Assembly (NCBI GenBank): GCA_965214705.1
Contig: CBDCCI010000002.1
Span: forward strand, 1,632,001 to 1,696,000
Direction: 5' to 3'
DNA length: 64,000 bases
From: Alphaproteobacteria bacterium
GTDB taxonomy: Bacteria > Pseudomonadota > Alphaproteobacteria > UBA828
The notes under the pieces were generated by a model. That model made no database searches, was not told the DNA's origin, and saw nothing but the letters and a program-made list of their open reading frames with translations. Positions 1 to 64,000 of the stretch are shown here, one piece after another; position 1 is the stretch's first letter, and each line of letters begins with the position of its first letter. Made by a program: the position numbers and the translations under genes.

Positions 1-1278
1 GAGGGATTTGGAGATCTGGTTCCATTGGTCGATCACCTCGGCGAGGGACAAATGGGGTTCGATGGCTCGCACGACCTGGTTGAGCATGAACCTGAAGTCA
101 CGCCAGGTGCTGTGCGGCCCGCCTCCAGGCTGTATCCCCAGGGGGAAACCGTGCTGGCATGACGGATCAGCTTTTCCACCAGCAGCGCCACCAGGAGTTT
201 GCCGTAGAGCCACGCCTTGGCGCTCTCGTCGTCGTATTTGGGCAGATGCCCCAACTGCGCCAGAGACTTGAAGCGCTTGAAGACCAGTTCGACCTGCCAG
301 CGGGTGCGATACCACTCCAGGACCTGCGCCGCGCTGAAGGCCGCTTCGGGAAAGGTCGTGAACACGATGACGTAGCGCGCGAACTCCAGGGTTCGCGGCC
401 GAACCTGCTTGCCCTTGCGCCCGGCCTCCTTGCGCAGCTTGCGCTGCGCCAGCCTGATGGCTTCCTGCGTCTTTCTGATCGCGCACACGCGCCCCGGCAC
501 CGCGATGCCGTCGCCGACCGCCAGCACGGGCCAGGATCGCACGCTGCCGACCCGCTTCAGCGTCGTGACGTGTGCAAGCAGGTCGAACGGCGCGCCGTCG
601 CGCGTTCGAAGCGACAGCGACCCGGTGTTCACGCGCACGGTGACGTGACCCCCCGCAGACACCACGTGGTGGAGGCCCGCAGCAGTCGAGTACGCCCGGT
701 CGGCGAGCACAAAGTCGCCCTCGCCGACCGGGAACTGCGAGAACGCCTCGCCCGTGCCCCGTCCCTCGCTCGCCGTGAGCTTGAAGAAGTCGCACGCCAG
801 CGACGGAAGGCGCACGCTGTAGTGCAGGCGCCACAGCGCCCCGGTCCGGCCCGGCTCCTTCACCGTCGTCGCGTCGAAGGCCCTGACCTGGAACCCGCCA
901 GCGGCCGACATCGCCATCCCCTGTTCGCGAAACAGCGCGACGCACAACGCGTGAAGCCAATCCCCCGACTTCCTCAGCCGCTTCAACAAGGCCACGTCGG
1001 ACAGATCGGCCAGGTTCGCCTTCCTCGCACGCACCACGGTCTCGCGCAGCGAGTGTCCGCAGGCCAGATGCAGCAACAGCGTGCGCAGCAGGGCATCGAC
1101 CGACTTGTCCTTGCGCAGACCCTTCAAGGCCCCGGTCTCCCGTGCCAACTCCCGCCAGCCCTCGGGCAGAAACAACGACACCACTTCCCACTCCTCGTCC
1201 ATCCGCCAAGCCTCCCCGCAGCGCGCACCAACCCACAATACGGAGTGCCGACATGACAAACAAGTTAGCGCTTATGGG
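1..1278 (-). mobile_element. IS4-family (IS186-like) insertion sequence, other end outside the window
   Basis: 1262-1278 reads CCCATAAGCGCTAACTT on the - strand, resembling the IS186 terminal repeat. Confidence 0.7.
33..1202 (-). CDS. IS4-family DDE transposase
   Basis: Motifs FDATT, LADRAY and EWYRTRWQVELVFKRFKS (YREK signature); likely start MDEEWE. Confidence 0.9.
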   Translation of the reverse strand: MDEEWEVVSLFLPEGWRELARETGALKGLRKDKSVDALLRTLLLHLACGHSLRETVVRARKANLADLSDVALLKRLRKSGDWLHALCVALFREQGMAMSAAGGFQVRAFDATTVKEPGRTGALWRLHYSVRLPSLACDFFKLTASEGRGTGEAFSQFPVGEGDFVLADRAYSTAAGLHHVVSAGGHVTVRVNTGSLSLRTRDGAPFDLLAHVTTLKRVGSVRSWPVLAVGDGIAVPGRVCAIRKTQEAIRLAQRKLRKEAGRKGKQVRPRTLEFARYVIVFTTFPEAAFSAAQVLEWYRTRWQVELVFKRFKSLAQLGHLPKYDDESAKAWLYGKLLVALLVEKLIRHASTVSPWGYSLEAGRTAPGVTSGSCSTRSCEPSNPICPSPR

Positions 1279-1420
1279 GCCTACACCACGGCCGACGGCA
1301 CGATCTACGAGGGTTCGTGGCGCGAGCGTTGCTTCGGCGAGCGCGAGGGTGGACGGGCGTGGAATTGCGGTACTCCATCCGTGTATAGTGCGGCTCGGAG
1401 TTGTCATGGGAACCGAGCCG
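1279..1420 (+). pseudogene. 3' remnant of a MORN-repeat gene interrupted by the IS
   Basis: AYTTADGTIYEGSW begins right after the IS end and resembles a MORN repeat. Confidence 0.45.
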
Positions 1421-1489
1421 GGGACCGTAGCGGGCCGCGCCGGCTCGGGGCGCCGAGAAATGGATTTCTGGAGGAGTGGGAGGCTGAGC

Positions 1490-2683
1490 ATGAGCGAAAA
1501 GTTGCGTATTCCGGACATATCGCGCCGCGACGTGCTTAAGGGCACGGCGGCTGCCGCGACTCTGGCGGCCGCTGGATCGCTGGCAACGACGCGCGTGGCG
1601 CAGGCGGCGTCCACGACGGTGAAGGGCTACGGCGTCACCACGTCGCAGCTCAAGGACTGGTCCATCATGGAGAAGGCCATCGGCATCACGATGGAATTCA
1701 CCGGGACCAACGCCGACATCGGCACTTACATGCGTGACGTGATCTCGAACGACCTCGGCGAGACTCACGATATCTTCATCTTCGACGGCGGGACCGAGGA
1801 CATCCTGGGTCCCCAGGGCTACTACGCTACCGTCATCGAGGATCACCCGAACCTCGAGCTCTGGGGGCGCACCTCCGACGATTGGAAGCGCACCGATCTG
1901 CTGCAGGACTACGACGGCAACCAGTACGGCGTGCCCGTCATCGGTAATGCGGACAGCTTCGGCTACTTCCCCGAGGCCATCGGCGCCAACCCTGAGGGTC
2001 TCGACGAGATCCCCTGGAGCAAGATGTTCGAGGACGAGGACACCAAGGGCCGCGTCTCGCTCGACCGCAGCTGGCTGCTTTCGAGCCCCGAGGTCGGCCT
2101 CTACCTCAAGGCGAACGGCCGGGCCGAGATCGAGGACGTCGCCAACATGACCGGCGAGGAAGCCCGCGTGGTCGCGGACTTCGCGGCCGACCGCAAGCGC
2201 GCCGGGCAGTTCCGCTCACTCCACGCGGCCTTCGAGGAGCAGGTGCAGCTGCTCAGCAACAAGGAGATCGACCTGATCAACTGCTGGGAGCCGGCGACCA
2301 AGGAGGCCAACAACATCCTCGGCCCCGGCACGGTGATCTACGCCTTCACGGTCGAGGGCTATTACAAGTGGGGCCATGGCGCCTACATGCACACCAAGGC
2401 CGGCGAGCGCGACAACGTCGACAACATCTACAAGGTGCTCAACTACTACATGACCGGCGAGTATCGCGCCTACCAGGCGATCCAGCGCGGCTACGCCGGA
2501 CCCAACATGGACCTCGGCGTGAAGTACGCGGAGGACAACGGCTGGCCGCAGGAGCAGATCGACGAGCTCAAGTGGACCGAGGTCAAGGTCAACAAGAAGT
2601 TCGAGAAGCCCTTCTTCGGCAAGCCCGCAGCGCCGAACTCCGATGTCATGGAAGAGGAGTGGCAGCGGTTCCTAAACGCCTGA
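1490..2683 (+). CDS. ABC transporter substrate-binding protein, PotD/PotF-like, Tat-exported
   Basis: SRRDVLKG twin-arginine signal ending AQA; lies upstream of two permeases. Confidence 0.85.
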   Translation: MSEKLRIPDISRRDVLKGTAAAATLAAAGSLATTRVAQAASTTVKGYGVTTSQLKDWSIMEKAIGITMEFTGTNADIGTYMRDVISNDLGETHDIFIFDGGTEDILGPQGYYATVIEDHPNLELWGRTSDDWKRTDLLQDYDGNQYGVPVIGNADSFGYFPEAIGANPEGLDEIPWSKMFEDEDTKGRVSLDRSWLLSSPEVGLYLKANGRAEIEDVANMTGEEARVVADFAADRKRAGQFRSLHAAFEEQVQLLSNKEIDLINCWEPATKEANNILGPGTVIYAFTVEGYYKWGHGAYMHTKAGERDNVDNIYKVLNYYMTGEYRAYQAIQRGYAGPNMDLGVKYAEDNGWPQEQIDELKWTEVKVNKKFEKPFFGKPAAPNSDVMEEEWQRFLNA

Positions 2684-2707
2684 CCGCGCCATTCGCGATG
2701 TGACGAC

Positions 2708-2762
2708 AGCCCCGGTGCGCCCCGCGAACACCTTCGCACGGCGCGCCGGGGCTCTTTCTTTG
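2708..2762 (+). terminator. Hairpin after the binding-protein gene (terminator or mRNA stabiliser)
   Basis: AGCCCCGGTGCGCC...GGCGCGCCGGGGCT followed by CTTTCTTT. Confidence 0.55.
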
Positions 2763-2772
2763 TCGGCGAGCG

Positions 2773-3693
2773 ATGACTGACTCGGCGGGAAGCGGCTTCC
2801 TCGACGATCTCCGCGCCGGCTACACCCGGATGTTCTCGGGCAACTGGGTGGTGCCGGTGTTCGTCGCCGCGTGGGTGGTCATCGTCATCCTGCCGTTGCT
2901 GGTCATGGTGGCGCACTCGTTCTTCGAGATGAAGAACTACCAGGTGTCCTACGACGCCTCGTTCAAGACATGGAATTCGTTGATCGACTCCGGGCGCTGG
3001 ATCGCGGCGGTGCGCACGCTCCGCGTCGTGCTCGTGATGACGGTGGTCGAGTTCCTGATCGCCTTCCCCTTCGCGCTGTGGCTCGCCAAGACCTGCAAGT
3101 CGAAGGTGACCAAGGCGGTCATCATCACGCTGCTCACCATCCCGTTCTTCCTCGACCCCTCCTCGCGCACGATCATCTGGCGCGCCATCCTGGGCAAGAA
3201 CGGCATCATCAACACCGTCCTCATGGAGCTCGGCATCATCGGCGAGCCCATGGAATGGATGCTGTTCTCGGAGTTCGCCGTCCACTTCGGGATGCTCGCG
3301 CCCTACTTCCCGACGATGGTGTTTCCCATCTTCCTGGTCGTGAGCCTCATCGACGACCACTACCTGGAGGCGAGCCGCGACCTCGGCGCGAGCAAGCTGC
3401 ACACGCTCTTCTTCATCATCTTGCCGCTCTCGCTGCCGGGCATCGTCGCCGGCGCCGTCTTCACCATGGTGCCGCTCATGGCGACCTGGGTAGAGCCGGA
3501 GATGCTGGGCGGCGGCTTCGTCAACCTGCTCGGGCCATCGGTGGAGGCCGCGATTCGGAATCTGAAGTACCCGACCGCGGCCGCGCTCTCGGTCTTCGTC
3601 ATCATCGTGCTCGCGCTGCTGCTCACGCTGCTGATCCTGGCGACGCGGCGGCTCGGCTCCATCGGCGACGTCTTCCAGACGTTGAGGCGGTGA
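2773..3693 (+). CDS. ABC permease, PotB-like
   Basis: Hydrophobic; EAA loop LEASRDLGASK; LPLSLPGIVAG. Confidence 0.9.
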   Translation: MTDSAGSGFLDDLRAGYTRMFSGNWVVPVFVAAWVVIVILPLLVMVAHSFFEMKNYQVSYDASFKTWNSLIDSGRWIAAVRTLRVVLVMTVVEFLIAFPFALWLAKTCKSKVTKAVIITLLTIPFFLDPSSRTIIWRAILGKNGIINTVLMELGIIGEPMEWMLFSEFAVHFGMLAPYFPTMVFPIFLVVSLIDDHYLEASRDLGASKLHTLFFIILPLSLPGIVAGAVFTMVPLMATWVEPEMLGGGFVNLLGPSVEAAIRNLKYPTAAALSVFVIIVLALLLTLLILATRRLGSIGDVFQTLRR

Positions 3694-3697
3694 GACG

Positions 3698-4573
3698 ATG
3701 AGCGAGCGGGCGCAGCACAGGATGGCGGCGACCATCGACGACCAGATCGGCCACGGCGGTGCGCTCTTCTGGCGGCGCCTCTCGGCGTGGCGGCTCTGGA
3801 CCGCGATCGCCAAGTGGCTCGGGCTGATCGTCATCCTGCTGATGTACATCCCGCTGGTCTGGCTCGCGGTGATGTCGTTCAGCGGCCGGCCGCTCTCGGG
3901 CATCCCCTACCCGCTCACCATGGAGCACTACGACGAGCTCATGGGCGCGTTCAACAAGTGGGGGGAGCCGCTCTACGAGAGCGTCGCCATGGGCGTGGTG
4001 GTCGGCATCGTCTGCATGATCGTGGCGACCGCCGTGGGCCGCGCCATGCCCCGGATGCGCAAGCCGGGCGGGGTGATCCTGATTGCGCTCATCCCCCTCT
4101 TCGTGCCGGGGCTCACCATGGGTGCGGCGCTCTTCATCTCGGTCCGCTCCTTCCTCGACCTCCGGCTCGGGCTCTGGTCGATCTTCCTCGGCCACATGGT
4201 GTGGTCGCTGCCGTTCTCGCTCCTGCTTGTGCTGATCATCGCGACCCGCTTCGACCACCGCCTGCTGGAGGCCGCCCAGGACTTGGGCGCCACCGGCTGG
4301 CGCCGCTTCTGGGATATCGAGTTTCCGATCCTGCGCCCCGGCATCGTCGGCGCCGGCATCTTCGGCTTCCTGCTCTCCTTCAACGAGCTGCTGCGCTCGA
4401 TCTTCCTGCGTGGCTCGGAGACGACGATGCCGATCTATAACTGGACCATGACAGCGTCGCACCAGTCGCAAGTGCCGATCATCTTCTCGTTGTCGACGAT
4501 CATTCTGGCCGTCACACTGCCGATCCTCGGCGGCTTCTTCTGGCTGCTGTTCGCGAAGTTGGATCGCGGCTGA
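3698..4573 (+). CDS. ABC permease, PotC-like
   Basis: LLEAAQDLGAT, FLLSFNE, ETTMP motifs. Confidence 0.9.
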   Translation: MSERAQHRMAATIDDQIGHGGALFWRRLSAWRLWTAIAKWLGLIVILLMYIPLVWLAVMSFSGRPLSGIPYPLTMEHYDELMGAFNKWGEPLYESVAMGVVVGIVCMIVATAVGRAMPRMRKPGGVILIALIPLFVPGLTMGAALFISVRSFLDLRLGLWSIFLGHMVWSLPFSLLLVLIIATRFDHRLLEAAQDLGATGWRRFWDIEFPILRPGIVGAGIFGFLLSFNELLRSIFLRGSETTMPIYNWTMTASHQSQVPIIFSLSTIILAVTLPILGGFFWLLFAKLDRG

Positions 4574-4584
4574 GCGCCGACCGC

Positions 4585-6012
4585 TCACTCCGGGCGCAAC
4601 ACGTCGAAGGCGATGCTGATACGCTCCTCGTCGCCTTTGAACGGAAGCGTGCGATGAAACGTATAGGAGGGAAACAGGAGCATCAGCCCTTCCTCGGGTT
4701 TGACAAGCCTGGTCTCGGGCTCCGCTCGGATCTGGAAGTCCCAATAGGGCCGCCCGAACTCGATCCACCCGGCATGGGCAGCATCGTCCTCGTCGACGGC
4801 CCTGGGCAGATGCACATAGTAGACCCCGCTCAGCCAAGCCGATGGATGGATATGGGGAACCTGATATGCGCCCGCATCGAGGATCACCCCCCACGCCGTG
4901 GTTCTGGTTTGGCGCGGAACATCGGCCATAAACGGATGATCCGAGCCCCGCGGCAGCGCCTCTCGATAGTCGTCTACCGCGCGTTCGATCATCTTATGAA
5001 ATGTCGCGATCGCGGGCCCGCGGCCCGGGAACAACTCTCCCGTGCTCTTGCCCCTCTCCATCGAGTAGCTTTCGGGCGCCTCCTGCAAGGTCGGATGGCT
5101 TCGGATATGGGCGGCCAAGGCCTCATTGAACGCGGTCATGTCCGCAAAACCGGCGGGCGGCGAGCAACGCACGTGCCGAATCAAGCCATCGAAGCCGAGC
5201 AGCTCTCGCGCCGCGGCGTGCTCCCCCAGCTCCCATAGGGCGACCGCCTTCATGGCGAGCGCACCGCTTTGGCCCGGACGGCGAGCCAAAAATGCGTCGC
5301 AGGCCTCAAGCGCAGCGCGCGGATCCTTCCGATCGAAATGCGCGTGGACATGGCGCGGCTTGCCTACCTGGAACGAGGCATCGAGAACATCGACCTTGAG
5401 CGCCGCCGCCCGCTGATAGGCTCTCAGAGCATTGTTGAGACTGCCACTCGCGTAAAGCGCGTTCCCGAGGGCGAAGTGCGCCTCCGCATTTTCGGGATCG
5501 ATCGCGATCGCCCGGTGGAACGCGCGCTCGGCCCGGTCGAGGTCCCCCTTCGCGTGGTCGACCAGGCCGATCTGAAGCATGGTACCGGCATGATCGGGGC
5601 GAAGCTCGGCGGCGCGACCAAAGGCCGCGGCGGCGCCATCCAGATCACCCTTCCCGCGCAGCGCGTGACCGAGGTTGAAATGCGTCTCCGCTTTGGCCGG
5701 ATCGATCTCGACTGCGCGGCGATATGCGGTGATCGCCCCGTCGATATGACCGGCTACCTGGAGCGCGTTGCCAAGATCGTTATGTGCGCCCGAATCGCGA
5801 TCGTCGAGCGCGACGGCGCGCCGCAACAGCGCGACCGCCTGTCTGGGCTCGTCGAGTTGGAGCGAGACCACGGCGCAGGCCTTCAACGCATCCTTGTGAT
5901 CGGGGCGTGCGGCGAGAACCTCGCGATAGAGCGCCTGCGAATCGGTGAGCCGCCCGGTTCGCCGATAGAGGGCGGCTCGGCGCAACGCTTCACGGATGCG
6001 GGTCGCCGACAT
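4585..6012 (-). CDS. TPR-repeat protein with C-terminal 2OG-Fe(II) oxygenase-like domain
   Basis: Several TPRs; HIHPSAWLSGVYY, FPSYTFH and RISIAFD motifs. Start could be 6117. Confidence 0.85.
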   Translation of the reverse strand: MSATRIREALRRAALYRRTGRLTDSQALYREVLAARPDHKDALKACAVVSLQLDEPRQAVALLRRAVALDDRDSGAHNDLGNALQVAGHIDGAITAYRRAVEIDPAKAETHFNLGHALRGKGDLDGAAAAFGRAAELRPDHAGTMLQIGLVDHAKGDLDRAERAFHRAIAIDPENAEAHFALGNALYASGSLNNALRAYQRAAALKVDVLDASFQVGKPRHVHAHFDRKDPRAALEACDAFLARRPGQSGALAMKAVALWELGEHAAARELLGFDGLIRHVRCSPPAGFADMTAFNEALAAHIRSHPTLQEAPESYSMERGKSTGELFPGRGPAIATFHKMIERAVDDYREALPRGSDHPFMADVPRQTRTTAWGVILDAGAYQVPHIHPSAWLSGVYYVHLPRAVDEDDAAHAGWIEFGRPYWDFQIRAEPETRLVKPEEGLMLLFPSYTFHRTLPFKGDEERISIAFDVLRPE

Positions 6013-6171
6013 CGTCGCACGACGACCGCCGTCGCTGGTGCCTTGGCGCGCCGCTCCCGGTGCGTCAGTGGGCCAAGAACTCTTCCCTCGCGAACGTCTG
6101 CTCTGGTTCAGCGCCATGCCGCCTTCCGACCCTCGCCCCCTCCGTTAAGGGAGCACGACGTGAGGTGATGC

Positions 6172-6315
6172 TAGAGTATTTTTCGGCCTCAGAGAATCCG
6201 TACAATTTTCAGTTGGTTGGGTTCGCAATTCAAGATACGGGCTGGTGAGGGAGGCCAACCCGCATGACGCGACGTCCCTCGAATGATTTGCGTCACCGGG
6301 TCGCGGTGGCAAGCG
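6172..6315 (+). pseudogene. IS630-family left-end remnant
   Basis: TAGAGTATTTTTCGG end-like sequence, then MTRRPSNDLRHRVAVA resembling IS630 transposase N-termini. Confidence 0.45.
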
Positions 6316-7266
6316 CCGAGCCCGATTACGGAATCTTTGCCATGAGCGTCGAACTTTCCACTGCCCACGGTAAATCTCCCATCTGGCAAATCCATCTTCA
6401 AATAGTGTGCGAATTAACACCCGGCCCTGCCTGCCGGATGCCGCGCAAAGCGCGAGCCTCCTAACACCATCACCTGAGACGCGATCGTCGGGTCGAACGC
6501 TTGCGCCAAGTAAGGATTGGGGCTTCGCCTGCCAAGCACGCTCACTTCGAGGCCGAATGAGCCGCCTTCATTGCGGCTTTCGCCCAAGTGCAGGGCTCGC
6601 GAGGGAACTGTTCGCAGAACCTTGTGATTGAACCGCCGTTACCGGTATCCAGTGCAGCACACATCAGGAACAAGGGGTATTAGGCTGCGTACTCATAAAG
6701 TAACGCCTCCGTGCAGGCCGAACATGGCTCTTGTCCCGCTCGGCATTCCGCTCCCGCGTCCGAGCCGCAATCGGCATGGCCCGTCGCGCGGCGCTGCCCG
6801 GACGCCCGGCTTCTCCGCTCCGAACCCAGTCCATTTCGGACCTCCGGCGCCGACGCGGTATCGACTCGCGGGCCCGGCCCTCGCCCGCGAAAGAGTTCAG
6901 AGCAGCCGGCGCAGCCCGACCCGGAGCGTTGAAGGCGGCCGATCTCCCTCCGGAAGAGCCGGGGCCGCGATCAGTGGCGAGCGGGCCACAGCCGACCCGA
7001 AGCGGTACGGCAGGACCATTTACAGTCGTGCATCGGGCGCTGTCGGAGGCGCCGGGGGCAACGAGTGTGGTGAACAGGACCGTCACTCGGACTTGATTGC
7101 CGACAGCAGCGGTTCGACGATGGGTACAATCGCGATCTGTCGGTATGTCGCCGTGACCGCGCAATGGTTCGGCGACACCTGTTCGTAACAAATCGTTTCT
7201 ACCCTCGACCAGCACCTTCGCGCGCGTCTCCTCTGCTGAACGAGATACAATCGGCGGGCCGGTCCC

Positions 7267-8904
7267 ATGATCGAGATCATCGCAGGCATAGCGGGAGGAC
7301 TCGGGCTCTTCTTCGTCGGCATGTGGCTGCTCACGGAAAACCTGCGAGCACTCGCCAGCCGCCGCCTGCGGATGATCGCTCACCGGTGGACGGAGAACGG
7401 ACTGAGCGGGTTCTCGTGGGGAGCGCTTGCCGGCACCGTCACCCAGAACTCGACCGCGCTGACCTTCATTCTGGTGAGCATGCTGAGATCGGGCCTGATC
7501 TCCACACGCGGCGCCCTCATCGTCCTGATCGGCGGCAATATCGGCGTGACGCTGCTGGTGCTCGTGGTGACGTTCGACATCGAGCTGATCTCGATGTGTG
7601 TCCTCGGCGTCGCGGGCGTGGCCATGATCAGCGAGCGGCTGTCGAGGTACAGGCTTATCGCCGCGTCCTTCTTCGGTGGCGCCATGATCATTCTCGGGCT
7701 CGTCTTGCTCAAGCAGGCGGTCGCGCCATTGGCGGACGAGCCCTGGTTCGGCGGGATGGTCGAGTCGATGGAGGGCTCCCTGGTTCTCGCTTTCCTGATC
7801 GGCGCGCTGCTGACCTTCATCGTGCAATCGGTGATCGTTGTCTGCGTCGTCGGCGTCAGCGTGGCGACGCTCGGCGTCATCACGATCGACCAGACGATCA
7901 TGCTCATCTATGGCAGCGTTCTCGGAGCCAGCGTGACCTTGCTCGTCTTGGCGGCCGGCCTCACCGGGCGAGCCCGTCAGGTTGCCATGTACCAGGTGCT
8001 CGTCAACGGGCTGAGTAGTCCTGTACTGGTTCTGTTGTTCGTCATCGAGCTCAATTTCGATATCCCGTTGCTCAAGTCCCTGGCATTCTCGTTCGATGTG
8101 AGCCTGGCCCAGCAACTGGCCCTCTGCGTTGTCTTCATTCCCCTGTTCTGCTCGCCCTTCATGGTTCTTACCCTGAAGCCGTCGGTCCGTCTGTTGGAAC
8201 GGTTGTGGCCGGACACGGCCGAGGAGCAGGCGTCACGGACGAAGTTCATCCACGACCACGCCTTGACGGACGTGGAGAGTGCGCTCGCGCTGGTCGACCT
8301 CGAGCAGCGGCGTGTGCTGGAGATCCTGACGCAGTATTTCGACCGGGTGCGGCAGGGAGACAAAGTGGACACGCTTCACGAGGCGACACGCAACCTGTTG
8401 ACCGAAATCGAGGAGTTTCTGGTTGAGTCGGCCGGACACCACCCCAGCCAGAGTGTCGAGGATCACAGCTCCATGCTGACCCGCCAGAAGCTTCTGTCTT
8501 GGTTGGAGGATCAGGTGGCAAACCTGTGCACGATGCTGCAGTCCCTGTCCGATCGACCGGACGACAGGGCGCTTCGAACCACCATCTGCGAGGGCGTCGA
8601 CGCGGTATTCCTGTCACTGCACTATGCCATCGAGAGCGACGACGACGAATTGTGGCCGATGGCAAAGAAGCTGGTCGACGATCGCAGCGACTTGATGTCG
8701 AACATTCGCCGCACGTACCGGCAATCGGGACAGCCTCTCGACGAGGCGGAGCGCGCTCGCATCGTGGAGATCACCAACACGGTCGAACAGATCTTCTTCC
8801 TTCTGTCCAAGTTGGTTCGGGAGTTGGACGCCTCTCCGATCCCGTCCACATACGACCTGGTGAGCCGGCACATGCGGCCCGACCGAGCCGGTATTGGTTC
8901 GTGA
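7267..8904 (+). CDS. Na/Pi cotransporter family protein
   Basis: GGLGLFFVGM; repeated QNSTA...GGNIG and QSVI...GSVLG motifs; soluble helical C-terminus. Confidence 0.85.
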   Translation: MIEIIAGIAGGLGLFFVGMWLLTENLRALASRRLRMIAHRWTENGLSGFSWGALAGTVTQNSTALTFILVSMLRSGLISTRGALIVLIGGNIGVTLLVLVVTFDIELISMCVLGVAGVAMISERLSRYRLIAASFFGGAMIILGLVLLKQAVAPLADEPWFGGMVESMEGSLVLAFLIGALLTFIVQSVIVVCVVGVSVATLGVITIDQTIMLIYGSVLGASVTLLVLAAGLTGRARQVAMYQVLVNGLSSPVLVLLFVIELNFDIPLLKSLAFSFDVSLAQQLALCVVFIPLFCSPFMVLTLKPSVRLLERLWPDTAEEQASRTKFIHDHALTDVESALALVDLEQRRVLEILTQYFDRVRQGDKVDTLHEATRNLLTEIEEFLVESAGHHPSQSVEDHSSMLTRQKLLSWLEDQVANLCTMLQSLSDRPDDRALRTTICEGVDAVFLSLHYAIESDDDELWPMAKKLVDDRSDLMSNIRRTYRQSGQPLDEAERARIVEITNTVEQIFFLLSKLVRELDASPIPSTYDLVSRHMRPDRAGIGS

Positions 8905-9171
8905 GGCGGATGAGGAAGACCGATGCAAGGGTCACCCTCGAACGCCTGATGGCGGGCGACCCGGTCACGGTCGTCGTGTGCGTGCAGCCGACCATGACAT
9001 GCAGTGAGCCGAGGATGTTCGACAGCGATGTCCCGAAGCAGGGTGACGGACGCGGACGCACCGGGGTGCAGCAGCCGGAAGCCCCGCCGCGCGTTCGTGT
9101 CCCATTGACTGCCGACGCTCAAGGATTGACGGTACGGCAGCCAGGACCACTCGGGTAGCCTCGATACGGCC

Positions 9172-12048
9172 ATGAAGCCCTTGGCACCGCCGGCCGGCGA
9201 TGCGGAAGCCGACCATTCGACCCATCTGCTCCGCCTGATTGAGAGCCTGTACCGGGAGGTCCACCCCGGTCGCGCTCCGCCGCCAATATCTCTCGAGAGC
9301 AGGCTGACCGAGGATCTGGGCTTCGACAGCCTGGGACGCACGGAATTGCTGCTGCGCGTCGAACGGGAGTTTTCTGTCTCGCTGCCTGCAGAGACGCTGG
9401 CCGGGGTGGAGACCGCGGCCGATCTCTGGCGCGCCATCGAGGCGGCCGCTCCCCGGCGTGAACGCCGGATCGCGCAATCTGCAACGGCCGCGCTTCCGGG
9501 TCCGGTCGAATCGATACCGCGAGACGCCGGGACCCTGACCGAGACACTCGACTGGCAGGCGGCGGTCCACCCGGATCGTACCCACGTCTGGCTGACGGAA
9601 CGGGAAGGCGACTGCGAGACCATCAGCTACGCGCAGCTTCGCGAGCGGGCACTCGCCGTCGCGGGCGGGCTTCTGGAAGCCGGACTGACGCCGGGCGCCC
9701 GCGTTGCCCTGATGCTGCCCACGTGCGCCGGATTCCTCCATGCCTTCATCGGGATTCTCTATGCCGGGTGCGTCCCGGTTCCGATCTATCCGCCCGCGCG
9801 GCTGTCGCAGCTCGAAGATCATCTGCGCCGTCAGGCCGCGATCCTCGCGAATGCAGAGGCCGAACTGCTGATCACGGTGCGCGAAGGCCTCGCGCTGGCG
9901 CATTTCCTGCGCTCGACGGTCGAGAGCATGCGGTCGATCGAGACCGTGGACAGCTTGGTGGCCGCCGGCAGCTCGGAACGGGGTCCGGCCCGCAGCGCGG
10001 AGGACGTGGCCCTTGTTCAATACACCTCCGGCAGCACGGGGGATCCCAAAGGCGTGGTGCTCAGCCATGCCAATCTGCTCGCCAACATCCGCGCCATGGG
10101 TCAGGCCATGGCCGTCGAGCCCGACCGCGACTTCTTCGTCAGCTGGCTGCCGCTCTACCACGACATGGGACTGATCGGCGCGTGGCTCGGCAGCCTCTAT
10201 TTTGCGGTTCCGGTGTCGATCATGTCGCCGCTGGTGTTCCTGGCCCGGCCGGAGAGCTGGCTGTGGGAGATCCATGCGCGCCGGGGAACCCTGTCGGGAG
10301 CGCCGAACTTTGCCTATGACCTTTGCGCCCACCGCATCGACGACCGAGCGATCGAGGGGCTCGATCTGAGTTCGGCCCGGATGGTGGTGAACGGCGCGGA
10401 GCCCGTGCGGGCGTCGTCGGTTCGCGCCTTCTGCGAACGCTTCGCCGCCTACGGATTCGACCCCGGGGCTCTGTCCCCGGTCTACGGCCTGGCCGAGAAC
10501 AGCGTGGGTCTGGCGTTTCCGCCGCCCGGCCGGGGGCTGCTGTGCGACCGCATCGATCGAAGCGCGCTGGCGGCGCGCTCCGAAGCGGTGACGGTACCGG
10601 CCGGTCACGGCGATGCGCTGGAAGTGGTGGCGTGCGGCTCCCCGATCCCCGGACATCAGTTCCGGGTCGTCGACGAAAGCGGCCGCGAAGTGGCGGAACG
10701 CCGCCAGGGGCGGCTGCAATTCATGGGTCCCTCCGCGACCCGCGGCTATCGGCTCAGCGAGAAGGCGACGCGGGAGCTGTTCGACGGGGAGTGGCTGGAG
10801 ACCGGCGATCTGGCCTACGTCGCCGGGGGTGACGTCTATCTCACGGGCAGGATCAAGGACGTCATCATTCGGGGCGGCCGCAACATCTACCCGCACGAGG
10901 TGGAGGCCGCCGTCGGGGACCTGAAGGGCGTTCGGCGGGGATGCGTCGCGGTGTTCGCTGCCTCCGTTGCGGACGAGGCCGAAAGGCTTGTGGTGGTCGC
11001 GGAGACGCGCGAGGAGTCCGGCGAGACCCGTGCGCGGCTGCGACGCGACGTCGAGGCGGCGGCCTTGGACGTCGCGGGAGTGGCGCCGGACGAGGTCGTG
11101 CTCGCGCCGCCGCGCTCCGTGCTCAAGACCTCGAGCGGCAAGGTGAGGCGCGGCGCCACCCGCGCGCGCTACCTGGAAGGGCGTCTGGAGAGACCCGGCG
11201 CCGCACTGTGGTGGCAGCTCGTTCGCCTGGCGCTGTCGGGAATGGCGGCCAGGGTTTCCGCGGCGCACCGCGCGATCCTGGACCGTGCATTCGCCGCTTA
11301 CTGGTGGGCGGTGCTGGCTGCGCTGGCGCTGGTCGTTTGGCCTTCGGCGGTCGCATTGCCGCGGCGTGCGTGGCGCTGGCGGGCGCTCCGCGTCGCCGCT
11401 CACCTGATGTTGAAGCTCACGGGCACGCGCTTGACGGTGGATGGCGGGATCGGGGCGGAGCGAGGCGTGATCGTCGTGGCCAATCACTGCAGCTACTTCG
11501 ACAGTCTGGCGCTGGTGGCGGCCCTGCCCGGCGAGACCGCGTTCGTCGCCAAGGCAGAGTTGGCGCCGCAGCTCTTTGCAGGGACGCTGCTGCGGCGCAT
11601 CGGCACGCTGTTCGTGGAGCGGTTCGACGAGACGCGCGGGGTCAGCGATCTCGACGTCGTGATCGAGGCGGCCCGCGCGGGGCGGCGGGTGGCGGTCTAC
11701 CCGGAAGGGACCCTGACCCGACGCCCCGGCCTCCTCGCTTTCAAGCTCGGTGCTTTCGCCGTCGCCGCCGCTGCAGACGTTCCCGTGGTGCCGGTGACGC
11801 TGCGCGGTACCCGGTCGATACTGCGGGGCAGGCAATGGTTTCCCCGCCCCGGAAACGTGCATGTGACGATCGGCCCTCCGCTCGATGCGAGAGGACCGGG
11901 CTTCGACGCGGCGATCCGGCTGCGGGACGAGGCGCGGGCTGCGATCCTGGCCACCTGCGGGGAGCCGGATCTCGCCGAGGAAGCGACCCTGCTGGCGGAT
12001 CGCAGGAAGAGACGGCCGTCGTTGGCCGGCGGTGCCGCCGCGTCCTGA
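9172..12048 (+). CDS. ACP / fatty acyl-AMP ligase-like / PlsC-type acyltransferase fusion
   Basis: LGFDSL (ACP serine), QYTSGSTGDPKG, WLPLYHDMGLIG, NHCSYFD, YPEGT. Confidence 0.9.
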   Translation: MKPLAPPAGDAEADHSTHLLRLIESLYREVHPGRAPPPISLESRLTEDLGFDSLGRTELLLRVEREFSVSLPAETLAGVETAADLWRAIEAAAPRRERRIAQSATAALPGPVESIPRDAGTLTETLDWQAAVHPDRTHVWLTEREGDCETISYAQLRERALAVAGGLLEAGLTPGARVALMLPTCAGFLHAFIGILYAGCVPVPIYPPARLSQLEDHLRRQAAILANAEAELLITVREGLALAHFLRSTVESMRSIETVDSLVAAGSSERGPARSAEDVALVQYTSGSTGDPKGVVLSHANLLANIRAMGQAMAVEPDRDFFVSWLPLYHDMGLIGAWLGSLYFAVPVSIMSPLVFLARPESWLWEIHARRGTLSGAPNFAYDLCAHRIDDRAIEGLDLSSARMVVNGAEPVRASSVRAFCERFAAYGFDPGALSPVYGLAENSVGLAFPPPGRGLLCDRIDRSALAARSEAVTVPAGHGDALEVVACGSPIPGHQFRVVDESGREVAERRQGRLQFMGPSATRGYRLSEKATRELFDGEWLETGDLAYVAGGDVYLTGRIKDVIIRGGRNIYPHEVEAAVGDLKGVRRGCVAVFAASVADEAERLVVVAETREESGETRARLRRDVEAAALDVAGVAPDEVVLAPPRSVLKTSSGKVRRGATRARYLEGRLERPGAALWWQLVRLALSGMAARVSAAHRAILDRAFAAYWWAVLAALALVVWPSAVALPRRAWRWRALRVAAHLMLKLTGTRLTVDGGIGAERGVIVVANHCSYFDSLALVAALPGETAFVAKAELAPQLFAGTLLRRIGTLFVERFDETRGVSDLDVVIEAARAGRRVAVYPEGTLTRRPGLLAFKLGAFAVAAAADVPVVPVTLRGTRSILRGRQWFPRPGNVHVTIGPPLDARGPGFDAAIRLRDEARAAILATCGEPDLAEEATLLADRRKRRPSLAGGAAAS

Positions 12049-12145
12049 GGGCGCGGTGTGCCGAGGGTAGCGCTGCCGGCAGATCGACACCCCGACAGCG
12101 TGTCCTTAGAGTGTCGTGGACAGGGCGGGTCGCCGGGGGAACGGC

Positions 12146-13501
12146 ATGCGGGGCAAGCGCAAGGCCATATGGGGGTGGATGTTCTTCGACTGGGCAGCCC
12201 AGCCCTTCTACACGCTCGTCCTCACGTTCGTCTTCGGTCCCTATTTCGTGTCCGAAGTGGTTGCCGATCCCGCGCAGGGCCAGGCCCTGTGGGGTCTTGC
12301 GATCGCGGTGGGCTCGATCGTCGTCGCGCTGACGGCTCCTCTGCTGGGCGCCGTCGCCGACGCGAGAGGACCGCGCAAGCCGTGGATCGTCGGCTTCTCC
12401 GTCCTCTATGTCGCCGGCGCCGCCGGGCTTTGGATGGCAGCGCCGGGATCGGCCGACCTTACGGTGATCCTGTTCTTCCTCGTTCTTGCCCTGATCGGGG
12501 CCGAGTTCACGGGAGTGTTCACCAACGCTGCCTTGCCGTCGCTCGGCGGCAAGGACGAAATCGGCCGCATTTCCGGCTCCGGCTGGGCGCTGGGATATTG
12601 GGGAGGGTTGGCGAGTCTCGTGATCGTGCTCGGTCTGATGGCGCCGGTGCCGGGATCGGAGAGAACCGTGACCGGCCTCGTCCCGATCTTCGGCCTCGAC
12701 CCCGCGCTGGGCGAGGGCGCCCGCGCCGCCGGCCTGCTGTCGGCCGTCTGGTACATCGTTTTCATCGTCCCGTTCTTTCTCTGGACCCCCGACACGAAGC
12801 GCCAGGCCCCGGCCACGAACACCGTCATTCGGGGGTTGAAGGACCTGAAGGATACTCTGGCTTCCCTGCCTTCGCGGGGCAGCTTCCTCGTCTATCTCGC
12901 CTCCTCGATGTTCTACCGCGACGCGCTCGGCGGGCTCTTCATCTTCGGCGGCATCTACGCGGCGGGCGTTCTGGAATGGGGCATGTTCGAGCTCGGCGTA
13001 TTCGGGGTGGTCGGCCTCGTCGCCGGCGCGGCTGGAGCCTGGATCGGCGGCTGGGCCGACGTGCGGTTCGGACCGAAACCCGTGATCGTCGCCACCATCC
13101 TCGCGTTGATGATCTTCTCCTTCATCATCATCACCACCGGCCCGGACGAAGTTCTGTTCATCGGCGTCGGCACCGCCGAGGCGCCATCGAGCCTGCCGAC
13201 CATCGTGTTCTACGTCTGCGGTGCGGTTATCGGGGCGGCGGGAGGGCCGCTCCAGGCGGCGTCCCGAACCATGCTCGTGCGGCAGGCCGGAGAGGAGCGA
13301 ATGACGGAGGCGTTCGGTCTCTACGCTCTGGCCGGCAAGGTGACCTCTTTCGTGGCTCCTCTACTGGTCGCATTCGCCACCGACGCAAGCGGCAGCCAGC
13401 GCGTCGGTGTCACGCCGATCCTGGCCCTCTTCCTCGTCGGCCTGGTCCTCATGGTCTGGGTGCGGTCCGACGGCGCGGAGGCCCGTCACCGGCAGGCCTG
13501 A
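12146..13501 (+). CDS. MFS transporter, UMF1/Atg22-like
   Basis: WGWMFFDWA, GRISGSGWALGY and EAFGLYALAGK motifs; about 12 TM segments. Confidence 0.85.
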   Translation: MRGKRKAIWGWMFFDWAAQPFYTLVLTFVFGPYFVSEVVADPAQGQALWGLAIAVGSIVVALTAPLLGAVADARGPRKPWIVGFSVLYVAGAAGLWMAAPGSADLTVILFFLVLALIGAEFTGVFTNAALPSLGGKDEIGRISGSGWALGYWGGLASLVIVLGLMAPVPGSERTVTGLVPIFGLDPALGEGARAAGLLSAVWYIVFIVPFFLWTPDTKRQAPATNTVIRGLKDLKDTLASLPSRGSFLVYLASSMFYRDALGGLFIFGGIYAAGVLEWGMFELGVFGVVGLVAGAAGAWIGGWADVRFGPKPVIVATILALMIFSFIIITTGPDEVLFIGVGTAEAPSSLPTIVFYVCGAVIGAAGGPLQAASRTMLVRQAGEERMTEAFGLYALAGKVTSFVAPLLVAFATDASGSQRVGVTPILALFLVGLVLMVWVRSDGAEARHRQA

Positions 13502-13774
13502 TCGAAGAGAATCCAGCGGGCGATGACGGCAACGACTTCGGGCGGAGCCGATCGCAAGGCGATGTCCGCAGGGGGACGGATCCTGAACATCGGAGGAGGC
13601 TCGGTGAAAGTCGTTGCAGTCGCCGTCGCAGCCCTCGCGGTCGTCATCGCACCTACGCTTGCTCCGGCGGCCGACATGGCCAAGGGGGAAACTATCAACA
13701 CCGATGGTGCGGTCATCGTCAAGGCCAGCTTCGAGCAGACAACGACCGGCGTGCTCATGTGCGTCGTCGTCGGA

Positions 13775-14289
13775 CTGCCGGATACCGACGGCATTGAGCT
13801 CATGGAACAGGTCCCGGGACTCACCTACCTGCCGGTCATCTTCATCTCCGCCTACGGTCGCGGCGAGACGATCGCGCGCGCCTTCGAGAGCGGCACCGCC
13901 GACTACATAGTCAAGCCCTTCTCGCCGACCGAGCTCACCGCGCGGGTCAGGCGGCGCTGCGCAGCCGCTCCGGACCCGAGCCCTTCGTGCTCCGCGAGCT
14001 CGTCATCGACTACGAGCGGCGACGGGTGACGGCGGGCGGGGAGGCGGTGCCGCTCACCGCCACCGAGTACGAGCTGTTGCGTATCCTGTCCGTCAACGCC
14101 GGGCGGGTGGTGACCAACGAATCGCTGCTCCGCCAGGGATGGGGCGCGCGCAGCGCCGGCGACACCGAGCCGGTGCGCGCCTTCGTGATGAAGCTTCGCG
14201 CGAAACTCGGCGACGACACGGCGAGTCCCGTCTACATCTTCAACGAGCGCGGCGTCGGCTACCGCATGCCGAAGCCCGGAGACGAATGA
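13775..14289 (+). pseudogene. Truncated, frameshifted OmpR/KdpE-like response regulator
   Basis: Receiver C-half (PVIFISA, DYIVKPFS) and wHTH (LTATEYELL, GVGYRM) are in different frames; the N-terminus is missing. Confidence 0.8.
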
Positions 14290-14699
14290 GGACCTACAGC
14301 CGAGTCCAGCGCTTCATCAGCAACACCCTCATGTCGGTGATCGCGTCTTCGCGCCCTCAATCGATCAAGAGGTCATGATCCCACCGGTGCTGTGATGAAC
14401 CCAGCGCGGCTTCGCCAAACGTATATGTTCGGTCAGCGAGTGATGGAGCGGAACACTACCGCTGCCGAGGTGACGGAAGCGCCGGGCCAAACGGGGCTCG
14501 TTCAGGACGCTGAGCAACATCGACTACGATTCCCAACTCGGTGACCGAACGAACACCGCCAAACAGATACACCTCCACGCGCACCTTCGGTGCTATGACA
14601 CTGATACAGAGTTGCTTTTCCTCTCCCACAGATGCGGATGGAAGCGGTTTCCAGAGCCGTTTCCGCCCCGCCTGCAACCGTTCAGGGGAGGAAAAGCCC

Positions 14700-15821
14700 A
14701 TGCCCACCGTCAAGCTCGACCAGCGCCGGGTCGATGCGCTGAAACCCCGCAAGCGCGCCTATGACGTGCGCGACAGGAACCTTAAGGGCTTCGGCCTGCG
14801 GGTCTGGCCGTCGGGAAAGAAACGCTACTTCGTCCACAGCCAATACGAGGGCCGGCGCGTCTGGAAGACCGTCGCCTGTGCCGAGAGCACGAGCGCCGGC
14901 GACGCCCGTGCGCAGGCCGCCACGATGCTGGCCGCGATCCGGCGAGGCGGCAACGCATCCCCGTCGCCCAAGCAAGCCGTGTTCGAGGCCGTCGCCGACG
15001 AGGTCTTCACCCGCTACGCGCGAAACTGGAAGCCCGGCACTCTCAAGGTCAGCCGGAACTACTACCGCAACCATATCCTGCCGCGCTTCAAGGGCCGCCC
15101 GATCACCGGCATCGACAGCCGCGACGTTCGGCAGTGGTTCGCATCGCTCCACGCGACGCCCGCGGCGGCGGACCGCTCCGCTCCGATCCTGTCCGTCATC
15201 ATGCGCCAAGCCGAGATCTACGGCTATCGCCCGGAAGGCAGCAACCCGTGCAAGGGCATCAAGCGATACCGGCGCCAGGGGCGCGAACGGTTCCTGTCGG
15301 CGGCGGAGATGCGCAGCCTGGCGGCGGCACTCGGCCGCTTCGAGGCCGATCGTCCACAGCAGGTCGCCATCATCAGGCTGCTGTTGCTGACCGGGTGTCG
15401 CGGCAGCGAGGTTCGCACGCTGAAGTGGCGCTACCGGCGCGAGGGCAAGCTGTTCCTGCCCGATAGCAAGACCGGGCCGCGAACCATCTGGTTGTCGTCC
15501 GCTGCCCGCGCGGTCCTGGACCGCGTGCCGCAAACCGCAAGCTGGATCTTCCCCTCGCCACGGACGGACGGTCCCCTCAGCCATGGCGGCCTCGACGGAG
15601 CGTGGCAACAAATTCGCGAGGAAGCCGACTTGCGCGATGTGCGCCTTCATGACCTGCGCCACACCTACGCCAGCATCGCCCTCCAGCACGGCGAGACCGT
15701 CCCGACCATCGGCCAGCTGCTCGGTCACGGCCATCCCGCGACCACCCTGAAATACATGCACTTGGCGGACGCCACGGTGCGCGAGTCGGTCGAAACCGTC
15801 GGCGCGGTTCTGGAGGGTTGA
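14700..15821 (+). CDS. Tyrosine recombinase/integrase 1 with arm-DNA-binding N-terminus
   Basis: GFGLRV N-domain; TGCR, SKTG, HDLRH, LLGH, TTLKY catalytic residues intact. Confidence 0.92.
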   Translation: MPTVKLDQRRVDALKPRKRAYDVRDRNLKGFGLRVWPSGKKRYFVHSQYEGRRVWKTVACAESTSAGDARAQAATMLAAIRRGGNASPSPKQAVFEAVADEVFTRYARNWKPGTLKVSRNYYRNHILPRFKGRPITGIDSRDVRQWFASLHATPAAADRSAPILSVIMRQAEIYGYRPEGSNPCKGIKRYRRQGRERFLSAAEMRSLAAALGRFEADRPQQVAIIRLLLLTGCRGSEVRTLKWRYRREGKLFLPDSKTGPRTIWLSSAARAVLDRVPQTASWIFPSPRTDGPLSHGGLDGAWQQIREEADLRDVRLHDLRHTYASIALQHGETVPTIGQLLGHGHPATTLKYMHLADATVRESVETVGAVLEG

Positions 15822-15824
15822 GCC

Positions 15825-17003
15825 ATGACCAGGGCGAGAAAGATGCGCCTGACTGACGCCGGCGTCGCCAAGCTCAAGCCCGCCGCGAGCGAATACACGG
15901 TCTGGGATGTGCGCGTGCCCGGTCTCGGGGTCCGTGTCCGCCCGTCGGGGCATCGTGGTTACGTCCATCATGTCAAGGTGGGCGGTCGCGCGAGGCGCGT
16001 CACGCTCGGGCCGGCGGCGCTGAAGACCGTCGCAGAGGCGCGCCGGGAATGCCTGGAGCTCGAGGTCGCCGGGAAAGGTGGCGAAGGGGCCGGGAGCGCG
16101 CGCGGCAAGACGCCGACCTTCGCCGCCTTCGTCGCCGGTCCGTGGAAGTCGGCGTGCCTCGACCGATACAAGCCGGCGACGCGAAAGAGCGCGCGCTCCT
16201 CCTTGAGAAGCCAGTTGCTGCCGGCCTTCGGAGACCTGCCGCTCGACCGCATCGACCGAATGCGCGTCTGCCGCTGGTTCGACGACTACAGCCGCACTGC
16301 GCCAGGCGGCGCCAACCATGCGCTCGACACTCTCCGCGGGATCATGAACCACGCCATCGCCCTCGGCCATGTCGAGACGAACCCGGCCCGCGACGCGAAG
16401 CCGAACCCGCGCGCAGCGCTGACCCGCTTCCTGTCGCAAGAGGAGATCGCCCGCCTTCACCGGATCCTCGATGGTTATACGTCCGGTCGCGCGTCGCGCC
16501 GGCGGCAGGCGGACATCATTCGTCTGCTGCTATTGACGGGCTGCCGGAAAGGCGAGATCGTGACCCTGCGCTGGCGCGAGGTCGAAGGCGATACCCTCAA
16601 TTTGGCGGACGGCAAGAACGGGCCGCGCAAGGTCTTCCTGAATGCGCCGGCACGGGCCGTTATCGAGCGCCAGCCTCGGACGGACAGCCCCTTCGTGTTC
16701 CCGTCGCCCCGAGATCCGGAGCGCGCGTGTTCGCCCAACCTGCCTCTGTGGTATTCGGTGCGCAAGGAGGCCGGGATCGAAGACGTGCGCCTGCATGACC
16801 TTCGTCACACCTTCGCCAGCCACGCCGTGCTGCAAGGCATCCCGCTGCCGGTAGTATCCCGCCTGCTCGGCCACAGGCAGCCGAGTATGACGCTTCGCTA
16901 CGCTCATGTCGGCGACCGGGAGACCGAGGCGGCGGCGGAGCGCATCGGTATAACCATCGATCAGATACTGGATGGTAGTACGGCTAGCACAACAGGCGAC
17001 TGA
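15825..17003 (+). CDS. Tyrosine recombinase/integrase 2, paralog of integrase 1
   Basis: GLGVRV; TGCR, GKNG, HDLRH, LLGH, MTLRY; starts 3 bp after integrase 1. Confidence 0.92.
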   Translation: MTRARKMRLTDAGVAKLKPAASEYTVWDVRVPGLGVRVRPSGHRGYVHHVKVGGRARRVTLGPAALKTVAEARRECLELEVAGKGGEGAGSARGKTPTFAAFVAGPWKSACLDRYKPATRKSARSSLRSQLLPAFGDLPLDRIDRMRVCRWFDDYSRTAPGGANHALDTLRGIMNHAIALGHVETNPARDAKPNPRAALTRFLSQEEIARLHRILDGYTSGRASRRRQADIIRLLLLTGCRKGEIVTLRWREVEGDTLNLADGKNGPRKVFLNAPARAVIERQPRTDSPFVFPSPRDPERACSPNLPLWYSVRKEAGIEDVRLHDLRHTFASHAVLQGIPLPVVSRLLGHRQPSMTLRYAHVGDRETEAAAERIGITIDQILDGSTASTTGD

Positions 17004-17179
17004 CTCGAAGCACTCGTGTCCGCGCCGTCAACGCACTTCAAAGAGGCCAGGGCCGAGAGAACCGGATAGCCTCGTTGCTTGGTGGCGATGCAGATAGCCC
17101 TGAAGAAGGTCGGCGATGATGGTTGGTGGTCCGCCCACCACCCGCCGTCGCCGGATTGCCTCAGGCAAGAACAGGGCGT

Positions 17180-17211
17180 ACACAGTGCAGCGCACACAGT
17201 GCAGCGCACAC
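17180..17211 (+). repeat. 14-bp tandem repeat upstream of cmr1
   Basis: ACACAGTGCAGCGC twice plus ACAC. Confidence 0.8.
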
Positions 17212-17247
17212 CATTGATTCTCACGACGCACTTGGCCGAGACGTCAG

Positions 17248-18375
17248 ATGAAACACGTTGAAGCCCATTTCAAGGTCGTGACGCCGTGCTTCGTCGGTTC
17301 GGGCGGGGATGACGCGGAAGTACGGGTTCCCTCGATCAAGGGCGCGCTGCGCTTTTGGTGGCGTGCGCTCGCGTGGGCGCGGTACGCCGGCGCGGATGGA
17401 GCCACAGATACGGTCCGGCGCATGAGGGAGCGAGAGCACGCATTATTCGGCTCCAGCGACATGGGACAGAGCCGGATCGCGATGCGGCTCGACACGAAGG
17501 CTATGCCCAGGATCGTGGAAAAGGACAAGGTTCTGCCTGTCGGCCCCGGCGCCCGCTATCTCGGCTACGGGGTCATGAAAGCCTTTGGGAGCAAGGGCAC
17601 CAAGCCGGGACAGTTGGTCCGTCCGTGCCTCGAAGCGCCCTTCGAGTTCTCCTTGCGGATCGCCGCGCGGGATGCGGAGGCATTGAACGAAGTCGAACCC
17701 GCACTACGGCTTTTCGGCTTGGTCGGTGGGGTAGGCGCCCGGTCCCGCAAGGGCTATGGCAGCCTCGCCCTGACCGCCCTCGAAGGCGACGGTGTCGCCG
17801 ACTGGCGGCCGCCCCGGGATATCGGGGCGTACCGCAGCCACTTGAGCGCGCTGTTGAAGGGCGCGGAGGCCGCCGACCGCGAGCCGGAGATCAGCGCGTT
17901 TTCGGCATGGACGCGCGTCGATCTGATGTTCGAGGATGTCCGCACACCCGCGAAGGTTCTCGACGAATACGGCAAGACGATGGTGCGCTACCGAAGCTGG
18001 GGCCGAAAGGGAAAGATTCTCGACGGCGAACAATCCACATGTCGTTTCCCCGAGGATCATGCCTGGATGAAGGGCGAGAAGACAGCGGACGACTTTCACC
18101 CGCGGCGGGCGGTGTTCGGGCTGCCGCACAACTACGGGAGGCACATTGAGGTTAAGCCGGAACGGCCCGACCGGCGCGCGAGCCCTCTCTTCTTCCATGT
18201 CCACGAAATCGGCGGCCGGTATGCGGGTGTCGCGTTGCTGCTGCGGTCGCGTTTTCTGCCCGAAGGCGAGAAGATCAAGGCGCGCGGCAAGGCCGTTCCC
18301 GCCAGACCCGACTGGAGCGTGTTGACGACATTTCTGAACGAAAACCGCAAACGCCGGCTTTGGCCCGATGGCTGA
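17248..18375 (+). CDS. cmr1: Type III-B RAMP Cmr1
   Basis: RVPSIKGALRFWWRA, GGVGARSRKGYGS, RRAVFGLP, RRASPL. Confidence 0.92.
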   Translation: MKHVEAHFKVVTPCFVGSGGDDAEVRVPSIKGALRFWWRALAWARYAGADGATDTVRRMREREHALFGSSDMGQSRIAMRLDTKAMPRIVEKDKVLPVGPGARYLGYGVMKAFGSKGTKPGQLVRPCLEAPFEFSLRIAARDAEALNEVEPALRLFGLVGGVGARSRKGYGSLALTALEGDGVADWRPPRDIGAYRSHLSALLKGAEAADREPEISAFSAWTRVDLMFEDVRTPAKVLDEYGKTMVRYRSWGRKGKILDGEQSTCRFPEDHAWMKGEKTADDFHPRRAVFGLPHNYGRHIEVKPERPDRRASPLFFHVHEIGGRYAGVALLLRSRFLPEGEKIKARGKAVPARPDWSVLTTFLNENRKRRLWPDG

Positions 18376-20364
18376 CCGCATCCTGCATGTCTCGATCGGA
18401 CCGGTGCAGGGCTTCGTCGCCCAGGCGCGGCGCACGCGGGACTTGTGGGCCGGGTCGTTTCTGCTGTCGTGGCTGGCGGGGCAGCTGATGGCCGCGACGC
18501 TGCGCCAGGACGGTCGGATTCTCTTCCCAGTGGTCGGTACGGAACGAGAGCCGGAGGACCCGACGCTGGCCGCCATTCTCGGGCGGCCGCTGTCTGGCGA
18601 ACCGCCGCGTATCGGTAGCCTGCCCAACCGCTTCAAGGCGTCGGTCCCGGACGCGTTCGACCCCAAGGCAGTGGCAGACGAGACGCGGCAGAAGTGGCGC
18701 GAGTTGGCGGAGTGCGTATGGCAGCGTTTCGTCGCCGGCACGGCTGATCGCGGGCACGATACCCGCGTTATCTGGAACCGCCAGGTCGAGGGATTCTGGG
18801 ACATCCAGTGGGTGACGGGCGCCGACCCCGGCAACGGGAGTGACGCTGCTTGGCTCGACCGGCGCAAGAACTGGCGATCTCACTGGCCGCCCGAAGAAGG
18901 CGGCGACCACTGCACGACGATGGGCGAGCGGCAGGAACTGTCGGGTTTCGTCCGCGGCCGTGAGCGGCATGCCCAGGACGCTTTTTGGGGCGCATTGCGG
19001 CAGCGGACCGGGCGGCTCGATCTTCGCGACGGCGAGCGCCTCTGCGCGGTTGCGCTGGTCAAGCGCCTGTTCCCCAAGCTCGAACCGACGGAACTGGAGC
19101 GGACCGTCGGCTGGAGGATCAGTGCGGCGAACTGGCCCTCGACCGCCTATATGGCGGCGGTGCCCTGGCTCGCCCATGTCGCCGCTGCCCCCTGAGCGCC
19201 GTGCGAAACTTCAGGAATACGTTAAAGCTGTCCGCGACGCCGTAGGCCCGGCGATCTTCGGCAAGCTGAGCGGCGAGCGCGCCGCGCGGCTGCCCGGGCT
19301 TGCCCCGCTTGGCGCCGCCGCGGATCTGGACGGCAACCTGTTTCTCGAAGCCGCGCTGGCGAACCCGCGCGCGACACCATTGAGCGACGACGCACACCCG
19401 CCCGGCGAAGCCGATGCCAAAGACGACCCGGACGCGGCGCTTCGCGAGCGGTTGTCGAGTGCTTTGCACGAACTCAGCGAGACGGTCGGCGCCGCACAGC
19501 CGTTCTATGCATTGCTGCTGATGGACGGTGACCGACTCGGCAAGTTGTTGCGAAAGAACGGCGAAGAACGGGTTTCCGAGGCGTTGGCGGAATTTGTTCG
19601 CCGCGTCCCCGACATCGTTCACGATAACGACTGATGACGACCGTCTATGCTGGCGGCGACGATGTCTTGGCGATGCTGCCCGTCGATCGGGATCGAGCGA
19701 TCGCGGTGTGACCGTCTATGCTGGCGGCGACGATGTCTTGGCGATGCTGCCCGTCGATCAAGCGATCGATTGCGCGACTGCATTGCGCCGTGTCTACGGC
19801 AAAGTGTTTGCGAGTCGGGCTTTCAAGAAAGGCGACAAGGAGGGCGCATCCGCCACCGCGTCGTGCGCCATTGTCTTCGCGCATTATCGCAATCCGCTAC
19901 GCGAAGTACTGGCGCTGGCTCACAGGGAACTCGACGAGACGGCCAAGGAAAGAAACGGGCGCGACTCCCTCACGCTCGCCGTCGTGCTGCCCGGCGGCGT
20001 CAACCATCGTTGGGTCGCACGTTTCGGAGAGGCGCCGGAGGCGCTTGCGGCGCTCTGGCGGAAGCATTTTCCGGCGAGCTTCTTGTACAATTTGCGTCGA
20101 CGCTACGACGTCCTGATCGGCGATCTCGACCCGGGCGACCGACGCGCCGTCGTTCTGGCCGAATACGTCAAGGGCGCGCCACCGAAAACCGAGGACGGAC
20201 ATGCACGCGCCGAAGCCGCGGTGGACGGGCTGCTTGCCGCCTGCACCACGCTTCGCGGGGACGACGCGCCCGACGAGGGTGGGGCGTTCCGTCTCGATGG
20301 CGCATTCATCGCCCGCTTTCTGGCGGAAACCTGCGACTTCGAACGCGCGGCGACGCCATCATGA
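18368..20364 (+). pseudogene. cas10: Cas10/Cmr2 without HD domain, split into three frames
   Basis: IGPVQGFVAQARRTRDLWAGS, LLMDGDRLG, YAGGDD; +1 frameshift at the C-run near 19190 and a 73-bp insertion at 19632-19704. Confidence 0.9.
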
Positions 20365-21500
20365 CCTTTGTTTGTTTCGAGCCCGTGGATACGCTTTTCT
20401 TCCGTGACGGGCGGCCGTACGAACAGGGAGAGGCGAGCCAGGCGGGAGTCGTGAGCGGATTTCCGCCGTCGCCGCCGACCCTCGTCGGAGCGGTCCGCGC
20501 CGGCCTCGCTCGATCCATGGGTTGGAAGCGCGGCGGCTGGAGTGCCGACATATGCGCGCGGCTGGGAAACGGTGCCGACCTCGGCCCCCTCCGGTTCCGT
20601 GGGCCGATCCTGACCAGAAACGGCGAAAACCTGTTCCCCGCTCCGGCGCATCTGATGGGCGCGGCGCCGCGCGAAGAAGAGGACTTTCCGGGGTCGCTGA
20701 CCTTCCTGTCTCCCGGCCGCGGCTTGATCTGCGATCTCGGGCCCGACGCCCCGTTGCCGTCCGCCCCGGATGCCGCGGAAGGCGTCAAGCCGCTGCTTGA
20801 TCAGGGCTGGTGGATCACCGCGTCGGGACTTGCGGCGGTTCTGCGAGACGACCCTCCTGCCCCCGAAGATTTGGTTCACCGCCGTGAATTATGGAGGGAG
20901 GAGCCGAGGGTCGGCATCCGCCGCTCGAAAGGTACGCGCGTCATAGCCGAAGGTGCGCTGTATTCTCCGAGCCACATTCGCCTTGGACGCGGGATTGCGT
21001 TGACGATCGAAGCCCACGGGTTGCCGCCGGATCATGTCGGCGTCCTGTCCGGGCGGCCGCACCCCGTGGGAGGGGAAGCGCGCGCATGCTGGCTGCGCTT
21101 CGTCGAGGGGCGGCTGTCTTTTCCCGCACCGCCCGATCTGCGAGCCGCGCGGGGATCGCTTCTCTACGCCGCGACCATTCTGACACCCACCGATATGAAG
21201 GCACCGCCGCGCCCTGGGGAGCGCGGATATGCAGGGCTGCCCGGCCGCATCGTCAGCGCCTGTCTGCCTCGTCCGACCCTCGTCGGCGGCTGGGACTCGC
21301 AAGCGGGAAGACCGTTGCCGTTGCGTCCCTATCTTTCGCCCGGCAGCGTGCTGTTCCTGGAGGCCGAACGAGACGACGCATCCCGGGTCGAGGCCTTGCA
21401 CGGTGCCGCCATCGGCGCGCGCGCCGCCTGGGGCTTCGGGCTCGTCGCGGTCGGGCATTGGAAGCGCAGAAATGACCGAACCGGGGAGCCGCCGCAATGA
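20361..21500 (+). CDS. cmr3: Type III-B Cmr3
   Basis: FEPVDTLFFRDGRP, VGGEAR, GGWD, WGFG. Confidence 0.92.
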   Translation: MTFVCFEPVDTLFFRDGRPYEQGEASQAGVVSGFPPSPPTLVGAVRAGLARSMGWKRGGWSADICARLGNGADLGPLRFRGPILTRNGENLFPAPAHLMGAAPREEEDFPGSLTFLSPGRGLICDLGPDAPLPSAPDAAEGVKPLLDQGWWITASGLAAVLRDDPPAPEDLVHRRELWREEPRVGIRRSKGTRVIAEGALYSPSHIRLGRGIALTIEAHGLPPDHVGVLSGRPHPVGGEARACWLRFVEGRLSFPAPPDLRAARGSLLYAATILTPTDMKAPPRPGERGYAGLPGRIVSACLPRPTLVGGWDSQAGRPLPLRPYLSPGSVLFLEAERDDASRVEALHGAAIGARAAWGFGLVAVGHWKRRNDRTGEPPQ

Positions 21501-22339
21501 ACCATGCGCTGCTCGGCCTTCTGGCCGAAACCTTTGTCCATCCCGGCGCCGGCCAGAGCGGCGGCGCCATCGACCTGCCGGTCGCGCGCGAGGCGGCGAC
21601 CGATTATCCCTTCATCCCCGGTTCCGGCCTGAAGGGCGCGTTGCGCGATGCCGTGGGGCAGAACCTGGGGCCGGAAGAGCGGGATCGGGTGTTCGGCAAA
21701 CCCGACCGGGCCGGCGCCTTGCTGGTCTCCGACGCGCGGCTGCTCCTGCTTCCGGTCCGCAGTCTGACGGGCGCCTACCGCTGGGCGACGTGCCGCCATC
21801 TGCTGGAGCGGTTGGCGCGCGATCGACGCCGTGCCGACTTCGCAAACGCACCGGCAACTCCAGAAAGTCTGCCCGATGTCGAGCCATACTGCTATGTTGC
21901 CGCGTCGGTAGCGGAAGGCAGCGACAAGCTCTATCTGGAGGAACGCAGTTTCCGCGCCATGCCGTCGGCCGGCGCCGGTCTGAGCGGCTGGATCGACGTC
22001 ATCGCCGACCTGATTGCCGATCACGCTGCACGCGAGCGGCTGACCCGGCAACTGGTTCTGCTGTGCGACGACGATTTCTGCTGGTTCGCCCGCAACGGTC
22101 TCTCCGTCCAGGCGCGCAACGTGCTCGACGAGCACAAGAGAAGCGAAAACCTCTGGTATGAGGAGACCTTGCCGCCGGATACGTTGATGTACACGCTCCT
22201 CGCGGAACGGGAGTCCGAAGCCGGCGGTGTGGAGGCGGTCGGCGCGGCGTTCGCGCGCCGGCCCTACATCCAGGTCGGCGGCAACGAGACTGTCGGCCAA
22301 GGTTGGTTGCATACGGCTTGGCGGGAGACGGGCGGATGA
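21497..22339 (+). CDS. cmr4: Type III-B Cmr4
   Basis: HPGAG, IDLPVARE (catalytic Asp), PGSGLKGALR, LWYEETLP, QVGGNETVGQG. Confidence 0.95.
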   Translation: MNHALLGLLAETFVHPGAGQSGGAIDLPVAREAATDYPFIPGSGLKGALRDAVGQNLGPEERDRVFGKPDRAGALLVSDARLLLLPVRSLTGAYRWATCRHLLERLARDRRRADFANAPATPESLPDVEPYCYVAASVAEGSDKLYLEERSFRAMPSAGAGLSGWIDVIADLIADHAARERLTRQLVLLCDDDFCWFARNGLSVQARNVLDEHKRSENLWYEETLPPDTLMYTLLAERESEAGGVEAVGAAFARRPYIQVGGNETVGQGWLHTAWRETGG

Positions 22340-22755
22340 CCGCCCGCAGCCTCGACCAGCGCCGCGCCGCACACGCGTTGGGTCGGATCAGGAAACGGCA
22401 GGCTCACCCGAAACAGTCCGACTACTTGGCCTACGTCAAGGCGTTGCCGGCATCGATCCTGCAAAACGGGTTCGGGCAGGCGATGGCGACCCTGCGCGCG
22501 GCGGCGAAGTCGGAGGACCGCAGCGATCCGCATCTTCTTCTGTATCAGGATGTGCAGGACTGGCTGTGCGGCGGCGATGAGGATGCGCCCTATCGAAACG
22601 CGCGGGATCTGTTCGAAGCCATCGTCGGCAACGACCAACGAACTTATCTGCGCGCGCACGCCGAGGCGCAGAGCTATCTCGACTGGTTGAAGAAGTTTGC
22701 CGCCGCTTGGCTGAAGCCGTCTCCGAAACAGTCTTCGGAAGAAGGCGGCCAATGA
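22336..22755 (+). CDS. cmr5: Type III-B Cmr5
   Basis: LDQRRAAHA, LPASILQNGFGQA, WLKKFA. Confidence 0.92.
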   Translation: MTARSLDQRRAAHALGRIRKRQAHPKQSDYLAYVKALPASILQNGFGQAMATLRAAAKSEDRSDPHLLLYQDVQDWLCGGDEDAPYRNARDLFEAIVGNDQRTYLRAHAEAQSYLDWLKKFAAAWLKPSPKQSSEEGGQ

Positions 22756-23756
22756 ACAAGCGGCCGCTATACTACGGTGCCGATATACTTTCCCTGCCGG
22801 ACGGCGGCAATGCCGGGCTGTGGTACGACAAATTTTGCTGTTCCTGGACGAGCCTGTCTGCGCGCGACGCCGATTTCAACAAGGCGAAATGGGTCGGCGA
22901 CGCCACCGGACCGTGCGGAGATCCGGATGAACTCCAGCGCCGGGCCGAACGGCAGAGCGCTATGATCGAGCATCTGAACGGCCGGTGTCTCGACCTTCAG
23001 GCCACCGGTCCTTTCGTTGCCGGTCTCGGCCGCGCGCACCCGGTGAAGAACGGGTTTCTGTGGCATCACGGTCTCGGCGTTCCCTATCTGCCTGGCCCGT
23101 CGGTGAAGGGCGCGGTCAGTGCCTGGGCCAAGCGGTGGAAAGCGGAGGACGACGTGGTTTGCCGCCGTACTCTCGGGTCGGAAGGGCAGGTCGGCGACGT
23201 GATCTTCTTCGACGCCCTGCCGACAAGGCCGGTTGTGTTGAAGGCTGATGTCATAACCCCACACTATGGCGACTATGATCGGGAGGGCAAGCCGCCGGGG
23301 GATTGGATCTCGCCGGTTCCGATATCGTTCCTCTCGGTCGCTGCGAGAGCTATCTTCCGCTTCGCTGTTGCGCCGCGGGGGCAATCCGGCGAAGCGTCGT
23401 GCGATACGGTGTGCCGTTGGCTCGAAGACGCGCTGGAATGGCTGGGTGCAGGTGCTCGCACCGCGGTCGGTTACGGACGCTTCGACAAGGCTCGGCCGGC
23501 CCCTCCCCGCGAATTCGAAAAGGGAGACGAGGTCGAGGCGACCTTGTTCAAGGACGCCAAAGGTCGTTGGTGTGGGCGTACCGGAGACGGGCGGGAAGGA
23601 ACGGTGTTTTCCGCCGGTCCGGTACCGGACGACGCGGTCGACGGTGAGACGAGACCGCTTTATGTGCGCGTCGTTCGGCCCCTTCAATTCCAGTGGGAGA
23701 AGCCCGGACCGAAATCGCAGCCCCGGCAATCTCCGAGAAGATCACAGCGCCGTTGA
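22752..23756 (+). CDS. cmr6: Type III-B Cmr6 with C-terminal extension
   Basis: GVPYLPG.SVKG, FFDALP, DVITPHY, GAGARTAVGYG. Confidence 0.9.
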   Translation: MNKRPLYYGADILSLPDGGNAGLWYDKFCCSWTSLSARDADFNKAKWVGDATGPCGDPDELQRRAERQSAMIEHLNGRCLDLQATGPFVAGLGRAHPVKNGFLWHHGLGVPYLPGPSVKGAVSAWAKRWKAEDDVVCRRTLGSEGQVGDVIFFDALPTRPVVLKADVITPHYGDYDREGKPPGDWISPVPISFLSVAARAIFRFAVAPRGQSGEASCDTVCRWLEDALEWLGAGARTAVGYGRFDKARPAPPREFEKGDEVEATLFKDAKGRWCGRTGDGREGTVFSAGPVPDDAVDGETRPLYVRVVRPLQFQWEKPGPKSQPRQSPRRSQRR

Positions 23757-23772
23757 TGCATGAAGGCGCGCC

Positions 23773-25110
23773 ATGTCACAACCGCAGACCGCGCATAACC
23801 TGTTGATCGCGACTGTCGGCGGCAGGCCGGAACCTTTGGTCGCCTCGATCGCTCACTGGCGGCCCGACCGGGTTCTATTCGTGCCTTCGTGCGGTACCGT
23901 GGGTCAGATTGCCGATATTCGGAATCTGATGGGCAAGAAGGATTACGATTTGGCCGAAGGAGCATACGATACGGTCCCGCTATCGGACCCTCAGGACTTC
24001 TTGCAATGCGTGCGGGAGATGCGCGCCGAATTGGAGTCGCGTGTCCTCCAATGGCGCGGGCGCGGCGAGGGATATGATTGCATAGTGGATTTTACCGGCG
24101 GCACAAAATGCATGAGCGCCGCTCTCTCCCTGGTCGCGCGGCCGTGGCCGAACTCCCGATTCTCGTATGTCGGCGGCGTCGAACGCGACCGAAACAACAT
24201 GGGCGTCGTCGTCTCCGGCAGCGAGCAGGTCGTACACGCAGCTAATCCGTGGGACGCGCTCGGTTATCAGGCGGTCGAGGATGCCGTGGCGGCATTCGAC
24301 AGACACGCTATCGGCGAAGGCGCTCAACTGCTTCGGGACGCCTTGAAGCGGATTTCGGATAACGGATCCCGCAAGAGCGAGCTTAACGTTCTTGCCACAT
24401 TCATGGATGCTTACGATCTCTGGAGCCGGTCGGAGTACGGGAAGGCTTTCGAGAGGTTTGGGCAATGCGAAAGCCGCCTGAACGATCTGGCCGCAGCCCT
24501 CCACCCGACTCCGAAGAGTCGACTGAAAGATCACATCGATGAGGCAAGAACCCGCTTAGAAGGCCTGAAGCGAGGTTTCGACCATCCGACGCGAGCATTG
24601 CTCGAAGACCTGATCTCCGATGCCAAACGGCGTCAGCGGGAAGGCCGTCACGTAGATGCCGTGGCCCGGCTCTACCGCGCGGTCGAGGCGACGGCCCAAC
24701 TGCGCTTGTGGGAAAAGTACGAGATCCGCACTTCCAGCGTACCATTGAAAAAGCTGCCGCAACCCATGCGCGAACGCTTGAAAGCTCAAGCTGAAGACGG
24801 GACATTGAAGCTTGCACTGCAGGAGTCCTTCGAGTTGTTACGACGTTGGCAGGATCCCTTGGGTGAACGCTTCGTCGAACTGGGCTGGCATAGTCGTGGT
24901 TCGCCGCTGATCCGGCGCAACGAGTCGATCGCGGGGCACGGTTTTGCACCCGTATCGCCGGAAACATCCGTCCAACTGTGGGAAGGAGCGTTGTCGCTGG
25001 CGGAATTGGCCGATAAAGACGTCTTCCAGTTTCCACAGCTTGGTCGACAGCCCGACGCGGCGCTTCAACGAGGCCGGGGCGACAATGCCCCGGAATTTCG
25101 CGGGCGCTGA
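23773..25110 (+). CDS. CARF-HEPN ancillary nuclease, TIGR02710-like
   Basis: TVGGRPEP and VDFTGGTKCMS (CARF); DAVARLYRAVE and RNESIAGHG (HEPN-like). Confidence 0.85.
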   Translation: MSQPQTAHNLLIATVGGRPEPLVASIAHWRPDRVLFVPSCGTVGQIADIRNLMGKKDYDLAEGAYDTVPLSDPQDFLQCVREMRAELESRVLQWRGRGEGYDCIVDFTGGTKCMSAALSLVARPWPNSRFSYVGGVERDRNNMGVVVSGSEQVVHAANPWDALGYQAVEDAVAAFDRHAIGEGAQLLRDALKRISDNGSRKSELNVLATFMDAYDLWSRSEYGKAFERFGQCESRLNDLAAALHPTPKSRLKDHIDEARTRLEGLKRGFDHPTRALLEDLISDAKRRQREGRHVDAVARLYRAVEATAQLRLWEKYEIRTSSVPLKKLPQPMRERLKAQAEDGTLKLALQESFELLRRWQDPLGERFVELGWHSRGSPLIRRNESIAGHGFAPVSPETSVQLWEGALSLAELADKDVFQFPQLGRQPDAALQRGRGDNAPEFRGR

Positions 25111-26447
25111 TTCATTCCTGCGCTACTAGAGCCGGCTTCAATGAGGCCAGGGCGACAATGCCCCGGAATTCGTATTCCTCCAGAAGGCTTATCCCTCTGG
25201 CTCCGGTTCCCCAACATGTTGTACCGGCCACCTCGGCGGCGGTATCCGACACGGTCGCAGTTCCTTCCGTGTCTCAATGGGTTGCCCGTAAAGTGCCCAG
25301 CGATCCGGCACCCCACATATGGAGAAGCCGGATGTAAGGGGATAAGCCTTTCCTCCAGATCGTCGGAGCCGATGCTATCGACGCTTCAATGAGGCCGGGG
25401 CGACAAAGCCCCGGAATTCCTGATGCGGAGGAATTTCCAGGCATGGCTGATCGCGGCTTCAATGAGGCCGGGGCGACAAAGCCCCGGAATTCCTTCAAGG
25501 AAGCGCCCCCGTGCCTACAGGTATTGAGCGCTTCAATGAGGCCGGGGCGACAAAGCCCCGGAATTCGAACTGGTAGCGCAATACCTTAGGTGCATGAACC
25601 AGCTTCAATGAGGCCGGGGCGACAAAGCCCCGGAATTGGTTTGGCCTGAGTGGGTACGGCCCAGCACACTGGCGCTTCAATGAGGCCGGGGCGACAAAGC
25701 CCCGGAATTGGCCCTTGGGTGCTACGGGTACTGGTGGCTAGGCTACCGCTTCAATGAGGCCGGGGCGACAAAGCCCCGGAATTTTCGAGGTTGCGGCAGA
25801 GATGTGGCAGTTCGTGGAGGTGCTTCAATGAGGCCGGGGCGACAAAGCCCCGGAATTGAGCGGGGTTGGGTTGGGCTGGGCCGGCTTGGCGCGTTGCTTC
25901 AATGAGGCCGGGGCGACAAAGCCCCGGAATTCATCCAGGGGATATCTGAGGCGATCCAGTTTTTGATCCAGCTTCAATGAGGCCGGGGCGACAAAGCCCC
26001 GGAATTCGGCCCAGAGCCCGAGCTACTTCCTCGACCAGGCCCGGCTTCAATGAGGCCGGGGCGACAAAGCCCCGGAATTCACTGGGATGGTCAGAGCTCA
26101 GCGACATAGTATACGCGCGCTTCAATGAGGCCGGGGCGACAAAGCCCCGGAATTTAGACGCGCGTATTAATGTTCGGCGTCTGCTCGAACGCTTCAATGA
26201 GGCCGGGGCGACAAAGCCCCGGAATTCGAGATGGACCGTGCCTATCTCGATTGGATAGGCGACCAGCTTCAATGAGGCCGGGGCGACAAAGCCCCGGAAT
26301 TCCATTTTGGGACTATGCTGCGGCGGGCCGAGGAAAGTGGCTTCAATGAGGCCGGGGCGACAAAGCCCCGGAATTGGCCCGGTTAGATCGCCACAATCGG
26401 CGCGCTCGAGCGCTTCAATGAGGCCGGGGCGACAAAGCCCCGGAATT
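25062..26447 (-). CRISPR. CRISPR array: 17 repeats of 36 bp, 16 spacers, type I-G-like repeat
   Basis: Repeat on - strand is AATTCCGGGGCTTTGTCGCCCCGGCCTCATTGAAGC. Degenerate copies at 25062 and 25135 mark the trailer; spacers are about 36-39 bp. Confidence 0.98.
25184..25350. mobile_element. MITE-A (167 bp, IS1595/ISSod11-like ends) inserted in a spacer
   Basis: TIR AAGGCTTATCCC/GGGATAAGCCTT; 8-bp duplication TCCTCCAG; second copy at 35732-35898. Confidence 0.92.
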
Positions 26448-26692
26448 CGCCTACGTTGCAACCTCCTGAGGCTTGGACTGAAATTCGCACGATTTCGAGC
26501 GGCTCGCCGCCAGCCGCCTCGAGACTACGGTCAGGTCCCGACTCGATGCCTTCACGATGTCAAAGAGCCCAACGAAATCAGAATTCAACGCCGAATCGAG
26601 CGCTCCCCGGCGCACCCTTACTGCCGCACCGCTCGAAATCGCGCGGCGGCAGGTATAGCCCACCCTCGGCACTCTACAGCCGGCGGGCAACA
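26448..26692 (-). promoter_or_regulatory. CRISPR leader
   Basis: Non-coding stretch between the cas2 stop and the first perfect repeat. Confidence 0.7.
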
Positions 26693-26986
26693 TCATATCA
26701 CGACCGCCTCCCTCTCGATGACGCTGAAGGTCTTGCCGATGCTCTCGACCACGAGCGCGCTCCGGTCCGCTGGTCCGACATCGATCAGCAAGACGTGATC
26801 TTCCCCCGCCTTGACGAGCTCGCGAAGCTGCGTTTCCAGCTCAGCCCGCCGGCGCCGCGACAGGCGGCACTGGAAGACGGAGAGCTGAAGCCATTCGCCA
26901 AAGCCGTTCATGGTCTTGAAGACGCGACGCCAGCGCCGGGCATCGGCGATGTCGTAGGTGACAATGTAGGTCCTTTCGTCGCTCAA
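26693..26986 (-). CDS. cas2: Cas2
   Basis: YIVTYDIAD, GEWLQLSVFQC; TTG start. Confidence 0.93.
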   Translation of the reverse strand: MSDERTYIVTYDIADARRWRRVFKTMNGFGEWLQLSVFQCRLSRRRRAELETQLRELVKAGEDHVLLIDVGPADRSALVVESIGKTFSVIEREAVVI

Positions 26987-26994
26987 GGCGGGCC

Positions 26995-28671
26995 TCACCG
27001 GGGCAGATAGTGGGGGCATGACGGCAACTCCCCTAGCAGGTGCCGGCCGAGCAGCCTTGCCTGCAACACCAGCAAGCGGCGCATGCTGAGATGGTAACCG
27101 AACAGCGGGTGTGTCGTCTCCTGCGAGAGTCGCCGCTCGAAGGCGGCGACGAAGCGGCGGCGGCCGGCCGCGCTGAGAGCGGTGCCGGTGGTGCCGGAAA
27201 CGAAATCGGTCGCCGAGACCTCGCCGGTATTGACCGCCGTGAGCACCACCGAATCGGCGATTACCGGCCGGAACGGCTCCATCAGATCGAGAGCCAGCGC
27301 CGGCCTGCCGTGGCGCAGGGCGTGAAACAGGCCGCGGTAAGGATCGAGGCCGACCGAGGCGAGTGCGACGGTCACGTGCCGTGTCAGCATCGCATAGGCC
27401 AGCGACAGCATTGCGTTCACCGGGTCGGTGGGCGGGCGGCGGTTGCGCGCTTCGAAGCGGAACGGTGCCAGATCCTCGACCCTGTTCTTCTCCGCTACGG
27501 GCGGTACCAGTAGCCCGGCGAAGGCACGGAAGTAGGTCGCGGCGGCATCGCCCTCGTAGCCTAGCAGCGCCGCAAGTGAAGACGCGCGCATCGTCCCACG
27601 GCGCACCGCGTCGAGCCGGTCCAGCACCGGCTTTCGCTCTTCCTTCGTCCCCCGCCAGTTGCGGCGCAGGATTGTCCGCTGGTTCACGATCTTGGCGGCG
27701 ACGAGGTCGCGCGCAAAGCGCAGGCAGGCGGCTTCGTCGAAGCTCACCCGGTACTGCGCGGTGCGCACCTCCACGTTGCGGCTGCCGAGGCCCTGGGTCA
27801 CGCCGCGAAACCAGCCGCCGTGACTGTGGAAGGTGACCGGAATGTCGCGCTCCATCAGTGCTGTGAGCGCGGGCGTGGTAATGGCGACGTTGCCGAAGAG
27901 CGCCACGTCGGAGATCTCGATCAGGCGCACCGTGGTGTCGCCCTGCTCCTCGTCGGCGATCTTGAGCGTATTGCCCGTCTTGGTGATGCGCGCCCGCTGC
28001 GACTGGACAACCAGCGGCAGCGCCTCGTCGGCCGGTACGGCGATGGGGCGGGGCGCAAGGTCCGAGCCGCCGAGCGCGTTCACCTCGTCCGGCAGGCAGA
28101 CCGAGACCAGTGCGCAGCGCGGGCACTTCGGGCTGTCCCGCAGCGGCGGCGGGATGCGGCCGTGGGCGACCGTGAGGCGCAACCGGCTCACCGCGTCGCG
28201 CGTCGCCTGCCGCAGCTCGTCGTCGAGAGCGACGCGCACCCGCTCACGGCTCTCGGCGTACCAGATCGCGCCTTCCTCTACGCGGTAGCCGTGCTCCTCC
28301 AGCAGTAGCGCCTGGAGGCAGACCTGGACGCGCTCCGGCTCGTAGGCGCCGCGCGCGACGTGGGGGCGCTTGCCGCGTTTGTAGTCGACCGGCGTCACCG
28401 CGCCGTCCTCGGCCTCGGCGACGTCGATCTTTGCGATCACGCCGAGCCGCTCCGATGAGAGGGTGAGCGCGCGGCTGGTGATCTTCTCCGGCGCGTCGTC
28501 CAACGCTTCGGGCGCAGGCAGAGGCGCGCCGGCACGGTCGACCCGGGCGTGGACGCGGCGCCCCTCCACCGTATCGCCGGTCTCCGCCCATTCCGCCTGC
28601 GCCCACATGAGATAGGAGAGGCGCGGGCAGTAGACGAACTCGTTCACCATCCGCGCCGGCACCAGCGGCAC
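26995..28671 (-). CDS. cas1: Cas4-Cas1 fusion
   Basis: Cas4: [20 protein letters not shown]. Cas1: [26 protein letters not shown]. Start may be a CTG near 28725. Confidence 0.95.
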
Positions 28672-28730
28672 GTCGCCAGTGGCCGGCGGCGCGGGGAGCG
28701 AGAGCTCGAGCTGGGTGTGAGTCAGTGCAC

Positions 28731-29720
28731 CTAGCCTTCTTCGGTCACCGTATCGGCTCTCGTAAAATTCATGTACTTGCCGACGTGAATCCTTCGTGCG
28801 CGGCGGCGATCAGCGATGCCGAGCGCCGCGCGCGTATCTCTGCGGTCGAGGTGCGGATGGCCGATCAACGCCTGTATGCTTGCAAGACTGATTGGTTCGC
28901 GCCAAATTGGCCAACCAAGAGTGATGAGGCGATCAATATCACGCCCCCCACCAAGGATCGAAAGTTCCGTTTCACCGAATTGTTTCCTTGGGACGACAGT
29001 CAGAACAGAAAGGCCAATAGCAGCCAGCCTGTTGGCCCCATGTTGCGTGGGTTCCTTATCGTCAGTTGGAGCGCTCCAGCGTAGTGCGTGACGAGTGTCT
29101 TCAATTGGATCCCATCTGAAGGCACTCGTCTTGTCCTGTCCATCCGTCCTGTCTGGTCTCTCCCAAATCTTGAACAGTGCTTCATACAAACAATCGTACT
29201 CGGAGATCTCGACCTTTTTCCCAGTGGAATTGCGCTTTGGCGGCGTTCGGCGATTCGCGACCGATTGGAAGGTCTTGAGGAAATTTGTTTGGCCAGTACC
29301 GAGAAGACACAAGGGTGTAGGCCTCGTTTTCCCCTCCTTGTCAATGACAACATCGCTGAGAAGCGCTGCCCATAAATCAGCGCTGTAGCGATCACGAACC
29401 GAATTCGCAGCGGCGTCTTGAAGCCTCTCCTTGGCACGTTCTGAGGGAAGCTTAATATCCTTGAGATCATCGAAATCATGGTATTGCGCAAGCGCGTTAA
29501 GTCCTTCGGAGACCGCCTCGATCACAGCGTCCCGATCCGCTGCATCCGGGACTCGAAGCGCCGGACGAAGCGGCGGCTCATCTACCGTCCAGGACACGCG
29601 CGGGTGCCAAACGGGGCGGGCCTCTTCGACGGTGCGCATCAGACCCAGCAACGCCATGAAGGCGAGCAGGTTGTCGGGCTCCAGCCCGTCGAGACGATGA
29701 ACCACATGGCTGGTTGTCAT
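28731..29720 (-). CDS. Type I-G short large subunit (Cas8g / Cas8u2 / Csb3-like)
   Basis: Lies between cas3 and cas4-cas1; LDGLEPDNLLAFMALLG, FRWDP, GANRLAAIGL. Confidence 0.75.
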   Translation of the reverse strand: MTTSHVVHRLDGLEPDNLLAFMALLGLMRTVEEARPVWHPRVSWTVDEPPLRPALRVPDAADRDAVIEAVSEGLNALAQYHDFDDLKDIKLPSERAKERLQDAAANSVRDRYSADLWAALLSDVVIDKEGKTRPTPLCLLGTGQTNFLKTFQSVANRRTPPKRNSTGKKVEISEYDCLYEALFKIWERPDRTDGQDKTSAFRWDPIEDTRHALRWSAPTDDKEPTQHGANRLAAIGLSVLTVVPRKQFGETELSILGGGRDIDRLITLGWPIWREPISLASIQALIGHPHLDRRDTRAALGIADRRRARRIHVGKYMNFTRADTVTEEG

Positions 29721-32668
29721 GATGCGCCCTCCTCCTCTGACGCTCGGTGGTCAGCGAGGCGCAGGATCGTCTCCAGATGGGCCAGTCCCCAAGCCCCGTG
29801 GCGGCGCTTGAGCCCCTCGAACAGAGACGGCCAATCTGCGCCGCTAAAGTCGAACGCCAACGAATGCGGTCCCGGCTCAGCCGTCGCAAGCCGCCATTCG
29901 TCGACACCGAGGCAGGGAAGAGGCTTCTGTTCGGACGCCGGATCGAGGAAATTGAAGAACGGTCGCCCAAATCCGTGATGGCTGCCGATCAGCCAGAGCA
30001 CGAGCGCGGGATCGTGCGCGTCCGCGAAGCGGGGGTGCGCCCGCGCCATCCGCACCGAGAGCGCCTCGTGTCGCCAGCCCTTGGGCAGCCCGCTGCGCTC
30101 CCCTGCGCTCGGCAACCAAGTCCGCCCGCTCTTGGCGAGCGGCGGTCCATCGGGCCGGTTCCAAGGATCGCCGCCCGATAGCATGGTCTGGAACCGCGGG
30201 TCCGCCTTACCGGCGTCGTGCAGGAAGGCCGCAAGCCGAAGGTCGTCGGCGACATCTTCGAGGCCGAGCGTCTCGGCAAACCGTTCGGCGAAGTCGGCGA
30301 CCCGGCAACCGTGATCGTCGAGGGGCACTGGTTCGGCGGCGGTGTGCGAAACGATGTCGTCTTCGGTCGCGGGCGCACCCAACTCCCACGAGCGCCCGCA
30401 TCGGACTCCGTGCACCGCGACAAGTACGGCGCCACTCCCTCGCCCCCCGCCATAGGGAAAATGAACGTCGATCCGTTTTCTGGCGCGTCGCAGCGCTTCC
30501 AGCGTTTCCCTCACGTCGAAGGTTGGCGGGCCGTCATCGCCCGCTCCCTCGCCGTCCTCCATCGTTCCGGCGGGGGGCACTGCGTCGAGCAGACGTTCCA
30601 CCAGATCGGGGCCAGCGACGCCATCGTCCGCGAGCACCGTCGAGAGCCGGTCCCATTGGGCATCGGTTCGCACGATGTCGGGCGCGATCCGAACCGCGCA
30701 TCGCCGTCCCCACCAAGGTTTCGCAGCAGCATCGGCGACATCCTTGACACGAACGACGGACTCGGGTGCCCAGCCGAACGCGTCGCAACCACCGTACTCG
30801 GCCGGGACGATCACCATGTCGCCCGGTCGCAGCGCCTTCGGTTCCACTACACCAGTACGCGGATCGTCGGCGCCGGCCCAGCGGAAGGCGGATCGCCCCG
30901 CCCGTCGATTCCAGACCGCGCCAGGCTCGTCGGGGGCGCGTTCCGGCGCGTCGGACAGGTGGGCCGGCTCATCCCGCACTTGGCGCAGCCATGACCGGGC
31001 GGTCCAAGGCGGCACCTCGACCGCCTCGGCAGCGCGTGGCGGGAAGAGACGGACCAACTCGTGCAAATCGCTTGACGAGTCACCCTTTAGGTCGTCCTCG
31101 GAGATATCGCCGCGCCAGACGATGGAGATACCGGCGGCCGTCCGCTCCGCGCCATGCAGGAAGAGCGAGACGTCGGGGTCCGCTGCCGGCCGCGGCCATG
31201 TCTGCGACCACAGATCGAGGTAGGCCGGCATGACGACCGGGGCGTCCGGCCGTTGCGCCACGAGACCGTCCTGATCGATGCCAGCCTCCTTGAGCCGCTT
31301 GGGCAGGACCTCGACGCCGAAGTCCACATTGCCGTCTGTGGCGATCCCTTGGAGCGCCTCCCACGTCAGGCGGATGCGGTCGCCATAGACCGGATCGTCG
31401 GCCTTCTTGGCGATATCCTCGGAACGGCCCAGGATCGCGCCCTCGGCAGGAACCGGCCGTCCGGCACGGTTCAGCCGACCAAAGCGCTGGCGCAGCGAGT
31501 CGAGGGATGCGGCCTGGGTCACCAGCCCGTCCAGGTCGAGATCGACTCCGACTTCCAGACACTGGGTGGCGACGACGAACAATGGGCTGGCTTCTGAGCG
31601 GATCTTGGCGTCCGTTTTGAAGGGGGTAAGATTCTCCATGATCCCGGATCGGTCCATGTCACGGCAGCGCCCAATCAGCAAGATTGCATCGTCGACGCCA
31701 TCGTTCGGTTCATCGCCATCTTCGCGCTTTGAATCGAGCTCCTCATAGATCATTCGCGCCAGAGCGACGCGGTTGACGACGACACCGACGGCGGGCGGCG
31801 AAACCCCTCGCTCCTTCAGCCGCCCCATCATCGCCCGGGCGGTCTCGGCGAAGGTCCGGGCGACGACCGCGTCCTTGCCGCGCTCGACCGTCAATGCTGC
31901 GGGCTTGGGTGCCTGGAGCCGCTTCGTCAGTACGGGATGAGCGCGATCCGCCAGCGATAGCGGCGGGAATGGCCGACTCGCCGTTGCTCCCGGCGTGGCG
32001 GACAGGAGGGCCAACTTGACCTTGGCGCCGCCCACGCACCGAACGGCGGCAAGCGTCTGTCGGAACGGTTCGGACAAATGCGCTTCGTCTAGAAGGATGA
32101 GGCTGTTCATGCCGAGCAGGCCGGCGTGGACAGGCTTCATACGGTCCGATACGCCATAGCCACGGAACAGCAGCCGCGAGCCGACCTGATCGACGGTGGA
32201 GCAGAGGATCGTCGGTTGCGTCGGCGTGCGCGCCCAATCGTGCTCCAGCGGTGCGCCGCCGCGAAGCTGCTGGGCGATCAGCGGCTTCGCGTCTTTGCCC
32301 GCAAGTCGGCGCAGCCGGCAGGCGACCTCCTTGAGGACGTCATCGACATCGGCATCGGAACGTAGGGCGCCGCGCAGCGAATCGACGATCCTTTCTGCGT
32401 GCGCGAACGCATCGTCCACCACTAGGCGCCGATCCACGACGAGCGCAATCCGCAAGGCAGCTTTTCCCGGCTCATCGGCGCGCAACGCCAGATGGAACAC
32501 GGCCGCATCCAAGGCCGCGGTCTTCCCCGCACCCGTTGGCAAGTCCAGCACGTCGGGCCATTCGTCACGTTCGGCGAGCTGTTCGACCAGGGCTTGTTGC
32601 CAAGGGAACGGGTCGTGGTCGTGGATCGCCCGAAAGAACCCGGAGAAGTCGGAAGGACCGAGTTCCAT
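29717..32668 (-). CDS. cas3: Type I-G Cas3, helicase with C-terminal HD nuclease
   Basis: PFPWQ, LPTGAGKT, LDEAHL, QRFGRLNR; C-terminal LHDAGKAD and RHE. Confidence 0.95.
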   Translation of the reverse strand: MELGPSDFSGFFRAIHDHDPFPWQQALVEQLAERDEWPDVLDLPTGAGKTAALDAAVFHLALRADEPGKAALRIALVVDRRLVVDDAFAHAERIVDSLRGALRSDADVDDVLKEVACRLRRLAGKDAKPLIAQQLRGGAPLEHDWARTPTQPTILCSTVDQVGSRLLFRGYGVSDRMKPVHAGLLGMNSLILLDEAHLSEPFRQTLAAVRCVGGAKVKLALLSATPGATASRPFPPLSLADRAHPVLTKRLQAPKPAALTVERGKDAVVARTFAETARAMMGRLKERGVSPPAVGVVVNRVALARMIYEELDSKREDGDEPNDGVDDAILLIGRCRDMDRSGIMENLTPFKTDAKIRSEASPLFVVATQCLEVGVDLDLDGLVTQAASLDSLRQRFGRLNRAGRPVPAEGAILGRSEDIAKKADDPVYGDRIRLTWEALQGIATDGNVDFGVEVLPKRLKEAGIDQDGLVAQRPDAPVVMPAYLDLWSQTWPRPAADPDVSLFLHGAERTAAGISIVWRGDISEDDLKGDSSSDLHELVRLFPPRAAEAVEVPPWTARSWLRQVRDEPAHLSDAPERAPDEPGAVWNRRAGRSAFRWAGADDPRTGVVEPKALRPGDMVIVPAEYGGCDAFGWAPESVVRVKDVADAAAKPWWGRRCAVRIAPDIVRTDAQWDRLSTVLADDGVAGPDLVERLLDAVPPAGTMEDGEGAGDDGPPTFDVRETLEALRRARKRIDVHFPYGGGRGSGAVLVAVHGVRCGRSWELGAPATEDDIVSHTAAEPVPLDDHGCRVADFAERFAETLGLEDVADDLRLAAFLHDAGKADPRFQTMLSGGDPWNRPDGPPLAKSGRTWLPSAGERSGLPKGWRHEALSVRMARAHPRFADAHDPALVLWLIGSHHGFGRPFFNFLDPASEQKPLPCLGVDEWRLATAEPGPHSLAFDFSGADWPSLFEGLKRRHGAWGLAHLETILRLADHRASEEEGAS

Positions 32669-32670
32669 GC

Positions 32671-34119
32671 TCAGGCCTCCTGACGGCGGCACAGCCCGAA
32701 CCCGGTAAACCGTCCGGCTCCGAGGAGAACTGGACCGGCAATCTCCTGCTCGAAATCGATGACGGCGTGGACCAGTTGCCGGCTCGCCAGCGCGTCCGGT
32801 ACTTTCCAACGCATCCATGACGGCTCGCCCGCTAGGGGCCGGGCCGGCGGCACACCTTCGAGCGCCGAATACTTGCCGACTTGGACTCGATCTGGATGTG
32901 GGCGCGGCAGGCCGGCGTTCTGGCAGGCCCTGGCGACGAGCTCCCGCTTCTCGGCCTCGTCCTTTCGCTTCAGGTGACGTTCAAGAACGATCGGCGTCAC
33001 GCTGGCCCATAGGTGAGACGGTTTGAGATAGAAGTCGGGTCGGAGAGAGCGTTTCCGCGCGCTGTCGTCCGGTGCAGGTGCAAGATGCAACGGCTGATGC
33101 AGCGGAGGTCCCTCCAGCTTCAGGATGCGGCGTTCCTCGCTGCGACGATAGCGCGCCACCCTCTCGAAGGCCGCACGGAACCCCTCGACTTGGTCGAGCG
33201 CCAACCCGCGCGGTGGGATCAGCGCGAAGCCGAGGATGTGGCCGTCGGCATGCGGGAAGCCCGCGAAGGCCATCGGCGCGATCGTGAGATGTGGGAGTCG
33301 AGTCGGGGCGCCGTCCAGAGCATGGCCGGAAACGATCTCCGGTATGGCATCTTCCAAGCCCGCCTCGCGGTAACCGCTCATCAGAGTATGCCGCAAAAGG
33401 CGGCACACGAGTGCCGCCGCGCGGATATCCGGGACTTCGCCATCGACCGCTTCCAGCACGAGCCAATCGTCTCGCGGCACAGGCTCCGGCAGCGGTTCGG
33501 CGAATACCGGCGCGCCGGGCCGGATCATCGGGCGAACGGGGTTGGCGCGATGAGCCTCCTCCAGTTCGCGCAGGCGTCCGGGGTAGAGGCGCCTGCGTGC
33601 GCGCATCGGGGCGTGTTCGCGCGTCGAGACATCGCCGCGCAGGAACCGGCAGCGCGCTAGGCTGGTGGAGTGACCGAGATACCCGACGCACCCCGCGAGC
33701 GCGTTCAATGCGTCGAGCGCCGCTGGCTCCGGCTCCGTCGGCCAGACCAGTTCCATCTGCGGACGATCGGGGCGGGCGGTGGGGAAGCGTCGCGGCTGGC
33801 GCCGACGCCTGTCGGGCATCACCTTCATATAAGCCTTCGCCGTTTTCGATGCCCTGGAATCGTTCGGCGGGACAAACACATCGGGCGATGTTCGAGAAGT
33901 GTGACCGCTCGCGTAAATGGCCGGCGGCGGTTGGACCTCCAGCCACTCGAGCGCCGCCTGCTCCTCGGGCCGTTCGCCCCTCGCCGCCCAGGCGGACACG
34001 AGTGCCGAAAACACCCGATCCGGCTGCGGCGGCCAATCGGGCGCGTCGTCGCCGGGCTCGCGCGCCGCGCGGCAAACCTCCGTCAGGAACTCGATTTCAA
34101 GAACCAGACCCATTGTCAT
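32671..34119 (-). CDS. csb2: Type I-G Csb2 (Cas5-Cas6 fusion)
   Basis: DWPPQPDRVFSALV, YLGHSTS, WASVTP, GPVLLGAGRFTGFGLC. Confidence 0.92.
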   Translation of the reverse strand: MTMGLVLEIEFLTEVCRAAREPGDDAPDWPPQPDRVFSALVSAWAARGERPEEQAALEWLEVQPPPAIYASGHTSRTSPDVFVPPNDSRASKTAKAYMKVMPDRRRRQPRRFPTARPDRPQMELVWPTEPEPAALDALNALAGCVGYLGHSTSLARCRFLRGDVSTREHAPMRARRRLYPGRLRELEEAHRANPVRPMIRPGAPVFAEPLPEPVPRDDWLVLEAVDGEVPDIRAAALVCRLLRHTLMSGYREAGLEDAIPEIVSGHALDGAPTRLPHLTIAPMAFAGFPHADGHILGFALIPPRGLALDQVEGFRAAFERVARYRRSEERRILKLEGPPLHQPLHLAPAPDDSARKRSLRPDFYLKPSHLWASVTPIVLERHLKRKDEAEKRELVARACQNAGLPRPHPDRVQVGKYSALEGVPPARPLAGEPSWMRWKVPDALASRQLVHAVIDFEQEIAGPVLLGAGRFTGFGLCRRQEA

Positions 34120-35356
34120 CCCCGCCGTCGTCGCCCTTGCTTTCCAGCGCCAGTTGGCGGCTACGGCGGACGATCTCGATCAGCTTGTCCTGCGGCTTGA
34201 GGGTGAGTGACCGGAACTCGAAGCCCGCCGCCTCCGCCTGTGCGTAGGTTTGCCGATAGAGCGCCCGTGCCGCAACGCGGTCGAGTTCCACGGCGTCCGT
34301 GGTGCCGTCCGCATGCACCAGCTCCAGCGGCGCGGCACCCTCGCAGACCAAATCGCAGCGCGAGCGCAGGGCGTAGCCGCGCGCGTCCTGTTCCGCAAGC
34401 GCCAGAAGACCGAGCGACGCGATAAGGGCACGCCCGGCGGCATCCCGCTCGCCGCCGCCGAAGCGCAATCGCCGCAGCCCCGCCAGCGTGATCGTTGATC
34501 GGTGTTCCGCATGGTCGCAGGTGACCCCGAGAGGCTCTATCGTGGGAGCGATGTTGCTGTGATTGATCTCGGATGGCCGGACTTTCTTGGCACCCCTCCC
34601 TGCCTCATTCTGTTGGGTGCTCCATTCGGATACTGAAGCGCCCTTGAAGACCTCAACCTTTCCGAGGATGCCCAACGGGTCGATACGGCTTCCTGTGCGC
34701 CGTCCCGCCGTACGAGTCTCCACTTCACCGGTGCGTCGGTCGGCCGGGCCGTCTTCGACCGGCGTGTCGACCCCCATGATTTCGGAGACGACCGCGCGCG
34801 GGAACTTCGCGCCGAGGCCGCCGCCCTGGCCTTGGCTGTGCCAAGCGCCGAACAACAGGGCCGTGGGAGACAGCTCCAGCAACGCCGTCGCATCGGCAGG
34901 CTTCGCCGCCGCTAGGCGCTGGCCCTCGTCGCTTCGCATGAAGGGCGTGCCACTTAGGAGGCTGTCCCGCAGGATGGCGTCGTAGACCCGGTGCGGCGCA
35001 TCCAGCGAGGTGATGCGCTCCAACGGCTCCAGCCCCGCGCCGCGAAAATCCACCGTAACGTAAGGCAGTGGCAGCCGCTCATCCCTGGCTTCTTCTTCCT
35101 CAGCCGCCGCCAGCAGCGCCTCTTCCAGCCGGTTGGCTTGGCTCTGCACGCTGTCGATCAAGACGCACCAGATTTCCTTGCCGTCCACTCGGCGCAACTC
35201 GAACACGTGACGCGGTGGATCGTTGCGGCCCTGACCGCGATAGGTTGGCGGAAATATCTTGTCGCCCTGCCCGCCAACCGGCTGAAGCCGCCGAACGCGG
35301 CGGAACGCCGCATCACTCCCAACCGCGTCCATCAAGGCGCGCAACTCGATTGTCAT
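34097..35356 (-). CDS. csb1: Type I-G Csb1 (Cas7)
   Basis: KIFPPTY, DSVQSQANRLE, APHRVYDA, LRSRCDL. Confidence 0.93.
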   Translation of the reverse strand: MTIELRALMDAVGSDAAFRRVRRLQPVGGQGDKIFPPTYRGQGRNDPPRHVFELRRVDGKEIWCVLIDSVQSQANRLEEALLAAAEEEEARDERLPLPYVTVDFRGAGLEPLERITSLDAPHRVYDAILRDSLLSGTPFMRSDEGQRLAAAKPADATALLELSPTALLFGAWHSQGQGGGLGAKFPRAVVSEIMGVDTPVEDGPADRRTGEVETRTAGRRTGSRIDPLGILGKVEVFKGASVSEWSTQQNEAGRGAKKVRPSEINHSNIAPTIEPLGVTCDHAEHRSTITLAGLRRLRFGGGERDAAGRALIASLGLLALAEQDARGYALRSRCDLVCEGAAPLELVHADGTTDAVELDRVAARALYRQTYAQAEAAGFEFRSLTLKPQDKLIEIVRRSRQLALESKGDDGGDDNGSGS

Positions 35357-35564
35357 GTCCCGTTCCTCTGATCGGTGGTGTAGTCACGTTCTTTCGTCAT
35401 GCTCGATGAGTCTTGGCGTAGCTGTAGCGCCGAGCGTCATCGCTTAGCCGGTGCTGCGGATAAGACGGATTCGCACCATCGAAGCCCCCATCGAAACGCG
35501 CAATGCTTCGGCCCCGAGCGCAGTGTACATGGTATACGTGGTGCGTTGGCGAGTCATAAGGATA

Positions 35565-35913
35565 CCTGCTTATCCATGAGAGTCATCCAGGCTCCTCGAC
35601 AGCGAAGGCTTCACGGAATGCGACAACGCGGGAACCTCGCATGCGAAAGGCGACATTCGCCGCCATCACTATGACCTCCCAATTCGGAACACAAAGAAGG
35701 CACTGGCATTCGATGGAGGACTTTCATGGATAAGGCTTATCCCTCTGGCTCCGGTTCCCCAACATGTTGTACCGGCCACCTCGGCGGCGGTATCCGACAC
35801 GGTCGCAGTTCCTTCCGTGTCTCAATGGGTTGCCCGTAAAGTGCCCAGCGATCCGGCACCCCACATATGGAGAAGCCGGATGTAAGGGGATAAGCCTTTC
35901 ATGGATAAGCAGG
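35565..35913. mobile_element. MITE-B (174 bp net, IS1595/ISSod11-like ends)
   Basis: TIR CCTGCTTATCCATGA/TCATGGATAAGCAGG once MITE-A is removed; 8-bp duplication TAAGGATA at 35557-35564 and 35914-35921. Confidence 0.85.
35732..35898. mobile_element. MITE-A second copy, inside the right TIR of MITE-B
   Basis: Same sequence as 25184-25350; duplication TCATGGAT. Confidence 0.92.
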
Positions 35914-36165
35914 TAAGGATATGCCTGCGCAACCAGATACTGCCCCATTTCGCCGGCCGCCAGATCCACGACATCGAGAGCGGTGACGTGCGGAATCGCG
36001 ATGCCGGGGCAGGGGTTGGAGCCGCGCTCGCGCAGGCCCCACCTCGGTGTGGAACATCATCGCGCGCAGTATCTCGAAGGTGCGATTGACTGCGCCGGAT
36101 GTTGTCGGCGGGATTCTCGCCCGCGCGGATGCGTGCGAGCATGGCGCCGGCGCGGCGACCTGCGC

Positions 36166-36503
36166 CTACATCGACATTCCCCGGTCCTTGCTCATTCGCA
36201 GGGCGGCCTGCTTTTCCTGTTCCCGGGCGATCCTGTTGCGGATCTCCTCTTCCCGCTCTTGGACCGCGTCCGGGCCTGCGCCGGCGGCGCCCAGATGAGC
36301 GGCGAGCTCGTGTTGCGGCACGTCCTTCCTGAGCGCGGCCGCTTCGTCGAGAACCTCCTTCTCCTTCTGCCGGCAGTCTTGCCGGGCCTGTCGACGCTCC
36401 TCGAACGAGTTGGTCGTGACGTCCATCTGCGTCAGAGCGTTCCGCGCGCGCTCGAGCTCCGCAGCCCGCACGAGGAATGCTTCCACCCGATTCCGGTTGA
36501 ACG
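36166..36503 (-). pseudogene. Detached C-terminus of the MobF relaxase
   Basis: Joins in frame to 43339-47802 after IS66 removal (WTFN|RNRVEAF); ends in the relaxase-like DRGMSM. Confidence 0.85.
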
Positions 36504-36528
36504 GTAAGCGGTATCGAGGCCCCATACT

Positions 36529-38228
36529 CTCTTGAGTAACTTCTCTCTAAGCCGTTGACATAGAGGCATTTGTGTTTTTGTTGTCGTCGTCGATCTCGAC
36601 CAGTTGGAAGCCGAGCTTCTTGGCCTGTCGACGGAGCGAAGAGAACTTTCGGTCCAGGCGTCGGCTCTCGTAGACCTCCATCCCCTTCTCGGCATATTGC
36701 TGGCCGCGGGTCACCATCAGGTAGATCAGGCAGGCGAGTTCTCGGGCGGTGGCGACAACGGCTACGCTGGTGTCCATCCGGGCGAGGCGGCTGCGGTGCT
36801 TGGCGCCGATGAAGGTTTGGCTGGTGCGAGCGGTCATGGCCGCCATGCGCAGTGCCTGGCCAACGCGGTTGACCACCTTGGGCCCCCGGCCCGGCAACGG
36901 TTTGCCGCCGCTGATCCTGGTCCCAGGCGCCAGCCCCAGCCAGGAACTGAAGTGCTGTGCGGAGGGAAAGGCGGAGAAGTCAGGACCGATCTCGGCGGCG
37001 ATCACCAGGGCAGTGTTGACGCCGACGGTGGGGATTGCGGTGAGATCGACCCCCATCATCTTATGCAGCGCCATAGCCATGGCCTTATCCTGCCCGCGGA
37101 GCGCCCTGCCGCTGCTGCTTGGGGTCTCGTTCGACGCCGTGCCCGATGATCCGACACTGGGAGTGTCCTCGGGCGTACCCTCATCCGTCGGATCGTCCGG
37201 CGGGGTCAGGTGCTCAACCTCCGCCATGATCCGCGCCTCGCAGTCCGCGATCTGCTGCTCCAGAAAGTCGTAGCGCTGCATCGCCTGCTCAAGCGCGAAC
37301 AGGTGCTCCTCGCGCCAAGTGCCCTCCAGGCTCGCGGCAATCGTGTCGGCGCTGGCCTTGATCCGCCTGTCGCGAAGCGACGCCAGCCGCCCGGGGTCGC
37401 GCTCGCCGGCGATGATCGCCCGCAGGATGCGCTCACCCGTCTTCCCCATGATATCGCTGATCACCGAGTCCAGACGCACGTTCATCTGGGTCAGCGCCTT
37501 CTGCATATGCAGCACGCAGCGAGAGCGGTCCTCGATCAACTGCTTCGCCTGGCGCATGAAGGAGCGCAACGGGCAGATCGCGTCGCCCGGCCGGAAGGCG
37601 CCGCGCAGAAGGCCGTAGGACATCAGCTGCCAGATCCACTGGCAGTCCAGCACATCGCTCTTGCGCCCGCCGATCTGCTTCGTCATCCGGGGCGGCACAA
37701 GCATCACCTCGAAGCCGGCTCGATCCAGGACCTCGTAAACCGGGATCCAGTAGACCGAGGTCGACTCCATCGCCACCTTCGTCACACCGCACGACTTCAG
37801 CCACTCGGCCATCGCATCCAGGTCGCGCGTGAACGCGCCGAACTCCCTCACCGGTTCCTCGGCTCGCTCCGGATCCACCGCCACGAAGTGCCGGTCCTTG
37901 CCGATGTCGATCCCGGCGCAATTCGGGTGCACTACCTTGAGGCGCTGCCTCCTTCTCCGCTTGCGCGCCATCGAGAGCCCTCCCAAACTCCGTTGACGTT
38001 GCGGGTGGGGAGGAACCGCGGCGAAGTCTCAATCTCTTGAACGAGGTCACGGGCGAACCCGCGCCATCAGTGACAGAAGCCGATCACGGTTCGGGCCAAG
38101 CTTCCAAACGGGTGCCCTCGCACGCCACTGAAGGGACGGCCTCGTCTGCCCTACCCGCTACCACTTCACGCTTCAACCGTCGAAGACTCAACCCCAGTCG
38201 AAGACTCTACCCCCAGTTACTTCAGCGA
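36529..38228 (-). mobile_element. IS110-family element with long upstream non-coding end
   Basis: CT dinucleotide at both inferred junctions; short subterminal inverted repeat AGTAACT/AGTTACT. Boundaries are inferred. Confidence 0.6.
36547..37971 (-). CDS. IS110-family DEDD recombinase
   Basis: AGIDIGK, MESTSVYW, KSDVLDC; SWLGLAPGTRISGGK (catalytic Ser). Confidence 0.95.
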   Translation of the reverse strand: MARKRRRRQRLKVVHPNCAGIDIGKDRHFVAVDPERAEEPVREFGAFTRDLDAMAEWLKSCGVTKVAMESTSVYWIPVYEVLDRAGFEVMLVPPRMTKQIGGRKSDVLDCQWIWQLMSYGLLRGAFRPGDAICPLRSFMRQAKQLIEDRSRCVLHMQKALTQMNVRLDSVISDIMGKTGERILRAIIAGERDPGRLASLRDRRIKASADTIAASLEGTWREEHLFALEQAMQRYDFLEQQIADCEARIMAEVEHLTPPDDPTDEGTPEDTPSVGSSGTASNETPSSSGRALRGQDKAMAMALHKMMGVDLTAIPTVGVNTALVIAAEIGPDFSAFPSAQHFSSWLGLAPGTRISGGKPLPGRGPKVVNRVGQALRMAAMTARTSQTFIGAKHRSRLARMDTSVAVVATARELACLIYLMVTRGQQYAEKGMEVYESRRLDRKFSSLRRQAKKLGFQLVEIDDDNKNTNASMSTA

Positions 38229-38323
38229 CTGAGCCGCTGCGCCGCAGTGGTGGTGGCTTCCAACGAATCTGATTTCGCGGCTGACTCTGGGCCTTGGCAA
38301 GGAGCCTGGGAGGAGGCATCGCG

Positions 38324-38959
38324 ATGAAGGATTTGGATCTGCTGCGTGGCCACGATTTCGGCGCCAACTCGGTTGAGGCGTCAGGGTCTGAGGAAGCCGC
38401 CCCATCTGCTGCAGCCCCATCTACGGCAACCGGTTCGGCTGATCACACTCGGCGGTCATGGTCCGCCGAGGAGAAGGCACGGATTGTCGCGGAGAGCGAC
38501 AGGCCGGGGGCCGTGCAGAAGGAGGTCGCGGCTCGTCACGGCATCACCGGGCAAACTCTTCGTCAGTGGCGCAGTCGGTCGCGCGCTCGTGGTCTCTCCG
38601 GCGCGAGCGGGGCAGCGGCTTCCGGGGACCGGCATGGCCGGCCTTGGCCGGATGATGTGAAGGCGCAGATCGTTGCGGAGAGCGAGCGCCCGGGAGCCAC
38701 GATATCGGCAGTTGCCCGCCGTCACGGCATCAGCGAGAAGACGCTGCGCACCTGGCGTCGTCAGGCGGCGAGTGGCGCTGGCGGTGATCGGCGGGGAGCC
38801 GAGTCTGCGCCCCCCTATATTCCGGTTGTGGTTGACGGGGCCGCGTCCGAGCAGACGGTCGCGATCGAGGCGCTGGGCGTCGTCGTTCGCCTTCCGGTGG
38901 AGAGCGCGGTCGATCGGATCGTGGCTGTGGCCTCGGGCCTGGGTCGTGCGTCGTCATGA
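38324..38959 (+). CDS. tnpA: IS66 TnpA with duplicated HTH
   Basis: Two repeats of W..E/D.KA.IVAES.RPG...VA.RHGI. Confidence 0.85.
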   Translation: MKDLDLLRGHDFGANSVEASGSEEAAPSAAAPSTATGSADHTRRSWSAEEKARIVAESDRPGAVQKEVAARHGITGQTLRQWRSRSRARGLSGASGAAASGDRHGRPWPDDVKAQIVAESERPGATISAVARRHGISEKTLRTWRRQAASGAGGDRRGAESAPPYIPVVVDGAASEQTVAIEALGVVVRLPVESAVDRIVAVASGLGRASS

Positions 38960-39306
38960 TCGCGGTTCCCTCGCTTCGCATCCTGTTGGCGACGCGTCCG
39001 GTTGATTTTCGTCGCGGCCACGACGCTCTTGCGGCGACGGCAGCGGGGGAGCTGGACCTCGATATCTATTCCGGAGTGATCGTGATCTTCCGCTCGCGCC
39101 GCGGGGACAGGCTCAAGCTTCTCACCTGGGACGGGACCGGTCTGGTGATGACCTACAAGCGTCTTGAGCAGGGCCGCTTCGCCTGGCCCGCGATTGAGGA
39201 CGGTGTGATTCGCCTTACGAAGGGCCAGTTCGAGGCTCTCTTCGAGGGTCTGGACTGGCGCCGGGTGAAGGCCCGCCCGGTTCGCCGCCCGCTGGCGGCG
39301 GAGTGA
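38956..39306 (+). CDS. tnpB: IS66 accessory protein TnpB
   Basis: PVDFRRGHD, DRLKLLTWDGTG, KRLEQGRFAWP. Confidence 0.93.
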   Translation: MIAVPSLRILLATRPVDFRRGHDALAATAAGELDLDIYSGVIVIFRSRRGDRLKLLTWDGTGLVMTYKRLEQGRFAWPAIEDGVIRLTKGQFEALFEGLDWRRVKARPVRRPLAAE

Positions 39307-39535
39307 GGCGACACGCAGGCGGGGCCGCAGATTTCGGTCGAGGTCCCGCCTGCGCTTTTCTCTGGTCACGCATCGGCGAATCGGATTAAGGGATCGGCCA
39401 TGCCGAAGGCCACGCCCTCACCCCCCAGCAGCGCCGGTTCGCCGTCGCCTGAGGTGGTTTCGGCGGCGCTGGCGGCCCTGCAGGCGGAGCTTGCCGACGA
39501 GCGCGCGGCGCGCCGTGCGACCGAAGCAGCCCTAA

Positions 39536-41695
39536 CCCAAGTTGGCACTTTTGTCCTACCCATGTCCTTTATCGTGTTGATGTAACGCGATATTTCTCTC
39601 GGCCGGTTCCAACATGGCACTACATTTTGTTGGATTCTGTCAGTTCGGCAGGCGGGTCCTCGTGCGGTGGATGGCGGGTTCCACGCCCGCCGCCGAGGAG
39701 ATTGCGGCAACCTCAGCGGCCGGGCGCGTGTCCTGTCGATTGACGATCAAGGTGCCGTCGGTCTGGCGCAGGCGCGTGGTGATCCGCACCCAGGTCCGCA
39801 TGCTCTCGCGGATCGATGCCCAGCACTTGTGGATGTCCCGCGCGGCCAGCCGGGTACGGATCAGATGCACGGCGTGGTAGGCCAGCACGGCGATCAGCAG
39901 GTGGGCCGCGATGCGCCGGTCGAGCTGGTGCCAGATCGGGCGAAGGCCGAGTTCGGATTTCAGGCTTCGGAATGTCGCCTCGATATCCGTGATCCGCCAG
40001 TACGTCCGCAGGACCGTCTCGATATCCCAGTCGACGTGGCTGGTGCGCAGCACATAGGCGCCCGCGCCCTCATCGGCCTCGTCGTATCGCGGCCTGCGCT
40101 TGAAGCGCACGGCGGTGGCATTGGGGCCGGTGTCCGCCTTCTCGACCGTGATCTCGTAGTGCCTGGCGACGGCGGAGAAGCGCTGCTTGAGGCGGCCTAT
40201 GCTCTCCAGCACCTTGTCGTAGCGCTTGAGGCGGCCCTTGACCGCAAGGCCGCCGTGGAGCCTTTGCAGCGCCGCCTCGAAGCGGTTCCGCCTCAGGCCG
40301 ATGATCGCGTTCTCGGCCTTCTTCTTGCCCTCGCTGACGACGTAGAGCCGCGCCTCGCCGTCCTCGCTGGCAAGCCGCCAGGCCCGCACCTCGTGGCGCG
40401 CGCTGGTGATCAGCAGGGCCTCGGGTCCGCCCTCGGGCGGCGCAGGCCTGGCACCGCGGCTGACCGCGATCCAGTCGTAGCCCTGCTCGCCCAGCCAGAC
40501 GATGTTCTCCTCGGTGGCGATGCCCGCGTCCATGACCACCGTGGGCTTCGCCGCCGTGCCGCCGCATACCGCCTCGAGCCGGGCCAGCGCCTCGTGCAGC
40601 GTGCCCGGCTCGCTCACGTTGCCGGGCAGGATCTCGCAACTGCGCGGGAAGCCCGCACCGTCGAGCGCCAGCGCCAGCGTGATGAGGGGACAGTCGTCGC
40701 GCTTCTGCTTGGAGCGCCCGAACCTGGGAAGCTCGCCGTCGGTGTGGCCGTGGTAGTGGACGTTGGTGAGATCGTAGAAGGCGATCGTCTCGGGCAGGTC
40801 GAGCAGCGCGCGCTCACGGTTGAACAGTTCCCTCTGGATGGCGGCCCGGTGGCGCCAGAGCAGGTCGCCGATGCGGTAGAGCGTCTTGCGCCGCAGCGCC
40901 TTGCGGTCGCCCTCCAGGCCCAGGAGCTCGGCGGCCGCGCTGTCGTGGCGGAGCCAGCGGCTGGTATCACGCTCGCTGGCGGGATGGACCATCCTGGCGA
41001 CGATCAGCGCGCTGGCGATGCGTCCGTCGCGGCCCTTGATGTCGAGGCCGTGGAGGATTTCGGCGAAGCCAAGGTCGTCGAGGGCCTTGAGGCACAGGCG
41101 CTCGCAGCCGACGGTGCGCGGGTTCTCATGCTCCAGGGTATCGAGGTCGACGGTGGCGATCTCGGGCTTGCGCGCCTCTTCCTGCATCGCCTCGACGCGG
41201 AACCCCCTGGCCCTGAGCTTGGCGACGATGTCCTCGGCTGCGGCCTGCACGTCCGGGACGGCTTGGAGCAGCGGCGGGCGGCCGTGCAGCAGCGCCTCGG
41301 CGAGTTCGGCCACTTCGCGCCATTTCTCCTTCGGCACCGGATAGTCGGTGCCGAGGTTGAGGAGCGTGCGCTGCCTGACCTTGTCGCCGATGCGCTGGGA
41401 GAGCACGAGGCGATGGCTTCGGACGGGCTTGCCGTCGGTGGTGTGGGTCTTGGTTGCCCTGATGAACATGTCGCCCGTCGCGAGATTGTTGCGAGGGGCC
41501 AAGATTTGTCGGCTTGGGGTCTGGGGTCAAGGGAAAATCGTCAATACCTAACAACTCCTGGCACTACAACGCGCTTCCAGCGCCTCAATTACACATATAG
41601 TGGCATCATCTCGGAGCTACCCCAATATGTGGTACTTCGGTCCGCAAAATATGGGCAGACCGGCATTGAGCAACCGGAAAAAGTGCCAACTTGGG
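39536..41695 (-). mobile_element. IS1634-family element
   Basis: 17-bp TIR CCCAAGTTGGCACTTTT; 4-bp duplication CTAA. Confidence 0.9.
39640..41469 (-). CDS. IS1634-family transposase
   Basis: MFIR...KVRQRTLLNLG, FYDLTN, FGRSKQKRDD, VMDAG, IEATFRSLKSELGLRP. Confidence 0.92.
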   Translation of the reverse strand: MFIRATKTHTTDGKPVRSHRLVLSQRIGDKVRQRTLLNLGTDYPVPKEKWREVAELAEALLHGRPPLLQAVPDVQAAAEDIVAKLRARGFRVEAMQEEARKPEIATVDLDTLEHENPRTVGCERLCLKALDDLGFAEILHGLDIKGRDGRIASALIVARMVHPASERDTSRWLRHDSAAAELLGLEGDRKALRRKTLYRIGDLLWRHRAAIQRELFNRERALLDLPETIAFYDLTNVHYHGHTDGELPRFGRSKQKRDDCPLITLALALDGAGFPRSCEILPGNVSEPGTLHEALARLEAVCGGTAAKPTVVMDAGIATEENIVWLGEQGYDWIAVSRGARPAPPEGGPEALLITSARHEVRAWRLASEDGEARLYVVSEGKKKAENAIIGLRRNRFEAALQRLHGGLAVKGRLKRYDKVLESIGRLKQRFSAVARHYEITVEKADTGPNATAVRFKRRPRYDEADEGAGAYVLRTSHVDWDIETVLRTYWRITDIEATFRSLKSELGLRPIWHQLDRRIAAHLLIAVLAYHAVHLIRTRLAARDIHKCWASIRESMRTWVRITTRLRQTDGTLIVNRQDTRPAAEVAAISSAAGVEPAIHRTRTRLPN

Positions 41696-43338
41696 CTAAG
41701 CGAAGCGGAGGCGGCGAGGCAGACGGCGGAAGCTCGGGCGGCACGGCTGGAGGCCGAGAACGCGTACGGCGCGGAGCAGATCAGCCGGCTCGAGCATCTC
41801 AACAAGGAGCTCAGGAAGGCGCTGTTCGGTCCGCGCTCCGAGAAGCTCAACGAGGACGAGCGCCAGCTTACGTTCGAGGAGTTTTGGGCGGCGATCGCTG
41901 AAGCCGGCGGCCGGCCTGAGGCAGATGACCAGGAGCAGGACGAGGAGGCTGGCGGCAAGCGCCGGCGGCGCTCTTCCCGGGGATCGCGCAGCGGGGTGCG
42001 CTTCGGGCCCCAGGTCGACCGGCGCGAGGAGGTGATCGAGCCGGACACGATCATGTGCCCGTGCGGCTGCGGCGAGATGACGAAGATCGGCGAGGATCGC
42101 AGCGAGCGGCTGGACTATGAGCCGGCGAAGTTCACCGTCATCGAGACCGTGCGCCCCCGCTACGCCTGCAACAAGTGCAAGGGCGGCGGGGTGGTGCAGT
42201 CGCCGGCGCCCGCCGCTCTGGTGGAGGGCGGCCTTCCCACCGAGGCTCTTCTGGCGCACGTGCTGATCGCGAAGTACGGCGATCATTGCCCGCTCTACCG
42301 TCAATCGCAGATTTACGAGCGCTCGGGGATCGAGGTTCACCGCGCGACGCTGGCGACGTGGGTGGGGCAGGCTTCGTTTCACCTGCGCCCCGTGGTCGAT
42401 TGCCTGATGGCGGAGCTGAAGAAGTCGAGCCACCTGGGTCTGGACGAGACCACGATCCGTGTTCTCGACCCCGGCCGGGGCAAGACGAAGACGGGCTACA
42501 TGTGGACCCTTGTGCGCGACGAGCGTCACTGGAGCGGCGCGGATCCGCCGGGCGTCGTCTATCGCTATGAGCCCGGTCGCGGCGGCAAGTATGGCGCCAG
42601 GCTCTTGAAGGGCTTTTCGGGGACGGTGCAGCTCGACGCCTACTCGGGCCACAACATCCTGGCGCGGCGGGACCGGCCCGGCGGCCCTGTGACGCGGGCT
42701 CTCTGCTGGGGGCACGCCAGGCGCAAGCTGAAAGAGGTGTACGACTCGAGCGCCTCGCCGATCGCGCTGACCGGTCTCACGCGGATCGCCAAGCTCTATG
42801 CGATCGAGGAGAAGATCCGGGGCGAGCCGCCGGCGACGCGTCAGGCGATCCGCTGGGAGGAGTCGGCGCCGATCGTGAACGCCTTCGGTGTCTGGCTCGA
42901 CGAGCAGCGCTCGAAGGTCTCACCGCGCTCCCGTCTCGGCGAGAAGCTCGCCTATATCGCCAACCAGTGGGACGGGCTGCTGGAGTTCCTGCGCGACGGC
43001 CGCGTCGAGATCGACTCGAACCTGGTGGAGAACCGAATCCGCCCACTGAAGCTCACCGCCAAGAATGCGCTCTTCGCCGGCAACGACGAGGGTGCGCAAG
43101 CCTGGGCCCGCATCGCCTCGCTGATCGAGACCTGCAAGATGAACGGTGTCGAGCCCTATGCCTGGATGCGGAGCACGCTCGAGAAGATCGCCAAGGGCCA
43201 CCCGCAGTCCAAAATCCAGGAACTGCTGCCGTGGAATTTCAAGCCCGAGACAAAATGACTCGCGCGCCCACGGCGCTCCTCAAGAAATCCCCGTCGTAGT
43301 CAACCCAGATTCCCATATGGGGTCTGCGTACCGCTTAC

Positions 43339-46300
43339 GTTGAACGTCCAGCATTCGTCTCTGGTGAGAATCCCCTCGACCGTGTCGCGCAGACCCTCCG
43401 GCAGATGCGGCCTGGCATCGAGGGAACGTGCGCGCTCCATCAGCGCGGCATAGTTGCGGCTGTCGAAGCCGATCCCGCCCGTCTCCTTCGTCCACTGCTG
43501 CACGACCGAAGACAGCACGTTCATCTCCCGCGCCTCGACCTCCATCAGCGCGTGGTCGAGGCGGTCCGTTCCTTCGGCCAGCACCCCCCGCTCGTCCGGC
43601 ATGGCGGCCAGATGGCTTCCGTGGGGGGCGTCGTTTGCCAGCATCGCGCGGGCCTCGGCGAGCAGGGGCTCCGCCTGCTGCCGCCAGCCGGTCAGGGACA
43701 CGAGCGTCGCGGGACGTTCGGGACAGTCCGCCGTCAGCGCGTCCAGCCGTGCGGGCCATTCCCGGATCTGCCGGCAGACCGGCTCGCACCTGGCATGGTA
43801 GCCGAGCCACGAGGCGACAACTTCCTGCGTGCGCGCCGGCAGCGACGCCTGCGCGGAGAGCGCCTCGGCCTGTGCGACCAGCTCGCCGTAGCGCGGCACA
43901 TGGAACGCCTCGGTCCCGGTCTCGCGCGCCTGCCGGTTCACCTCCTTCGTCAGCCACCCGAATGCCCGGTAGCCGTCGTGCCGCAGCGCGTCGGCGACCT
44001 CCTCCGCAGCCTGCCGGACAGCCTCGCGTCCGCCCGGTACGGCGTCCAGGCAGGGGGCGCGGGCGTCTTCGGGGCGCAGCATGTTCCCGGCCATGGCCTC
44101 CAATGCGGCGCCTTCCTCGCGCCAGGACTGCCGCGCAGGATGGTGCGGATCGAGCCCGCCGGGCTCGTCCTGCGGCAGGTCCGCTGCCTGCCACGCCGCG
44201 ACACGGCCGGGCAGGGCGCGCACCTCTTCCGCCAGCGCCGTCTGGGCGGCATCGACCTCCCGCCATTCCGCCACCGCGCGCTGCGCCTGCGCATCGAGCC
44301 CCTCGGCGGCCGCGAGCCTTTCGCCAAGCGCCGCCACCTGCCGGTAGCCCGGCGCGTAAATCTCCGGGACGACGCTCTCAGCCGCCCGTTCGCGAAGCGC
44401 GTGCCATACCCGTTCGAAGCGTCCGGCATCGTCGAGGAGCCGCGTGCGCTCGAGCATATCGACGGCGTCCTCCAGGCCGGCGCGCCCGCCCGGCATGGCA
44501 TGGAGGTGGTGGGCCACCTCGCGGTGTACAGTCTCGCCCTCCGCCCCGAGCCGGGCTGCGGCCTCCAGGAGCGCCGTCCCTTCCTCGCGCCAGGCAGCGT
44601 GTTCGGTGAGTTGCTCCACCGGCACTCCCTGCGAGGAGGCCGTCCAGCCGAGCTCCGGCCAGTGCCGCCAGTGGTCCCCAATGCGCCCGACGAGGCCCTG
44701 CACCTCCCGGTCGTGCGCGAGATGCTCCTCGTGTTTCGCCAGCATGGTGTCGGTGAGGCGGCGCATGTCCTCCGGGAGGTCCTCGATCTGCGCGAGCGCA
44801 GCAGCCTGCGCCATCGTGTCCCGGTAGCCCGGGAGGAGGAACGGAACGGTGTTCGTCGCCTCGCCCTCCCGCAGGAGCGCCCGCCAGTCCGCCGCGAGCG
44901 CCGCGAACACCTCGGGGTCCACCGCGGGGGTCTCGGAAAGGTCGATCCCCAAGGCCTCCAGCGCCCCGTCCTCGCTCCGCTCGTATGCCATGCTCTCGAT
45001 GAGCGCGTCGCGGTCGTCGGTCAGCAGCAGGAACTCTTCCGAGACCCGGCTGAGCTCGACATGGAACAGCTCGCGGTCGGCCCCGGCGCCCGCGTCCAGC
45101 ACCGCGATCGCCGCCCGCGCCGTCCGGCCCTGTGCAGAATGCACGGTGGAACAATACGCATGATCGAGATGGCGCAGCTGCGGGTCGGTGAGCGCGAGAC
45201 CGAACTCCCGGCCGCCCTCGCGGAAGCGCACCCGCCTGTAGCCGATCTCCACGATCTCCGCTTCGCCGCCGTTGACCAGGTCCGGCGCCCGGGGATGCCT
45301 GCCGCGGCCGGGCGGGGCCTTGCGGTTGCGCGTCCAGCGGATCAGGTCGCCGGCGCGCAACTCGATCCGCTCGGTGTCGTAGAGGCCCAGATAGCGCGCC
45401 GCATTGCCCGAAGGCCGGAACCGGCGCTCGCCGTCTGCATGGGCCAGCACGACCCTGCCGTCGTCGTGACCCATGACGGTGCAGACGTCGTTCGCGCGGC
45501 AGCCGAAGACGTCGCGGTGGAACACTATAGTGTCACCGGGCTCGTAGCTGCGGATATCGGAAGCCAGCGCACGGGTGAGCCGCCGGTCGACCAGGCGGTC
45601 GACGGCCAAGGTGCGGCCCCGCAACACGCCTTCCTCCGCGAGCCCTTCGCGCACCGCCTCGTTTGCCTGCCGGCGGATTGCGTGCGTGGGGGCGAGGATC
45701 AGGGTGTCCGCCCGCTGCTCCGGCGCCAGCGTGAGCCAGCGCCGCGCCGCCTCGATGCCGAGCTCCTCGCGGGGCGCCTCGCGCACCCGGTTGCCCAGCG
45801 CCGCGATCGCCGCGCCCGGCTCCCCCTCCCTGACGCGGCCTACCGTCGCGCGCAGCTCCGGGTCGCGCTGGCGCAGCACCTCGTCCATGGTCGCCGTCGC
45901 CATGCCCGCCTTCTGCAGCAGACGGAAGGGCTGGCCCGCATCCACCGCCCTCAACTGCGCGGTGTCGCCCACCAGCGCGACCCGCGCCACGTCCAGATCG
46001 CGCGCGATGCGCAGCAGCGCCTCCATGCGCACGGTGTCGATCATCGAGGCCTCGTCCACCGCCAGCACCACGCCCCCGTACTCCTCCCGGCCCCGCGCCA
46101 GACGCGCCGGGTCGGAGAGGTCGTTGAAGCGGGTCAGGAAGTGCTGCAGCGTCCTGGAGGGGATGTCCGCCTCCCTGGCGAGAACCCGTGCGGCGGCGGC
46201 CGAGGGCGCCAGGCCCCGTATCGTCCGCTCCCCGAGGAGCGCCTTCACCTCCCTCAGCATGGTCGTCTTGCCGCTGCCGGCATGGCCCTGCACGCCGATC

Positions 46301-47802
46301 GTGAGATCGTTGGACAGCAGCACCGTACGGACCGCCTCCTTCTGGCCCCGGGTGAGGTCCGACGCCCCGAGCCGCGCCTCGACCGCATCCGCACCGGCCA
46401 GCGCCATTCCCTTGCCCCGTCCTGCCCGCATGGACGCCAGCACTTGGCGTTCGGCCTTCACCGCGCGGTCGGTGACGAAGGCCCGATCCATGCCCCGGCG
46501 TTCCGCCTCGATCAGCTCGCCGCCGGCCGCGAGCCGTGCGATCGCCCCGTCGACCTCGGCCAGGGTGTAGCGCCCCGGCGCGTGGCCCAGCGCCACCGCC
46601 CGGATCTCCGCCTCCGGGATCGCGGTGCGCCGCTCCGCAACGTGCGCCACCGCACGCGCCACCGCCTCCAGGACGCCCCGCTCGGGCTCCTGCGACAGCT
46701 CCGCCGGCGCCGGGGAGCGAGAGGGCGTGGGATTCACCCCCGCCGACGCGGCAACGTCGTCGCGGCGCTGCCTCGGCAGCGCCGGCAGCGCCGGCGCGCG
46801 CTTCAGGCTGCGGATCTCGTTGGGCGGCAGGTCGGGCGCAGGCGCGCGCGGCAACCCCACCCGCTCGCCGGTCGCCGGGTCGAGGGGGCGGGGCGGCGTG
46901 AGAGCCGTCTTCTCTCGGACCAGACCCAGTGCCCGCGCCCGTTCGCGCCATTCCGGCACCAGGTCCGCGAGGGTCCGCTCCTCCTTGCGCCGCCGCGTGT
47001 GAAGCGCCGCCATCTGCGTGTGCTTCGCCGTGTAGGACAGGTCCTGGCGCTCCAGGTACGCGAGAATCTCGCGGCGCCTGCCCGAGAACGCGTCCAGGAA
47101 GGAGCGCTCGTAGCCCGCAAGCTCGAACCCCGGCACCCGTCCCACCAGGGTCGGCGAGACGGCCATGCCGAGCGCCTGAAGACGCAGCGCAAGCTCGTTC
47201 CGGTAGTACGCCCCGATCAGCTTCTCGCTGCGCCGGATCTTCGTCGGCTCCACGCTCCGCCATTCCCCGGACGCGGCGCGCGTCATGTTGGCCAGCACGC
47301 AGTGGGTGTGCAGCTGCGGGTCCTGGTCGCGGCTCGCGAGGTGCCGGAACCCCGCCACCACCATGCCCTCCGCCTTCACCCGGGGACGGCGCCGGGTCGC
47401 CGGGTCCCAGCCCCGGGTCTGCAGAAGCTCCGACTCCACGAGGCCGAGCGTCGCCCGCACCGCCTCGTCGTGAGCCCGGATCACCCGGCGGTCGCCCATC
47501 ACCAGCGCCTCCAGCGATACCGACTTCGGGGCCGACAGGGTTATGTCCCAGCCGGGCCGGTGATCGTGCTCCCCCTCGCGCATCCGGCCGAGACGCAGGT
47601 CCGTTCCCGGCACGTATCCCGACAGCACCGATTCGAAGCGCGAGGGACGCACATGGGCCTTGAGCCCCAGCGCCTTCGCCGCGTCCCCGTACCAGAAGCT
47701 GGCCTGACGGTGCTCGGCGTCATTCCGGGCGTAGTAGCCGTCGCGCTCGTAGTAGGTCACCGCCATGGCGGACGAGCGGAGTTCCGTGACCGTGGCTACC
47801 AT
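43339..47802 (-). pseudogene. MobF (TrwC/TraI-like) relaxase-helicase, 3'-interrupted by IS66
   Basis: YYERDGYY, DITLSAPKSVS, H...DPQLHTH, GHAGSGKTT, DEASM, HAYCSTVHSAQG. Confidence 0.93.
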
Positions 47803-47874
47803 CGGCTCAGACCCCGATTACGACCGCGCCGGTGCGCTGCAGAGGCAAAGCGGAACGCCGCCGGCTCGACGGGC

Positions 47875-48549
47875 TCACTGCCATCCGTAGAGGACGTGTA
47901 TGCGGCTCTCGGTCAGCATGCCCAGGATGAAGACGATCAAGCCCGCAAGCACCGTCTTCAGGCCGAACCTCGGTCCGGCCGTTTGCGTGAGGATGTCATA
48001 GAGAAGCCCACGGATCGGACCGGACTGCTGGATGACTTGGGCGCGCGTCGCCGCGAGTCCCGTCTCGATCCTGGTCACGGCCTCCTCGATCTCGGCCGCA
48101 ACCCGGTCCGCGGTGGTTGCCATACCCTCATCGATGCGCTCCGCCGCCGCTGCCGCCTTCGCCGCCGCTTCCTCGATCCTGCCGGCATGGTCTGCGACCG
48201 CCGCCGCGTCCTCCCCCGGCGCGTCCGGCGGCGCGCCCCCGGTTCGCGCAGCCTCGGCGACACAGGCCACGAGTCCGTCGCCCCAGGCCTCAAGAGCCTC
48301 CCGCGTCAGTACCTCAGGTACTGCCTCAGGCACTGCCGCAGGCTCTGGCGCAGGCCGTTCCGTAGACACCGTTTCCCTCAGTCCGGCCACCTGCTCCCGG
48401 AGGTCCCGCACTTCGGTGAGCAGTTCCTCGATCGCGGCCGGATCGATACCGGGCGCCGGTGGCGAAGCGGGCGGGCCCTCCGCCGGCAGGCTCGCCAGGA
48501 GGTCCGGCTGGCCCGTCCGGTCGCTCTTGCCGTCGTCCTCCGCAGTCAC
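47875..48549 (-). CDS. Hypothetical protein, coiled-coil with C-terminal TM helix
   Basis: Co-oriented ORF upstream of the relaxase; hydrophobic C-terminal segment. Confidence 0.6.
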   Translation of the reverse strand: MTAEDDGKSDRTGQPDLLASLPAEGPPASPPAPGIDPAAIEELLTEVRDLREQVAGLRETVSTERPAPEPAAVPEAVPEVLTREALEAWGDGLVACVAEAARTGGAPPDAPGEDAAAVADHAGRIEEAAAKAAAAAERIDEGMATTADRVAAEIEEAVTRIETGLAATRAQVIQQSGPIRGLLYDILTQTAGPRFGLKTVLAGLIVFILGMLTESRIHVLYGWQ

Positions 48550-48819
48550 GCCATTTGTCCCCTCGTGTGGACGGCCTCGTGCACCTCATTCATGCCGGCG
48601 GCGCACATGGTGCCCGCCTCACAGCAACCGCTTCCGGCGAAAATCCGTCTCCCTTTCGCGGACCTGAGGCGCGACCCTTTGCTTCTGTTGTTGCGCTCCG
48701 CAGTCACGCTATCCCTCTCCTCGTTCGGCCGATCTCGCGCACATCGTTCATGCCGGCGGCGTACATGGTGCCCGCCTCACAGAAGCCGGTCCTGGCGAGA
48801 ATCCGTTTCCCCGGCGGAC
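48538..48819. repeat. Imperfect ~125-bp direct repeat with 158-bp period
   Basis: Core 48589-48624 matches 48747-48782 at 35/36. Confidence 0.85.
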
Positions 48820-49313
48820 GGCTCTGGCGCGACCTCCGGCTTCGCTGCCGGCGGCTCGGTCGAGACCGTGACCGAGGTCACGACCGAGGCTGAAGCGATA
48901 CGTGCCCGCTCCTCGCCAAGCACCGCGGCCAGCGCCACGCGCAGCTCTTCAGCGCGGCCCGACCCTGCCATCGCAGACGCCCACGCGGCGAACATCACTG
49001 CGATCCTCTCCTGCATGTCGCGCACAAGGGGACCCGCATCCTCACCCTCCAGCATCAGCGCGCGAACCTCCTGCAGCGCCTCCAGTTGCTCCCGCTGTTC
49101 TTCCTTGGCGAGCGCCAACGCGGGATACTCGTGCCGGGGACCCGCGTCCTCTTCCGATGCGTCCCGCTCCACCAGCCCCAGCAGGTAGCGCGCGATCGAC
49201 AGGCCGCGCCGGTCGGCCTTATTGCGAACGGTCTCCCACTCCGCGTCCGTCGCCGAGATCGAGATGTGCCTGCTCGGGCTGCGCGCCTTCCGCCGACGCC
49301 GCACCCGCCTCAC
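48777..49313 (-). CDS. RHH/MobC-like protein
   Basis: ISISATDAEWETVRNKADRRGLSIARYL. Confidence 0.65.
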   Translation of the reverse strand: MRRVRRRRKARSPSRHISISATDAEWETVRNKADRRGLSIARYLLGLVERDASEEDAGPRHEYPALALAKEEQREQLEALQEVRALMLEGEDAGPLVRDMQERIAVMFAAWASAMAGSGRAEELRVALAAVLGEERARIASASVVTSVTVSTEPPAAKPEVAPEPSAGETDSRQDRLL

Positions 49314-49621
49314 GGCGCACGCTCCCTCGCAAGGACGGAGATCGCGCTCAGCAGGCTGAGCCCGCTGCCCCCCGGAAGCTCGCGCCGGAGAGCCCGCACG
49401 AATGCCTGCAACTCCCGCACCCCGTCTCGCTGCTCCACCTGTTCCGCTTCCGTCAGCACCAGGGGATGGCGGTCCGGATCGTCGGCGAGCGCGAGCTCCA
49501 GAATGTAGCGCGACACGGTCTTCTCCGCCGCCGCCGCGCGCTCCCGGATCATCGCCTGTTCAGCCGGCTTGCAGTGCAGGCTCCGCTGACGCCTGACGGG
49601 CCGCGCCGCCTCTTCCGTCAC
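49310..49621 (-). CDS. RHH/MobC-like protein
   Basis: SLHCKPAEQAMIRERAAAAEKTVSRYI. Confidence 0.65.
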   Translation of the reverse strand: MTEEAARPVRRQRSLHCKPAEQAMIRERAAAAEKTVSRYILELALADDPDRHPLVLTEAEQVEQRDGVRELQAFVRALRRELPGGSGLSLLSAISVLARERAP

Positions 49622-49980
49622 GACCCGCCCTCCTCAACCCGCCCCGCCGCCTTCCAGCGGTTCGCAGCACCGGGATCGGTGAGCCGGTCGAGCATGCCCT
49701 CGCGCTCGATCCATTCGTCCACCGCGTCGCAGGCGTCCTCCCAGGCCGCACCGGCGCCCGCCCCGCGCAGCCGCCTCTCCTCCAGTCTGGACAGCACCAG
49801 CATCTCGCGCACCGCCCGGCGCAGGACTTCCGGCGGCAGCGGATCGCGATCGAGAGCGCGATGGATCACGAAGCGCGACAGGTCCATGCCGCTCGCCGCA
49901 GCCGCCCGGCCGATCCGCTCCCATTCCGCATCGGTCGCCATCACCGCGCGCTGGCGCCGTCCGCCGGCGTCCTCCCTCAT
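49618..49980 (-). CDS. RHH/MobC-like protein
   Basis: VMATDAEWERIGRAAAASGMDLSRFV. Confidence 0.65.
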   Translation of the reverse strand: MREDAGGRRQRAVMATDAEWERIGRAAAASGMDLSRFVIHRALDRDPLPPEVLRRAVREMLVLSRLEERRLRGAGAGAAWEDACDAVDEWIEREGMLDRLTDPGAANRWKAAGRVEEGGS

Positions 49981-50049
49981 CGTGGCCAGCCAGCCGCAGG
50001 GACCTGCTGCAACCGGGACACGTGGCTTCTTGAAGACGAGGAAGATGTC

Positions 50050-50345
50050 ACCAAAATCCTATGGCATTCCTCGTGAGCGATAGTATATGCCGCCAGTGTG
50101 TCCTCGCAGAGCCCCCCAATTCGTGATAAGAACCATACCAGCGCTCTACGCCAATATCAACAACCCACTTCCCCGCGTGCAACTCCTGAAAGACACAGGA
50201 CTTGCCAATGTGTTCTCCATCTCCGCCCAATCCGTCCTTGACAAGCGTCCTAACCCACTGGAGTATAAGCTATATACAGGAGGAAAGAGCAACCCTGCGT
50301 CACGGTTCGTTCGCTAACAGTTCGCGTTAGGTAGTGCACACCTTA
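50050..50345. promoter_or_regulatory. Candidate oriT / mob promoter region
   Basis: Lower-GC non-coding DNA upstream of the mob operon; short inverted repeats; GCGTTAGGT at 50324-50332. Confidence 0.35.
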
Positions 50346-50693
50346 ACCCGCTGACCGAACGGAATCGGTCCTGAGGGGTCTGGAGCGCCCTGGAGATTGA
50401 TCCAAAACGTTTGCCAAACCGGCAGAATCGCAGAGAGTTGCAAACGGAAAACGGCACCAACTCATTGAGTTAGAGCCGTTTTCGATGGTTGCAGGGGCTC
50501 GCAACCCCCGAGACCGACATTCGATCGAAATCCCGGTCTGATCCCGCGTAACCTTCTGAATTATAGCGGGTTCTTGTGCAACGGCATCATCTCATTTGCC
50601 GGGTAAGTCTGATCTTACCGCGCTCTCCTGTGCCGATCCAGTCCCGTAGACACTCCGCCAGGCGCCTCCTGCGCACACTTCTGTATCCGCTTC

Positions 50694-50960
50694 TCATCGA
50701 TGTCCTCGCTCCTCGCGCGCGCATGCATGTACGGCAGACGGAAGCAACAAGAGCTCACGAAGGTCGGCCATCATGGCCCGCAACCGGTCGCGCTGGCCCG
50801 CCGCCGGGGACTTCATTGCAGCGCCTCGGCGTAGACGCTGAGCGGTCGCCGTTCGACCTCTACGGTCACCGGCAAGCGTCGCCGTTCGGGTTCCGGCGCC
50901 CAGATAGCCCGCCGCGCGAACCTCGTCGAACAGCCGCAGCGCGGATCTTCCAGACAACCA
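50694..50960 (-). pseudogene. Internally deleted IS21-like remnant
   Basis: RLFDEVRAAGY resembles IstA; RDRLRAMMADL resembles an IstB start. Confidence 0.45.
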
Positions 50961-51136
50961 CTCAATCCCACAGCGAGCTTGGCTGACCAGCAGCGAAAGC
51001 GAACCGACTATCGTGTTCGATGCAGTCCTTGTTCTCGTCCCGAAACGATTCTGCCCAGGAGCCAGCCATTGTGACCGGTGACAGCCGTAATTTACTGCTG
51101 TAACTTACGGCTGTCACGATTAGGAAGCACCCGGCT

Positions 51137-52861
51137 ATGCCTTTCACAATCCCGGAGCTAGCTCGTGCCGTGGGCAAGACCGAGAACTATGTACGGCAGC
51201 ATGTGTTCCGCAAGCACCTGGTTGTGCAGAAGGATGGACGCCACGTTACCGTCACGCATGATGAGGCACTGCGTTGGGCACGTGAGCGTCAGCTCCCCTT
51301 TGAACCCCCAGCGAAAGCATGGGAACCAACCCAGACGGCAAGGAGCCGGGCCGCTCGGATGAGCGTACTGACCCTGCATCACCCGGCAACGAAGCCGTGC
51401 AACCTCTTGACGGTCGTACGCCACCGTCGCCAGGACGCACTCGGTCCCTGGTCGAACGACACGAGCAAGACCTGGACGAGCGAGGCTCTCGGACATGGGC
51501 TGCGGCTGTCTTCACTCGATGCCCCTCTGGAACACTGCCAAGCACTGGTTGACGGCATCCTCGATTCTGCAACGCTCGTGACCGACGATGAACAAATTCA
51601 CTATGCCGTAGAACGAACTCCCCGGCATCGCCGCGCATTTCGCGATGAGCGAGGGCTCGCCGACGCCTCCATGACCAGCCCGTTCTCACGCTACAGCGCG
51701 GAAGTTGTCGAGTACTGGAGCCGTTCAGCCGAACCTCGCCGGCACTGGCTGAACTTGCTCGATTCTCTTCCCGGACCCACGCCCTTCCCCCTCTCTCGTC
51801 TGGGCATTCCGCTTGACCGCCTCTCCGACCGCGTTGGAAACATCATGATCGCCGGGGCCGAGGATGAAGTCGCCTGCGATCTGGCAGTGGGAAACGGCCG
51901 GACGCTCAGACTCCATGTCGATGCCGAACCACTTCTACCAGGCGCCTATCGCGCCATGGTCTGGGCCAGTTACGCCGGAGACGAGGTGCTTCGAAAAGAA
52001 GTCACCGTTACACAGCGCCTGACGACGATTCAGCTCGAATCCGATGTTGATCACATTGGCTTCGCCATCTTCCGGACCTCTGACGGACAATGCCTCGACC
52101 TCATGGAGGCGCCCCTGTGGTTGCGCATCGGTGGCCGAATAAGAGTCAATTCCGCTTCGACCCTGCGGTTCAGTGATCGCCAAGGCCGCGTGTACCACGA
52201 AGTGAATCCGCCTGGCCCCTCCACAGAGATCGACGTTTGTCTTGACGACGAACGCTGCGAACTTGACAAGGAAATCAGGCGACGATGGCTTGACCGGCGG
52301 GTTCGTGAACGAGAGGCTGCCGCGCGCAGGGAACGCAACTTGGCGCGCTTCCTGCCCCCTAACCTTGACGACGCGGTCGGCTACCTCGTCGAGCTTCTGC
52401 GCCACGACGCAGACCAAAAGACACCGATCTATCTCGCTGACCCCTATTTCGAGACGCTATTGCCGAGCGACGCCCGGAGGCACCAGGTCCTCAGAAAGAT
52501 CTACCTCGACATATTCGCAGCCACCGCTGGCACCCCGCTGCGGATACTGTGCGCAAAGAAGAAGCCGGCGCAAGGCGAGCCACCGCCATGGTGGTCCGCA
52601 TGTCCCGAACAGATAACGGCCCATGTCCGTGTCCGCTCATTCCGCAGCCAGGACGGCAGGACAGACGGATTTCACGACCGCTTCCTGATTACGCCCCGGC
52701 GCGAGTTCATCATCAGCCACTCGTTCAACGGCTGGCACAATCACGGCGTTACTTTCGTAAGCCTTCCTTACAATGTGTACCGCGCCGAAGCGGAGCAGCT
52801 CTGGTCGATGGACGTCGGATCCCCGACTGCCGACCTCCTGGTCTCCGAGATCGGACAATGA
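51137..52861 (+). CDS. Uncharacterised protein: N-terminal HTH, C-terminal PLD-like domain (VPA1262-like)
   Basis: FTIPELARAVGKTENYVR; YLADPYF...FHDRFLI...SHSFNG. Confidence 0.7.
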   Translation: MPFTIPELARAVGKTENYVRQHVFRKHLVVQKDGRHVTVTHDEALRWARERQLPFEPPAKAWEPTQTARSRAARMSVLTLHHPATKPCNLLTVVRHRRQDALGPWSNDTSKTWTSEALGHGLRLSSLDAPLEHCQALVDGILDSATLVTDDEQIHYAVERTPRHRRAFRDERGLADASMTSPFSRYSAEVVEYWSRSAEPRRHWLNLLDSLPGPTPFPLSRLGIPLDRLSDRVGNIMIAGAEDEVACDLAVGNGRTLRLHVDAEPLLPGAYRAMVWASYAGDEVLRKEVTVTQRLTTIQLESDVDHIGFAIFRTSDGQCLDLMEAPLWLRIGGRIRVNSASTLRFSDRQGRVYHEVNPPGPSTEIDVCLDDERCELDKEIRRRWLDRRVREREAAARRERNLARFLPPNLDDAVGYLVELLRHDADQKTPIYLADPYFETLLPSDARRHQVLRKIYLDIFAATAGTPLRILCAKKKPAQGEPPPWWSACPEQITAHVRVRSFRSQDGRTDGFHDRFLITPRREFIISHSFNGWHNHGVTFVSLPYNVYRAEAEQLWSMDVGSPTADLLVSEIGQ

Positions 52862-55002
52862 CCACCCAAGCCGTGCAGCCGCCATCACTGACCGAGGACG
52901 CCAGGGCCGTTGTCTGGCAGATCTTCAGCGACGGCGCATCACCGCATACCCGGCGATCACCTTACGATGCGATCGAGCCGGTCATCAGCAAGCGCCTATC
53001 TTCCACTGATGCAGCCCCGTCCATCGCTGCGATACGTGAGTGGTTCGACTCTTACGACGATCAACGCTGGCTCAAGTCTGACATGCGAGAAGCGGTTGCC
53101 CACATGATTCTCGAAGGTGTGGGGACCCCGTGCAGAGAGGCGGAGGTCTGGGCCGTCGGGTCGATCGATGCCGAGGTGGCAATTCCACTCGTACGCTCCG
53201 TCTGGTCTTGCGAGCAAATCGACTCCCTTGTGGAAGCCGCGCTCGATGCCCTGGAGCAGCTCTGCAATCGCGACAACGTGCTCGATGCGTCCCGTCTCGT
53301 GAGGTCCCATTCCGCCCACTCCAGGATTGCGAGGCAGGACATAGAACGCAAAGGGCGGCTGGAGACCTTCAGCCAACTCGAGAGCCATGGTCTGGACCTG
53401 GTTCACCAAGCGCTGCACCCAGCGGCCGGCAATCTGCTCGCTCTCGTCGTCGACCTGCGACCCGAAGGGTTCGAATCGATGGTCGAGAGACTCGACCATC
53501 CCGTGGTGCAGGCGCGTGCCGCCCACCACATGGTTGCCGCAACCCGCCTTTCAGATCACCGCATCACCCTCCGATGGATAGCCCATGGTTCCTGCGATGG
53601 CTTGATAGCGCTGGCGATCGTGAACACTCTGAATACCGTCAACAGGCTGGACAGCGCTATCCGGCTTGCGGATCGCGCGGATTCCGATCGATACCCTCCA
53701 AACACCAATCCCCGTCCCCACCACGGCGACCTCGATACTGCCGCCGCAAGCCTGCTCGAAGGCCTAGTCGACCGGCTGGCCGTACTCGATCCTCCCGCCT
53801 GTGCCCGTTGGATCGGCGAACTGCTCAGCGGTGCCACCTTCGTGCTGAACCGACACCAGGACCACGAGATACCGCGCCGCGTCGCCCAACTCGAGAAGGC
53901 GTGCACCGACTTGTGTGTGCGCCTCTTTCGAACGTCATGGTCCGACAATCTGCTGCCCGAACTCATTGCCGGACTCAGTCATACGCCGCGCATGAGCTGG
54001 ACCCGACACCTAGGCGAGATTGCCTGGGAGCTACGCGATTTAGAGCCCGTACGGGCAGCCGAGATTTCCAGAACCGCGTTCGTTGAGCACGAGCGACAGA
54101 TCGCAGCGGAGTTGGAGCGCGGCCATGTATTCTTGGAGTGGCAAGATTGGGACCACCCTGAGTGGCTCACCTGCCTCGGCATTGCCCTTGCCATCTCCTG
54201 CAAGGATATCGACCTTGCGCACTGGGTCAGGACCCGGTGCCACGATTTGCCGTTAAGTGTCTGGGACGCAGAGGAGGACTTCAGCGCATTCAGCTCCGCC
54301 GATCGCGTCGTCCAGCACCGGTTCCTCGTCGCCCTCCACGCGATTCCGATACTGAAGGAACTCGGGCGCCCTGCCGATCCTGCTGCGGTCCTCGCTCTTG
54401 CAGAAACTCTCTGGGCCCACTGCAGTTTTGCGGCAAGCCGCCTCAACGGCGGTGCCGACGCGTCCATCGCGGCGGAGTACGCCGCTCGCTATGCCGTCGA
54501 ATATGGTGCACCGTCCGACGCGTGGTTGTTGGACCGGGTATGCGATCCCCAGGTCCCACCGCGATCTCTGTGGGGGCTGATCAACCAGCGTAACAAGAAA
54601 AACAACCGCGCAGGGGGCAATGATGCTGCCGACGACGATTTTGTCGTGGATGAGTTGGCGCGCATTGCCTCCGACCGTTTCGGCGATGGATCGGAATTCA
54701 ATCTCCAAGCCCTGCACTTCTGGGGTTTGCTATGGCTCCTTCTCGGCGCAACCGACGAGGCTGAAAAGACTGCCACGGCCATACTTGCTTTCCCGTTGAG
54801 ACCGCACGAACGCGCCTACAAGATTCTGGCACTGAAATTGCTAGCTAGGGTGTCCAGATCAAGGAGTCTGCCCCCAACGCTAGTCGAATTTACCGCTTCC
54901 GTCTACAGACAACTCTGGCCGGGCTACACGCCCCACGAAGAGCGCTCGGACCGCCAGTACATCGACGAGATGCTGGAACAATCTATGTCCCGCATTCTTT
55001 GA
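52858..55002 (+). CDS. Uncharacterised 714-aa, probably helical protein
   Basis: Long ORF with ATGA overlap to the upstream gene; no motif recognised. Confidence 0.75.
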   Translation: MTTQAVQPPSLTEDARAVVWQIFSDGASPHTRRSPYDAIEPVISKRLSSTDAAPSIAAIREWFDSYDDQRWLKSDMREAVAHMILEGVGTPCREAEVWAVGSIDAEVAIPLVRSVWSCEQIDSLVEAALDALEQLCNRDNVLDASRLVRSHSAHSRIARQDIERKGRLETFSQLESHGLDLVHQALHPAAGNLLALVVDLRPEGFESMVERLDHPVVQARAAHHMVAATRLSDHRITLRWIAHGSCDGLIALAIVNTLNTVNRLDSAIRLADRADSDRYPPNTNPRPHHGDLDTAAASLLEGLVDRLAVLDPPACARWIGELLSGATFVLNRHQDHEIPRRVAQLEKACTDLCVRLFRTSWSDNLLPELIAGLSHTPRMSWTRHLGEIAWELRDLEPVRAAEISRTAFVEHERQIAAELERGHVFLEWQDWDHPEWLTCLGIALAISCKDIDLAHWVRTRCHDLPLSVWDAEEDFSAFSSADRVVQHRFLVALHAIPILKELGRPADPAAVLALAETLWAHCSFAASRLNGGADASIAAEYAARYAVEYGAPSDAWLLDRVCDPQVPPRSLWGLINQRNKKNNRAGGNDAADDDFVVDELARIASDRFGDGSEFNLQALHFWGLLWLLLGATDEAEKTATAILAFPLRPHERAYKILALKLLARVSRSRSLPPTLVEFTASVYRQLWPGYTPHEERSDRQYIDEMLEQSMSRIL

Positions 55003-55349
55003 GTCAAACTCGCTGCAACCTCGAAGCTGAAAGACAATCAAGTTGGACGAAGCGGGTATCCGGTTTCGACCAGCCTCGTCAGCTGCTCTGCAACCGGCCT
55101 ATTCCACCCGTCGCCGCGCGTGGCTCACCTGCGCCGTCTGCCGTTGAGTCAGACAGACCTGTATCCCGGGTTTGACAGCACATAGATACGCTTCGTGCCT
55201 TGCTGAAAAATGGAAAGTTTCCAAGTTGGGAGGAGTTGATTCTCTCGCCGTAGCAGACAAATTGGAATGCTGCAAAGAACCGGTGGACGTGACAGGTTCG
55301 GCGATGCCGGCTTGGCGACCAACGGCAGCGCTATCGCATCTATGTCTGC

Positions 55350-55470
55350 TAACTGACCGCTATCGAACAGCACAACGCCAACCCCATCCCCTTCGTCAGT
55401 ACAGCCACCGACGGGGCAATCATCGAAAAAGTCACCCGTGGAAGTCAAGCATTGGAATCTCGGCACTCGC
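55350..55470 (+). pseudogene. IS630 3'-end remnant
   Basis: IEQHNANPIPFVSTATDGAIIEKVTRGSQALESRH resembles IS630 C-termini. Confidence 0.55.
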
Positions 55471-55499
55471 GACAGCAATTTCTTCGTCAGAAGAACGGT

Positions 55500-56290
55500 T
55501 CCTCCAGAAGCTCAGATTGGCGCACTTCAAAAGAATATCCAAACTCTTCTATTGCGCCGGATACAACGTCGGGAAACCACAATGGTGCAAAGGGAGATAT
55601 GGTCACATCGTTGATTAAGAACCATTAGGTCACAGGTCAATGTTTTTCCTTTCACCGGATTTTTATGTTCGTTTTGCAGAGTTACCCTAACCTCGCATTC
55701 ATGACTGAGCGATCGGCGTTTACAGAAAATGCGTTCATTTTGAATCGTCGCAAAAGAGTGTCGGAAATCCAAGTAATGGACCCGCCCTACAAATGCACTG
55801 GCATCTCGTGCGGTCGCTTCCCAAAGCTGGTCTACGGTCGTTCGAATCGCAACTCTCGGTGTTGGAGAAGGACAGTAGAGCCGCCAAAGAGCTTCAGACT
55901 CCGTATCATTATCATGCCAACAGCTGACTAGCAAACTCCGTGCACGCGATGACCCAGCTTTAAGTTGCTCAAGCAGTTTATTGGCCTCGCTCTCGATCCT
56001 CTCTTCTGACCAGTCCGGATGCGAGAACCCTGGAGGTGGCGTCACTACTATTTAACGGAAATAGCTGAGATAAAACTCATCCCAGTCTAGCTCTCGGCGT
56101 GCTAGCCCAATCGCACCCTCGAATTGATCTTCGAGTCCATGGACGCTCGGCAAATAAAGCCCTCTCTGCTGTAACATTGCGACGAACTTGGCGAATTCCA
56201 TATAACGCCAAACCCACTGATTGTCCTCGACTGATAAGTCTTATGTACCGGTCCAAAATACCGGAATTGCTAGCTCCTCGAGTTGATGGG
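55500..56290 (-). pseudogene. DUF2971-like gene, frameshifted
   Basis: VSCWH...ESEALWRLY, GRVHY, KRRSLSHECEVR; low GC; broken N- and C-termini. Confidence 0.65.
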
Positions 56291-56593
56291 CGCAGCAGGC
56301 ACCGACCAATAATGATCTGCCACCGGCCTCATATCCCGCAAAAGCAGGACGTCCCTTGGGGATCTTATGGTTGCAGGAAACGCACCGATTCCACTGTTGA
56401 GTCATCACACGGCGCAACCCGGGAGTGATATGAGCAGTGGACTTCAGGCGGTCGAAGACTGCCAGATCTTCTGGCTGAATATCTATCTCAGAAATTGTTC
56501 AACCTCCTACAGCCGCTTGTATGACCACATCCGCCTCAGCGAGGGCTTGCCCGGGGGCGTGTTTTGTCGCGGCACAACTCGTCGACGCCGGCC

Positions 56594-56820
56594 TCAACGT
56601 AGCGCGCGCCAACGTCGTGTGGTCGGCTTGCTCACCCCCAAGCAACGCCGAATTTCATCCGTGTCGACGCCGGCCAAGGCCAATATCTGCGCCCGCCGGG
56701 CATGTTTCTGCGACGTATTGCCGTTGGAAATCAAGGCCCTCAGCCGCTCCCGATCCCCGGGAACCAGCTGAATCCTCACCATCTTGCCCACACACGCACA
56801 CTCATATCAAATCCACCGGA
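56594..56820 (-). pseudogene. IS630 5' remnant
   Basis: DRERLRALISNGNTSQKHARRAQIL...GVSKPTTRRW. Confidence 0.65.
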
Positions 56821-56871
56821 TCGGAAACTTTTGTTTCCCGCAACGGCGCGGACCGATCTCCAGCACCGCAC

Positions 56872-57903
56872 TCAATCGCCTTGGTCTTCCCGCGCGTTTG
56901 CCCTGGCTTCGATGCCGGCGCAGCGCTCCATCAGGCGCCCGAAGGGCTCGTCGACATCGATCAGCATGCCGTCGGTCAACATTCTGCCGTAGTCGTCGGC
57001 CAGGACATCGAAGGCCGGGCCTGACGGGATCAGCTGCAGTCCGCCGCCGATTGCGTCGTGGTAGTCGATTTCGTTGCCGGCCGCGTCCTTCTCCCGGAAA
57101 AACATCGCCTTGTGGCGTGCCACGGAACGGGCGATCGCACCGTTCGCGAGAGCACGGGCCGCAACGCCGGCATCGTCGAGCCGCGCTAGGTCGTGCCAGT
57201 GGCGGGACAGGCGCTCGCCGCGTTTCCTCTCCTGTCGGCAGAAGACATGGATGGCGGTGGCTTTCTCCCAGAACGTCCGCTCGGCCAGCATGACGGACGG
57301 TCGAGCCTCCGGAAACAGAAGATCGGGCAACAACGGGGCCGCGTCGCATTCGACCAGCCGGACGACCCGGGGTTCGCCCGTCGAGCGCGCCCCGAACTCC
57401 ACCGTGACTTCCGGACGCACGAAGGCGTAGTCGTCGAACAGCGGTTCATAGACGATGCGCAGGCGCTCCGCATCTGCCCTTACCTGGGGCTTGAAACCGT
57501 CGCGGCGAAGGTGCGCTTCAACCGACGGCGTGGCCTCGTCGACGACCCAGGCGTCGAGACGGGCCCGGATCGCCTTAGTCCAGCGGCGCTCCTGGCTGCG
57601 CGTGGGCGGCAGCGCCTCGGCCCCGGCATCGGCGACCAGGTCGGGGGCGAAGGCCCGGATGTCATAAGTGATGTCGACGTCTTCGGAGAAGCGGCGGATC
57701 GCGCGGTATGCCTTCGACAGCGAGGTTCCGCCCTTGAACGCGAGGCCCTTGCCGAAGGGCGCATCGAACAGGGCGTGGAGCGTTGCGACGACCCAGATGT
57801 CCTTCTCGAGCAGGAACGCACGGTGCGGGCTGCCGGCTTCGGCAACGCGCAGGGCATCGCGCCGGTCGGCGGCGGAGAGCGACCGATACGGCGTCTCAGC
57901 CAT
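56872..57903 (-). CDS. AbiEii-family nucleotidyltransferase toxin (type IV TA)
   Basis: LEKDIWV, FKGGTSLSK, RFSEDVD, RTFWEK, SRHWHD. Confidence 0.92.
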   Translation of the reverse strand: MAETPYRSLSAADRRDALRVAEAGSPHRAFLLEKDIWVVATLHALFDAPFGKGLAFKGGTSLSKAYRAIRRFSEDVDITYDIRAFAPDLVADAGAEALPPTRSQERRWTKAIRARLDAWVVDEATPSVEAHLRRDGFKPQVRADAERLRIVYEPLFDDYAFVRPEVTVEFGARSTGEPRVVRLVECDAAPLLPDLLFPEARPSVMLAERTFWEKATAIHVFCRQERKRGERLSRHWHDLARLDDAGVAARALANGAIARSVARHKAMFFREKDAAGNEIDYHDAIGGGLQLIPSGPAFDVLADDYGRMLTDGMLIDVDEPFGRLMERCAGIEARANAREDQGD

Positions 57904-58492
57904 GGGAGAGGCGCGCGCTGATCGGTTCCGCCATCCAGATGGGCATGATCGCCCGCGCGGCGGCGAGCTCGTCGACTTCAGCACCGGAGAGCCGGGGCAG
58001 GAGCGCCTCGAGACCCTCCTCGACCTCGAGCGGGCCGAGCCAGGCAAGAGCGCGAATGACCTCGCCCGCCTTGCGGCGCGGCGCCGCCAGTTGCCAGCGG
58101 GGAGCGTGACGCAGTTCGACCGTGACGCGCCCGAAATGGAGCCGACGGCTGCGGCCCGAGGTGAGATACACCGCGCGGACGGGATTCTGAGCGGTCAGGC
58201 CCAGCCGGTTGGCCGCGGAGCCGCCGCAGGGGACGATGATCTCGCCCCAGAGCTCGGAGAGCGCTTCGAGCGCCTTGCCGATGCGCGGCGGACACGGACC
58301 GAAGCGCGTCTCGACGGGGCGCATGTAGACGCCCTGGCAGATGCGCATCAACCGTCCGGCGCGAGCGAGGCGCGCCAGCGCCTGGTCCACCGCCGCACGC
58401 TTGCCCAGGTGAAGGAGGGCGGCCGGACAGATCGGGGTCGCCTCGGGAAGGCCAGAGGCGTGCTCCATGATGCGTTTCGGAAGGCTGGGCAT
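57896..58492 (-). CDS. AbiEi-type antitoxin, DUF6088-like
   Basis: RAAVDQALARL...RICQGVY, AANRLGLTAQNP; overlaps the toxin start. Confidence 0.88.
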   Translation of the reverse strand: MPSLPKRIMEHASGLPEATPICPAALLHLGKRAAVDQALARLARAGRLMRICQGVYMRPVETRFGPCPPRIGKALEALSELWGEIIVPCGGSAANRLGLTAQNPVRAVYLTSGRSRRLHFGRVTVELRHAPRWQLAAPRRKAGEVIRALAWLGPLEVEEGLEALLPRLSGAEVDELAAARAIMPIWMAEPISARLSHG

Positions 58493-58689
58493 GGCTCTGT
58501 CCCGTAAGTCTGTCAGAAATATAGGTGTGAAAACGCCATTTCGCAACGTAGGTTCGGGGTGAGGCTCTCCGACGTGAACACCGGTTACGGAGAGCCGTTC
58601 CGCCACGGGCCCGGCGGGAGATCCTGCGGCTGACCCGTATCGACGACATCATCCGGCAGCGCCGCACCATCTATGCGGAGGCCGCACGA

Positions 58690-58831
58690 GGACTCTGCTT
58701 CTCGACATAACCTGTCGCGACCGCTTTGCGGTGAATTCCGCGAGTATTCGCTGGAGCGCCTTCTACGCCTCCTGATAGCACTCCGCTGCGATATCGACGT
58801 CGTCATCCGACCTTCGGTTTCAAACACCTGA
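58690..58831 (+). pseudogene. XRE/HigA-like antitoxin remnant
   Basis: GEFREYSLERLLRLLIALRCDIDVVIRP. Confidence 0.5.
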
Positions 58832-58903
58832 GGATCGCTACGCATCTCCCCGCCCGAACTCGACTGAGGACGACACCGATGCGTTCACGACGGGGATGCC
58901 GCG

Positions 58904-60209
58904 TTAGTGCGCGAGAGGGTCTTCATGGTCTTCCGTATCCTGCAGACTTCGGGTTTTTTCTCTGAATTCCGCGAGCGCAGCCTCGTAGCGTTGCCTTGCG
59001 TTCCCAGAATTGGAGATCACTGCCAATTGGGACAGCTGCCCGGATTGGGCACTCCCGTAGATCATTCCGAGCGCGTCACCTGGGGAATACGCACCCGGTG
59101 CGAAGGAGTCGTCGAAGGGGTGTAGTTCTCGTATGGCAATCGTAAGCCATTGATACAACGCGGTTCATGGGTCGAGGCAAACAGGCGAAATCGTAGTTTC
59201 GTGACAATCGCCCGTTCCAGGGCAGGATTTTGTCACGACATTGGGCGTCACCGGGAGGTGAGGATGCTCCGCACCGCAGGAACTCATGGATCAAGCCGAG
59301 TCAATCATCGCCATACGAGAACTACACCCCGTCGAAGAGCGCCCTGAACAAGTAACTCGGCAAGTCAAGACTCTCTTGTAGAACGGCCGTCCGGGACGGT
59401 GGCGCACGAACCTTGGATACTGGCTTGACCAGAGGTGGGAGCGGCCATTCGATCTTCTTGGTGCTGTTTTCGTAAAACACATAAGCTGAGGCACATGGGT
59501 TTTGAGACAGCAGATCGTACTGGAAACCCCGAGTGGCGTGCTTCTGCGATACATCCGCATTTGGCCGAACATATCTCTTGGCTTGAAATATCAATGGAAC
59601 AATCCTGACACTTGGGGAACTATCCTGCCCACCTGATTGAGATTTTTTTTCGTCGAACTCCAGAATTAATCCAAAATCGCCTCCTGTTTCCTGTTCACCT
59701 CCAAGAATCGACAGGTCAATACGTTCGAGAGACAAAATTGCTTCTGCACGGTCCAGCGGTGCAGCCGCTATCTTCCTCCATTCCTCGCACTGCCTGGAAA
59801 TCTCAGCAAAAAGCATTCCAGTGAGCTGACCCTCTTCAGTGGGGCTTGAACAGTAATCCAACTGAAAATTGACTGAGCTTTCGTGCAGAGCGAGATAAAA
59901 GCACCAAGTAATGACGCTCCGGTGCATCACTGGATCCACAAGAACGTGCCGCAGAACTCCTTCAAGGGATCGCAACGCTTCGGGACCATCCCGCCAGAGA
60001 CCAACAAGACTAGCCTGACCAACCTCAGAAAATGACTCCAACCATTTCGAGACTAACGTCTCGCGAATCCGTTCACTTATGTCAGGCGACGCATGGTTAA
60101 GGATTTGGCGAGATAGAATCGACTTCTCGGAGTTGATTGCTTTTTCCGCAACGGACCTCAGGTCGACGGCCTCATCGACTGTTAATCCGAATTCGTCGAC
60201 AAATGACAT
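58904..60209 (-). pseudogene. PD-(D/E)XK-like nuclease gene interrupted by a MITE (361 aa when restored)
   Basis: EEGQLT...EQETGGDFGL...FQAKR; in-frame join ALFD|DSFAPG. Confidence 0.65.
59117..59330. mobile_element. MITE-C (about 214 bp)
   Basis: TIR GGGGTGTAGTTCTCGTATGGC; duplication GTCGAA, or CGTCGAAG if the ends are GGG. Confidence 0.88.
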
Positions 60210-60439
60210 ATCAGGTCAGGCTTCTACTTCGCCAAGGTTCTCAAGGTCATTGTTTCTTCCACCCATCATACTCCCACGCGTTCGTTCCTTCGCGAACGGG
60301 GCCTCCCACATCTCGCTGTATCACTCCTCACGCTCCGCCCGGCCCAAGATGATCAAGCGGGCGTTTGCACGCAAGATTGACTCTCCGTTTGAAGTGAAGT
60401 AGAGTAATGTCACTCGCTCCTACGCATATTGGAACCGCC

Positions 60440-60664
60440 ATGCCCCAACAGGTGACAGCGCGATTGCCGGACCCGGTGGTCGATGCGCTGGATGCGGCCG
60501 CACAGCAGCTCCGTCGCAGCCGCGCGGACGTGATCCGCCTCGCCGTCGAGCACTACCTCGAAGACTTCGACGATCTCTCCACCGCCATCGACCGGCTCCG
60601 CGATCCCACGGATCCGGTGCTGGACTGGGACGAGGTCCGGCGTGAGCTTCTCGATACAGATTAA
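60440..60664 (+). CDS. RHH antitoxin, RelB-like
   Basis: VTARLP...RSRADVIRLAVEHYLED; acidic C-terminus; overlaps the toxin. Confidence 0.85.
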   Translation: MPQQVTARLPDPVVDALDAAAQQLRRSRADVIRLAVEHYLEDFDDLSTAIDRLRDPTDPVLDWDEVRRELLDTD

Positions 60665-60908
60665 GGAGAGCGCGGCCAAGGAGCTGAGGCGTGTGGCCAA
60701 GCCGGACCGCACGCGCATCGTCGCAGCGATCGACCGGCTGGCAGAGACCCCTCATCTCGGTGCCGCGCTGAAAGGCGACCTGCGGGGGCTCAGGCGACTC
60801 CGGGTGGGAGACTACCGCGTCGTGTACGAAATCCGGGACGAGGAACTCATCGTTCTGGTCGTTCGCGTCGCGCACCGGCGAGACGCCTATCGGCGGACAG
60901 GATCGTGA
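60642..60908 (+). CDS. RelE/ParE-family toxin
   Basis: LKGDLRGLRRLRVGDYRVVY...VAHRRDAY. Confidence 0.92.
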   Translation: MSFSIQIKESAAKELRRVAKPDRTRIVAAIDRLAETPHLGAALKGDLRGLRRLRVGDYRVVYEIRDEELIVLVVRVAHRRDAYRRTGS

Positions 60909-61127
60909 GACTGGCTGCGAAGACCGCCCCGAACCATCGATTGTGACGTCCCCGCCAAAATATATTCGTCGGGTCAGCCAGGGCCACAGGGGGGCCTCCG
61001 CGTGGCCTCCGAGGGCCAAGGGTATGATGTAGCCCATTGATACCACTGACTAAATCCCTTGACAATACTCGCCCCGTCCCAAAGATCGCCCTTCATATGG
61101 GCCGAAGTTGCGGGGAGGCGGGGCATT

Positions 61128-61328
61128 ATGGGAAGAAGCGGGAGCGGACGGTCCAGGGACCGCGTCGCCGCCAACGACAACGGCGCGGCCGAGGCCCGGG
61201 TCCGGTCTGCCGTGCTGACCATCGCACGTCTGCTCGGACGCCAGATCGCCCGCGAGCAGTTCGAGCGACAGGTTGCGGCAAACGACAATACGCCGGTCAA
61301 GAAGACCGGAGACCGACAGAAGCGATGA
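61128..61328 (+). CDS. Small hypothetical protein with ANDN motifs, upstream of the recombinase
   Basis: AANDN twice; IARLLGRQIAREQFE. Confidence 0.6.
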   Translation: MGRSGSGRSRDRVAANDNGAAEARVRSAVLTIARLLGRQIAREQFERQVAANDNTPVKKTGDRQKR

Positions 61329-61329
61329 C

Positions 61330-61724
61330 ATGATCCGTGCCGCCCTCTACGCCGCTACTCCTCGGACCTCCAGAGCGAAGCCTCGATCGAGGACCAGTTC
61401 CGGATTTGCCGGGAACACGCGGAGCGCGCGGGCTGGACAATCGTGGACACCTACCGCGACGCGGCTATCTCCGGCGACAGCATGATCCTGCGCCCGGGCA
61501 TCCAGGCGCTGCTGGCCGATGCCCGCTCCGGCGCATTCGACGTGGTGATTGCGGAAGCATTGGATCGGATGAGTCGTGACCAGGCCGATGTCTCGGCGCT
61601 GTTCAAGCACCTTCAGTTCGCCCGGGTGATGATCGTCACGCTCGCCGAGGGTGAGATCAACGAACTGCACGTCGGCCTCAAGGGCACGATGAACGCGCTC
61701 TTCCTGAAGGACCTCGCGGCCAAG
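61330..61724 (+). pseudogene. Large serine recombinase 5' part, frameshifted and truncated
   Basis: ALYA(R)YSSDLQ..SIEDQ, EALDRMSRD, LKGTMNALFLKDLAAK; 1-nt loss near 61353. Confidence 0.88.
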
Positions 61725-62031
61725 GTTAAGGGTTGGGCAGGCTCTCTCTCGAGAGCCTGCCCAACCCTTTTGAACGAAGCCGCGGGCCACGAGAGGCGAA
61801 GTTGAGCTATGTGGAAAGTGCGCTGATGTCAGCGTCAGGCGGCATCCACCGGCAGCAGAGTTGCGCATAAAATCGACGCTCGCGCCGGTCTTTCGGCAGG
61901 CATGCGGGCGCACGCTGCGAGGACTGAGCGGGGTGTGAGCCGAGGGCTGTCAGCCCGGCTCAAGCGGAGACAGGTTCGGTCGTGCGTCGGCGCTTTGGCG
62001 CCGTTGCGCGGGGCCGAAGCGAGCGGGCGTC

Positions 62032-63273
62032 TCACGGTTTCCCCCTGTGGGTCGGCGGCAGCGCCGGCGGGCCGCGCGTCGAGCGGGGCTCATGGCGGCG
62101 GCGGATTTCGCGGACGAGGCGCATGACGCCGCCGCAGTGGGGGCAGGCCACGGGCGCGGTGCCGATCTCGGGCTCTTCGTCGGGCTCGGCCCGAGCGCCG
62201 TCCACGCTTCCCTCGGGGGCGGCGCAGCCGAGGGCGCCGAGAGCCTGGCGTGCTCTCTCCAGCGTGCTGGCGCGGCAGCCGTTGGCGAGGATGCCGAAGT
62301 AGCGAATGCGGTGCATGCCGTCCGGCAGGACGTGCCTCAGGAAGCGGCGGATGAACTCGTCGGCGCTCACGGTGGCGATGCCGTAGCGCGGCTTTCTCTG
62401 CCCCGGCGCCTTGGGCTTTCGGTGGCGGAAGGAGACCGTCTCGCCGTCGAAGGAGACGATGCGGCTGTCGGAGATGGCGATCCTGTGCGTGTAGTGCGAG
62501 AGGTACCGGAAGACCTGCTCAGGCCCGCGGAAGGGCCGCTTGGCGTAGACCACCCAGTCCCTGGCCCGGGCGGCGGCAAGCGTGGCGTGGAACTCGCCGG
62601 GATTGGCGAGGTGGGCGAGGGTGCCGTGGAACTCCAGGTCCCCCCGGCCGTGGGCGCGGGCGAGCTCCTCGAGGAAGAGGCGGCGGAACAGGCTGCCGAG
62701 GACCTTGACGGGGGCGAGGAAGGTGGTGCTCCCCGTCTTCCACTCGCCACTGTCTACGTCGAAGCCCGCGTTGGGCACGACCACGTGCAGGTGCGGGTGG
62801 AAGCGGAGCTTCTGATCCCAGGTATGGAGGACCGCGGTGCCGCCGATGCGCATGCCGCCGTGGCGGGGATCGGCGGCGATGGTGCGCAGGGTCTCGGCGA
62901 CGGCCCGGAAGAGGATGTCGAACACCACCCTGCGGTTGCAGAAGGCAATGGCGGCAACCTCCTTGGGCAGGGTGAAGACCACATGGAAGTAGGGCACCGG
63001 CAGGATGTCCCCGGCGCGCTCCTCGCTCCAGAGGTTGGCGGCGAGACCCTGGCAGGTGGGGCAGTGGCGGTTGCGGCAGGAGTTGGAGAGCGGATGCTCG
63101 CGCCCGCAGCCCTCGCAGGCGTACATGTGGCCGCCGAGCACGGCGGTGCGGCACGCCTCGATGGCGCCCATGACCTTGAGCCGGGCGGCGTCGATGCGCC
63201 CTTTGTGGCGCTCACGGAAAGCGGCGCCGGCGCGGCGGAAGATCTCCGCCACGCCCGCGCGTTCGGCCTCCAC
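62032..63273 (-). CDS. IS91-family Y2 transposase with Zn-binding domain
   Basis: SCRNRHCPTC, YFHVVFTLP, LHTW...HPHLH, YLSHYTHR, HRIRYFG. Confidence 0.95.
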   Translation of the reverse strand: MEAERAGVAEIFRRAGAAFRERHKGRIDAARLKVMGAIEACRTAVLGGHMYACEGCGREHPLSNSCRNRHCPTCQGLAANLWSEERAGDILPVPYFHVVFTLPKEVAAIAFCNRRVVFDILFRAVAETLRTIAADPRHGGMRIGGTAVLHTWDQKLRFHPHLHVVVPNAGFDVDSGEWKTGSTTFLAPVKVLGSLFRRLFLEELARAHGRGDLEFHGTLAHLANPGEFHATLAAARARDWVVYAKRPFRGPEQVFRYLSHYTHRIAISDSRIVSFDGETVSFRHRKPKAPGQRKPRYGIATVSADEFIRRFLRHVLPDGMHRIRYFGILANGCRASTLERARQALGALGCAAPEGSVDGARAEPDEEPEIGTAPVACPHCGGVMRLVREIRRRHEPRSTRGPPALPPTHRGKP

Positions 63274-63279
63274 GCGCCG

Positions 63280-64000
63280 TCAGTTGCGCAACGCTGCGAA
63301 GCCTGAGATCGGGTGGTCGAGGCCCTCGAACATCTTGCCGGTGACGCGGGCGTAGTGACGGGTCGTGTTCGCGCTTCGATGGCCGAGCATGTCCCGGATC
63401 ACCTCGATATCGCCGCCGCGCTCGAGGAGATGGGTCGCCGCCGAATGGCGCAGGCAATGGAAGGTGTAGCTGCGGTCGAGCTCGGCAATGTCGCGCGCCC
63501 TCCTGAAGGCGGCCTGCAAGGTCTCCGTTGCGATGGGCCTGTCGAGCGAGACGCCGTAGAAGAGCCAGCTCGTCGGACGCGGCCAGATGTTCCTGTAGTA
63601 GACGCGCAAGTAGTGGATGACGATGTCCGGCAACGGTGCCATTCTCTCGGTGCCGCCTTTGCCGGAGGGGATGTGCAGCAGCTTCTTCTCCGACAGGATG
63701 TCGCCGACCTTGATGGCCAAGGTCTCGGAGATGCGGAGCCCGCCGCCATAGCCGGTGACAATGGCAGCACGGTGGCGGAGGTCGGGTGTCGCAAGGATGA
63801 GGTGCTCGACCTCCTGCTCCGACATGTAGCGCGGCAGCTTGCCGGGCTTCTTGCGGGAGCGCAGGCCGGCGACATGGTCAGGCCAGCCGAGTGTGTCGAT
63901 GTAGAGGAAGTTCAGCGCGGCGAAGGAGACGTTGGTCGTGCCCGGACTGAGCCCCTTGTCGATCCGCCCCAGGTACCACTGGCGCACCTGCTCGGCGTCG
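63280..64000 (-). CDS. Tyrosine recombinase of the IS91-like element (5'-partial)
   Basis: GLRISE, GKGGTER, HCLRHS, MLGH, TRHY. Confidence 0.92.
   Translation of the reverse strand, partial: DAEQVRQWYLGRIDKGLSPGTTNVSFAALNFLYIDTLGWPDHVAGLRSRKKPGKLPRYMSEQEVEHLILATPDLRHRAAIVTGYGGGLRISETLAIKVGDILSEKKLLHIPSGKGGTERMAPLPDIVIHYLRVYYRNIWPRPTSWLFYGVSLDRPIATETLQAAFRRARDIAELDRSYTFHCLRHSAATHLLERGGDIEVIRDMLGHRSANTTRHYARVTGKMFEGLDHPISGFAALRN

Follow-up and report, generated by a model that had tools for sequence, protein, structure and literature searches.

How does a CRISPR-Cas system of type III-B without a cas6 gene of its own obtain mature crRNAs? The question is raised by a locus within a 64-kb window (the whole stretch of 64,000 nucleotides analysed here) in which two operons converge on one array. 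On the plus strand (17248-25110), cmr1 to cmr6 are followed by a gene for a Csm6-like CARF-HEPN protein; the minus-strand operon (35356-26693) has the order csb1-csb2-cas3g-cas8g-cas4/cas1-cas2, and an array of 17 repeats lies in between (Table 1). This gene content had been described in an earlier note on the same DNA, and scans with NCBIfam, PADLOC and Pfam profiles agree with it. Cmr1, Cmr3, Cmr4, Cmr5 and Cmr6 are encoded in order, as in type III-B, and Cas3g, Csb1/Csb2, Cas8g and Cas4-Cas1 plus Cas2, by an array of hairpin repeats, are the components of type I-G (formerly I-U). Cas3g is of the GSU0051 family (770.8 bits with TIGR02621, against a cut-off of 400) and its gene probably starts near 32650; the start of cmr6 is likely at 22752, to judge from the database form of 334 aa. 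The product of 28731-29720 is named 'Cas3-extension family' in NCBIfam and Cas8g in PADLOC, and has no match in Pfam. The sole Cas6-like gene of the locus is csb2, which codes for a Cas5-Cas6 fusion: in the family scans no cas6 was found between or beside the two operons, nor within the 64-kb window, and 17003-25110 holds no leftover ORF able to be one. The flanks of the locus encode two tyrosine integrases together with IS110 and DDE transposases.

Table 1. Features of the composite locus (positions in the window; expectation values follow the profile names)
Feature	Position	Strand	Evidence
cmr1 (type III-B RAMP)	17248..18375	+	TIGR01894 8e-10; PADLOC Cmr1 4e-25; Pfam RAMPs
cas10/cmr2, disrupted, three reading frames	18368..20364	+	TIGR02577 matches in three frames
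cmr3	20361..21500 (about)	+	TIGR01888 5e-21; Pfam Cas_Cmr3 2e-69
cmr4	21497..22339	+	TIGR02580 6e-49
cmr5, start uncertain	22303..22755	+	TIGR01881 1e-10
cmr6	22707..23756	+	TIGR01898 5e-36
Csm6/Csx1-like CARF-HEPN effector	23773..25110	+	TIGR02710 6.5e-52; PF09670 2e-25; PADLOC CARF_HEPN 1e-73
CRISPR array, 17 x 36-nt repeats	25062..26447	- (predicted)	repeat search, fold
Insert between repeats 2 and 3, with MITE-like dispersed repeat of ~169 nt inside	25171..25382		
Leader, cas2 to first repeat	26448..26692	- (predicted)	conserved in relative L092
cas2, start uncertain	26693..27019	-	TIGR01573 7e-8; 98% identity to relative L092
cas4g/cas1g fusion	26995..28671	-	NF049935 4e-230
cas8g (large subunit)	28731..29720	-	PADLOC Cas8g 4e-78, residues 8-325 of 329 aa; NF049934 4e-45
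cas3g helicase-nuclease	29717..32818	-	TIGR02621 2.8e-231, match starts at residue 57
csb2 (Cas5-Cas6 fusion)	32671..34119	-	TIGR02165 2e-90; PADLOC Cas56g 9e-114
csb1 (Cas7g)	34097..35356	-	TIGR02570 3e-24; PADLOC Cas7g 1.5e-46

A stand-alone cas6, which the earlier note had said to be absent, is indeed missing from the locus and the window, but the 7.9-Mb genome contains one: a Cmx6 gene of type I-MYXAN at C3:486846-487460, 1.17 Mb from the locus. This gene adjoins a 20-repeat array whose repeat is a different one, ending TTGAGCAC, and crRNAs processed by Cmx6 are predicted to carry the tag UUGAGCAC. The genome-wide check for a dedicated cas6 with a type III array thus turned up a cas6, but one that belongs to another type of locus with another repeat and tag; neither a type III array nor a second Cas10 was found elsewhere in the genome, and its one Cas10 and one Cmr set are both in the window. 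The genome also has two further I-G loci and at least eight CRISPR arrays. The idea of one shared array stands as far as the space between the operons is concerned; a second I-G array, at C1:1946548-1947832, has the same tag, and its stem and last 12 nt are identical to those of the repeat in the window.

The 36-nt repeat of the shared array occurs 17 times, against 0 copies expected from 100 shuffles. Spacers of 36-39 nt fill 15 of the 16 intervals; the remaining one is taken up by the 212-nt insert, which parts the two CARF-proximal repeats, both degenerate with two mismatches each, from the other 15; the MITE-like element inside it belongs to a family of 27 copies (159-171 nt, at least 97% identity) dispersed over C1, C2 and C3. 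Because the degenerate repeats lie at the low-coordinate end, the leader is beside cas2, and cas2 and array are co-directional in relatives, the array is presumably read on the minus strand with its old end at 25062; a simple scan of the leader did not reveal a sigma-70-like site. On this strand the repeat ends ATTGAAGC, and its RNA has a predicted fold (-15.5 kcal/mol) in which AAUU precedes a 7-bp stem closed by a 6-nt loop, and CCUC and AUUGAAGC follow, in keeping with the earlier description of a hairpin followed by a tag and suited to Csb2 processing. Csb2 cleavage of a 36-nt repeat has been reported to fall 4 nt beyond the base of the hairpin on its 3' side, which yields the canonical 8-nt handle (Shangguan et al., 2022; PMC9638904). 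The geometry seen here (hairpin, 4 nt, 8-nt tag) fits this published cleavage, and the Csb2 of the locus would be expected to cut its repeat in the same way. The C-terminal glycine-rich loop of Csb2 is conserved, and a candidate catalytic His, which may correspond to the published one, is present in 10 of 13 aligned Csb2 proteins. No protospacers were found.

We consider it likely that I-G and III-B form a composite locus here, with Cas4/Cas1-Cas2 as its only adaptation module, a single array, and Csb2 as its only pre-crRNA nuclease. Transcription of the array would proceed from the leader on the cas2 side along the minus strand; Csb2 would bind each repeat hairpin and cut 4 nt downstream, giving crRNAs with AUUGAAGC as their 8-nt 5' tag. 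The I-G Cascade (Csb1, Cas8g and Csb2, followed by Cas3g) would turn these crRNAs on DNA, and the Cmr complex would take up the same crRNAs, trim away the hairpin at their 3' end and respond to target RNA by producing cyclic oligoadenylate (cOA), switching on the CARF-HEPN protein as an RNase. The Cas10 of this lineage appears to lack an HD domain (none was detected in the cas10 of the window), and signalling would therefore be its main output. The effector has the layout of Csm6/Csx1 proteins, with an N-terminal CARF domain, a C-terminal Csm6 HEPN domain and an R-x4-6-H motif; R-N-x-S-I-A-G-H (given also as R-N-E-S-I-A-G-H) is conserved in 7/7 aligned proteins. The last ~18 codons of its gene run into the terminal degenerate repeat and form a C-terminal extension relative to the proteins of relatives. 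It had been a worry that Csb2, bound in Cascade, must hand guides over to Cmr; published data soften it, in that Csb2 is described as binding the 3' hairpin rather than the 5' handle, and as active both free and within Cascade.

The earlier note took cas10 to be in need of repair, and two lesions were indeed found. Alignment of the DNA to relatives L007 and L010 shows one additional nucleotide at ~19187, in a C5 run, with an in-frame TGA at 19193-19195. The first piece of the gene (18368-19195) ends there; the second runs in the next frame, opened by an ATG at 19176, to 19634, and the third, in the third frame, to 20364. The other lesion, in the assembly, is a tandem duplication of 73 nt (19631-19703; exact 50-nt copies at 19639-19688 and 19710-19759) of the segment coding for the GGDD motif, in the palm2 region. 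In 5/5 relatives examined, cas10 is a single ORF of 654-660 codons from stop to stop, and Pfam matches to Cmr2_N and palm2 were obtained with an intact relative only and not with the cas10 of the window, which is still recognisable and codes for GGDD but is split over three frames. The frameshift site is covered with 0 gaps by contigs of four public runs from two studies (X1, X2, X4 and X6), and contigs of three of them (X1, X2 and X4, again two studies) join 19630 to 19704, lacking the duplication and being otherwise identical. By descent the locus is III-B, but as a III-B system it probably does not function in this strain: because cas10 is frameshifted, the RNA/cOA arm is most likely off at present, and guide sharing cannot run normally.

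Where the duplication is absent, pieces 2 and 3 share one frame, and two overlapping ORFs (18368-19195, and a second that opens at the ATG at 19176 and extends over the rest of the gene) could, through coupled translation, give a two-piece Cas10 and an active III-B arm in that allele. The ATG lies 17 nt ahead of the TGA that closes piece 1, and the break falls between the Cmr2_N region and palm2, positions that would suit such an arrangement; we nevertheless regard it as highly improbable, as no evident Shine-Dalgarno-like sequence precedes 19176 and none of the relatives examined has a divided gene. The broken cas10 could instead mark the III-B genes as a dead remnant that landed beside I-G in a defence island, in which case the adjacency would be meaningless and the array used by I-G only. 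Decay of this kind would agree with the frameshift in contigs of four runs and the duplication in the assembly, with the integrases and transposases on the flanks, with the MITE-like element inside the array and with the cmr-CARF cassettes of the closest relatives (L007, L009 and L012), which stand alone, neither an array nor any I-G gene being found within 10 kb of them. However, the CARF gene and every cmr gene other than cas10 still have an unbroken ORF, with 76-91% identity (tblastn) to those of L007 and L010, which argues that the lesion is recent; the genomes with the stand-alone cassettes still carry Csb2; and the convergent arrangement is repeated in relative G004, where cas10 is intact, Csb2 is 98% identical, the repeat is identical and the spacers differ. 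Together with the recurrence of csb2 beside cmr, with a conserved tag, described below, this makes a passive neighbour unlikely.

Co-location of III-B and I-G, a survey of which the earlier note had proposed, was followed in 80 loci found with the Cmr6 profile, with Csb2 scored as TIGR02165 and canonical Cas6 as TIGR01877. Full-length csb2 lies no more than ~20 kb from cmr in 18/80 loci, and eight of these have it immediately upstream of cmr1 and co-oriented with it. Csb2 is encoded by 45 of the 79 genomes with this Cmr clade (31/50 and 14/29), against 4/400 genomes drawn evenly from the phylum and 0/14 control genomes, although kin share Csb2 labels and these counts overstate independence. 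One of the four Csb2-positive genomes of the phylum sample has a Cmr4 match above the family cut-off. Among the first 50 genomes, 26 have Csb2 only, 13 Cas6 only, five both and six neither; the 11 closest genomes all have Csb2 and none a TIGR01877 Cas6. Many of the 34 genomes without Csb2 are fragmentary MAGs or Cas6 carriers, and, at some loci of archaea and planctomycetes, what lies beside cmr is just a Cas6 half that stands free and is related to the C-terminus of Csb2. On the Cmr4 tree the Csb2 label changes eight times, compared with 25.9 times after shuffling (0/500 shuffles as low), and the window falls in a starred clade of 13 rows. Each of these rows has Csb2, and by their record titles they come from four phyla. 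Arrays ending ATTGAAGC number 13 in Csb2-linked loci and 0/11 in loci without Csb2. A genome with this Cmr clade can thus be expected to have Csb2 or canonical Cas6, and the repeat tag shows which.

The survey also bears on whether Cmr receives its crRNAs from elsewhere, with maturation by Cmx6 of the I-MYXAN locus or else by an RNase of the host, for instance RNase E, as happens in Synechocystis III-Bv. RNase E is cited as maturing crRNA in the cas6-less III-Bv system (PMC6546367), Cmx6 is present here next to its 20-repeat TTGAGCAC array, and such repeats are reported as common to Myxococcus III-B and MxI-B (PMC11237760). Yet just 4/50 genomes with this Cmr clade gave a Cmx6 match, and one of the four matches fell short of the family cut-off; that one, in G008, is also the only match among the 11 closest genomes; all cmr-adjacent arrays found in the 13-row clade carry ATTGAAGC and not TTGAGCAC; and csb2 is joined to cmr operons in eight loci. 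A different supplier in place of Csb2 is therefore quite improbable, although, since the genome encodes Cmx6 and Myxococcus III-B uses MxI-B-type repeats (PMC11237760), Cmx6 may act as a second one.

Supply of both effectors by Csb2 is, at the level of the lineage, well supported. The proposal that Csb2-made guides serve DNA as well as RNA/cOA targeting draws on the fit of the repeat, the single Cas10 of the genome, the joint occurrence of Csb2 and Cmr across phyla and a published bench system; it falters in this strain, with its frameshifted cas10. The dependence looks one-sided, of III-B on I-G, and we lean slightly towards regarding this Cmr lineage as a satellite of I-G, which would have lost cas6 and cas1/2 and, in many cases, an array of its own, would live on crRNAs made by Csb2 and tagged AUUGAAGC, and would move between phyla with I-G or into genomes that have I-G, capturing csb2 repeatedly (as csb2-cmr1-6 in the eight loci). 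The locus points to the partner used by a cas6-less III-B system and would place Csb2, a Cas5-Cas6 fusion, among the nucleases that work for two types of effector. With cas10 broken, and by lesions of which one varies among data sets of near-identical sequence, it is also a small natural case of a type III arm shut off beside an intact type I arm. In practice, reconstitution of a Cmr complex of this lineage calls for Csb2 and a repeat of the ATTGAAGC type.

None of this overturns current understanding: the arrangement recurs in many bacteria and is already used in the laboratory, and the idea of sharing is not new, even if, in the literature searched, we did not find the Csb2-Cmr partnership stated as a rule. 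Haliangium ochraceum cmr1-6, expressed in Escherichia coli with csb2 and a mini-array, gave cA3 signalling that depended on target RNA, as well as abortive infection (Steens et al., 2023; bioRxiv 10.1101/2023.06.23.546230); a control without csb2 is not described in the portion of the preprint available. That system, like the one proposed here, signals through cOA to an accessory effector, which is SAVED-CHAT/PCaspase there and a Csm6-like CARF-HEPN RNase here, and, unlike the reconstituted system, the locus in the window has a broken cas10. The I-G system of Thioalkalivibrio sulfidiphilus (PMC9638904), whose host also has a III-B locus, shares the 36-nt repeat, the Csb2 nuclease, the cut 4 nt after the hairpin and the 8-nt handle, the last two being predictions for our locus, which differs in its order (csb1-csb2-cas3g-cas8g) and in an array physically common to III-B. 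In Marinomonas mediterranea I-F/III-B (Silas et al., 2017; PMC5576922; cited in PMC7145637 and PMC12814883), a III-B system without its own cas6 uses crRNAs of the co-resident type I system as a second line of defence, and the sharing of crRNAs by several effectors in Pyrococcus furiosus (PMC4436667; cited in PMC12814883) is likewise reported to let III-B act on type I crRNAs as a second line; here, by comparison, the partner subtype is I-G and the partner nuclease a Cas5-Cas6 fusion, itself a subunit of Cascade. One adaptation module, similar repeats and the presence of type I together with type III are features of the complex CRISPR-Cas loci of Bernheim et al. (2020; PMC7145637), in which the frequent pairs named, in the part of the paper available, are I-B/III-B and I-F/III, and not the I-U (I-G)/III-B pair found here.

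The earlier note had described a type III-B (cmr) operon and a type I-G operon converging on one array, and had proposed that Csb2, the Cas5-Cas6 fusion of type I-G, processes the guides of both. Annotation of the window bore out the gene content and the convergent layout, and the span originally given runs from the exact start of cmr1 to that of csb1. The source genome (7.92 Mb, 67% G+C) consists of three contigs, here C1 to C3, and the window spans C3:1632001-1696000. The R-N-x-S-I-A-G-H motif of the CARF-HEPN protein is kept in all seven aligned proteins. Two tandem tyrosine integrases (14541-17003) on one side and IS110-family and DDE transposases (36547-41502) on the other bracket the CRISPR region, which suggests a mobile island; no tRNA was found in the window, and therefore the island could be assigned no attachment site. 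Between the integrase gene and cmr1, where the cmr promoter is expected, a gap of 245 nt contains a 14-nt unit repeated 2.6 times (17176-17211).

Features of the window, of other CRISPR loci in the source genome and of related loci (plain coordinates are window positions; L numbers are loci of relatives)
Feature	Location	Strand	Basis or description
cmr1	17248-18375	+	NCBIfam
cas10/cmr2	18368-20364	+	NCBIfam; three different frames
cmr3	about 20361-21500	+	NCBIfam
cmr4	21497-22339	+	NCBIfam
cmr5	22303-22755	+	NCBIfam
cmr6	22707-23756	+	NCBIfam
CARF protein	23773-25110	+	NCBIfam TIGR02710; Csm6-type HEPN domain by Pfam and PADLOC
cas2	26693-27019	-	NCBIfam
cas4g/cas1g	26995-28671	-	NCBIfam
Cas8g gene	28731-29720	-	PADLOC, 4e-78
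cas3g	29717-32818	-	NCBIfam
csb2	32671-34119	-	TIGR02165, 2e-90
csb1	34097-35356	-	NCBIfam
18-repeat array	C1:1946548-1947832		same stem and same last 12 nt (CCTCATTGAAGC) as the window's repeat
16-repeat array	C1		beside a third, more distant I-G-like locus
20-repeat array	C3:495984-497394		repeat end TTGAGCAC; beside type I-MYXAN locus
I-E-type arrays, three	source genome		k-mer scan
I-C-like array, short	C1		k-mer scan
Super-operon	L013		csb1-csb2-cmr1-6-cas3g-cas8g-like-cas4/1-cas2-array
Super-operon	L057		cas3g-csb1-csb2-cmr1-6-CARF-cas4/1-cas2-array
Locus of relative G002	L008 and L093	all one strand	csb1-csb2-cas3g-cas8g-cas4/1-cas2-array-cmr1-6-CARF
Cas6-half ORF	L029:11236-12015
Cas6-half ORF	L031:312-1151
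Cas6-half ORF	L037:3609-4361
Cas6-half ORF	L064:2049-2892

A 36-nt repeat occurs 17 times between the two operons (25062-26447; chance expectation, 0). Read from the minus strand, the repeat RNA consists of AAUU, a 7-bp G+C stem with a 6-nt loop, CCUC and AUUGAAGC, with a folding energy of -15.5 kcal/mol. The two repeats adjoining the CARF gene carry two mismatches each and are parted from the remaining fifteen by a 212-nt stretch; the 245 bases from the last repeat to cas2 are conserved in one relative, and in related loci, read in the orientation that puts ATTGAAGC at the repeat end, the array comes after cas2. On these grounds, the array would be transcribed from the minus strand, from a leader beside cas2 and in the same direction as the I-G genes. 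A promoter scan of 24900-27100 returned no sigma-70-like site, and the two terminator-like sites found there are the repeat hairpins themselves. At 25040-25110, the CARF-HEPN ORF continues into the terminal degenerate repeat and so stops about 18 codons beyond the stop of its relatives. The 212-nt stretch (25171-25382) contains an element of about 169 nt, present in 27 copies (97-100% identical) on C1, C2 and C3, which is a MITE-like insertion between the second and third repeats, in the array's old end; a further copy sits immediately upstream of csb1 (35732-35900), and one more borders the I-C-like array on C1 (2835927-2836096). Neighbouring repeat-spacer units score 83-84% matches in Tandem Repeats Finder (25602-25931); thus, some adjacent spacers (25638/25710, 25784/25858) are partly alike, perhaps having been taken from related targets. 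The array region had no protospacer match in the 'phages' set; four records of the 'plasmids' set, all with 68-71% identity over repeat-spacer stretches, are taken to be other arrays with similar repeats.

Further arrays and a cas6 elsewhere in the genome were also sought, the arrays by a whole-genome k-mer scan. The 18-repeat array on C1 adjoins a canonical I-G locus, whose Cas4/1 is 81% identical to that of the window. The genome is unusually CRISPR-rich, with three I-G loci, one I-MYXAN locus, three I-E-type arrays and one I-C-like array, a repeat of which has an expanded G run; the CRISPR sites beyond that of the window are C1:396518-408817, C1:1937604-1947832, C3:486846-497394, C3:1412808-1416586, C3:2065730-2066128 and C1:2836107-2836553. 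In addition, two repeat copies with no more than six mismatches to that of the window lie 72 nt apart at C1:362442 and C1:362514 (L005), far from the examined cas genes, and may be a mini-array or a stand-alone pair. Three Csb2 proteins are encoded in the genome, the only Cas10 genome-wide is that of the window, and no second Cmr set was found in the genome. A canonical Cas6 was searched for with three models, TIGR01877, PF10040 and PF01881, none of which had a match in the genome; this is weak evidence and alone cannot show the absence of Cas6, since the same models also miss a real one, the stand-alone Cmx6 of the I-MYXAN locus (TIGR02807, 1.7e-44). The earlier note had held that a dedicated cas6 together with a type III array elsewhere would refute shared processing by Csb2; the former exists, as Cmx6, 1.17 Mb away, but no type III array was found elsewhere in the genome. 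Cmx6 belongs to another type I system with a different repeat.

Among the nearest informative relatives, G004 (L010, extended as L092) shares the convergent layout of the window and has I-G proteins 91-98% identical (Csb2, 98%), an identical 36-nt repeat, a conserved leader and an uninterrupted cas10. Its array has seven repeats and no spacer in common with that of the window; identical repeats with different spacer sets indicate continued spacer acquisition by both arrays after they diverged. Both in G004 and in the co-directional G002 locus, the array lies between the two effector modules. In G004, about 2 kb separate cmr6 from the CARF match (L010:10950-13120), which begins at residue 112 of the window's protein; the CARF gene of G004 may be interrupted.

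A profile built from 27 Cmr6 proteins gave 80 loci, taken with flanks of up to 10 kb either side and from one genome per species. Whole-genome searches detected Csb2 in 45 of the 79 genomes behind these loci (31/50 and 14/29); of the first 50, 18 had a TIGR01877 Cas6 and four had Cmx6, one of them below cut-off, and Csb2 alone was found in 26, Cas6 alone in 13, both in five and neither in six. The genomes are interrelated, with many incomplete MAGs among them, and the counts are descriptive. Csb2 is present in each of the 11 genomes nearest the window, with no TIGR01877 Cas6 in any of them. For comparison, an even sampling of 400 genomes across the window's phylum had Csb2 in 4, and the 14 control genomes had it in none; of those four, one had a Cmr4 match above the family cut-off. 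Type I-G does not depend on III-B, whereas this III-B clade mostly accompanies I-G. On a quick IQ-TREE phylogeny of Cmr4 (80 rows), Csb2 presence required 8 changes, against a mean of 25.9 when shuffled, and none of 500 shuffles was as low. The window falls within a clade (starred in the tree) of 13 rows, all with Csb2, labelled as Alphaproteobacteria, a gammaproteobacterial order, Acidimicrobiales, Latescibacterota and Verrucomicrobiota.

Physical linkage of csb2 and cmr was checked with tblastn and an HMM of 13 Csb2 sequences, and from the contiguity of the flanks. At 18 of the 80 loci, a full-length csb2 and cmr6 are no more than about 20 kb apart; eight of these (L013, L030, L034, L048, L049, L057, L069 and L078) have csb2 immediately upstream of cmr1, on its strand, and several linked loci are single co-directional super-operons. 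At four other loci, labelled Planctomycetia, Methanotrichaceae and Methanosarcinales, ORFs or fragments of 132-280 aa beside cmr match only the C-terminal (Cas6) half of Csb2 and may be free-standing Csb2 derivatives; the match in L064 is split over two ORFs. Among array repeats, an end ATTGAAGC after a hairpin and 4 nt was found in 13 cases at Csb2-linked loci, and in none of 11 arrays at loci without Csb2; eight of these 11 arrays have repeats of the 30-nt class (24-30 nt), with the ends TTTGAAAC, ATTGAAAC or ATTGCAAC, and three have repeats of 35-37 nt. The Cmr clade of the window is strongly tied to Csb2, often in one operon, and with a diagnostic ATTGAAGC tag.

In the window itself, cas10 is broken. 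In five relatives, cas10 is one ORF of 654-660 codons (stop to stop), and comparison with two of them defined two lesions: a surplus base in a C5 run at about 19187, placing a TGA in frame at 19193, and a 73-nt insertion (19631-19703), a tandem duplication of the GGDD-coding segment with exact 50-nt copies at 19639-19688 and 19710-19759. Positions 18300-20400 were compared with Logan contigs, rather than raw reads, of four public runs from two studies. The +1 site was covered in all four, with no gaps and no mismatches; the frameshift is therefore a real feature of the strain or of near-identical kin. For the duplicated segment, no contig with few differences covers it in the four runs; contigs of X1, X2 and X4 join 19630 straight to 19704 and are otherwise identical, and X6 has no contig across. 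As the joined form holds junction words missing from the duplicated form, duplication-free DNA exists in X1, X2 and X4. This is no proof of an assembly error: either the sequenced clone carries the duplication as a variant (clonal variation), or it is an assembly artefact. Without it, cas10 is left as two ORFs that overlap, an ATG at 19176 preceding the first stop by 17 nt. A working split Cas10 is conceivable, if unlikely; the III-B arm is probably switched off in this strain. Cas10 of an intact relative matches the Cmr2_N and palm2 domains, with HD not matched, and this Cmr lineage probably acts mainly via cOA signalling to the CARF-HEPN RNase. Self-targeting was considered as a reason for cas10 loss and rejected: spacers of eight arrays have no full-length match elsewhere in the genome, and, with the 212-nt insert of the window's array set aside, the matches are short (17-35 nt).

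Csb2 of T. sulfidiphilus, which also has a III-B locus, alone cuts a 36-nt repeat 4 nt 3′ of the hairpin base, leaving an 8-nt handle, and binds at the 3′ hairpin (Kd about 43-55 nM), with the 5′ handle left unbound (Shangguan et al., 2022; PMC9638904). According to a preprint (Chhetry and Anand, 2022), Csb2 shows activity whether free or part of Cascade, and Csb1, too, is able to cut the repeat. Csb2 and Cmr have already been co-expressed at the bench, in E. coli, with target-RNA-dependent cA3 signalling and a drop in transformation of six logs with cognate effectors (Steens et al., 2023; bioRxiv 10.1101/2023.06.23.546230); our literature search found Csb2, Cmr and pre-crRNA together only in this preprint. 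Complex loci with one adaptation module were described by Bernheim et al. (PMC7145637), who, in the portion of their text considered, name I-B/III-B and I-F/III as frequent pairs and do not name I-U/III-B there. Myxobacterial III-B clusters often have neither cas6 nor adaptation genes, according to a survey (PMC11237760). The literature search, which excluded figures and supplements, found no paper stating the I-G/III-B partnership as a general rule.

The mechanism proposed in the earlier note is the best-supported one for this lineage, and we consider it quite likely that both effectors of such loci are supplied by Csb2, as they also were here before cas10 was broken. The sharing of guides and of a Cas6 by systems of types I and III is a textbook concept; to this, the survey makes a modest but concrete addition, the tie of this Cmr clade to Csb2 and its diagnostic tag.
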